A stretch of 63,286 nt of DNA, the filler included, from Kipferlia bialata (lineage: Eukaryota): the NCBI GenBank assembly GCA_003568945.1. It is 5 parts of 5 records of this genome, joined end to end, with 100 filler letters (N's around TTAATTAATTAA, not from the genome) between each part and the next. Parts side by side here need not be neighbours in the genome. Positions count along the whole stretch, not along the records: positions 31,927 to 47,775 come from BDIP01000661.1; positions 47,876 to 60,121 come from BDIP01000662.1; 3 more parts are not named here. The stretch is one strand, 5' to 3'. A program made the translations under genes and the position numbers. This document shows positions 1-63,286 of the stretch, piece after piece (position 1 is the stretch's first letter; every line of letters starts with the position of its first letter). The notes under the pieces were generated by a model. That model did no database searches, was not told where the DNA came from, and saw only the letters and a program-made list of their open reading frames with translations.

Positions 1-16677: not shown

Positions 16678-17753
16678 TCAGTCACTGGTATGGGGAAGTG
16701 GGGGAGGGGGAGGGATCCCGTCGGTCACCACGTCTCTCCCTCTGTTCTTCCCTCTCTCCTTCCCTCTCTCCTTCATGTGCAGGATGTACTTCCTCTTGCC
16801 ATACGTCACAAACCACAGGGGCAGCCGCACCTCACCGATCTCCACCCCGTGGTGTCTGGTGTGGACTCTGGGGACCTGTTGTGAGAGGTAGGAAGGGCCA
16901 CCAGTGCACTATATAGCCACTATGCAAGGAGTATACATATACCCCTGTCCCACCTTGGCCCAGTTGAGCATGGCCGCTATGGTCTTGTATCGAGGCTGTT
17001 CATAGTACGAGGCAGGGTGTCTCCCCCTGCCCCTAGACCCAGTCACAACCACAGACTCTCCCTCTCCCTCTCCAATGGAGTCACTGTTGCGCCCCTTTGT
17101 CTTAGCTGCCTCTCTCTTCCTCTCTGCTGCCACATCTGTCCAGAAGGTGGGTCTCAATGGGAACAGGAACTTGGCGGAGGCCAGCGACGTCACCCTGGGT
17201 CTGTCAAGTCTGTCTGCGGTGGCAAGGACCCTGGGGGTCAGGAGGTAACATAGGTATACACAAACTGTAAACACTCCACACCACACCACTCATACCACCC
17301 ACCTGGCAACCTGGCTGGTGCGCATGTCAGTGTTGCGCGTGAACTTGGGTGTGAATGAGGTTGAGTGCAGGCAGATGGCAGCCTCGACCTCCTTGTCACG
17401 GGTGGCATCGGGCAGGGCACACACACCGCGGGGTCTGGCCCAGGCGGCAAAGTACGGGTAGACGGTGGCTGCCCTCTGGCCGTGGTTCCTCTCGACATCA
17501 TCGTGTACCCTGGCACTGTCGTGGAAGGCAGCAGCCGTCAGGGCACACCGCACTGAGGCATCATCACTGAGACCGGCCAGGTCGAGGAGGACTAGGGAGT
17601 ACACACCGACACGGATGCTGTGCTCAATACCATGCACAGTGGATCTGTAGTGAGGGGGAGGGTTGCTACATATCATGAGAGAAAGACCGATACAGAATAT
17701 ATGCACGTGTATATATCGATCTCACAACTCACAACAATAACTATATATGAGTC

Positions 17754-17796
<43 letters not shown>

Positions 17797-18814
17797 AAAG
17801 GGGGGGGGGGGGGGGGGGGGGGGGGGGTGACCCACTGTATGCCCCAGACCCACTGGATAGTACACATCCAAACACGTACTCTGGGGGGCCTTGTACTCCA
17901 GTGGAAGCACACCGGAGAAGTACAGGCACGTACTCTGTGTGAAGATACCAGCAGAGTGGGTGGTGTGAGTGGTGTGGCATGTGGAAGTAGAGGAGACACA
18001 AGAGCCAGTCTCTCTCTCTCCCTCATCTGGATTCAGACATGCAGTAACCGCTTCACCTCCAGCCTCTGCCCCAGAGTGATAATGGGTAGCTGACATTGGT
18101 GTGGCTTCAGCTACTACCAAGTGAGACCCAGTTACAGAGGTGAGTGCCATGCCCCATCCCTCGGCACTGTGCACACTGTCATGAGTAGGACACTAGCAAG
18201 GGAGAGCAAATGGGTAATAGTATGACAGACATCAGTCAGTGTATGACATGGGAGTGTGTGTGAATGAGAGACTCCACCGGGTGTTTAGACACATAGGTAG
18301 AGAGAGAGGGGGAGGGGGGGGGGAGACCAAAAGCAGAGAGAAGACCAGCAGTTTTAGAAGCAGTGAGTGATCCAGATGGATGGGTGTATACATATTGTAG
18401 ATAAAATGAAGTGAAGTGAACACTACACATCAACATATATGTGTATACACATACCTCAACTCTGAGCCACCCAACACATAGGTACATGTGGCGTCCTTGA
18501 GGTGGAGATAGGTGGATGAGAACTGAGAGACTATGCCTGGTTTGAGTGGTAGATAGACCGCTGGGGGGGGGGGATGACAGATATACAGTATGCAGGCAGA
18601 GAAAGTGGAACTGCCTGAGATGCATTGTGACATACTGATACCACAGGAGAACATATACACACTTCTATATACGTGGATCTACATATATATCCCTTACCCT
18701 TCACCGAGCACTGTTCGGGCATGGATGTGTACACAGGCACTCCATCAAGAGCACAGCCAGGGACAAGGTCGACATGGTACACATGCCCTAAGAACTGCGA
18801 GTAGTCGGTCATCT
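16678..18814 (-). CDS. HD-domain metal-dependent phosphohydrolase (multi-exon; 5' exons uncertain)
   Basis: HGIEHSIRV...AAAFHDSARVHDDVERNHGQRAA...AICLH...LATADRLDRPRV provides the H, HD and D metal ligands. The last exon ends PPPLPHTSD* at 16678. Confidence 0.75.
17756..17827. repeat. Intronic poly-G tract (poly-C on the sense strand)
   Basis: About 70 nt of G interrupted by aaaa. Confidence 0.9.
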
Positions 18815-19334
18815 CTGACCCAAGCACAGGCTGGTTAAAAGAGGAGCAGGGAGAGCTGAGAGATGATGATCTTGGAAAGAAGGGTCCAAAAACGGATACC
18901 AACACCCACTTACACGACGAAATGACAGGCCACCTTACCTGGTTAAATACCAGAGCAAAGGCATCGAGACCCAAACAATTTCATGTCACAGCAATCCCTT
19001 GGTCTGAGTAGAGAGCTCAAGATTGCTGACAAGAGGTCTGTTGTTTGTATCACACAAGGAGGCCCTTAGGAGGGTCTACGTAGTGACCTCATATTTCTCC
19101 ATTTGCACATCTGTACCTGACCAAACTGGAGCTGGACTCTCCCACTCTCCCACTCTCTCACTCACTGCTCTCATCATACTTTCGTTTCTTGATTATCATA
19201 TGCAACAGTCACAGGAAAGAGGTTCTTGACCCCTTAGAATTGCGTTCACTTTCGCGCAACAAAAACTTGATCATCGTGTGGAAATTGGCAGAAAGAGCAC
19301 GAAACGCCGAGTTGGGGACTTCTTCAACAACGAC

Positions 19335-22088
19335 ATGCTACGCGGTGGGTTATTGAGTCTCATGTGCTGTGTGCGTGGGTGACTTAAGTGAATTTGGCCT
19401 TAGGAGAGAGTGTGCGCGGATCTGGTTCTTATATCGGGAAGAGTTCGTCTTTTCCGTATTTCAACTCTTGACAAGTGACTCTATTGCATCACCAAGGCGG
19501 CCTTTCAACTCTTTTCTCACCTCAGTGTGTATTGTTGCCCTTCTTGTGTCGTTTGCCTTGTGCGCAGACTACACTTACAATGATGAGTACTCAGGCACCA
19601 TCACCAACATTGGATACAACAACAACCAGTACGTGGCATTCCTTCTTCACAATAATGGACAGTCTCACGTACATGACATGTGAGTTCTACATGTTTCTTC
19701 ATCCGCAGCTTCTAACCCTTAGGTCCGACAACTACATTGTGAACGTTCCCTACGCTGCTTCGGCCACTGTCAAGTGCACTGGCGAGGTTGAGGGTGTGCT
19801 GGGAGACGATGAGGTGGGTTATTGAGCTACTACCAGTATTTGTGGATTTACTGTTCATACTCAGGCTCCCTTGCTTCTCTTACCTCAGGTTTGGCTGGTT
19901 AGGGCCTTTTGCGACGAGAACAACGTCACCTCCAACCATGATATCCTTGAGAAGGAGTCCGGTTCCATATCCATCGATGAGGTACTTCTCTCCCCCCTCC
20001 AGACTCAAACTCCATTCAAGTCGGATATGTGACTCGGTATTCACATAATACACACTTACATATCCCTGCACTTGTCCCTTTGTCCATCCTGTCCCACTCA
20101 CTCCCAGTCCTTTGCCTACGACGACACCCACAACTGCTTCTTTGTCGACTTCCACACTGATTCGTCTGAGACCGACTACCCTGGCTTCTCCTGTGAGTAC
20201 GTCGTCACCCGTGAGGCCGTCACCTACCCCGCCCTAACTGCTGCCTCGGGCTCCTTCGGCAACGACGTATACGTCGACAACCAGTACGTTCACCTCATAG
20301 TACTATGGAGCCTCTATACACATATAGTTGTGTTCCCTTTACTCCAGGCACGATACTTTCATTATCCACCCCGCCTCCATTGCCTCTGTCTCCGCCCGCT
20401 TCACTGGTGCCACTGAGCCTGTCAATGACACAATCAAGGTGAAGGATACAGGTGCACCTATAGATCCTACCTTTTATGGTGTCTCACCTCAGCTTGTGAA
20501 GGCACAGTGCAACGCCGACCACGAGATTGTACAGTTGCTGTCCGGCTACTCATGATGTGACACAATCTCCGGTCCCAATCTGGCTGTTACACAAGATCAG
20601 AGCTACACCCAGACCAATGGGGTGACTACGAGCTTTGGGGTAAGTAACAGCATTATACTCCCTTTATCTTGTGACACACAGACTCAGTCATGTATTTATC
20701 AGAACGTGTGATACACTGCCTCATCTATAGCCCACGTTTCACACCAGGAGCTTCAGTTCTCAGGGGTCGAGAACTGTTTCGTTGTTCAGTTCGATACCAA
20801 CGAGAGCGACCACGACTACCCAGGCTTCACCTGCAACTACACCACCACCGGCCTCACCTGCCCCTCTGGCGAGTACCTCAACGCCACCGGATACTGTGAG
20901 TCCTGCCCCTCCGGCAAGGTCTGCACCGGCGACAACACCTTCGAGGACTGCAGTGAGGACATGATCCCCAACGACACCCAGACACAGTGTATCTGGCGTA
21001 CCCCCGACAAGACCACCGTGCTCACTGACCTCACCGGCACCTTCAGCCCTGAGACCTACTATAACGACCAGTACGTTTCTTTAACCTGCTAACTACTTAT
21101 AGATATGCATATGTGCTTCACCCTCACTCAACCTAGGTACGAGATGTTCCTAGTGCACCCCCTGAACATGAGCTCCGTCTCGATTACATGCACTGGAGTG
21201 ACTGAACCAGACGCCGACCGGGTCAAGGTATCAGAAATGGTCATTAGTCTTCTGCACACTATGATTGTCTGGGATTCCAGCTACGGTCTTCTAGTGCAGG
21301 CATCATGTCTCTCATGACAGGCGTCATATGCCCTTTCATCCGGCTCTGAGGTGTCAAGCATGACCACTCCCTTTGTCAGCGCATCTGGCGCTGTTAACTT
21401 CACAGCGGTGAGTGTGCTTGGGTGTTAGGAGACTATCACATATGTATTACAATAGCGCTGACCCCAGGAACTCCCGTCTTTCCCTCCTGTTGGCAGTGTC
21501 ATCTATGAGAACTCTATAGCAGTGACCTTCACAACCGACGCTGACGGAGACAACTACGAGGGCTTCTCCTGTGACTACACTGCTACCTGTGCTGTCGGCC
21601 AGTACTATCTCTCCGGCGAGTGCCGTGCATGTCCCACTGGTGAGATATGCCCAGGCAACAGCGAGAGCTACGAGTGTCCCTCTCACCAGGCTGCCAACCC
21701 CACCCAGACCGAGTGCGTCGACGTCCTGTGCTATGGCCGTGATTACGCCACCAACCACGAGTGTGTCGAGTGCCCTACCGGGACCATCCCCAGCAACGAC
21801 CGACTAGAGTGTGACGACATCCTCTGCCTGTCCGATTGGTACCTGGAGGGCAACGAGTGTGCCGAGTGCGAAGGTGGGCTACTTCCTTTCTGGACCACCG
21901 TCCCCAACGCCGACGAGTCCGGCTGTGTAGAGCCTATGACAACATGGCTTGTCCTGGGTGGTGGCGCTGCTGTCGTTGTTGCACTTCTCTGTGTGTGCTG
22001 CTGCTGCTGCTGCAAGGACAAGAAGGCCCCTGTCTCTCTGCCCACCCAGCACACCTCACCCCTGCAGTACGTCAGGCACACCCAGTAG
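19335..22088 (+). CDS. Type I membrane protein: signal peptide, 3 CUB-like domains, CxxC Cys-rich repeats, TM and Cys cluster
   Basis: Signal peptide MLRVCIVALLVSFALCA. Three repeats end in FxTD...Y(P/E)GF(S/T)CxY. CxxCP repeats follow. TM is WLVLGGGAAVVVALL, followed by CVCCCCCCKDKK. Confidence 0.85.
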
Positions 22089-22648
22089 TGTGTATCTGTG
22101 TACAATAGAGTGTATGTCATGTTGTCGTTAGCTAGCTGGTGTTCTGAGTTTCCGTGTGAGTACTTTCGACTATTGTACACTCCTAACGACAGTAAGTTGC
22201 CTACTGATGCTGTGAGACACTTCATTTGACATCACTTTCCAACTCTTATAACGTTTGGTGATGTAAGTGAGCCTGACCATAAACACACAGCTTTGTATAT
22301 ATTTGGATATCCCATATGGCTGGTACCAGCAGTCGTAGAATCCGAGAGCAAGGACTCTACACGCAATCTGCAAGTACCTACGTTTCTACTCCGGTGTGAA
22401 GTCATTCACGTCTACCTCCTTAAAGAAGCCAAAGACTCTGGTAGTCTCCTTAGAGGGCCGTCCGTCCCCTTCCTCCTTCCACCCCTCTATGCCATCAGTG
22501 TGGGTGACCTCTAGATATGTGTCACGGTAGGTCTACAGTACCTTGTCACCCAGCATACGGTACACAACATCTCCTCATAAAACTGTGTACAGTGTTCAGT
22601 GGTATTGTGGCCTGTCCATATCGGCTGTCTCTTCACAACTGAGCCGGT

Positions 22649-25174
22649 ATGTCCACCCCAGACACACCTGTTGCAGTGGTGGGAGGAGGCATTGCCGGAC
22701 TGAGTGCCGCCATCACACTGGCTGCCAAGGGTCACTCAGTGCTAGTGCTTGAAGCACACAGTCAGCTTGGGGGACTGTGTGCATTCTGGGAGAGAGCAGG
22801 GTACACCATCGATGGCTGTGTGCACTGGATGACGGGTATGTACAGGGAGGGGTCAATGGGGGGGAGGTGAGTCTTATGGGTTAGATGATGGTGTGTATCG
22901 TTACATCTTGAGACACGTATTGATACAGCGATCTCGCTTCCATCGACACAATAACAAGTGTCCACATGGAGTAGTTAAATATCGTTTACCCACAATAGGT
23001 TCTTCGATCTGTGGCAGTCCCTAGGAGTACCCACAGAACAGGTACAGTCTCTACTGCATACCGTCTACAGTGGCCATGAAATGTTCCGTGTGATGTGGTT
23101 TTGAGCTACCTAGTATATACGTGACATTCATGTCATAAGTGGCAATTCCACACTCACACAGAGGTATAGTTACACACCTCTAGGCCAGCTACCTATATAT
23201 ATCCAAGCCAGACCACTCACCCTAGGCCGAGATGGCAGACTTCACCGTCTTCTCCCCTGCTGACTACCCAACCCATGAGGAAGTGTTCTTTGGTAGAGAC
23301 TACAAGGCCACAAGAGACACACTCAAGGTACACACATCAAACGATGACCACAGCGCAATACTAACTCTCCTCAAGCAAATAGTTTGATACCGATCCAGCA
23401 TACTATCTTTGACCCTAGGAGCAGTTTCCCGCCGACTGTGAGCTCCTAGATGAGTACTTTGACATGGCCGATGTGATGCATGACATACCCCTACCGGCAC
23501 AGGGGGTTGGTATCCTCAGGTACATACTCACATTGTGGAAGTTGCATTCTATCTTTCGGTCCACTTATATCAATACGCACTGTTTTACTGAAGGGATGAT
23601 CAGCACTTCACCACAGGTACCTCTTCCAAGTGGGCATTAAGGACGTAGTCCGTGTTTTGAAGGTCATGTCCGGAGGAGAGAGGCTGCGGGACTTTGTCAA
23701 GAGAGTCAACAATCCCAGGTAGGAGATACATACTGATAGTGTTACGTCACCACAGTTAGATTGATCATTGTGCGAGAAGTACTTCTTTGCAATGTACCTC
23801 ACTAAACCTCCAACGACTTGAAATTTGCCTAAGGATCTTCCAGTCTGTGATGGAAGGAACATTATATGATAGAGTTCTCGGTCTTAGTGTCCTTTCATAT
23901 CAGACTAGGCACCATCCTGGGCTCCCTCTATGCACGCAACAGCGCTACATACTTTGTGCCCCTCACTCTTGGTGGGCTTGACGATGGGTCCTTCTCTGCA
24001 TTCCCCCCAGGTGAGTGGCCAAACAAGCACTACAAGCCTACAGTGATATGGCAGTCTCTCACAGCAGGAGCAAAGGGGCTGGTGGAGGCAATGATGACAA
24101 GGGCTGCTTCTCTGAATGTACAGGTGGGTCGCTGCTACCTAACAGTGTAGGGAGATACATAAGCATCTAACTACAGATCAGGACGGGCGCCGCAGTCGAG
24201 GGTATGGCCATCACCAAGAAGCGCATTGACTCTCTCTCAGTGCGTATCAAGGGTGCAGGGCATGGCGAAGAGGGTACCCTGACAGACGTCCCTGTTTCTG
24301 GTGTGATGTGGTGTGCCCCTCTCCCAGACCTTCTCTCCTCTCTATCAGCCTGTGGAGTCAATGCACCAAGAGCACTTGTTAGGTGTGCCACTCCAGTGGA
24401 CCCTGAGTCTTGCATCTGTGTGTACATCTGCCTACAGAGTGGGGTCCAGAGACTAGAGAGAGCCTTCCCAGGGATATCCACCCTGGTGGGTGGCTATGTC
24501 ACAGACGCCAGCCCTGACCTCCCAACCAGTCTAGGGGAGGGTGTGGAGGTGACCTCTCTAGGGGGTGCCAGCATCACCTGCCACCGAGGCCCAACCGTGG
24601 TACCAGAGGCTGGTGCTGAGGATGGAGGTGTAGTGGAGGTGATCCTGGGTGCTGACCCTGCTCCCTTCATGGGTATCGCTGGCCTAGCAGAGGGTGTTGG
24701 TGTGGGAGATGTGGGCACAGTCACACAGGAAGAGTACAATGCATACAAGCAGGCAGTGGGGGAGGCAGTGACACAGTGGCTGATGGAGCATATTGAGATC
24801 AAGACAACAGCAAGACATGGGGAGGGAAGTGGGGAAGCAGAGGGGCTTTCTCCTGTCAGTATTGCCTACACTGATGTGGTCACCCCTTACACCTATGCCC
24901 ATATCTGTAGGTGCACCCAGGGCATGTGCATCGGGAACATGGGACAAGACAATAAGGTGGAACAATACACAATATAGTACCTCGTCGAACTCTCTACTCT
25001 TACACCCAGCAAGGCAGCGTGAAACATGGGGTGAGGGGCGTGCGCAACTTAGCTGTTGGCAGCACCTGGACTACGTCTACTGGGGGCCTACCCGTCGCAG
25101 CAGAGCAGGGAGCAGTAGGCGCCCAGTATCTGCACAAGAAGTGGGGCAAGAAGAAGTTAAGAGAGGCAGAGTAA
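22649..25174 (+). CDS. Phytoene desaturase (CrtI)-like FAD-dependent oxidoreductase
   Basis: VVGGGIAGLSAA...VLEAHSQLGGLCAFWERAGYTIDGCVHWMTG at the N-terminus. DVVTPYTY and NLAVGSTWTTSTGGLPVA at the C-terminus. Spliced GT-AG. Confidence 0.85.
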
Positions 25175-25654
25175 TGATACCCGGCCTGAATACTGCTGGT
25201 TAGAGTCGAGTACTATGCACTTTATGAGACATCGTCAATAGTAGGAGAATAATATAGCTAACAATGCGCTTGGTTGTACTATTGGTAGATGCGATGTTCA
25301 TTCTCAGATGGCCGTTTCGCCATCAGATGATAGTCACCAAACGAGTCCTATACCTATACTACTTGCAGTGACAGAAAGTGACTGCAGCCATAATGGGCCA
25401 TTATGATAATGGCGTCGCCGGATTCTAAGATCACAAAAAAAACGTCAAACTGTAATGATAGTCACCAGACGCTCAATGAGACGCTGACTTACAGAGGAAT
25501 AGAAGACATACCTCAGGTTCTTCGACATAAACATGAATGACAGTTCTTCCGTATATACAATATGGTGTCTATTACTGGTTCACTGATAGGTGTAGACTGA
25601 GCCCCACATATACACTCCTCGTTCTCAGCCATAGATGGAGCGCCTCGTGACAGT

Positions 25655-28558
25655 CTAACCATGTCTGCGCTTCTTTCCCTTCCTCTTCTTCTGTGTCTGC
25701 CAACCACCACCCAGCACTGTGTCTCTGCTGGAGGTCACGCTGGCCCTCAGGATCTCTCCTGGCACATCATCCATACTCCCTGTAGTCTTTGTCTTGGTGG
25801 CATCAAGGCCTAAAACACCTGTGGCAGAGAGGGCGGTAGCCACCTGGGGGAACTGGACATACTGCTCCAGCTCCTTGCAGGTCCGGCTCCTCTCCTCCCG
25901 ATCTCTCTGCAGAGACCCCAGTCGCTTCTGGAGTCTGGCAAGCTCATTGGCGACAGACACCTTCTGTGGCCTACTGAGGGTAGGGTCGGTGGCCTTGACC
26001 TGCTGTAGCTGGACGTGGTATAACGCCAGGGCCACATCTTTCTCTGTGACAGACGGCATGGCGTTGTACCTCTTGAGGATCTTGAGTGCCTTGTCCTGAC
26101 TGGGTGCCAGGTCAGACAGGGTGGCGTGGAGAGCCCTGGCTGCAGTGTCTACTCTCTGGCACTCATTAGTGTCAGGTACTGCCACAGTCTCCATGCCTGC
26201 CAGTGCAGACTCTATGTCACCTTGGAGCTCTATGAGGGGGCCCACAGTGTGGTAGACAGAGCGTAGATCGGAGTTGTACCCCTCAGCCAAAAAGTAGCTC
26301 CTCTTGTCCCCTAATGACAGGCCTGTTGTGCTGCCGGGCATCTGCACGGGGTGCATCCTGTCTATGTCTGACAGCAGGGTGGTCACAAGTCGGAGGGCAG
26401 AGACACTCTCAACAGGGTCGTCCTCTCTAGACTCCACCTCCTGCAGGAAGGGCCTGAACTGCTCCAGCAGGTCTGAGAGGGTGCGTCTCAGCTCAGAGCA
26501 CCTCTCACCCACAACCTGGCAATGAGTGTGAGTATACTACTGAGAGTGCCTACTAGTGACATACCTTCTCCACAGGATGCTCAGTCAAGAATCGCTGCAG
26601 GCTGCTGAGTGCTGGGCATAGGTCCCTAGCCATGTCTTGGTGCTTCTGGAGGACACTGATGTGGAATGGGACCCTGTCAGTCTCACACTCCTTGGCCCTC
26701 TCAATCAGCCTAGTCACCGTGTCACACTGTGCCTGCGAGAGTAAGGCCAGACTCTGCTCCTGCTGAGTGGCCGCGGCACTATGACTGGCAAGTGTCTCTG
26801 TCAGTGACTGTACCTGGGTCTCCAGGGAGTCAATGCGTGACTCCATGACCTCCACCAGTGCCGCCACAGCCCCAAGTTGAGATACCACCTCTCTGCTGTC
26901 TCCCTCTAGCCCTCGCAGTCTGTGGCTGTGGGACACAATGTGCTTCTTGGCAATCAGCAGGGTGCGTGACAGTGAGGAGGACTGGGACTCGAGAGAGTCA
27001 AATGGGTGGGTCTGTGTGCGAGGGAGAGTATCACTGGATGAGACGGAGGTCAAGAGAGATTCAATCTTCTGGTCTCGCATTGCCTGCCTGTGGAGGTCTC
27101 TTGTCCTCTCTTTATCCCTCTGTGTGGCCTTAAGGACTGCCTTCTCCATCCTCTGCTTGTCATACTGCCTACTGAGGACCTCCCAGGTGGACCGTGTAGA
27201 GTGGGACCTGTCATCAATCGCAGCACACAAGACCCTCCCCTGACTGTGGACTAGTACTCTGTCTCCTATGCGGCATGTGTTGCAGACAGTCACACCGAGG
27301 GGCATGGTCTCCCCAAGTGCCCACTTCCTGGTCTCCGTGTGGTATGTGTGTGTCTGGCCAGCGTGCCCCACCCCTCCAAAGAGTATAATGTCCCCTTGGT
27401 TCTCGATGGCACATGCATGGTGGGTGGAGAAGGGCAGGGGGGACTCAATCACCCACCCTCCCTCCTCGCTGAAGGAGAGATGGGCGGTGGGGTCTGTCTC
27501 CCCACCTAGCAGGTGGCAACGGCCATCCACTACGACAAAGGCCGCACCATATATGGGGACGGGACAGTCTCTCTCTCTGTGCCACCTGCCACTGCCTATA
27601 GAGAACGACCAGCAGTCCTGGAGCCCTGTCTCCCCCTCCCTTCTTCCACCCACTATGTACAGCCTACCACCTAGGTTGAATGCTGAGTGCATGGTACGTG
27701 CCTTAGGTCTCGTCGCCTTACTCACAACCCCTCTCACTGTCTGGTGCCATCTGAGGTTTAAGGAGGAGAAGGTAGCGGAGAATGTAGCGGAGTGAACGGA
27801 CATCACTGTAGACAGTAGTACTTGTCAACATTACTTGTCACACTTCAGTATCTCAAGTCACAGTAGTTGTACAGTGATATGAGTTGTCGTCAGTGACAAC
27901 ATAGTCACTGTATAGGGAATTGCTTGTCACTGTACACATAGTAGTATGTCACTGTAGACATCGATTGACTATTCGTGACTGCAGAGAGATAGGAAAGGAG
28001 TGGGATAGTGACGTAGTGTGCATCTGCTGATACCTGTGAGTATCCACGGAGCATCCGTAGAGGGAACGGGAGTATGAGGGAGAGAGAGATGGGTCTGTAG
28101 GGTCTGATGGAGCGATGTGCCCTCCGAACACCAGCACACTGTCCCCCACTCTAGTGGCTGACAGGCCCTGTGTTCTGGGGTCTACGGGGCACTGGATGGG
28201 GGTGGAGGAGTAGGTGCGGCGCTTGGGGTCATAGGACACAACAAGGCAGTGGGATGTAGTGTTGTCGGGGTTCTCCTCTGCCCTCTCGTTCTGGCCAATG
28301 ATCATGGCGGAGGGGTGACGGCCTGAGGTCAGGGTGGCATGTCACATATGGTATGACAGAGAGTAGAGATTGTCACGTGATCAACATATCTCACACGGTC
28401 TCTAAGTAATGCATATAGCTACCTGACTCCCTCCCCCCCTGTCCCTCCCCCTGTGACATGTCGGCTAGCCCTGCCCACCCTACTGACCCATGGGCTATGT
28501 CGGTCACAGTGTAGTCAATGCGGGGCACTGATCTCTGGGGCTTGCCAAGCTCAGGCAT
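25655..28558 (-). CDS. Kelch-repeat beta-propeller plus coiled-coil protein
   Basis: Kelch motifs VLVFGG, LYIVGG, CHLLGG, IILFGG with W-containing blades, followed by long heptad-rich helical regions. Exon phases agree from ATG 28558. Confidence 0.8.
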
Positions 28559-28760
28559 ATGATGCGGCAGTGGTGGAGGATGGTGAAGGGAGTTGTGGGA
28601 GTGTTACACACTGATCGGTGTGGAAAGGAGACAAACTCCCTTGAACCCTTTTTGGACATGAAACTTAGGTAGTAGGCTCTACAGCCTGTAGGGTACATGT
28701 ATTCTTCACCATTCTGAAAGGTAGACACATTCAAATTTCATTTAATACCATCTCTGAGAG

Positions 28761-30624
28761 TTAGCTATACTCAATCCACTCGGGTGTGGGACCCCAAAAC
28801 ATATCAGGATCGTCGTCGCACTCATGGTAAATGTACCCCTGACAGAGCGGACGAGCAAAGAAAGTCCAGTCGGGCCCATTACACTCCCACTCAGAATCTG
28901 AGACCCAAGTGTCGGAGTCCTCACATAACAGTTGCCGCTTCCTGGAGATACATATTGAGGCACGGGTTCTGTCTGTCTGAACTGCCCTCTCACTACTAAC
29001 AACAGCCCAGTTGTGGATGACGGAGACTCCCCCACTCACCTCTCTTGTCTGTGCAGCCATAACCTTACCAGACAGGTCCCCGAGTACCTCAAGCACACTG
29101 TCTCTGTCTCGCTGCCCTTCAACTGAGCGTGCGGACACAATGTTGAACTCGTTTGGGCGGATCTCCAGAGACTCGTCAGCCATGAGCTCCCTCCTGGACA
29201 CCAATGCCCCTCCCAGTCTGTCTGTCTGTGTGCTCCTGTCATCAGAGCAGGCAGAAGTGGTAGTGGCCACCAGATGGCCCTTGGATACACCACACTCTGT
29301 CTGTGTTCCCCTCTGGAGTGTAGCCATGGTGTCCTCAGGCACACTTGGAACTAAAGGCGCAGTTCTGGTGACACTTGGCACTACGAGACCCCCCTCAATA
29401 TGCAACAGGGACCTACATGCAACACACGCAGCGTCCCAGCCGCCATCCAGCATGATAGCCCCAACAAGAGCCTCTGGAGGGTCAATATATTGCTCCTCAA
29501 ACACTTGAGTAGACAATCATCAGAGTTTACATATGATATAATCAGTACCTAAGAAGTCTGCTTTCATCTTCTGCTGCAGTGTAGTACCATTTCCCACACG
29601 GCAGAACCTAGGGGTGAGCCACTATACATAGACTGCAAAAGCACTAATGAACTATACACAGAAATAGTGGGGGTATTCTCCTTGCATTATACAAACGAGG
29701 GCGCGTACTCACACAATCAGGAATGGCTGTGTTATACCCATATTGACACACAGATGCCAATCCATACACTACCTCAGAATACCTAAGTAGACCATTCTCC
29801 TCCATAATCCTAGCCAAATTGGTGTTGCACACCAAGTCTGACTTATCCTTGGTCAGAACACCTTCGGGTTTGCCAGGAAACTTCTGATCATTAGTATTCT
29901 TTTTGTATTACCTCGTAGACTCTATCACCTCTATCTCTTCTAAGATACTTATTGTACATGTTACCTCATAGAGATACTGAGCAATAACGGCCCCTAGTGT
30001 AGAGTCCCCTAAGAACTCGAGACGGTTATAGCTATGTGCTGTTCTGACAAGAGATAGCTCCTTGGAATGAGATTCATTAGAGAGACTACATACTCTGTAA
30101 CACAGGGACACTGAGCATAAACCAAGTGGATATTGAAGCAATTCTGAGGGGATGAAGGGGAGGGGCACTATGACAGAATAGGATATACTGAGTGGTCAGT
30201 GAGGGCTACAACAAGTATCGGTATCACACATGTAGAGAAAGGGTATGTGTGCGGCAACGGTGTGTTAAGGCATACCTGGGATGCAATCCAAGAGGAGTGG
30301 GTGAATGCGGTGTGCAGGAGGCTGGTGTCCCTGAAGGTGTGGCCAGTGACAGATGCCACGGCATCGACCACTGAGTGAGCATGTGGATCTTGGGTCCTGT
30401 GATAAAATGCATAGGGGGGAAAGAGGGTGACATTGGGCAAACGTACTATTGGAGGGATGAGAGAGAGTAAGAGAGAGAGAGGCAAGAGAAGATTTGTAGC
30501 TTCAAGTGGTCACAACAGCAATCTCTCAGTCATGGATCAGCATATAATACGTCCAGACAGTCGGGGATATTGCAACTCTGAGTGTGGTATTTACAAACCT
30601 GCAGTCTCTCTCGTCAATCGCCAT
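28761..30624 (-). CDS. Single-domain ribonuclease III with long C-terminal extension
   Basis: Spliced: MAIDERDCRTQDP...GHTFRDTSLLHTAFTHSS...YNRLEFLGDSTLG...FPGKPEGVLTKDKSDLVCNTNLA...ADFLEALVGAIMLDGG. The RNase III signature and catalytic acidic residues are intact. Confidence 0.9.
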
Positions 30625-30870
30625 ATTCCAGCCACTACCTCCCCCCAGGCTGCTTGTATGTAGTGTGGATGTGTCTCTGCAAGGGAACGAAGAGTCTCTC
30701 CAGCTCGAGAATAGTGATGGCTTAGGTAAGACAGGCAGCACACATCAGGCCAGTTTGCCCCAGCAAACACGAAGAACCCTTTCTCACTCAAACGCTCATT
30801 CATTGGCTCAGACGCTCCAGGCACTTGCGAACCTCTCTTCTTGCATGGCGGTGGCTCCTTATTAATACCG

Positions 30871-31649
30871 ATGCCCCAGAAGAAGAAGAATGCAGCCAAG
30901 AGCAAGAGGCGTGCCGCCTTCCTAGCCAGTATCAAGACACCTGGCAAGATTGGGGGAAAGTGAGTCATATGCCAATGACATATATATATATCAATCTGAT
31001 ACTAGTACTACTGATACATGCACTTCTGTGCTCACCCCCCCAGGCCCAGTGTGCCCAAGGCCACCCAGCTGCCCACCAACCCCCTGCCATTTGGCAACCA
31101 GGGCCCCTTCAAGCTGGGTAGGCATGGTGTGCTGACACCCGTGGGAGGCCCAATGCCAGACAAGGTAGGGGTGGATGTATATGCGTAGGGTCTCTGACTC
31201 CGGGGGAGGGTTGTTCTTACTCAATACTGGAAGACTGGATAGTAGCAGAGGTGATGTTTGTGTCGCACGTATACTTGATATTCAGATATCACTGTTCTGA
31301 TGTACAGTTTCATATCCGTGTCTCTTTGGCTTACTGCTCCTCCTTCATACCCCTCTTTCCGTAGCTGTGATTCTTTCTCACACACTATTGGCACTTCTGA
31401 ATCCCCCCCCCCTATATTCTCTCTCACTGTCAGGCCCCCCACCACAACATGACTGAGGCTGAGGCAGTGAGCCAGGTATAGAGGTCTATCTATAGAATAT
31501 CATTGTGGAAAGAAGATGATCCGCCACAGCCCTCCCCCGATCTATATCCTCTAACCCCCCCCCCCCTCTTTAACCATCAGATCTCTCAGGAGAAGTCCTA
31601 CAATGGAGACTCTGTGCAGGTGGTGGTGGGGAATGCAAAGGCCCTCAAG
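30871..31649 (+). CDS. Hypothetical protein, 5' part (truncated by contig end)
   Basis: Four phase-compatible exons: MPQKKKNAAKSKRRAAFLAS...KPSVPKATQ...APHHNM...ISQEKSYNGDSVQVVVGNAKALK. The N-terminus is basic and NLS-like. Confidence 0.6.
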
Positions 31650-31777
31650 GTATGTATCCTCCCTCACAAGACATCCTCTCGTTCCATATCTCCTCTATCC
31701 CCCATTTACCGAACACCACTCACTATCCTCCTATAATTCTTGTCTCTTTCTATCTCTCAGTAGAGTTCCACCTCTCT

Positions 31778-31826
<49 letters not shown>

Positions 31827-31926
31827 NNNNNNNNNNNNNNNNNNNNNNNNNNNNNNNNNNNNNNNNNNNNTTAATTAATTAANNNNNNNNNNNNNNNNNN
31901 NNNNNNNNNNNNNNNNNNNNNNNNNN
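31827..31926. other. Artificial contig linker
   Basis: 44 N + TTAATTAATTAA + 44 N. Confidence 0.98.
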
Positions 31927-34900
31927 CCTGTCTGAGCTGTCTCATGTAGTTGCCCACCCTGACAGGGTCCTTTCTCATGATGTCTGTCGACAGGGTGGTG
32001 ATCCTGGGGGTGAGGTGGGACTGTATTCAATTCATGCACGCTATCCATTCATATATAATGAGTCACACTCGTTATATAGGCACTATACATATAGAGTATG
32101 CCCCCTACCTCTGCATCATAGCCTGCAGAGCACTGTCAGCTGTCTCTGGCTGTGTGCCATCTGCTGACAGGACAAGAGGGTCACCAAGGGGAACGGCCTG
32201 GATGACCTAGGGTGAGACATATATACATAAGTGTATATACATATATGTATACGTAGAGAGAGAGAGAGAGAGAGAGTAGGGTAGAGAGATTGAGAGAAAT
32301 AGCAACAGGGTCACCAAGGGTAAAGTACCTTCGAGTTTGCGTCAGAGTTGACTGCAAATCTACCAATCTGCACTGTCACGGCTATCAGTACACACGCCAT
32401 GCAGGGGACCTTGGGCTTCTTAGGCACCACAGCAGTAGGGGTAGAAGCAGCAGGTGTAGCAGGGGTAGGAGTAGGGGTAGGGGTGGGTGTAGGTGTAGCT
32501 GTGGGGCTAGGGGCGGCACTAGCTGTCTGGGCCTGCTGGGCTGGGACTGTAGTAGTAGTACCAGTAGGTCCAGTGGTACCTGGAGACACTGCTTGTGTCT
32601 GCACACCCTGTACACCCTGTGCCTGTACCTGTGTAACACTAGCAGTAGCAGTGGCAGTAGCTGTAGTAACGACAGGGGATGTGGTGGCAGCTGTACCAGC
32701 ACCGGCAGGGGTAGCAGCAGTAGCGGCTGATGGAACCACCTGCTGCACGGGCACTGTCTTGGGCATAGGGACAGGGACTGGCGCCTTGTTGACATCGACC
32801 ATGACCACCATGTACACCCTGACCACTCCAGGCACCCGCCTCCCCTTCACCTTGGTCACTGCCTCACCTGATAGACAGGAGTGCAGGTACCCGGGCCATG
32901 CAGGGGTGGGGGAGGGGGAGAGCGTGGCCAGAGGGCCCGCCCAGACAGTGCTGTCTGTCAAGGGGTAGGCAGTGCGCTTGGCAGTACCAACCTGGGGTCA
33001 GAGTTACTCAAAATCACACATATATACTATATGTCTACCATGTACATACACACCTTCATCCACATCTCTGGGTCTGACACCAGCACCCCATAGGCTGGAA
33101 GCTCGGCCTTGCTCTGAGGGGTGAGTCGAGTACAAGGTTACTGATAGACATCAAACCCTCCACCCACACAGACAATTCTCAACCAACCATACCTGCAGTG
33201 CCGCCTTGACCGTCTGGGGTGGCACCAGTATATATATATCTTGTACACATTCACTCACATATATATNNCTGGGGTGGCACCAGTATATATATATCTTGTA
33301 CACATTCACTCACATATATATACTAATATATAGTGTAATATATACTACCTGTAATGCCGCCTTGACCGTCTGGGGTGGCACCAGTATAGCTGCTAGGGCA
33401 GAGGCCACATATATACATACACACATGTATACATACATAATATATATACTCTATACTCTCTACTCACCTGTAATGCCGCCTTGACTGTCTGGGGTGGCAC
33501 CAGTATAGCAGCCAGGGCAGATGCAACATCAAGGGGTAGCTGGTACAGACAGCCCATGCTGCAGATGGGGGCTAGCTTGCGCAGGATGGCACTGTAGCTG
33601 CCGATGCTGGGGTCAGTGGGCTAACATATAGTGACAAGACTACTAACTGTAAAGATGTGAGGGTGGACTAGGATCAAACCACAATACACTATATAGAGTA
33701 TACATAGTTCATTATTGCTATCCGATATACCTGAAGCCGGACTGGTTCAATGCCTTGGCAAAGGGTTGCAGGATGTTCTTGGACTCGAACCGGCCAGTCT
33801 CCTACGGTGAGAAGCAGGAATGTAAGGGCACAACTAGGTGGATATACAGTACAGTGCGGGTAAAGTACAATGTAGTGACTGTAAAGTAGAATCCTATAGA
33901 TATATGGAAATAGAAAAATACACAACCACTACCTGCAGCAGGTATGGGCACCACTCGGCCCTTGAGACCTGCATGACACCCCGGATGGCATCGCTGGGGG
34001 GTGAGGGAGAGAGAGGCACATGCCCACGATATATACATATATGTGTGTATATATGTTGCATATATATAATACGATCACATATAAAATGACACCCCGGATG
34101 GCATCTCTGGGGGGTGAGGGTGAGGGAGTACACAGTCATCGACTCAATAAATATGTATGATCACTACCCGTGTCCGAATCTGCACATGCACCACCACCTC
34201 CTTACATATAGAATAGTGTACTCATGCTCATAAAATTCCCAAATATATAATACCCACCCGTGTCCGAATCTGTACATGCCCACCATGCACTTGACCACTC
34301 TGCCACCCCTGTGCTCCACAGTCACAGCAGAGCCAGCCCTGGGGGTTAGTACTGCAGAATGCTGATATGGTATTGACTATAGAAAGTATATAAGGAAACA
34401 ACTGGGACAGTCACATCAGAACCTGCGGGTTAGTATTGTACAAATTGATGAGGTATAGTTACACTACCACTCAGTATGTGTCCCAACAGACAGAGCCCGT
34501 TCGTCTGGCTAGATATAGACAATGTAAGCTCCTCTAATCATTATTCTTAAATTATGAATCATAATACTAGAACCCATACCTCACTGGTCTTGACATCTCT
34601 ACTGGGAAGTCTGCCCCCTCTCTGGGTGCAGAGGGAGCAGGCTCGGAGGGGTGGGGGGTGAGGAGGCTGGAGTGGTGACACAGGGCAAGGGGGCCAACGA
34701 CCTAAGGGTGAGAGAGACCCAGGAAGTGTATGTACTCATTGTCTTGTTGTCTGTGCGGTGTCATACCTGCACCGTGTATTGAACTGCACTATTCATAACT
34801 AGCTATATACAAGTATCATGCCCCACCTGCACCGTGTACTGCACACACATCAGGTACCACAGGTCGGTCAGGACCTGGGGGGTCAGGGAGAGATACAAGG

Positions 34901-37900
34901 AATATATAGATACTAAGTAAATGTGTGTATACGTATATATATACCATATAGTAGGTCAGGACCTGGGGGTGAGCAATGCTAGGGGTGCAAGATGGGAGTG
35001 TACTACTATGTACGGAGATGTGGCCTATCAATGCAGCAGCTGCATACTTGACACCCACCAATCAGTACATACACTGCATCATCCAGAGATACCCAATAAC
35101 CACTAACGCCCCTATACACACATACCTGTCTATGTGGCTCCTTACTCGATACCACCGTGGGTGGCACACTCTGCTTGGGAGGGGGCTGGGTCTTGTCACG
35201 AAGCCTGGGGTGAGGGATGTGTAATAACAATAGCATCCAACGCCGTATCAATACACTAAATGTACCTCTCTGCAAATGGCCCCAGTGGGAACTGTACGTA
35301 TACCAGTACATTACCACATACGACACAAGGCAACTCATGTACCCACTAATGGTACTAAACACATCATACCTCTCAGCAAATGGCCCCAGTGGGAACTGCA
35401 TGACCTCTGGGAATGGGGCAGGGATGTCCCTAGTATCTATGGGGCAGGGGGCAGCACCAATGTCTGAGTTCAGATAGATACATGGCATATCAGATAGATA
35501 CATGGCATATACGGATATACACATATCATATACACACCACTCCACCTGGCAGCTCCGTATGCACCAGCCCCAGCTGTGCCAGTGAGTGTATGTGTATGTC
35601 TGTGTCACTCCTGGATATGGGCACTGACACACCCACTCCATAGGCTGGGAGGGGGGCATGGGTGGTGGGGTCAGAGGCCGAGGAGCACACAAACACACCA
35701 AACACAACCCTGGGGGGTTAGTGTGGAGCTATAACGTTTGTAGCAATTACACTAGTGTTACATTGTTCAAGTGTGTTCTTCTAAATTCCCATTCCCCACC
35801 TAGCCACCGATGCCGGGTCCAGTCTGACTGCCGCCTCGGTGGGGGACTCACGGAGCCACAGGCCTGGGGGTCAATAGCTAAACACAAATAGATACTCTAG
35901 TATATATATAGTAGTCCATTAAGTCATTGGGTGACTCACTGAGACCCCAACATGCCTAGGGGTTAAGAGATGGAGATAGAAACACGTATACAAAGTATAC
36001 ACAGGGTCACATGGCTGCGTGCAGAGATCTGTCTATACATATATATATATATATGAATATATCTAGTACCTGGCTGAGTGCAGTCCAGCAGCCCTATGAC
36101 ACCCTGGGGGGTCTGGACACACAGGGGGCGGCACAGACACCTGGGGGTTAGAATACATGAACATATGAATAGATTTTCATTTACATATTTCAATTACGAC
36201 ATACAATTATGTATAAAGGGTAGGCGGCACAGACACCTGGGGGTGAGAGATATGTATAGACATGCATATATACACAGACCCCTCCCACACACATATATAC
36301 ATATATTCAATTATGGCCGGTATCATATACATATAGCTATTTGAATACATACCTTATGTCATCCCCCCCATCCACCCCCTTCATGGGTGCAAAGGACGCG
36401 GCACTCACAGTGTGGCACAGGTCGGTGTACAGGGAGTGGGTCCTGAAGTAAGGGAAGAGACTATACATATATACATAAATTACAAATAGTAAGGCACAGG
36501 TCGGTGTACAGGGAGTGGGTCCTAGAGGATAAGGAAGACAATATGTATACATATATAGATTCACGTAATTCCATGTTCAGGAAGTGTACAGGGAGTGGGT
36601 CCTGGTGGGTGAGGGAAGTGTACAAAGAATTCATATACAAATGGCGCACAAATGGATTATTGAATCTCCCCCTCTCTCTATATATATCTGTCAACGATAC
36701 CTATCGTAGAACAGCATCGCCCTGGCCATGGCTGCATAGTGGTCCCCCGTGACAAAGCACTCGGGGTCAGACACAAGACGCAGCAGCACACAGCCCCTCT
36801 CTCCCTCTCCCTCTCCCTCTCCCTCTCCCTCCCCTTGTCTATCATCATACACCTCAGTAGCCCCACTACCCTCAGGTGACACAGGTGACACAGGGGGGAG
36901 ACAGGCGAAGATGCCAGTGGTGAACACCTCTGGGGGGGTCAGTGATGCATAGAGAACGGGATGTATCCATGGTACTATCGATATATACACATAGCTTGAC
37001 TATACCTAGTGATGGCGGCAGTGCCAGGGATGAGTGGGGGGTGAGGGACCCGGCAAAGGGAGACACGGAGAGAGTCAGGCCGAAACCACCTAGGGTTAGT
37101 AAGACTATACAGGCTAAAGATGATACAGTTCATAGGGTAGTATAGGCACTCACTCTGGCCTGGCCCCGGTGTGTATGCAATGTACTGGGAGGTGGAGGCT
37201 GCTCTCTCCAGTACTGATAGAGAGGCAGAGGCGTCTGATGTGGCACCTCCCTCCTTGGCCTTGGACTGACGCAGGGGGTCAGACCTGGGGTGGGTGAATA
37301 ACTATGCAAAAATTTGCCAGCAATACACCTAATAAGGGTATTATACCCTTAGGGTATATATTGTAAGTGTACGGAGATACTATAGGACCCATACCTGGGG
37401 TCACCCCCCAGACAGAAGCGCCCTGTGAGGTTGGACTCTCTCTCTAGTAGCACCTGCACAGTGGCCCTGTGGTCAGTAGGTATATCAAGTAGATAGAGTA
37501 GTAGTACTGAAATTATGCAGTATATCTTGGTATAGTAGTACCTGCACAGTGGCCCTGGGGGTCAGACAAATACATGGTGCAGTATAGTATAGTGTAGTAC
37601 AGTATAGTATAGTACAGTATAGTATAGCATAGCATTATACAGTGACCCAAATCCTGATCGGTAAAACAATGTCCTGGAGTATATATATAATATACATGTA
37701 GTCGTTTACAAGGACTACACTCTAATACACGCACTCCGTACCTGTAGAAGTGGAATGCCAAGAGTGGCTGCACAGGACATTACAAATATATATACATACA
37801 TATATATATATTCCATCATACATATATGCTTCATACCTGTAGAAGTGGCCAATGCAAACAGAAAGACACACAATAGGATACCCCTTTATAACTAATTATC

Positions 37901-40900
37901 CGTACCTGTAGAAGTGGAATGCCAGGAGTGGCTGCACTGGGCTGAAGGCAGTGAGTAAGGCACCCAGGGTGGGGACACCCATCCAGATAGGTACGCACTG
38001 CACAGGGACGCCGGATAGATCCTGGAGTAAATATCTACACAGGTAGTAGAGAGAGAGAGAGAGAGAGATGGAGACACACTGCACAGGCACACCAGACAGG
38101 GTCTGGTAAGTAGCATATCTATAAATACACATAGAGAGAGAGAATTGGTGAGAGAAGGGCACAGCGAGGGTCTGAGAGCACACACACAGAAACGGGAGAG
38201 AGGGGAAGGAGGTGGAGACATCCGTGAAGTGAGATGGGTCATACCTCCCTCTGTGCACTGGGCAGCATGGGCGTCACACCCTCATAGTGCACGAGGAGGA
38301 GGTCCAGGGACCACCTGGGGGTAAGGGGGTATGGAGTCATATACCGGTGGCATACGAGCACATATGACACACACATATAGTGTATACACATCTATGGTCT
38401 ACTATACCTGGGTGGCATGCCAGCTGGTGTGGGGTGCGAGGTGAGTCTGACGCAGCCCTGGGGGGTGAGTGGACGAAGAGAGCAGTATACACACAAACAC
38501 CAGTTGGCGTCTATATCATGACATACCTGGTCTATAACCTCCCCTGCCACTATCTATGTGTGTGAAGTCAATGTATACGAATGTACAAATAGCTAGAGGC
38601 ATCTATATATACACACATTTACCTGGTCTATAACCTCCCCTGCCTCTGTCCTGAGCCCTATCAGCACAGACTGCCCCTCCTCTAAACTCAGGGTAGGTGG
38701 TGCCACTACACCCTTAACAGGTGGCACAGATATGGCGGTGGACAGGAGGGGGAGGGCAGCTACACACCTGGGGTAAGGAGATAGTGTAGAATCTATGAGT
38801 ACGATGAGTACATATGATACTATTCTATACCTCACTGCGGCCTCTGCTGCTGTCCGGGACAGGGTGGACACCAGACATGACAGACGGTGCGGCATGTCGT
38901 CCTGGGGGTCAGGTGATGTATACACATACGGATACATAGATATATAGAGATAGTGCAGTGAATACAGGCATATACGACAGAAAGTGTGGCATGTCGTCCT
39001 GGGGGTGAGGGTATGTATACCTTGGTAGCACTCAACACATCTCGTACCTATGTATCCAACTGTACATAATATACAATTCTAAAACACATGTGTATATACC
39101 TCTGGCCTCTCAGCCTACTGAGTATGGCAGCACATGCAGTGCAAGAGGCAATACGTAGAGATACATACGTATATATCATATACATGTACACATATGTAAT
39201 ATATTGATACTTACCTCCGGCCTCTCCCCCAGCCTACTGAGTATGGCAGCACAGGCAGTGGCAGTGGCTGAGGGGGAGTCGGTCTGACTGTCTAGAAGGG
39301 CACCGACACCTAGTGTTAGCGCAAAGTGGCATCGTTCTATTTGAGCCTACCATGCTAACCACATTATAATTGAACATGTACCATATAATACATACCTGAC
39401 ATGGCCACTGTCTCGCTGTGCATAGATACATACACCCTAAGAACACACAAGTACTATATCACACACTTATACATATACGTATACTATTGTATATACCCAC
39501 CCGACATGGCCACTGTGACGCTGTGCATGTGTACATATACACCAAGTATACAGATATATACATACAATATTCGTAGCCTATAACAGTGTACACATATAAG
39601 TGTATACAGTGCATCCCCCCACCCGACATGGCCACTGTCACGCTGTGCATAGGCACCTGGACCACAGAGTCACCGGGGAGCCAGCCTGGGTGTCAGGTAT
39701 ATATAATATACTGTATGATTTACACCTGATGACAACTACATAGAGTCACTATTGGGAGCCACAATAGAGGTGATACATATACATGATACTCAGATACAGA
39801 CATATAATAGAATAGTGCTATTGATGCCATGTTGAATAGGGTAGTATTGACACATACACATACACCCACCTATTGACGCCACTGGTATGGGCAGGAGGTA
39901 TAGATCTCTATGCCCATAAACTAAACAACATAATATACGTGTATACATATATATACATATATACTAATATATATATCTATACTTATACATGCGTACCTAT
40001 AGATGCCACTGGTATAAGCAGCAGGTATGACACACTCATATTCAACTGCATACAACTCTCTCTCTCTCTATATATATATATACACCCACCTATTGATGCC
40101 ACTGGTATGGGCAATAGGTATGACACACTCATGTGGACAAGGGGCACATATACTATATATATGATAGGATATACAGATATATATGTATATACTAATATGA
40201 CTATATACCTATTGATGCCACAGGTATGGGCAGCAGGTATGACACACTCATGTGTACCAGGGGGTCAGAGGGACGGGGCTCAATCTGGGGGTGAGAGGGC
40301 TGTACAATGAGCAAATATCTATGTGTATGTATATACATGTGTGTGTGTATGTGATATGTACCTGCACACTGAATGCGAGCATCCCGTCCTGGGCCACTGA
40401 CTCTATGGAGGGTGCACCACCCACAGAGGGTCTAGAGGCCTTGTCACACCCCTCTCCCTCTCCCTCTCCCTCTCCCTCTCCAGTAGAGACTGTGCCTACT
40501 GACACAGGGGAGAACACGACAACCTTGCAGGGGGCGGGGGAGAGAGAGTAGAGGGGGTGGACTGTGGAAGAGAGAGCCACACCGCTCTCTGTCTCTCTCT
40601 CCTCCTGTGCCATGTCTGTATCACCCTCTCTCTCTCCCTCTGTCCCATTGTCTATGCACACCCTACTCTCCCCTAGACCCTTGAGGTATGTGGTTCTGAG
40701 GGCACCCAGGGTCAGACGCACAGTGCCCGCACAGGCCTGGAGTGAGGTATATATATAGATACATGTATATACCATGGTATATATAGTAGACATATATATG
40801 AGACTATAGGTCAGACGCACAGTGCCAGCACAGGCCTAGAAGGTAAGGAGGGTCAGGTATTGACTATAGTTATTGTATATGTACCTCCAGCAAACAGAGA

Positions 40901-42694
40901 TACTGGTATGTACACACATATATATGTGGGTGGGTGGGTGTTTGTATGCCTGTATCACTGTTTTACCTCTGAGACTATGGCCCCTGTGAATGACAGTGCC
41001 AGTGTGGACAGCGCTGTATGCACAGAGTGTCTCACATCAGCCAGAGCCAGGCCCCTACCTCCCCAGGGACGGGGGTCTGTAGCAGTAGTAGTAGTAGTAG
41101 TAGTAGCAGATGGTACTGAGGGTGTAGCAGCAATGGCATCTGTCTTCTTTGTTTCAGACTCACTACTACCACTATCAGTCTCTGTCTTGGGCAGCCACAG
41201 ACCCGCTGCCACATAAGCCCAGCCCTTGCCTGGGGGTGAGAGACAGATGTGGTACTATATACATGTATATATACTTATCAACAAATGTGTACTACTATAT
41301 ATTGGCTCTCCATACCTAACACAGCCAGCAGGGCATCAGCGGCCGAGGGTGTGTGTGTGGGTGCAGCCCCAGCCACTATCCTGCCCTTCACTCTACTCCT
41401 AGGGGTCCCATGTGCACTGGGGGCACTGGAGGGTGTCCTGGGTATGGGTGTGCCGGGCTCAGACTGGGAGACCTGGGTGCCAGAGGGGGTCTCTGCCTTG
41501 TCTGCCTTGTCCGACATGCACTGTAGACCTGACCCCTCGCACTGCTTCACAACCTGAGGGTGTGAGAGGTATATGTGGGTGAGAATATATTAGAATATAC
41601 ACATATATACGTGTGTGAGTCTGTGTGTTTGTATGTGTATCATACGGGGTCCTGTCACAATATAACCATGATTTCCAGCCGTGGAATATATAGAAATAGA
41701 GGGATACCTGCATAGCGATTGATGGCTGGAGGGACCCCAGGGAGAGCACCCCAGAGTTGCCATCACACACTATACCCACGTCCATGCCTGGGGGTAGAGT
41801 ACACAATCAGATACGTCATACAGATACTATATATATATATAGAGAGAGAGAGAGACAGAGAGAGACTATACCCACGTCCATGCCTGGGGGTGGGGGAGAT
41901 GAGTTACTACAGTCTACACTAAACTATAGGACTATTATATACTCCAGCCTGAGAATGGACATGCCTATGTGTATGGGAAGAACACATATACATATCCACA
42001 TTATTAGAACACATATACATATATCCACGTCATGTGGCGAAAGAGATTTGCATGCACACAAACATGTAGCTACATATATAGAAGTATCCACATACCTAGC
42101 TGGTACATGAGTCTGAGACCAATATATATATACCTATATATACCAATATACATCTAAGTACGAATATCTGTCATATTACATACATATACATATACCTAGC
42201 TGGTGCCTGAGTCTGAGGCCAATATATATCTGTGTACGTGTAAATATCAATACATCTATCGATACACAGTATCTATCTATACATACACACCTAGCTGGTG
42301 CCTGAGTCTGAGACTGGCGATGAGGCCTGACTCCTCAGACGGGAAGGACTCGGCCGGGACCTGGGGTGTTAGGCATGAACATACAGACAGATAACACTCT
42401 ACGCCACTACATTATGGGAAAATATATGTAATTATACGATTATACTATGTTATGTGCATACATATATGTACATATATCCACACCTCCTGCGAGTCCCTAG
42501 AGAGGGGTGTCACTGTCACGCCAAGACTGGATACACCCAGGGCCAGGAGGAGGTCATACGCAGCAAGGAGCCTAGGGGTGAGGATGACTGGTTGAATAAT
42601 ACTCACATCTTGTTGCATTCAGGGTTAATGTCACTCCATACCTGAAATGGCACCCCCCTGTCTCTCTGTCTCTCTCTATGTGTGTGTATATATG

Positions 42695-42727
<33 letters not shown>

Positions 42728-44403
42728 ATTCATATGTATACACTCCGCACCTGAAGTGGCTGAGCAGTGCCACCCCCCTGTGCAGGAATGGGGACAGCCT
42801 GGCTATGCCTGACACAACCAGGTGCTTGGTCCTGGGGTGAGGAGATATATATACATAGAGTCATCTCCATCTCGATACATACATTGCATACATATACACT
42901 AGGTGCTTGGTCCTGGGGTGAGGAGAGACATGTACATATATGTATATATATATATCGATATACAGGATTCACATACATACACACCTCTCAGGTTTAGTAC
43001 ATATGACTGGGTTCCCTGTCCCACTGAGTGAATACGCACATGTCACCACCAGACCACTCCCACACACCCCTCTGAAGGCTAGGGACGGGGCACGGGAGGG
43101 GTGGGACTCAAAGAGGGCACGGACCTCAGGTCTGATATCAGAGAGGTACAAGGCAGTTACCATATACATATATATATATGAATACACCCATGGATAAAAC
43201 AGGGCACGGACCTCGGGCCAGGGATAGAGAGATAGTCACAGAGTATGGATAGACAGATATGGTATGCAATAATAATTGAAAATACATTAAGTATGGCACA
43301 TCATACCTTGTGGCTGTATACACATGTGGCACGTGTGGCCAGAGGGAGAGTGTGAGTAGGGTGGGGTCAGCCCTGTGTAGCTGTAGCTGGGGTGAGAGAG
43401 GTATTGTATGGTATATATAGTAACATATATGGTATCCTATACAGTATATGTATATATACTAATGCATATTGAGAGTGTCTGCCCTGTGCAGCTGTAGCTG
43501 GGGTGAGAGGGGTATTGTATAGTATATATAGTAATATAGAGTATTATATTATACAGTATATATATATACTAATGAATATTGAGAATGTCTGCCCTGTGCA
43601 GTTGTAGCTGGGGTGAGAGGGGTATTATATAGTATAACACAGTATTACACAGTATATATATATATATACTAATGCATATTGAGAGTGTCTGCCCTGTGCA
43701 GCTGTACCTGGGTGGGGATGTAGGGGGACACGGTGCCATACACAGTGGCAAGGGCAAGCTGGATGGTAAGATGCACTCAAACAACAATACTACTAATAGT
43801 AATGATACACTATACACTCTATAACCACTTTCATGGCCTTGGCCTGGTCTATGATGAGCCTGATACATATTTATATACAATAATCCGTAAGGTATCTATG
43901 TACCAATAGGCATAATATATATGTACACTATACTACTCTCAGTCAATACCTTCATGGCCTTGGCCTGGTCTATGATGAGCCTGATACACAAATTAACACA
44001 ATATATATGTATATATATATATACACAGATACATACATATATGTATGATCAAGCCATGTACCTTCATTGCCTTGGCCTGGTCGATGATGAGCCTCACATC
44101 CTGTGTGCCACACACCATGGGCCTGGGCTTGGCCCTGGAGACACCTAGGGAGGGCGGGAGGCGCTGCCTGGACGTTAGTATAAGTATAGTATACATACAG
44201 TATAGATAGTATATAGTGTGTGTGGGGGGGGGGGAGCTTCCTGGCGTCAGTTCAAGGAGAATCACTAGCAAAGTGAACAATATAACAAAGTGAGAAAAGA
44301 GAACAGGACAAGGCCTAGTACCTCTATCTCCTACCATGTGAATATAGGCATGTAGATATATATATCTGTGCATATGTCAGTATCACCTTGGCACTCTTAG
44401 GGA

Positions 44404-44443
<40 letters not shown>

Positions 44444-47400
44444 GCTATCTATATATATATTAGTATCACCTTGGCACCCTCAGTGATGTCTGCTGCAGAC
44501 ATGACTTGACAGCTGAGGTATCAGCAGCCAGGGAAAGGGAGAGAGACACCAGGGCCTGGAGGTGAGGGTATACTCATGCACATATATTCATATACATACA
44601 TATTCATATATGTGTATATGCATATATATAATCGTCAGACACACACCTGTCTGAGTGCCTTAGGTCTCACCCTCAGCAGCGTATACTATATATAACACTC
44701 TATGTATCAATATGTATCTTCATACATATAAGTATAACATTGTCTATACCTGTCTGAGTGCCTTGGGCCTCACCCTCAGCCATGTATATACACATATATA
44801 TATACACACAATATAAATATATGTGCGTATACATGTATATAGATAGATACTATGTACACAATACCTGTCTGAGTGCCTTGGCCCTCACCCTCAGCAGCGT
44901 GTGCATATATACATAATATAAATCTATATACAGTATATATATACATCTATATACACACATACCTGTCTGAGTGCCTTGGGCCTCACCCTCAGCAGCGTGT
45001 GCACTGCACTGAAGTACACAGCCATCTGGGGGTTGAGGCCGTCCTTGGTGGGGATGACGAGGCGGATGGTGTCGGTGCCTGGGGTTGGAATATAGCTGTA
45101 CAGTCTGTAAACATATATATCCATACACTTGCTCACCTGTTGCGTTGGGTCCCTTCCGTGGCACCTGCACAGGGTATGTGGTCTCACTGTACACCTGGCG
45201 CCACAGCTGCTCGAGGGTCTTCCTGGAGAGTGAGCGGTAGAACAGGGTAATCATATAATCATATTATATGATAGATTTATTATGATAGTCCACTAACAGT
45301 GCACTAGACGCAAGCGACAAGAGATGTATACATATTTCTACACCAACACATCTATATATGTATCTCTCACTATACATATACACACACCTGAATGGCAGGT
45401 CTGCATCGAGTGCCGCCTCATGTAGTGCTGCACCTCTCTCTCTCTCTCTATATATATATATATTCATATATAAGTACACTCCCTCTACCTGAATGGCAGG
45501 TCTGCGTCTAGTGCCGCCTCGTGTAGTGCTGCACCCCCAATAGATAGGGCATCCTCCCTCACAACCACACAGGAGGGGTGGATCAACCAGCCCTGGGCCT
45601 AGGGTCAGGGAGGTATATATATATTCATTTACTCTTTATTATACTGTTACACAATATATGAGTACACACAGCTCATACCGGGTTCTCCACACTGGCAGGC
45701 AGGAATGATATGTCTATGCCCCCTGTGCTGGAGGATAGCTTGACTAGGCCGGCCTCGACCTTGAGGGACACGCCCTGGGGTGAGTGCTATATATATATAT
45801 ATATAAGATAGTATAGTATATATAGGACACTATACTATATATATGACAGCTTGACAAGGCCGCCCTCCACCTTGAGGGACACACCCTGGGGTGAGACACA
45901 TGAATATATATAGGATATATAGGATATTAATCTATACACATGATACTGAGACTGAGGCCGCCCTCCACCTTGAGGGACACGCCCTGGGGGTTAGTATACA
46001 ATGTAAATATGATGTATAATGGATATTAGTACACAATATTCAAGTATATAATTATGAGTGTTCATGAAAGAATATATAGTACCAATATAAAGTGTACCTG
46101 GCGTGAGACTTCGCATTGCGATACATATATTCACATAGGTATAGGTATAGATATCCGTTGCTTAGTATATATATAGTAATCATGGGTACATACCTTTGGG
46201 ATGACGCTGCCCATGAGCATGTCTCTCTCTCTCTCCTCCAGCCACTCTATTAGAGTGTCAGGTGGGGGGTCAATGCGGTTCTAGGGTAAGTGCCATGCAT
46301 ATACAGGGTTATGAGGGTTAGTAAGACACACACTCTACATCATTAACATACTAAGATACATTATACCCCTACCTGCAGTATCTGCCCTATGGCCCTGTAG
46401 TCCCCACTGGCCACAGTGTCAATGGCCCTGGGGGGTGAGGGAATTCAATTATATATATAGGCATGTATATATTAAATGCATATATACATTAATATTTATG
46501 GCTCTGGCGGGTGAGAAGTATGTATAGATATATAGGAATACAATCAGATATATACAGGAATGGAACATACACATACATACCTGTCCATGGGCAGTCTGGG
46601 CAGTGGCATGTATGCCCTCCTAGGGGGTTCTACAGTGGGCATCTTAGTACCCTCCTATAGGGTTAGATTATGGGAAACATTAAATATATACATATATGCA
46701 TATAATATGTATATATGCTGTATTGCAGTGGGCATCTTGGTACCCTCCTGGGGTGAGGACAATATCAAATGTATATACATCCAAACACATACTTCGTAAA
46801 TATACCAACACTGACTCGAGGCTGTTGTTGATTAACACAATACATTGAAAATTGATACTGTTATATATATACATTCCTTATCATATATAGACTCATACAC
46901 CCACCTGGGGCTGGACCTGGCTGGGCAACCCCCACACCCTTGCCCTGACACCCTCCTCACCAGTGACCAGGGAGGTACAGCCCACAAACAGACCCTGGTG
47001 TAAGGATATAAGAGATGTATATGGTAGATGTATATATATATATATGAATAGACAGTCAGTAAGGAGGTACAGCCCACAAACAGACCCTGGGATAAGTTGT
47101 ATAACAGAAAGAAATATCGGTGTATATATAGTAGTATAGTGTACACATATTTCACCAGGGAGGTACAGTCAACAAACAGACCCTGGGCGTGAGATGAATA
47201 CATAGATATATATATATATATATATGTACAGGGAGGTGCAGCCAACAAAGAGGCCCTGAGGGTAAGGATATATAAGATGTATATATGATAAATAATAAGA
47301 ATATTGTAGATGTACACTAAATATATATGTCACCAGAGGTACATCCCACAAACAGACCCTGGGATAAGATGGATAGAAGAGCATATGTCTGTACTAGAAG

Positions 47401-47712
47401 TATCCACAAACAGACCCTGGGGGTGAGTACATAGGACATTACAACATATCAATGAATGTATATGTTCTGGAATGGAAGGGTGTATACCTGCGCACTGAGC
47501 CCAGTGTCACAATACATAAGAGTACACAATAACATACAAATAGTCATAGAAATATATGCATCCAGCACAGCTCACCATGTTAACATATATGTAAAATACA
47601 CACCTGCGCACTGATGTCCATGCATGTGTCCAGTGTCACAATGTCACCCCTCGGCCCAAACTGCCAGGTGGACTTGACAATGCCATAGCCCTTGATCAAG
47701 AGGGCTATGGCT
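31927..47712 (-). CDS. MED14: Very large multi-exon gene, probable divergent Mediator subunit 14 (both ends truncated)
   Basis: About 40 or more GC-rich exons, all on the minus strand. Spliced PLPRLPMDRAIDTVASGDYRAIGQILQNRIDPPPD...MLMGSVIPKGVSLKVEAGLVKLSS resembles the MED14 N-terminal block as I recall it (RLPxFAIPxAIDVLTTGxYPRLP...LP...LTVANGRVKF). The gene itself is well supported; the identity is tentative. Confidence 0.5.
33191..47630 (-). repeat. Intronic tandem partial copies of exon edges (about 30 clusters)
   Basis: Examples: 4 copies of acctgtctgagtgcctt at ~44645/44748/44862/44961; 6 copies of cccacaaacagaccctgg-like at 46970-47420; 4 copies of gccctgtgcagctgta-like at 43370-43705. 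Confidence 0.92.
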
Positions 47713-47724
47713 GGGGGGTCAGAC

Positions 47725-47775
<51 letters not shown>

Positions 47776-47875
47776 NNNNNNNNNNNNNNNNNNNNNNNNN
47801 NNNNNNNNNNNNNNNNNNNTTAATTAATTAANNNNNNNNNNNNNNNNNNNNNNNNNNNNNNNNNNNNNNNNNNNN
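47776..47875. other. Artificial contig linker
   Basis: 44 N + TTAATTAATTAA + 44 N, preceded by a (TA)n(GA)n microsatellite. Confidence 0.98.
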
Positions 47876-47919
47876 GCTCTTCCCAAGGTTTTCCCCCCCC
47901 CCCCCCCCCCCCCCCCCCC

Positions 47920-48240
47920 TCCCTCTCGCTGCTTCCTTGCTCATCCATCAGGACAGCGATGTCCTCATCCACGCCCTGCTCCCATACGTGTGGTCCGAGA
48001 CCGGCATTGATGAGGTGGGGTCTTCCAAGCACCTCCACCATAATCCTTCATTCTACCAGTATACTCTAGATAAGCTGTAGTCACTCACCCCCCCCAGATC
48101 CTCATGGCCGGCACCATCATCCACCCCTCCCTCACAGAGGTCCTCAGGGGGTGTCTCTTCAACGTCAGGGCCAAGCTGCTGGCAGAGGGCGTCGAGATGA
48201 ACCCTCTCGCACGCTACATGGCATAAGTGATACAGGTCAC
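47920..48240 (-). CDS. Possible fragment of a hypothetical gene
   Basis: Two GC-rich acidic exon-like segments (LDALCQQLGPDVEETPPEDL; LGRPHLINAGLGPHVWEQGVDEDIAVL) separated by a gtgagt...ag intron. Confidence 0.3.
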
Positions 48241-48487
48241 GTATCTCAACGGGAAGTAGATTGTGTGTGTTTTCCACGGTTCCACGCCGCGGCTACCGTG
48301 GCTGTTAGTGGTTATTGAGCGTTGCCATTAGACTCATAAATGACCAGGTCTGGGTATTATTAAGCTCACATGCGTGTAGTATGGGATCGTGTATCTTGAT
48401 ATACTGTTGGAGAGAAAGGGGCTAGAAAACAAAAATGCTGTTGGCTTCCCTGTTCAGTGTCTCTTCATCACACATACACACACACAA

Positions 48488-49678
48488 ATGGGTTGGTTTG
48501 GAAAGAAGCAGCAGAAGGCTGCCCCCCTGTCCCCTATGGAGTCTATCCAGGCTGTGAATGGCCAGCTGCAGACACTAGGTGCGGGAGGTTTTCATGTCAA
48601 GAACACGATAGACCCATCTTTTAAAAGACACTTTTGTAGTCCTGTACTGACTCCCAGATGCCAAGATCGTCGACATGGAGCAGAGGACACTCAAGTTCAA
48701 GCAGCAGGCTCAGGCATACATGAAGGGTGAGATCATAAACCTCTGTTTTCTGTTTTTAGCCCTTCTTTCTGTGTCTTCACCGCAACACGGTCATGTATTA
48801 TTGGGTTATCAACGGTTCTCGTTAGTTGTGTGAGTGATGTGTGTGGATGGGTTGTAGGATACCAGCTTGTCCCCCATGTGGTGCTTTGCAGGGAGTGTAT
48901 GTATTCAGGGCCTTGGATTTATGTACATGGTATATTTTTGTCTTTCCCTGATATCTTCTCAGAGTTATACAGTGTGTCCCGGTGTGGCTTACATTAGTCT
49001 ATGTTAGTACACTGTATCCCCATGCACTTTCCTGTGGTATCCTTCCTTCCTCTGCCTCTTTTATAGATATCTCACGACTCTCACCCCAGCTGGCCAGAAG
49101 AGCCAGGCTGTCAACTACCTCAAGCAGAGCAAGATGACACAGGGGCAGGTGAGGGCACACTGCACCATGATTGCCTCGATTAGTATATATATAGTGGTGG
49201 GGTTATGGGTGGATTATGTGTTCGGTGTCGTTGAGAGAAGTGTTTTACCATGAGGTTTAGGCATATGACCATCCTCTGAACCTGTTCGGTGTCTTCTTAT
49301 ACCTTGTTAGTGGTGCTGAATCTTGTCTGTATTGATATATGAAGCGTTAAGTCTTCCCTTACTCCTCACCATCTTCTTCTCTCTCTCTCTGACTCACTCC
49401 AGGTGTCCCAGCTCCAGAACCAGCGCCAGATGCTGCAGTCCTCCATCTTTGACATGGAGAACGCCATGTCCACCGTGGAGATTGTCAGCACAATGGAGAA
49501 GACCAACCAGTACATGGGTGGGTACAAATGCAACAATATGGCATCAATATACACTCTCCCTCTCCCTCTATTTTATCAGTATTATTAACCTTCAGGAGTG
49601 GTCACTGCCCAGCTGAAGCCCGAGCGTATGGATGCCGTGGTGTCCCAGGCCCAGGAGCAGAAGGACGACATGCGTGAG
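48488..49678 (+). CDS. Snf7-family ESCRT-III subunit (C-terminus missing)
   Basis: MGWFGKKQQK...ESIQAVNGQLQTLDAKI...KSQAVNYLKQSKM...QLQNQRQMLQSSIFDMENAMSTVEIVSTMEKT...ERMDAVVSQAQEQKDDMRE. The Vps32/Vps60/Vps20 subfamily is unresolved. Confidence 0.85.
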
Positions 49679-49795
49679 GTACCTCTTCATCTGCTCTCTT
49701 TCATGATATATATACTTTAGATATTCCTACCCACCAGTTATGCATCATTTGATTTCATCCCCCTCTTTGTGCCCCCCCCCCCCCCCCCCTCTCCC

Positions 49796-49834
<39 letters not shown>

Positions 49835-49939
49835 TACTCAACCTGGTATCCATCCATTTCTCTCTCTCTCTCTGATCTCTCTCTCTTTCTGCCAGGGTGT
49901 CTTTCCTATCTTGGTCTGATATATGTCCTATCTCTGTCT

Positions 49940-49975
<36 letters not shown>

Positions 49976-50114
49976 CCCAGTCTGAGATCCTCCCAACCCT
50001 CCTGATAGCTGGTCTCTCTCTCTCTCTCTATCTCTCTATCTCTCTCTTATCCCAGTCTGAGATCCTCCCCACCCTCTTGATAGCTGGTCTCTCTCTCTCT
50101 CTCTCTCATTCCAG

Positions 50115-53100
50115 TCTGAGATCCTCCCCACCCTCTTGATAGCTGGTCTCTCCCTGGGCCTTGCACTGGTCATACTCACAGATAAGGTATAAGTATAAGG
50201 TACTAGTATATATATACGCATATATATAATAAGGTGCATATCACATACATATTCATGTATCACTGTATGTGTGTCACATACAACTGGTCTATCCCTGGGC
50301 CTTGCACTGGTCATGCTCACAGACAAGGTATATACATACAGACATGGTTGACATAGTATAGTTTCATTGTCGGCGTATTGATGCAGATATTGCCTTGCAC
50401 TGTATATACTCACTGATAAGGTATCCCCCCCTCCCCTCACTTAGTCGCATATTCTCTCACGATAGAACATACGCCCCTTCGTATACTTCCATCGTTCATG
50501 CCTGTTCTTATACACACTGTTTCCGCGACACCCGATCTTCTCTAAGTATTAATCTATAACCTATAAATATACGAGTAGATATCTCCTATTGCCCTTCCCT
50601 CACCCCAGAACATGCGCTCATTCGTGTACTTCCAGGCAGTTGGGTTCGGTGAGTGGTGTTATCCCCCCCCCCCCGCCCCTCCGTCTCTCTCTCTATTTGC
50701 CCTTGTACCTCTGGACAGAAGTCACTACCTATGGAATATCACCACAGATATTCTCTGTTTTCCTTCTATTTCATGGCGTGTTAACCCTAGCACTCACCGA
50801 GAACTCTATTGCCTGTGCATCTCGCATATGGAAGTCTGGGTACCCAGCCAACGTATATATACTGCATGGGGCAGGTATTGATTCTATTCAGATTAGATGT
50901 AAAGGTCTAAGACTCATTGTAGACTGCATTCAACCCCCGGTACTATTGTATATTGCACGGGATGAGTGGCTGTCGCATATATATAGTGTGATAATTTCAC
51001 TTCGTCCTATCCAACCCTAACCCTCAGGCCTGGCTACGCGTAGCCCTTGATGTGATTCAGCCCTGTCACCTGTTGATTATGGGGGCAGTACTGCCCTTGC
51101 TTCTCCCCAAGGTATTGATACTATAGACTCCCTGACTCTGTTTGGACTGGATACTGAATATTCGTGAATATTAATATACATTATTCTCTCTCTGACAGAG
51201 TGACTCAAGTAACACTGTGGTGTATACATAAACATATACTTATATATATATATATATGCCACTAACCCCTAGCACTCCCGTCTCCTGAGAGCAGCCAACA
51301 GGAAGCGATGGATAATCAATGGGTTCCCATTCATACTAGGTACACTAACTATTTGCCATTGGTGCCTGCTCACTATTTGGCCTCTTGTCTCTACCCTCTT
51401 CCCTGTACCAACAGGGACTCGGTATCATAGTTTACGCATGTGTGTATGGTTTTGTATAGTAATGTCACGTTAGGCCCCCTTGTCTCCACCTTCTTCCTGT
51501 GCCAACAGGCACTTATAACCAGTACATGTATTAATATATATCAGAATGTCTACATCTACCAGATACTTACGCACAGGCCCCGTAGTTGCCACCTTCTGTC
51601 TTTCCCAGCAGGCTCTGGGCATAGGGTGTCAGGAGGGGGGCAGGGACTACTGCTGGATCGCATTCAGTGAGTGGTCTTAGTATACATAGCTCTATACTCT
51701 ACTGATATATACTATTTCTTTACATCTTTATATAGGAGAATGAATTACTGTAACGTCGTATATAGTTGGGTGGTCCATGTACATACGCCAATCCAGCCGC
51801 AGTAGAGGCCTCTCTTTTTTGATACATACTCAAGTCTGGTTGTTTGTAGCAGTGGATATTCACCCCTCAGACGCCCCCGCCTGGTACAAGTTCCTCGCCT
51901 TCTACGGGTGGATATTCCTGTTCGGGGTCGTGACAACAGGTGAAACTATGATCATGTATATTCATATTTGTATATGCTCTCAATAGTTTGTGATAAGTGG
52001 TCAATGGTGGTGACAATCTATCTAGAGAATGTATGTGTATTGGATATCTAAAGATCCTGTATCTCACCTCAGTTGGTGTCATCTACACCATAGTTATAGT
52101 CAACCGAGAGGCCAGAGTGAGAAGGATGGTACGTTCTAGATGCATCTGGAGGGACTCAAACCTGGCAGTATATGAATACTCTTTCCTATCTCTTTCTCAC
52201 GGGAGTTGTTCCCACACATATATGTATATACTATTGTGTGTGTATGTGTATTATATATGAACTATTCATTATACCCAGGATTCGCTACACTACGATATAT
52301 CATACTATAACTTCTTCTTATAGAATGGTATCTTCTATGTACATAGTGTCACTGACCCTAGCTCTCCTCCCACAATGGAGCTGACGGTGTCTCCCTAGAT
52401 CCCACGTATACTAGGACATGTTTAGATATACTCTATATATACTATATTGTAGTATCGTTTTAACCCTGACTCTAACACATAGCTGTCAAGCCATCATGCT
52501 GACGGTGTCTCCCTAGATCGCACCAGACATGATGACATCGATGGGCAGGAGACTGCTAGGGAGGAGGGAAGAATGGCTAATAGGTACTTACTTAATACGA
52601 GTCTGAGTATATGTGTGGCAAGAATAGGATTTAGACGATATATATATATTTATATATATATATACACATATAGTATATGTAGTACATTTTATCTATTGTG
52701 TACTACTTCATTCTCTCTGACCCCCAGATTCAAGAGGATGTTCATACTTCCCATCTTCAGTGCACTCATATGGACACCGCCAGCAGTCAGGAGGTATGGC
52801 TATACTGAAGTATGCACTAGTATGCTATATTCACGCATATTGTATGGAATACAGGTTCAAGAACACTGTATGTCCCCTGACCCCTAGGATACTGCAGTCC
52901 ACCCAGCCGGACAGAGTGGAGAACCCCATATGGCCCACGGTACGTGTGACTGATCATAGAACACACTACTGCATTCTCTACTGATCCTTTGCGTCATATT
53001 GTGGGTAGAGATTTGTGTCAATATGGATGTATCCTTGTCACAAATACTGTTTCGATATTATGTATATGGGTGTATTTATATATATGTGTATTGAAACATT

Positions 53101-53188
53101 TATGTATACGCGTGGATCTCACCCCCAGGTGCACATGGTCTGCAACTGGGCATATTCATATTCCCGTGTCACAAATACTGTATCGATA

Positions 53189-53232
<44 letters not shown>

Positions 53233-53947
53233 CTTGGTGCACATGTATACATATGTATATATAAATTCATCAGTCTGACCCCCAGGTGCACATGGTCTGT
53301 AACTGGGCATACTCCATTGGGCTCATTGTGATCACAGCACTCAACACCCAGGTACCGTATTACTCCACGCAATATGGATATTCGTTAGCAATTCTTTGTG
53401 TCAGAAAATATTTGACTTTGATATAGATTTATCTTCTAATGTGGTTATAGGTACTCTCAGTATTGTAGTCAAGTATGTCATGTCTCATCCCAGGTCCTTA
53501 GACGCCTCCTGTGCATGGGTGCCCCAGTCCCAGGTATATATATGCATACATATATATATATATAGAGAGAGAGAGAGCCATATATGTACTGACAATACAC
53601 TGACACTGACCCTCTTACAATACAATTTGTGGTATCTGTTGTGTATATGAATATATAATGAACTGTTGGTGCCCCAGTCCCAGGTACAGATATAAGTATA
53701 TATATGGACACACATATATGTAGTATTCTGATACTGACACCAGTATATAGTGTATGTGTATTATATGGTATATATAGGTGAATATATATAGACCTTCCTG
53801 TGCATGCATGTGGGTGCCCCAGTCCCAGGTACACTGATACTATGAAAATATCTATGATGTATGATGTGTATACAATGCCTAGACTTTGGTTGTGTTGTTC
53901 TCATCCCAGACCGTGCTACAGTCAGACAGATTCGGAGCCACGTTTAA
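50115..53947 (+). CDS. Seven-transmembrane cAMP-receptor/GCR1-like GPCR-type protein (start not visible)
   Basis: Phase-compatible exons give 7 hydrophobic helices, with ECL2 GGRDYCWI, TM5 FLAFYGWIFL, TM6 FILPIFSALIWTPPAVRRIL and TM7-H8 ITALNTQVLRRLLC. Stop at 53947. Confidence 0.72.
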
Positions 53948-54360
53948 CACTGCCACGCAGTCCATAGGAATCGACTGGATCCAGAGAGCTGTATATGTGG
54001 TTCATGTGAGTTCCTGGACTAGTCTAGTCTTGGTTTATTCAACAAGACGTGACAGTATCCTCTCTTTCTAATGACACGAGACGAGTAACCACTCGTCATA
54101 ACAGTGTCAGTATGTAACAATAGACGTAACAGTTATTGACTATCAATCAGATGGGTAGCTCGAACACACAAAGATCTATTGACATGAGAGTACCCTCTGC
54201 ACACACTCACGATGGTCGCAAGCTACACCCTGGTTCGGATAATACACTATACACCCACAACACACATATACTGAAGAGGTGCGCTCAAACGTTACGTCTC
54301 AACCTTTTCACGTCTCAGTACTCTTTAAACGTAGAACACGCTTAGTAAACGTCCATGCCC

Positions 54361-57300
54361 TCAGTGGAACATGAAGTAGATGGGGTCCTCCACACGAGAG
54401 GCCCAGTCTTCCTAGAGAGTCAGAGTGGAAAGTGCTATGTCTCTATACTATAATCTATATCCCAAAGAGTGATACTAGAAGGTCACAAGAGGATAGTAAC
54501 TTACAATCAATAACCATACATATTCCATACGTACCACATCATGTCCCTCTTCTTCACCAATGACAAAGGCCAGGTCCTCATCCCTCTCCTCATAGCCAAT
54601 GCCCCTGAGGCCAGACATGACCTGGTTGTGAGAACGGTATCCTATAGTCATACCCAACATGATAATATACATAGACAACTACCATATATGTCTCGTATGC
54701 TGCATCATCGACAAGATACCTCCAGCACTAATCTCTCCATATCTATACACACACTATATGCACAACCTGCTAGATCCTTAGCAATTGCCTTGTAAGTTTC
54801 GTATGCCTCATCGTCTACTATTACATAGTACACAGCACGTACATAAAAGGCAAATATATATGTATATAAATACAAACAGTAATATATGCTTTTACCTTGT
54901 AAGTCTCGTATGCCTCATCGTCCAACGTAGTTTGTCACTATCAATATTCTCACATCTATATGTGTACTAAACTAATTTCATATATATCATTAGAAGTAGA
55001 CTATATATATATATCACCTTGTAAGTCTCGTATGCCTCGTCGTCCACAGTAGTATGTCAACATCTATATATTCTAATCTATATGTGTACATATATATCAT
55101 TAGACGTAGACTATATCACCTTGTAAGTCTCGTATGCCTCATCGTCTACAGAGCCAGTAGCGAGGGTATAGGATCCTTCATACAAGGTATCGGTCTCTGT
55201 ATGCATCATTAGTACTGATATTGCCCACTACCTTGTAAGTCTCGTATGCCTCATCGTCTATAGTGCCAGCTGAGAGGTAGATCTTCATGTCTGTGTCCAA
55301 GGTGGAGGATGGGATGACAACATTGTACATGTCCTAGGGTGGGTATCACATCTAAGTTAGTAATCATTTCGGAAGTGTTCACTTTATAGGTTTTTCAATC
55401 ATTTATTAGTAGAGAATAGTCAATGTACTTGTCCTTGGGTATATGACACACACAGATAGATAGTACATAGCATGGATTCCAATTACTTCATGTATATATA
55501 TATGTGGAGAGGATGACAATGTGAATGGTCATATATATTTACCTCATAGAGAATATGCATGTCTCTATACCACATATACGGGTAAGAATTACCTCGTTGT
55601 TCCATGTGTACACTGCAGACATGGCACCCATATATGTGTAGTGAATACTTCAATATACATTCTATCCTACACATACACATATAGTAGATACTTCTATGCT
55701 GTTCTTACCTCGTTGTTCCAGGTGAATATTGAGGACATGGCACCAACCCCACCCCAGGTGTCACCATCCTGGTTCCAGGGGCCCTTGGCAACACCTGGAG
55801 TAAAGTAGTATAGATAACAAATGTGATGAGCAACCGGGTTGTCACACTTGTACACTAGAATACTATATTAACCTGGGTAGCATGGGATGAGACCACCAAC
55901 CTCTATATGTCATAGGAGCCCCAAGATAAATGTGGCTATATAGAAAACAGGATGATGCCACAATGTATACAGTATACATTGTATACATACACCATCATAC
56001 TAACCTGCGTAGCATGAGATGAGACCACCGAGGTCAGAACACAATATATATATTCTACTATATACATATACATATATGTATATACATATATATATATACA
56101 CATATATGCACTCTAACATTACCATACCTGCGTAACATGAGATGAGACCACCGAGGTCAGAGCCAATGAGCATGATGTCCTGGAGTGAGTGGAGACATAC
56201 ATGTATATAGTATATAGTATATATATGTATATGTATGTCCTCAGCATAATGTCCTGAGGTGGGAGAAGAACCAGTGTAGAAAATGGTATTGTTTGTAGAA
56301 CAGAGCACATAGAATGCTAAAATGTGTGAATGAGTACACCGCTGGGTTAACTCCAATCCACCAACTATATACTATACTATCACTATATATGTATTCATAA
56401 TAGAGATATATGTATATATATATATATATATGAACATACCTCTGGCTTGACGTCCACCAGTCCCTCTCCCACCATGGTGTCCAGGGAGGTGAGAACAGTG
56501 TCTAGGGTAAGAGATATTCTATGAATACATATATACCATATCATGGAATATATGTATATTGCCTATATATGAGGATATATGAATTCTGTCCCACCATGGT
56601 GTCCAGGGAGGTCAGCACAGTGTCTGCACAATATAGTATATACATAGAAATGATGATAGAGATACAGTTCATTGGATGTGAGAACACAGTCTGGGATAAG
56701 GAATGAATTCAGACATGAGCCTCGTATTTACATTGTATCATCATGTAGTCTATAAGTGTACTGTCACTGTGGCTTGAGTGTATGTCTACCCGCTATGAAT
56801 GAGAGGTATCTGTCCCCCATCCTACCCTGTCTCATGTATGAGTACTATAAAATATCATATGTATACTCATACACTGTATAGTGTACGTATGTTTACACAT
56901 ATACAACTAGTGTCCCTTACCTGCAATGAATGAGAGGTATCTGTCCCCCATGCCACCTTCCCCTGTCACCACATCCTTGGAGTAGGTGTACTCGTTGGTA
57001 CGGTCATCTATGGTAAGGCTTGAATTCAAATATTGTATAAGTCTTGCGTACACATGTCAGATGTGTGTATATACTATGTCCTTGGAGTAGGTGTACTCGT
57101 TAGTCCTATCTTCTGAGGGTTAACTCAAGTGTGTACATATACACATATATTGTTACTGTACTACATTCATATATACGCATTCATATATATATACGTATAC
57201 ATATATATCTACAAGCACCCATGTGTATGTGTATATGTATGCACACAACATAGCACCTGTTGCGAATAGACCCACAAGCACTAGGTCCTGCACCACTGCT

Positions 57301-57383
57301 GCCTCACTGATCAACTCATCGAGGAGGGAGGACATGTCCCAGGAGCCATTGAGGACACATCTATAGTATGAGATATATATATG

Positions 57384-57419
<36 letters not shown>

Positions 57420-58280
57420 AAGAGGGAGGGAGGACATGTCCCAGGAGCCATTGAGGACACAACTGGAGTCAGAAGGTGAGAGCGAGTATGCTTATATATA
57501 TAAATACAGAGAAAGAGAGAGAAAGAAAGGGCTAGGTACCTCCCAGGAGGCATCAAGAACACCCCTAAATCAGCTACTCAAAATATAAACATATACATAG
57601 AGATAACACTCACGTGTCTGTGGGACATGTCAGGGTAGAGAGAGAGCGCGCAAGGGAGACAGATATGCATAAGAGTATATATATATATGTATCTAGAGAG
57701 AGGGAGAGATACTCACGTGTCTGTGGGGCATGTGTGGGCAGCAGTGTTGTCTGGGGTGAACAGGTCCTGAGGGTAAGTATACATTCCTACACACACACAC
57801 ATAAATATATATATATACGGAGTGAGAGAGAGAGAGAGACAGTAGTCCAGAACATGTCATGAGTATGGTAACTCTCAAATTTGTTCACATACCGAACCGG
57901 TTCGGTATCTTCACATACTATGCAAATCACAGTGTATATCATACGTCATACCTGCCCATCGTGCATGACTACCAAGTGTATATATATATATATGTATATA
58001 TACTAATAGTTTACAGTATACTACATACTATACACACAGGAGTATATGCAATATATGTATAATATATACACGGTACCTGTCCATCGTGCATGACTATCAA
58101 GTGCCTGGCCACAGCATATGGGTTGGCAAGGAGAAGAGGGGGGAGGTACACGCTGCAGTGAGTATACACTATGTATGTGTATGCGTATATATACATATGT
58201 GTGTGTGTGTGTATACAAATATATATTTGTATATATATATGAGCTGCACAGGAGCAGGGGGGAGATAGACGCTGAATACC

Positions 58281-58316
<36 letters not shown>

Positions 58317-60012
58317 AATCAGAGTCGGGAGATATATACTGCAGTGAGTGGAACTGGCATGAGAGAATGAGTACTCATACACTGAATGCATAGAGATACA
58401 GGACGGTAGAGTGACGTACTTGTAGTGCCTGTCGTTGCCGAGCTCAGGTGAGTGGATGGGTGTGGAGGAGTAGAACCACTCTCCCTCTGGGGGTGAGACA
58501 GGCACTCACACATGCTATATCTAGGCATAATGTATATATAGGTATATACAACTGGAGAGTATATACATATATATGTATCTCAGGGATCTCCCTCTGAGGG
58601 TGAGAGAGTGCACCCACATATTCTCACAGGTAAAGTTGAGAAAGGCATTGAATATTGTGTATGTGTACTTACCTATCCCAGCCTCCCTCCAGTATGGTGT
58701 GACAGTGGCTGTGTCCACACGTATACTTATATAATTGCTTTGTATATTATGATAATTATTGATATTGATATGGATATATATCTATACCTATCCCATCCTG
58801 TCTCCAGTATGGGGTGACTGTGGCCCCACATGTATATATGCTTCATGTGTCTATTATATATCATTGTGTATGTATATCCATACATACATACCTATTCCAT
58901 CCTGCCTCCAGTATGGTGTGACTGTGGCTGTATCCACACCCTCCTCCACCAGCATGTTGTGACCGGTGCAGGCCTCGGTCCTGACATTAATAGAAGCACA
59001 TACTATATAGTACTATATGGTACTACATAGTATATATATAGTATATAGAGTGTAGAGTAGAAGTGATTCCACACCCCGTGACCGGTACAGGCCTGGGTCC
59101 TAGTATCAGTGCAGTGTAATGCTATCTGTACATATATATATATCTATATTATTGGGGGGAATGGACTAGTATCTCAAATATACTCCCCCTCTCTCTCACT
59201 ACCATATATATACGTATGGTACATGTGTCTCTATGTACCTGGTTGAGTGTCCCTCTGATCAAGATATTAACCATACCTATGTTATGCAGTATATGGTTAA
59301 ACTTACTATATATACACAAATAGTATATACACATAGTGTATCTATGTACCTGGTTGAGTGTCCCTCTGTAGCACGGGTGGTAATCTTGACCTGGGTATCA
59401 GTGCATGCAAAGAGACATTTTCCATTTTCACAAAATCAAAAATACATTCATATATGTACATGTATGTAAATCGTATTCAATAGTAATAAACACATGCTCA
59501 GAGGAGATTTGGACTAAGGTATATTCAGATAGACAACAGAGGACATATATACTACCATACCTCAAGACCCTTTGGGGTTGGGGAGTCTCTCTCTCTATAG
59601 TGTTATACATCATACTATATACAGTATATACATATACCCATGTATATATATACTACCATACCTCAAGACCCTTTGGTGTTGGGGTAGTGCCACTGACAGT
59701 AACCGTCCTGGTATGTGAGAGAGCACACCATAAAGATATATTGAGATGCCGAAGGACTACTAGAGAGGTGGGGGGGGGAGTAAGAGAGTGTGTGAGTGAG
59801 ATATAGCATACACAGTATACTGAACCCACCATGTGTTATTGTCTCTCTTTGTCATGGGCATGGGGGGCTTCCAATACTCTTCATTTGTATAGACCCCATA
59901 CTATATAGCATGTATATATATGAATATACACACCATGCATACATACCATGTATCCTTGTCTGTCTTAGTCATGGGCATGGGGGTCTTCCATCCGAGGGGG
60001 GAGACACCGCCT
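54361..60012 (-). CDS. Alpha/beta-hydrolase, bacterial putative-esterase-like (5' truncated)
   Basis: HSPELGNDR...VYLPP...LIVMHDGQDLF...W...DDRTNEYT...GGMGDRYLSFI...LIGSDLGGLISCY...GAMSS...KIYLSAGT...EEGHDVEDWASRV...FMFH*. An N-terminal segment (SPLGW...DTWTVTV) resembles a starch-binding-type module. Confidence 0.82.
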
Positions 60013-60121
60013 GGGATAAGGGGGGAGAGAGAGAGAGAGAGAGAATGCTCTTCCACAAGACGGGGGGAGACACCACCTGGGAGAAAGAGGGTAGGGTTTT
60101 TACATCTATAAAGCGGGGGGG

Positions 60122-60221
60122 NNNNNNNNNNNNNNNNNNNNNNNNNNNNNNNNNNNNNNNNNNNNTTAATTAATTAANNNNNNNNNNNNNNNNNNNNNNN
60201 NNNNNNNNNNNNNNNNNNNNN
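60122..60221. other. Artificial contig linker
   Basis: 44 N + TTAATTAATTAA + 44 N. Confidence 0.98.
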
Positions 60222-60619
60222 CCCCCCCCTTTTTTTCCCCCCCCCCCCCCCCCCCCCCCCCCCTTCTTCCATCAATTGAAAGGGTAGGGTGATTAGGCGT
60301 ATAGTCATCTTTGTCCACTCTAAGTCAGGGGGACTGTATATCATATGCGCTGTATATGAGAGGGATACTCTACATACTTACATACACGCTCTATTGAGTT
60401 GTAGTCTGTGCCATTGCACCTATATCATATGCCTTCCCTATAATCGTTTTCTGGATCTATCTCTGGCGTAAGCGTCTTAACACCATGTTTGACAAGACAA
60501 GGCTGTATCATCTTTTCCTATGTCTCTCTACTATTTAGGTTAGTATCCTGATGCTTTGGATTTAAGAGTTGCAATCACAGTCACGACCTTGCTAACCCCA
60601 AGGTGTGTAGCACTTCCAA

Positions 60620-62125
60620 ATGCCAATAGGCCCGACAGACCCAGGAAAGAGGGAGAGGAGAGAGGAGGATGGGGGGAGTGAGTGTGAGAAACCCTCTAAG
60701 AGGAGGCAGGAGGGAGAGGGGGCTGGGCATGAGGAGGAGGAGGGGGTGAAGGCCGAGTACCCCCCACTGTTCCAGCTGGCACATGTCTCTGGACATGCCT
60801 CAGGGGGTATCGGGACATGCAAGGTGGTGCCACCCAGTGTGCTGGAGGGTGTGAAGGAGGAGTCTGCATCCGTCTGTGAGCAGAGAGAGGACACAGGAGG
60901 GCACAGTCCACATGCGTCAGTGTCACCTGTCTCAAGCGAGAGAGAGAGAGACCTGGAGAGGCTGTTGCAAGAGAGTGAGGAGAGGTTTAGGGGTAAACAG
61001 CTGGAGTGCGATATCCTGAGGCAGGAGCTCCTTGACACCTCTCGCATCCTCGAAGGCTCAAGGAGGGGACGGGAGAGAGACGCAGAGATCTGGAAGAAGG
61101 AACGTGCACACGACGAGGAATTACTAATCTCGGATATATACAGGGAGAAGAGCAGGACTGCAGAGCTGACCTGGACACTAGAGGCGTGGGAACAGTTCTA
61201 TGACAGCCAACCCAAGCGCGATGATTGTGTATCGCTGAGGGAGGCCGCGAGGACCCACCGTTTCAAGTACTGTGTTCCCCTTCGGATCCCGTGCTCCAAG
61301 GACTCCCACTGCTCCGGGACCATACACTGGCCTGATGGGGGGACGACAGGTAGGGACTCACTACTTCTCCTGAGTATCCTCTCTCTCTTGCTTCTTGTAC
61401 CAACACTAGGGCTGGACACTCAGACCCTGAGTCAGAGTGTGTCTGACGAAGTGGAGCAGCCGTGTTGTGACGTATGCAAAGGGCGCATCACTGAAGCGGA
61501 AGGGGTCGCTGCGATGAGCTCCCACTTACACAGGCTGCAGTCCATACACCATTCCGGGCTCTACTATTGCATGGAACCGACATGCACCCTTCACATCGGG
61601 ACGTCTGCCCTCTCCGGTCTCGTCACTGCGTCTCCCAGAGTGTACAAGGACATGATGAGACAGCTTCGGGCAAAGAGGCAAGTCAGGTTGGGGACAGCCA
61701 CACCCTTTCTCTCCAGCTGTCCAATCCGTGGGTGTCAAGGATATCTCATGAGCATCTTGCCTCCTATCGTCATGCGCGAACAACTCCTCTACCTCAGGTA
61801 CCGCTGTGCTGCTTCACTCATCAGTCATCCGTTATATAGGCCTTATGCATATTGGCTTCATCAGCAATATTTGTTACTATAATGAATATTAGTCAATCAT
61901 ATGTGTATTGCACTCTCTAGTTAGTTGGCGGACTCATTGTCTCACAATAGGGATGCCATGTTTTACAACCCTGCACTAGACGCCGTAGAGGAGGATCAGA
62001 TGGGTGACTCTAGGTGTATTCTTAGAGCTATGAGTAGGGAAGTCAGGAAGGTCATGGAGGAGTACGAAGAGCTATTCGAGGAAACGGATGATGTTACAGC
62101 ACGATACCTGGGGAGACAGTTCTGA
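60620..62125 (+). CDS. Hypothetical protein with coiled coil and Cys-rich (RING/IBR-like) motifs
   Basis: A 420-codon ORF with CCDVC, YCMEPTC and SCPIRGCQG. A phase-2 intron (61798-61950) joins a last exon ending at 62125. Confidence 0.6.
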
Positions 62126-63286
62126 TTATGCCTCCTCGGGAGATACTAGCACTACAACAGCAGTAAATTTGAGTTATTCTTCGGTAGGTTAAGTAATACT
62201 AAATGAGAAGCCGTGTAAGACACTCTGACGGTTGCACACGGAGGGATCGCAGCATGTGAGTCGACACAACAATATTTGTAACGATTCGGCTTGTATACGA
62301 CTCCCACTCATACCGATAGCACTAATACTGATAGTCTATTAAGCACTATGGACTCCATAGTATGGAGACTAAATACCTCTATCTACGCCAGCTTGCCCCA
62401 CCCGCACATACACAACCACGAACCATGTGAAGAGGCACCCAAAAGGCTCGTAGTAGTATGCTATCTCACACATAATGCGGGGTGGGTGCTCAATAGCAGA
62501 GCTGTGGTAGCCACCGAACACCTAAAAAGCTTCGCTAGCGACTCATTGCCTAGTGAGAGAGAAGGGCGCATAGGAGTGGAGACTGACTACTTTGTTGTTG
62601 CCCATGGGGAAAAGACTCTTGACATAGCCCCAGGGTCGCCAGGGTCAATCGTCACTAAGACCCTCACTGGCAACTGAAACTTGACCGCCACTGTACTAAA
62701 AGTCCCCATGAATCCCTAAAGACCGACTAAACTAGTACTCTAGTCTGGCATGAATCCACTCAGACACCCGTCCTCACGGGGGCTGAGGTAGACAACATGG
62801 GAGTCTACCCCGGTGTCCCAGTCCCCCCCTTGGGAGCCACCTTCTCCCCTCTGTTGGGTGGGACAGATACACTCACAGGTGAGCATAGCATGGGGCTAGA
62901 CATGATTTCAAGATACACTACTGCCAGTGGTGCCTACCGAGTGGTACAGAACTAGCCAGTGCTCTGTGCCGGGTGTCACACATAGTGTGGAAGGAGAGGG
63001 GATAGGACCCCGGATACAAGGTTTGAACTCTTTGTGTTTGTGGAGAGTGGGAGGTAACGGTCGACAGAGACTGTCTCTGTCGTAGAGACATAAATAATTA
63101 CCCATAGGTCCCAGTCTGGGATTCCCAGAGAGACAACACAGAGAATTAAGCTTAGAGTCATGAACAAAAACATAATCCTCCGAAGTCTCTTATACATCCC
63201 CTATTTGTGTGGTGTTTTGGGTGTCTTAAAGGTGAGACGGGCTAAGGTATAAATAAACCTAGGCCGTAGCTCCTTGCTGTCTATTA

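Follow-up and report, generated by a model that had tools for sequence, protein, structure and literature searches.

The closest described counterparts of the structures reported here are the ‘mirage’ minisatellites of amphioxus, which occur in the globins BflGb6 and BflGb9, in Adh3, in troponin C and in PGBD5, and which have been proposed as a route to new introns (PMC3087553, PMC3902484). In humans, intron 7 of F7 contains a 37-bp VNTR whose first unit spans the exon-intron boundary; its downstream pseudo-donors go unused, splicing taking the donor farthest upstream (PMC1557585). The Rogers model derives intron gain from tandem duplication at an AG/GT proto-splice site (PMC2891723), and short direct repeats at intron borders have been linked by their authors to break repair (PMC11782384).

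We analysed a window of 63,286 nucleotides of DNA from Kipferlia bialata, a free-living unicellular metamonad, where the mirage host is amphioxus. About half of the introns in three genes of this window carry ‘echoes’, that is, copies of an exon edge together with its splice site. The first-pass annotation held this architecture to be undescribed, which is wrong for the layout, given the amphioxus mirages and the F7 repeat; for Kipferlia itself, we found no description of echo arrays in a literature search drawn mostly from papers open without subscription. Like mirages, echoes are tandem copies that run across an exon-intron boundary, whether 5' or 3', and duplicate its splice signals, and they leave normal splicing undisturbed (here at all 5 joints in a single RNA contig, in which rare isoforms are invisible). 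They differ in that BflGb6 units are 81-100% alike over their full length, whereas Kipferlia spacers are mostly unalignable, with 15 of 71 flanks recognisable. Mirages are reported from single loci, whereas echoes are present in roughly every second intron across tens of kilobases. Moreover, the silent-site bias and the consensus-like splice signals of each copy, described below for Kipferlia, are unreported for mirages in the accessible parts of those accounts (PMC3087553, PMC3902484).

The other systems are more distant. The F7 pseudo-sites are identical in sequence, whereas Kipferlia donors vary from copy to copy, and the Kipferlia acceptor arrays require choice of the last acceptor, as opposed to the most upstream donor. 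Intron 12 of the first gene described below recalls the Rogers model in that, at its predicted junction, it begins with a copy of the start of the next exon that carries a GT; the other Kipferlia echoes, in contrast, lengthen existing introns and create none. The repeats at intron borders come as pairs of 4-30 bp, shared by the two ends of a single intron, whereas echoes are repeated copies of a single junction.

Altogether, 71 echoes (43 donor and 28 acceptor) lie in 39 of the 75 introns of the three genes. Gene A occupies one contig, and genes B and C occupy the next; on contigs 1, 2 and 5 of the window, which are rich in introns, the same scan gave 0 echoes. (Raw scan counts of 98 for contig 3 and 40 for contig 4 are too high, since internal GT sites add to them, and are of use only as a contrast to 0.) For gene A, an anchored scan produced 46 matches across 24 of 48 introns. 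Three rows were removed, namely a 12-nt match without GT, a misregistered match and the copy with which intron 12 begins, which leaves 43 echoes in 23 of 48 introns; when gapped or older echoes are included, 29 of 48 introns qualify, one case being weak. The share of echo-bearing introns in this gene is thus about half to 60%, where the first-pass annotation had spoken of most. As controls, opposite exon edges gave 0 matches in the anchored scan, and shuffled pairings of exons and introns gave 0 matches in 30.

The polarity noted earlier holds throughout: donor echoes lie downstream of the exon edge they copy, and acceptor echoes lie upstream. Echoes are 11-62 nt long (median 28), in units of 58-157 nt (median 104) whose lengths are free of any multiple-of-three bias. 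Intron length follows 121 + 94 nt per echo (r = 0.91), in agreement with the earlier proposal of a duplication process centred on splice junctions. The coordinates on which that proposal was based all hold, both for donors (33191 and 33347 against 33466; 43828 and 43948 against 44060; 44645, 44748 and 44862 against 44961) and for acceptors (45848 and 45955 against 45737; five at 47060-47420).

Gene A (31928-47710, minus strand, as are all of its features given here) comprises 49 exons and 1889 codons with no stop, and it is open at both contig ends; its model was predicted automatically and then curated by hand. Twelve of its exons have no match in Pfam, and homologue searches with two exons found nothing. 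Intron 1 (46995-47603) has five acceptor echoes, at 47416, 47358, 47255, 47182 and 47086, each with a different branch point-AG, alongside an 11-nt donor echo at 47488. Further acceptor echoes occur in intron 2 (46655-46904) at 46747 and in intron 5 (45775-46193) at 45983 and 45885; the latter intron also contains an isolated branch point-AG abutting a GT at 46097. Donor echoes occur in intron 7 (45223-45488) at 45388, with 47 nt and three silent changes; in intron 9 (44556-44962) at 44865, 44750 and 44647; and in the stretch of introns 10-11 with exon 11 (43759-44469) at 44387, 43950 and 43829. Intron 12 (43387-43707) consists of three units of ~110 nt whose spacers are alike too (77-87%). 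The GT predicted as its donor is formed by the two opening bases of the copy of the next exon's start, an arrangement found, as a predicted junction, in 1 of 48 gene A introns.

Across introns 13-20 and their exons (40737-43306) there are acceptor echoes at 43218, 42912, 41883 and 40835, donor echoes at 42196 and 42096, and a gapped donor echo in intron 15. Donor echoes follow in intron 22 (39686-40208) at 40090, 39997 and 39870, and in intron 23 (39310-39622) at 39501 and 39396. Introns 24-26 with their exons (38458-39214) contain an acceptor echo at 38998, a gapped donor echo near 39083 and a donor echo at 38527. Introns 29-42 with their exons (33994-37905) contain donor echoes at 37837, 37742, 35266, 34767 and 34168 and acceptor echoes at 37554, 36601, 36521, 36236 and 34106. 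Finally, intron 45 (33114-33467) has donor echoes at 33349 (62 nt, 5 of 5 changes silent) and 33193, and within it a perfect 53-nt pair flanks an ‘nn’ gap at 33267, which marks an unresolved repeat.

On the next contig, gene C (50115-53947, plus strand) was modelled with 14 exons and has 7 echoes in 4 of 13 introns, and gene B (54361-60010, minus strand) was modelled with 15 exons, its 5' end lying off the contig, and has 21 echoes in 12 of 14 introns. Intron 13 of gene B holds five echoes with spacers ~73% alike. Judged by eye, the product of gene B looks esterase-like and that of gene C membrane-protein-like; 13 exons of the two genes have no match in Pfam.

The echoes are real copies of exon edges plus splice sites, and they are removed by splicing in the assembled mRNA. 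A DNA contig built from 31-letter words of the reads (1480 nt, depth 431) reads through four echoes, far-end junctions included, with 0 differences, which bears out the view that the tandem copies exist in DNA; the contig comparison covers 1851 nt of gene A's 15.8 kb, and at 39563-39925, where DNA contigs are absent, it carries no weight either way. Along this DNA contig, then, the echoes are not haplotypes stacked by the assembler. We regard stacking as a very improbable account of the echoes overall: it would yield allele-like differences of the kind seen, and the window sequence may itself stem from the DNA run, but 0.97 of the sampled 31-letter words of 37701-47700 are present in the run (far-end-junction words being 6.6%), and the echoes stop mid-exon, unlike separate haplotypes. 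As for ciliate-type pointers, which would leave DNA molecules lacking one repeat and the spacer, no DNA joint skipping a unit occurs in 38075-39527 among assembled contigs, which drop rare variants. At 39485-39552, in intron 23, DNA records reach 5-6 times the depth of the flanking contig, and the excess likely represents about five more collapsed copies. Mirage-type arrays may vary in copy number between haplotypes or cells; for the echoes, the DNA contigs gave no joints that would show this, and the raised depth is a hint of a collapsed array.

The run that we presume to be RNA, not so recorded, yields a contig with five GT-AG joints. All five, within 38075-39925, lie at the outermost splice sites and match the gene A model. 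They skip the intron 23 echoes 39501 and 39396 and all echoes of introns 24-26, the latter lying within one DNA contig with 0 differences; in intron 22, the loose end of the RNA contig matches the true exon copy and not an echo. Exon-internal 31-mers of gene A make up 0.230 of 37701-47700, and the RNA share is 0.23.

The splice signals inside the echoes are well preserved. GT is retained in 42 of 43 donor echoes and AG in 27 of 28 acceptor echoes, and the branch-point motif is found in 19 of 28 acceptor echoes, compared with 59 of 75 true acceptors and 47 of 664 other intronic AGs. These signals are seldom plain copies: over -14 to -3, just 2 of 28 acceptor echoes match the true acceptor exactly, as the annotation's claim of a separate branch point-AG for each echo would have it, and 5 of 43 donor echoes are identical to the true donor over +3 to +6. 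Donor position +3 differs in 18 echoes and is still a purine in 16 of these.

Such signals, together with coding-type constraint, would follow directly if the echoes functioned today, whether as decoy, alternative or recursive sites or as pointers for excision from DNA or RNA that place echo codons in the protein. We nevertheless consider present-day function quite improbable. Use of echo donors or acceptors, as suggested earlier, is unseen in the sole RNA contig, which takes outermost sites only (contigs drop rare forms), and only 5 of 71 echo sites are usable in frame without a stop, with unit lengths showing no preference for multiples of three. The recursive splicing also suggested earlier finds no support, since the branch-point motif precedes AG/GT in 3 of 43 donor echoes and a GT directly follows 2 of 28 acceptor echoes. 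In addition, the adjacent contigs, full of introns, have no echoes.

The most informative property of the echoes, and one that the first-pass annotation missed, is an excess of silent changes. Over 2061 aligned nt, echo and exon differ by 112 silent and 52 amino-acid-changing substitutions, with 0 stops, where 43.6 silent changes are expected from base types. As a null we took a decaying duplicate whose exon keeps only silent changes, for which ~0.44 of changes are predicted to be silent. Counting unique changes, 101 of 151 are silent in the three genes together (p = 1e-8 against this null) and 55 of 68 in gene A (p = 5e-10); genes B and C are each within the null (32 of 60, p = 0.09; 14 of 23, p = 0.08). 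The decaying duplicate is rejected for gene A and not for genes B and C. Changes that can be placed on the echo lineage, because a farther echo keeps the exon base, are silent in 15 of 21 cases (p = 4e-5); we rely on this stricter set, since a looser polarised set (32 of 49 silent) may include exon-side changes. In gene A, pS is 0.206 and pN is 0.016. A conservative bias among the amino-acid changes is marginal and not significant (p = 0.07).

Plain tandem duplication across junctions, followed by neutral decay, with the polarity a survival bias and TA-rich spacers mutating fast, accounts for the polarity, the ~100-nt step and the outermost splicing. It also agrees with a 4-nt deletion carried by one echo, and genes B and C alone do not reject it. 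The silent counts of gene A and of the echo lineage and the lack of stops, however, weigh against it, as do donor and branch-point positions that are mostly changed yet consensus-like while amino-acid-changing divergence is 2-6%, and on balance we find it improbable.

Turning to the spacers, echo flanks are related to the true intron flank above background (p = 0.01 for donors and 0.0005 for acceptors), though mostly saturated, and 15 of 71 are clearly homologous (at least the 95th percentile of controls). A process of 21% substitution with two indels would leave 98% of flanks recognisable; thus, the pace of divergence in introns must be far above that at silent sites. Alignment fails for most spacers, those of a few arrays (intron 12, gene B intron 13) being alike. 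This general lack of alignment to the true flank would suit foreign half-introns or mobile elements inserting at splice junctions with long target-site duplications, an origin that we judge the most improbable of all: introners and mobile insertions form families of similar elements, whereas spacer matches within the window are limited to microsatellites and a spacer's own array; the flanks are related above background; and the silent bias on the echo side goes unexplained.

The far ends of echoes are sharp and vary in position, as separate events would give. No eroded margin lies beyond the ends of 70 echoes (3.83 for their own flank, 3.75 for controls), and 68 spacers show no enrichment of TA runs at far ends, where AT content is 0.67 against 0.74 in mid-spacer. 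An origin in breaks at TA repeats was considered and dropped as unsupported, the far-end flanks being less AT-rich than mid-spacer.

It is rather unlikely, though deserving of some weight, that the arrays cycle as mirages might, with ~100-nt tandem duplications seeding them, misaligned exchange or conversion continually promoting echoes to the working position, selection clearing damaged echoes and spacers drifting for long periods. The alike spacers of intron 12 and gene B intron 13 speak for such cycling, as does the 5-6-fold depth, which suggests a collapsed near-perfect array. So do the positions of amino-acid changes, which tend to sit a little farther from the junction than silent changes do (pN 0.022 within 10 nt and ~0.04 beyond, p = 0.03), and the closeness of the nearest echo to the exon, 0.050 on average against 0.082 for the farthest (16 arrays, p = 0.013). 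Yet conversion on the same chromosome would predict no silent excess above ~0.44, exchange frequent enough for selection to act would be expected to erase a silent divergence of 0.2, and the eroded margin is absent. If the exchange took place via homologues, cycling would become one with an origin in other alleles.

The silent bias, together with consensus-like splice signals of their own, makes the echoes look like junctions that were functional until recently in other alleles, and we infer such an allelic origin. Specifically, we lean towards the view that echoes are junction pieces from other diverged working alleles that homology-primed repair or unequal exchange has placed in tandem inside the intron. 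One-sided invasion, or aborted synthesis-dependent strand annealing finished by end joining, is known from induced breaks in plants and flies, and gives homology-templated insertions with one precise and one non-homologous end, as we suppose for the echoes; we found no report in the literature of its building splice-junction arrays. A break would arise in an intron whose homologue is too diverged for pairing; one broken end would invade the other allele at exon homology, copy that allele's intron plus 10-60 nt of the far exon, and then be joined to the second broken end, itself untrimmed. The resident junction would remain outermost and working, and the captured junction would end up within the intron; acceptor echoes would come from the mirror event. 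Whole-exon duplications or shifts of the outer site would be purged, and some units may have been amplified later as ordinary tandem repeats. In keeping with repair of this kind, metamonads lack canonical NHEJ and depend on modified homologous recombination, with full or partial alternative end joining in some (PMC8516963).

Several points count against capture from other alleles. Alleles that differ by ~0.2 at silent sites call for a population of extreme diversity or for hybrid ancestry, and sex is unobserved in metamonads (PMC8516963). Genes B and C taken alone stay within the null, and the small share of clearly homologous flanks demands very fast intron divergence. The break-site step is without support, the far ends lacking TA-run enrichment, and serial duplication predicts equally well that the nearest echo is closest to the exon. 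Neither of two metagenome scans turned up a relative or a second allele, and at contig level neither the DNA run nor the RNA run has other letters that would indicate such an allele. That parts of the Kipferlia genome have lengthened their introns by stacking allele-derived junctions, with up to six versions of a junction in one genome and each with its own working splice signal, is a prospect to which we give somewhat less than even credence.

Protein-coding constraint in copies that are not expressed calls for explanation. If the echoes derive from other alleles, a single strain bears witness to exchange between alleles and to very high silent diversity in a group where sex is unobserved, and intron length becomes a tally of repair events. 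Whole regions of the genome would then expand and turn over their introns, and now and then gain one, by a route not described before, with homology-primed repair as its driver in a lineage that lacks canonical end joining. The arrays would also preserve a legible record of earlier allelic diversity and of cryptic sex in a metamonad. Even on a weaker reading, they supply hundreds of natural introns where several intact donors or acceptors compete, and in which splice-site choice by a reduced spliceosome, including choice of the last acceptor, becomes testable. They also bear on whether Kipferlia's many introns are old and static.

The automatic gene model produced false mini-exons in the echo region, and gene prediction in such regions should be read with caution, since it may call false mini-exons.

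The five contigs, separated by N spacers, occupy positions 1-15864, 15965-31826, 31927-47775, 47876-60121 and 60222-63286 of the window, and the splice signals of contig 1 are common to the remaining contigs. In the accessible text of PMC5874029, Kipferlia bialata is a free-living fornicate whose published draft genome, assembled from short reads with SPAdes, has 124,912 GT-AG introns. Gene A runs on the minus strand of contig 3 from 47710 to 31928, with 49 exons and 1889 codons, no stops, and both ends open. Its model comes from automatic prediction, followed by hand curation that stripped out mini-exons derived from echoes, that is, from intronic copies of a neighbouring exon edge and its splice site. 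Exon-internal 31-mers make up 0.230 of 37701-47700, and X2, presumed to be an RNA run, contains 0.23 of the words sampled there; a single X2 contig on 38075-39925 has five joints, and all of them (5/5) agree with the model. Homologue searches with two exons of gene A and Pfam searches with 12 of its exons found none. On contig 4, the predicted models of genes B (60010-54361, minus strand) and C (50115-53947, plus strand) both read through. The same contig carries a Snf7/ESCRT-III-like gene at 48460-49700 (+), in which the match of one exon to Pfam PF03357 (E 0.008) lies below the cut-off.

We scanned for ungapped echoes anchored at each splice junction. In gene A this gave 46 matches in 24 of 48 introns, as against none for opposite exon edges and none for 30 shuffled pairings. 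After exclusion of three rows (a 12-nt match without GT, a misregistered match and the copy that opens intron 12), 43 echoes remain in 23/48 introns, confirming the exon-edge copies that the first-pass annotation had described; when gapped echoes are counted too, 29/48 introns of gene A carry one. Gene B has 21 echoes in 12/14 introns and gene C has 7 in 4/13, for a total of 71 echoes in 39/75 introns. Echoes measure 11-62 nt (median 28), the spacers between copies 42-134 nt (median 74), and whole units 58-157 nt (median 104), the unit lengths showing no bias toward multiples of three. In gene A, intron length rises by 94 nt for every echo from a base of 121 nt (r = 0.91).

Haplotypes stacked by the assembler had been raised as another origin of the echoes. 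Against this, one contig of the DNA run X1 spans 38075-39527 at depth 431, with no other letters and no gaps. It runs with 0 differences across four echoes, including the far ends where each copy stops mid-exon; the X1 contigs show no unit-skipping DNA joint on this span. More broadly, 0.97 of sampled words of 37701-47700, a stretch in which words across far-end junctions make up 6.6%, are present in X1; X1 is possibly the source of the window and thus not a second sample, yet it shows that the junction words exist in reads. At 39485-39552, three short X1 records with other flanks reach depths of 2042-2700, or 5-6 times the flanking depth, and are likely about five further near-identical units of one echo, collapsed in assembly. 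The number of identical units is therefore probably understated in the assembly, which skews the set of echoes studied here toward diverged ones. At 33214-33321, two perfect 53-nt copies lie around an 'nn' gap, a repeat left unjoined in the assembly.

The X2 RNA contig (1213 nt, depth 120) shows no other letters against the true exons, skips the echoes at 38527, 38998, ~39083, 39396 and 39501, and matches, at each loose end, the true copy of the adjoining exon. Thus, on the evidence of one RNA contig, a kind of record that loses rare isoforms, splicing takes the outermost donor and the outermost acceptor, and passes over those five echoes. Only 5/71 echo sites would be usable in frame without a stop. 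A branch-point motif precedes AG|GT in 3/43 donor echoes, and GT directly follows 2/28 acceptor echoes. Recursive or productive alternative splicing at echoes is not the rule; the earlier interpretation is supported in part, its suggestion of recursive splice sites not being supported. An isolated intronic branch point-AG|GT at 46097 (-), with no exon-edge match, may represent a decayed echo or a site of recursive splicing.

Classified in the reading frame of the exon, 164 differences over 2061 aligned bases comprise 112 silent and 52 amino-acid-changing changes and no stops, where 43.6 silent changes are expected from base types. If a duplicate decayed neutrally while its exon gathered silent changes only, about 0.44 of differences would be silent (2f/(1+f), with f = 0.28; derived here). 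Unique changes exceed this null overall (101/151 silent, p 1e-8) and in gene A (55/68, p 5e-10), but in genes B (32/60, p 0.09) and C (14/23, p 0.08) alone they do not. Echo changes at which a farther echo keeps the exon base are also mostly silent (15/21, p 4e-5). Silent and amino-acid-changing differences, pS and pN, are 0.206 and 0.016 in gene A, and 0.233 and 0.056 in gene B. Given the low pN, most of the divergence of each echo would have arisen before it became junk. In gene C, echoes at 51370-51520 and 52360-52410 (+) appear older: they are in frame, carry several amino-acid changes and resemble distant exon-start versions.

The splice signals are likewise kept, with GT preserved in 42/43 donor echoes and AG in 27/28 acceptor echoes, and the branch-point motif is found in 19/28 acceptor echoes, compared with 59/75 true acceptors and 47/664 other intronic AGs. 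Identity to the true site is nevertheless seen in only 2/28 acceptor echoes (compared over -14..-3) and 5/43 donor echoes (compared at +3..+6); donor position +3 is changed in 18 echoes and still a purine in 16. Flanks resemble the true flank above background (mean percentiles 0.61 and 0.71), and only 15/71 are clearly related to it. Judged from sequence, a protein-conserved exon part, a kept but different splice consensus and a near-saturated intron together form the profile that diverged yet working versions of one junction would have. It is a strong signature of constraint.

Several working versions would most simply come from other alleles, and we favour one-sided, homology-primed repair as the route. 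A break would occur within the intron; one end would invade the other allele at exon homology, copy that allele's intron and continue 10-60 nt into the far exon, and the copied end would then be joined to the untrimmed other end. Such repair would yield the polarity (donor echoes after their exon end, acceptor echoes before their exon start), the sharp far ends of variable position that we observe, allele-like copies and unlike spacers. It also fits a metamonad lineage that has no canonical NHEJ and depends on a modified form of homologous recombination (PMC8516963); the same source has meiotic genes retained in metamonads and no sex observed in them so far. Against the favoured route, no second allele was found in X1 or X2 contigs or in two metagenome scans, and silent divergence near 0.2 between alleles would be needed, together with much faster intron change. 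Far ends also show no TA enrichment, and the nearest echoes are more like the exon than the farthest. The main rival, which overlaps with repair from alleles, is unequal exchange among units like the amphioxus mirages; a few arrays with alike spacers indicate that plain tandem amplification occurs as well. As far as the sources' accessible text goes, the layout is the same in amphioxus mirages (PMC3087553; PMC3902484) and in the F7 repeat of humans (PMC1557585), in which splicing takes the first donor. Since the whole-unit similarity of a mirage minisatellite is absent from most of the Kipferlia echoes, we do not class them as one; in splicing they behave like one. In the literature searched, which covers subscription journals poorly, we found no report that describes Kipferlia echoes or coding constraint on junction copies.

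Three sites stand apart. In intron 12 (43387-43707, minus strand), the start of the following exon is copied with one base different, and the two opening bases of this copy form the predicted donor; the intron is a candidate for gain or regain at a proto-splice site. In intron 47, at 32300-32328 (-), bases 14-34 of the following exon are repeated almost at the very start of the intron, in a copy that lacks a branch point-AG of its own. Ahead of exon 1 in the gene C model, at 49942-50152 (+), lie three near-identical CT-rich acceptor units of 59-75 nt, which we left out of the statistics.

The feature is regional rather than gene-specific: an annotation-free scan of contigs 1, 2 and 5 (34.8 kb) returned no echoes, and their TA content is half that of contigs 3 and 4. 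On contig 1, a Rab GDI gene at 9620-11820 (+), one exon of which is 100% identical to a Kipferlia bialata protein, carries no echoes in its roughly 11 short introns of 45-110 nt. Contigs 3 and 4 (31927-60121) have twice the TA dinucleotide content of contigs 1 and 2 (1-31826) and longer introns, a contrast that suggests chromosome domains differing in repair or recombination. Within contig 3, TA content climbs toward the 5' end of gene A.

Follow-up and report, generated by a model that had tools for sequence, protein, structure and literature searches.

Genes of the window and the copies in their introns

The window (63,286 nucleotides) joins five contigs of the free-living protist Kipferlia bialata, and all counts of copies given below are restricted to the three genes modelled in it (Table 1). 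The models of Genes A and C, whose splicing is predicted from sequence, use GT..AG introns throughout; the former is stop-free and the latter open up to its final stop. The Gene B model coincides with a K. bialata putative esterase, P0001, across 353 identical residues. A homolog search with one exon of Gene A returned 0 of 2686 candidates at E <= 0.001, Pfam searches with 10 single exons gave nothing significant, and no family was found for Gene C, two exons of which were tried against Pfam without a match. P0001 forms a one-member cluster with no relatives found at 50% to 100% identity, and three K. bialata paralogs at 44-50% identity were recovered. A metagenome scan with P0001 for another isolate yielded 2 relatives among 36 stretches, both 31% identical, and no ortholog DNA for Gene B.

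The introns of these genes contain copies of exon ends that span the exon–intron border and repeat the splice site within the intron, which we term echoes. We catalogued them by nucleotide score alone: of 86 matches, 3 were removed as spurious or overlapping, leaving 83 echoes in 54 arrays, distributed over 43 of the 75 introns and with 49 in Gene A; the null rate was 2 matches per 156 trials of exon ends against unrelated introns. Their median length is 27 nt and they are stacked at intervals of ~103 nt. Each carries one splice site rather than an acceptor plus a donor, with GT kept in 43/45 donor-side and AG in 36/38 acceptor-side echoes (79/83 overall), a rate of retention like that of replacement sites. 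In 82 of the 83 cases the copy extends an already existing intron.

Table 1. Genes and representative echoes in the window; slashes separate paired codons or residues of exon and echo
Feature	Position	Strand	Remarks
Gene A	31958..47710	-	49-exon model, 1880 codons open, truncated by both contig ends
Second echo of exon 33468-33606 3' end	33193..33232	-	all differences silent; TTA/CTG, ACA/ACG
Echo of exon 33468-33606 3' end with GT donor	33349..33410	-	62 nt; 5 silent, 0 replacement: GTT/GTG, GCA/GCC, CTG/CTA, GCT/GCA, ACA/ACG
Old acceptor-side echo of exon 37906-38021	38067..38102	-	below catalogue threshold; codons differing 8/12, residues kept 10/12
Intron built of three 110-nt units, homologous in their intron parts	43387..43707	-	
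Two donor-side echoes of exon 44062-44167 (at 43829 and 43950)	43829..43982	-	differences silent only: ATC/ATA, GCA/GCC, AAG/AAA
Three donor-side echoes of exon 44963-45078	44647..44905	-	identical; 2 silent; Pro/Ala; echo at 44647: AGG/AGA, CCC/CCT
Donor-side echo of exon 45489-45598	45388..45434	-	3/3 differences silent
Five acceptor-side echoes of exon 46905-46994	47053..47416	-	own AG acceptor before each
Gene C	50115..53947	+	14-exon model, 301 codons, hydrophobic segments; 10 echoes
Acceptor-side echo	52362..52406	+	AGC/TCC serine switch, in-frame 3-nt insertion
Acceptor-side echo of exon 53286-53351	53129..53157	+	silent differences TGT/TGC, TAC/TAT; third pair TCC/TCA at alignment end, trimmed
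Gene B	54361..60010	-	15 exons, putative esterase (PF00756); 24 echoes
Five donor-side echoes of exon 55232-55333	54683..55165	-	
Donor-side echo of exon 55709-55794	55593..55628	-	S/A, I/V, F/Y plus silent changes
419-nt intron: one donor-side and two acceptor-side echoes	56502..56920	-	
Acceptor-side echo of exon 56921-57007	57079..57112	-	GAC/GAT, CGT/AGG, ACC/ACT, GAT/GAC plus D/E and V/I

The resemblance is largely confined to the exon part. Whole-length copying between units, as in a minisatellite, is the exception (e.g., 43387-43707), and the intron flanks are mostly unalignable, staying close to background even where the adjoining exon stretches are identical: the median gapped score is 4 against a background of 4 on the donor side and 12 against 4 on the acceptor side, with 8/45 and 7/38 flanks, respectively, beyond the 95th percentile of unrelated pairs. 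At the far ends of the echoes homology stops sharply (identity beyond, 0.23; null, 0.24), and the innermost intron segment has a median of 116 nt versus 122 nt in echo-free introns. Some units do possess homologous intron parts (43387-43707, 49981/50056 and two units at 55018/55120); hence, copying in cis occurs too. The intron at 43387..43707 starts with an in-frame, GT-starting copy of the following exon's start, the sole instance of such an intron-gain layout. Within the aligned stretch, 13 of the 83 echoes are identical to the exon, and in several arrays all echoes carry one common variant against the exon. We also considered frayed far ends as old copies refreshed by conversion; mismatch is similar in the core and the last 9 nt, which together with the sharp stop of homology leaves that reading unsupported in general.

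The silent bias of the copies

Pooled over all echoes, comparison with the exons gives dS 0.26, dN 0.045 and dN/dS 0.174 (ungapped, kappa 2), from 139.5 silent differences on 637 sites and 74.5 replacements on 1704 sites; the ratio ranges over 0.15-0.22 across kappa 1-4 and gapped or ungapped alignment. The preliminary description of this DNA had listed the codon pairs that first revealed this silent excess, all of which are present in the sequence, but had reasoned that dead duplicates should change at all codon positions alike. As the working exon gathers silent changes as well, the proper neutral expectation is a ratio of ~0.5 against the exon, and ~1 for two dead copies of one dead ancestor. 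The decay of one copy is rejected on this corrected null too (binomial p 2e-11; with one echo per array, 1.6e-7; for each gene alone, 3e-9, 0.004 and 0.016). Likewise, the third codon position holds 144/214 mismatches (0.67), whereas a one-copy-neutral control with the same trimming gave a share of 0.45 and a maximum of 0.54 in 200 runs. Between echoes, dN/dS is 0.13 (90 silent and 40 replacement differences). Thus, the echoes behave unlike neutrally decaying duplicates, and the suggestion that coding selection acted on them for most of their past is borne out by a dN of about one-sixth of dS, the echo–echo ratio and the retention of GT/AG.

Replacements do occur: the echoes described earlier as carrying them are real and lie at 44865, 55873 and 59830. 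The conservative E/D and I/V exchanges remarked upon earlier do not generalise, since the replacements taken together score no better than random ones (mean BLOSUM62 -0.40 versus -0.51, p 0.35). No age gradient runs along the arrays (dN/dS 0.177 in the nearest echoes, 0.168 in further ones), nor is silent divergence overdispersed among them (chi2 55, df 53); a simple coalescent would tend to overdisperse it, though detection trims the tails. CpG-type mutation bias, tried as a source of the third-position excess, was rejected: all 12 change types are represented, with 101 transitions and 113 transversions.

Splicing and the origin of the copies

Run X2 is not on record as RNA and was treated as such because its contig joins GT..AG exons. 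This one spliced contig, from Gene B, skips four echoes and carries exon variants only, with 0 other letters. Its joint from 56501 to 56921 removes the 419-nt intron whole (ends CT..AC on the + strand); it also skips the echo at 57079..57112, and its loose end continues within exon 57257-57360. At this one locus, splicing occurs at the site adjoining the exon and the pseudo-sites are silent. In Gene A, the X2 word share on 33300-43200 is 0.28 versus 0.27 expected for exon-only words, a closeness in word counts that we do not take as evidence. The retained splice dinucleotides and low dN might be taken to mean that the echoes are under direct coding selection now, being used by minority transcripts or in an unsampled life stage. 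We consider this quite improbable: besides the RNA contig and the unremarkable nature of the replacements, using the echo's splice site produces a stop or frameshift in 77/83 cases, and an in-register GT/AG swap is available to 6/83 only. The contribution to mRNA that had been offered as one of three routes to the silent bias is thus unsupported where tested; unaided cycling on the same chromosome fails as well (below), while the third route, capture from diverged alleles, fits.

We propose, at roughly even odds (about 0.5), that the echoes are dead copies of exon ends from highly diverged working alleles, acquired through break repair or recombination between homologs. Such an origin would imply recombination and a silent diversity near 0.2-0.3. 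Briefly, we advance the following mechanism. The TA-rich introns of these genes may be prone to frequent breakage or slippage and may have diverged among alleles until they no longer align, leaving exons alone as shared sequence. An intron break would then be repaired on a diverged homolog: one end would copy the donor intron, run 10-60 nt into the donor exon and, instead of re-pairing, be joined directly to the second broken end. The resulting order would be exon, truncated intron, end of the donor exon and donor intron. Products devoid of a second splice site might persist, harmless because the splice sites flanking a complete exon would be chosen. Repeats of this process, and misaligned exchange of an echo with another allele's exon, could stack up to five echoes. 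Once captured, an echo would decay neutrally, giving most of the dN of ~0.045, with a dS of 0.25-0.35 mostly representing divergence between working alleles. In a toy simulation with silent diversity of 0.10-0.22, echoes drawn from another allele showed dS 0.19-0.44, dN 0.03-0.05 and dN/dS 0.10-0.25. All models with diverged-allele exchange gave dN/dS 0.10-0.27, a range that does not separate capture at birth from later allelic exchange.

That latter possibility, in which cis tandem duplication is followed by allelic recombination or exon-limited conversion swapping the working exon (and some flank) for a diverged allele, also requires a hyperdiverse recombining population but no special repair route. 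Simulated as cis rebirth or cis cycling with allelic recombination, it gave dS 0.17-0.28, dN 0.04-0.06 and dN/dS 0.17-0.27; the echoes identical to their exons, the arrays with one common variant and the few arrays with homologous intron parts also agree with it. However, most flanks are at background identity though neutral decay amounts to only ~0.045, and as the echo–echo differences are silent too, each unit would need its own exchange event. We therefore rate it as rather unlikely. Another account would have echo and exon swap roles on one chromosome, by cis deletion or cis gene conversion, and so purge the echoes of replacements; direct repeats with a spacing of ~100 nt lend themselves to such events. 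Yet such swaps erase silent and replacement differences at equal rate, and in the absence of allelic exchange all nine simulation runs stayed near the neutral ratio (0.40-0.64), making this account very hard to sustain.

The donors might instead have been close paralogs, homeologs of an old polyploid or hybrid, or a sister species. Silent divergence is fairly even across arrays, some echoes are ortholog-like (the serine codon switch, the in-frame 3-nt insertion and 38067-38102) and Gene B possesses paralogs. Against this, the Gene B echoes agree with their own exon at 198/225 residues (88%) but with the three paralogs at 46-53%, the echo residue being present in paralogs at 2/27 replaced positions; further, one exon end can have as many as five echoes that also differ from one another, and for this to arise in three unrelated genes many copies would have had to be lost. 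This source of donors thus appears improbable. Assembly artefact, in which divergent alleles from a culture that was heterozygous or mixed would have been set in tandem, is a concern in a short-read draft, and one array does hold an NN gap with an exact 55-nt overlap (33213-33321). We nevertheless find it barely credible: N occurs inside that array only, the echoes start mid-exon behind AT-rich sequence and end sharply as whole alleles would not, and the protein and RNA records lack a second allele. Run X1 contains 0.98 of the 31-mers sampled from 33300-43200, a stretch in which words across echo far ends make up 6%; this too speaks against an artefact, but weakly and not independently, as this DNA may itself derive from X1. 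That the echo variants are simply heterozygous alleles at one locus is likewise unlikely.

The capture of diverged alleles accords with the biology of the group, insofar as the available parts of the literature describe it: metamonads lack NHEJ, fornicates have lost Rad51A and retain two Dmc1 paralogs, and key meiotic proteins are conserved (PMC8516963); crossovers in a hypervariable fungus show a preference for exons (PMC4209137). Several observations weigh against it. The RNA contig and the P0001 cluster show no second allele; the implied diversity of 0.2-0.3 is at or above 0.20, the highest reported in 2015 in the portion of the source available (PMC4576712); and alleles at dS 0.25 with unalignable introns require very high intron turnover. 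To these may be added the absent age gradient and overdispersion, the units with homologous intron parts and an RNA support of one contig at one locus. As a more tentative extension, Kipferlia might repair TA-rich intron breaks on diverged homologs, with Dmc1 only and no NHEJ, so often that exon ends from other lineages have piled up in its introns as archives and its genome has become a record of a hyperdiverse recombining population, with archived ends returning to exons as repair templates and occasional new introns arising.

Comparison with known systems and significance

The echoes share elements with several known systems. Mutually exclusive exons of the Dscam type are tandem exon-derived copies with silent-biased divergence, but they are whole exons that carry an acceptor and a donor and enter the mRNA, unlike echoes with one splice site each that are skipped in the RNA contig. 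The silent cassettes of trypanosome VSG and Borrelia vls genes are non-expressed partial copies that serve antigenic variation by gene conversion, storing amino-acid variety within one gene family. Echoes are also non-expressed partial copies and donation to the expressed gene is a candidate role; however, they store mostly silent variety and do so in unrelated genes.

The 37-bp minisatellite in intron 7 of human F7, as described in the available text (PMC1557585), likewise repeats an exon end and donor site in tandem within an intron, and there too splicing takes the most upstream donor while the pseudo-donors downstream of it are silent. That is one locus with donor pseudo-sites of identical sequence, whereas the 54 Kipferlia arrays are spread over three genes and occur at acceptors as well as donors; their units of ~103 nt mostly have unrelated intron parts, and the exon parts diverge at silent sites. 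Intron gain by tandem AG|GT duplication, as in vertebrate ATP2A1, is again local duplication with splice signals, resembling 43387-43707; in the portion of that work available (PMC3265369), a new intron arises from exon sequence, while the Kipferlia copies lengthen an existing one (82/83), and the model does not predict the silent bias. A population-level likeness is Schizophyllum commune, with synonymous diversity of 0.13-0.20 and recombination concentrated in exons, although its diversity was measured from crosses and population genomes and that of Kipferlia is deduced from the echoes; no intronic exon-end copies are reported in the accessible portions of the S. commune accounts (PMC4209137, PMC4576712). 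Such arrays, or silent-biased exon-end copies, are undescribed in the literature searched, which mostly excluded subscription journals and included part of the K. bialata genome paper (PMC5874029).

In Metamonada, sexual or parasexual processes had not been directly observed as of 2021, though meiotic genes are kept, according to the sections available (PMC8516963). If the echoes are allele-derived, one draft genome of a free-living Giardia relative would provide an estimate of silent diversity (~0.2-0.3) and a record of exchange between lineages in a group lacking directly seen sex, and the echo variants would be expected in the exons of other isolates. In addition, the arrays offer a natural experiment in how a short-intron protist chooses its splice sites: where RNA was checked, competing sites ~100 nt off, often stronger in appearance, are ignored. 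Finally, the arrays would account for the lengthening of introns in some genes and can mislead gene prediction: the automatic gene model mistook several echoes for exons.

Architecture and distribution of the echo arrays

The exon ends of the three modelled genes A–C were anchored at their splice sites and the adjacent introns scored on nucleotides alone, yielding 86 candidate echoes (short intronic copies of a neighboring exon end with its splice site) against 2 matches in 156 null trials. Removal of one match overlapping a real acceptor-side echo and two gapped chance matches left 83, distributed over 54 arrays (stacked echoes of one exon end) in 43 of 75 introns; this catalogue undercounts old echoes, the threshold missing older, shorter or indel-bearing copies. 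The 45 donor-side echoes lie downstream of their exon and comprise the exon end, GT and intron-like DNA; the 38 acceptor-side ones lie upstream and comprise intron-like DNA, AG and the exon start. Their aligned part has a median length of 27 nt (8–62 nt) and a sharp far end, and units are spaced at a median of 103 nt (52–157 nt). From the last donor echo to the first acceptor echo the median distance is 116 nt, as against 122 nt for echo-free introns; thus, an echo-bearing intron resembles a single normal intron around which truncated units have piled up.

Introns are numerous in the window, which is eukaryotic; their donors are GT, and branch and acceptor signals are fused into one. Distances spanning the linkers are meaningless. 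The published K. bialata genome is described as a draft of 51 Mb assembled with SPAdes from short reads, containing 124,912 introns and showing a single eukaryotic coverage peak (PMC5874029). In the modelled exons of genes A–C, every intron is GT..AG and every frame open, the models of A and C being based on frame, splice signals and composition rather than RNA. Gene B corresponds to P0001, a 'putative esterase [Kipferlia bialata]' and the one match among five candidates, which is 100% identical over the one gene B exon around which the search was made and identical to the model at 353 of 353 aligned residues.

Echoes are unevenly distributed: among splice-site-like positions, 63 of 265 have a copy in contigs 3–4 as against 1 of 231 in the other three contigs (Fisher p 5e-18), that single one being the coding SHIPPO repeat. 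Two types of intron are seen, TA-rich in the echo genes (33–36 TATA words/kb; 31927–60121) versus plainer elsewhere (4–6/kb). Since a stretch of contig 4 combines low TATA content with no echo, the trait is specific to genes rather than to whole contigs.

Positions of genes, echoes and other features along the joined stretch
Feature	Position (strand)	Remarks
Contigs 1–5	1–15864; 15965–31826; 31927–47775; 47876–60121; 60222–end	joined by N-padded linkers
Artificial linkers	15865–15964; 31827–31926; 47776–47875; 60122–60221	44 N + 12-nt TTAA-type spacer + 44 N
Gene A	31958–47710 (-)	49 exons, 1880 codons; modelled
Gene B	54361–60010 (-)	15 exons; hand-curated, protein match P0001
Gene C	50115–53947 (+)	14 exons; modelled
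Older, shorter or indel-bearing echoes	47488–47512; 42642–42660; 35920–35955; 51380–51420	at or under score threshold
Candidate duplication-born intron	43387–43707 (-)	
Low-TATA, echo-free stretch	48000–49900	weak Snf7 match, E 0.002
GDP dissociation inhibitor gene	9579–11820 (+)	PF00996, E 1.5e-37; introns short, without echoes
SHIPPO PG-rich repeat ORF	12073–12714 (-)	PF07004, E 2e-28; without introns
Kelch-repeat gene	26556–28341 (-)	PF24681, E 6e-14
RNase III-like gene	28761–30430 (-)	weak match, E 5e-4, under curated cut-off
Pure G or C runs, 27–72 nt	1–49; 15815–15864; 17756–17827; 31779–31826; 47893–47923; 49772–49831; 60237–60263	mainly terminal in contigs, with two internal; may mark assembly breakpoints or form G-quadruplexes
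Exact 55-nt tandem copy	33213–33321	flanks NN at 33267–33268 inside an echo array; probably a gap-closing assembly overlap

Silent bias of the echo–exon differences

The preliminary description held that echoes differ from exons mostly at synonymous sites; all the codon pairs it listed are present, and the bias is confirmed and strengthened. Pooled echo–exon comparisons give dS 0.26, dN 0.045 and dN/dS 0.17 (0.15–0.22 over settings), and the 214 mismatches fall 144, 42 and 28 at third, first and second codon positions. The proper null, one neutral and one constrained copy, predicts dN/dS of about 0.5 and is rejected (p 2e-11); neutrally decayed duplicates are thereby rejected too. The rejection holds with one echo per array (p 1.6e-7), within 24 nt of the splice site (p 6e-9), on the donor and acceptor sides separately and in every one of the three genes; these binomial tests assume independent differences, which is not fully the case here, and p is still 6e-9 when repeated variants are reduced to a single count. 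In a control run through the same trimming the third-position share never exceeded 0.54, the observed value being 0.67. Alignment-free identity over the first 12 nt of the echo is 0.94, 0.98 and 0.80 at codon positions 1, 2 and 3, and of 733 full codons the residue is kept in 672 but the codon in only 552. The splice dinucleotides, kept in 79 of 83 echoes, behave like replacement sites and unlike silent ones. The replacements that do occur are not conservative, contrary to an earlier remark, which is neutral for the origin considered below.

Echoes also differ from one another silently (dS 0.36, dN 0.048, dN/dS 0.13); hence, decay from a single dead ancestor does not account for them, each descending instead from working sequence. 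As codons are read only by selection on protein, translated copies must have made up most of the route linking echo and exon.

Diverged alleles as the probable source of the silent differences

Of the routes proposed earlier for this coding history, cycling of echoes into the exon in cis is not supported. One chromosome has one working copy at a time, and conversion or collapse purges silent and replacement differences equally, such that swapping in cis spares dN/dS. In a toy population simulation (300 chromosomes, three runs per setting), cis rebirth or cycling gave dN/dS of 0.40–0.64, versus the observed 0.17, whereas adding allelic recombination, or copying echoes from another chromosome's exon, gave 0.10–0.27, with dS about 0.2–0.3 and dN about 0.045 in most runs, under a silent diversity of 0.10–0.22; the rates being our own choice, the match speaks for sufficiency rather than proof. 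The known paralogs were rejected as donors for gene B: the family numbers at least four esterases in K. bialata (P0001, P0155, P0002 and P0003), the three paralogs are 44–50% identical to P0001, and echo residues agree with their own exon in 88% of cases versus 46–53% for the paralogs. Best matches beyond these paralogs are about 31–39% identical, and no record falls between 50% and 100% identity to P0001, hence no annotated second allele. With the known paralogs too distant and no such allele annotated, the donors would be alleles or lineages now absent from this genome.

We favor, at a probability of roughly 0.7, a requirement for diverged alleles by either of two routes. On the first, we infer capture during break repair: allelic introns would be unalignable, leaving exons as the sole sequence common to homologs; upon a break in a TA-rich intron, one end would be repaired on the diverged homolog, copying intron and a short stretch of exon from the donor before being joined to the other broken end. 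Such repair would yield precisely the unit observed, on the donor and acceptor sides alike, and leave a complete intron in the middle; copies with both splice sites would add an exon to the gene and be removed by selection. Metamonads are reported to lack NHEJ, fornicates to have lost Rad51A and duplicated Dmc1, and meiotic proteins to be kept in metamonads although sex is not directly observed (PMC8516963). The second route, a plain though less likely alternative, is duplication in cis followed by allelic recombination, which requires the same diverse population. Intron DNA adjoining an echo is mostly no closer to the real exon's intron than to an unrelated one, even beside an identical exon part; in a few exceptional arrays the intron flanks are similar, which suggests recent copying in cis. 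Counting against diverged alleles are the diversity required, at or above the 0.20 reported for silent sites in Schizophyllum (PMC4576712), the finding of neither an age gradient along arrays nor overdispersion of dS among them, and the fact that no allele or second isolate was seen.

Splice use and comparison with known systems

Of the earlier interpretation, a history under coding selection is supported, by way of other alleles; a contribution of echoes to mRNA, like cis cycling, is not supported. Two sequencing runs contain the region: X1, a DNA run with 0.98 of the sampled words and possibly the source of the window DNA, and X2, probably RNA from the same sample. Over 56440–57125, X2 gives one contig (1333 nt, depth 46, no other letters) that joins 56501 to 56921 across a 419-nt GT..AG intron containing three echoes, and continues into the end of exon 57257–57360, skipping the echo at 57079–57112. 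At this single locus, and with rare forms being lost from contigs, the main mRNA is thus spliced at the sites closest to the exon and carries the exon's own variants. For 77 of the 83 echoes, splicing at the copied site would shift the frame or introduce a stop, and six offer a GT/AG swap in register; a mutually exclusive exon set is accordingly rejected.

In F7 intron 7, tandem copies likewise span the splice junction and their pseudo-donors stay silent (PMC1557585), and echoes act alike for splicing; however, the units of the arrays are not copies of one another over their full length, their intron parts being mostly unrelated. Exon-biased crossover has been described in a hypervariable fungus (PMC4209137). 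Our literature search found no account of dense arrays that, judged from sequence, combine exon parts diverged like alleles with unrelated intron parts. Intron birth by duplication is already known (PMC3265369), and one gene A intron is a candidate for birth by tandem duplication: its first bases, beginning with GT, copy the start of the following exon in frame, the end of the exon before it is similar to the acceptor signal, and similarity among its three units is about 84%, intron parts included.
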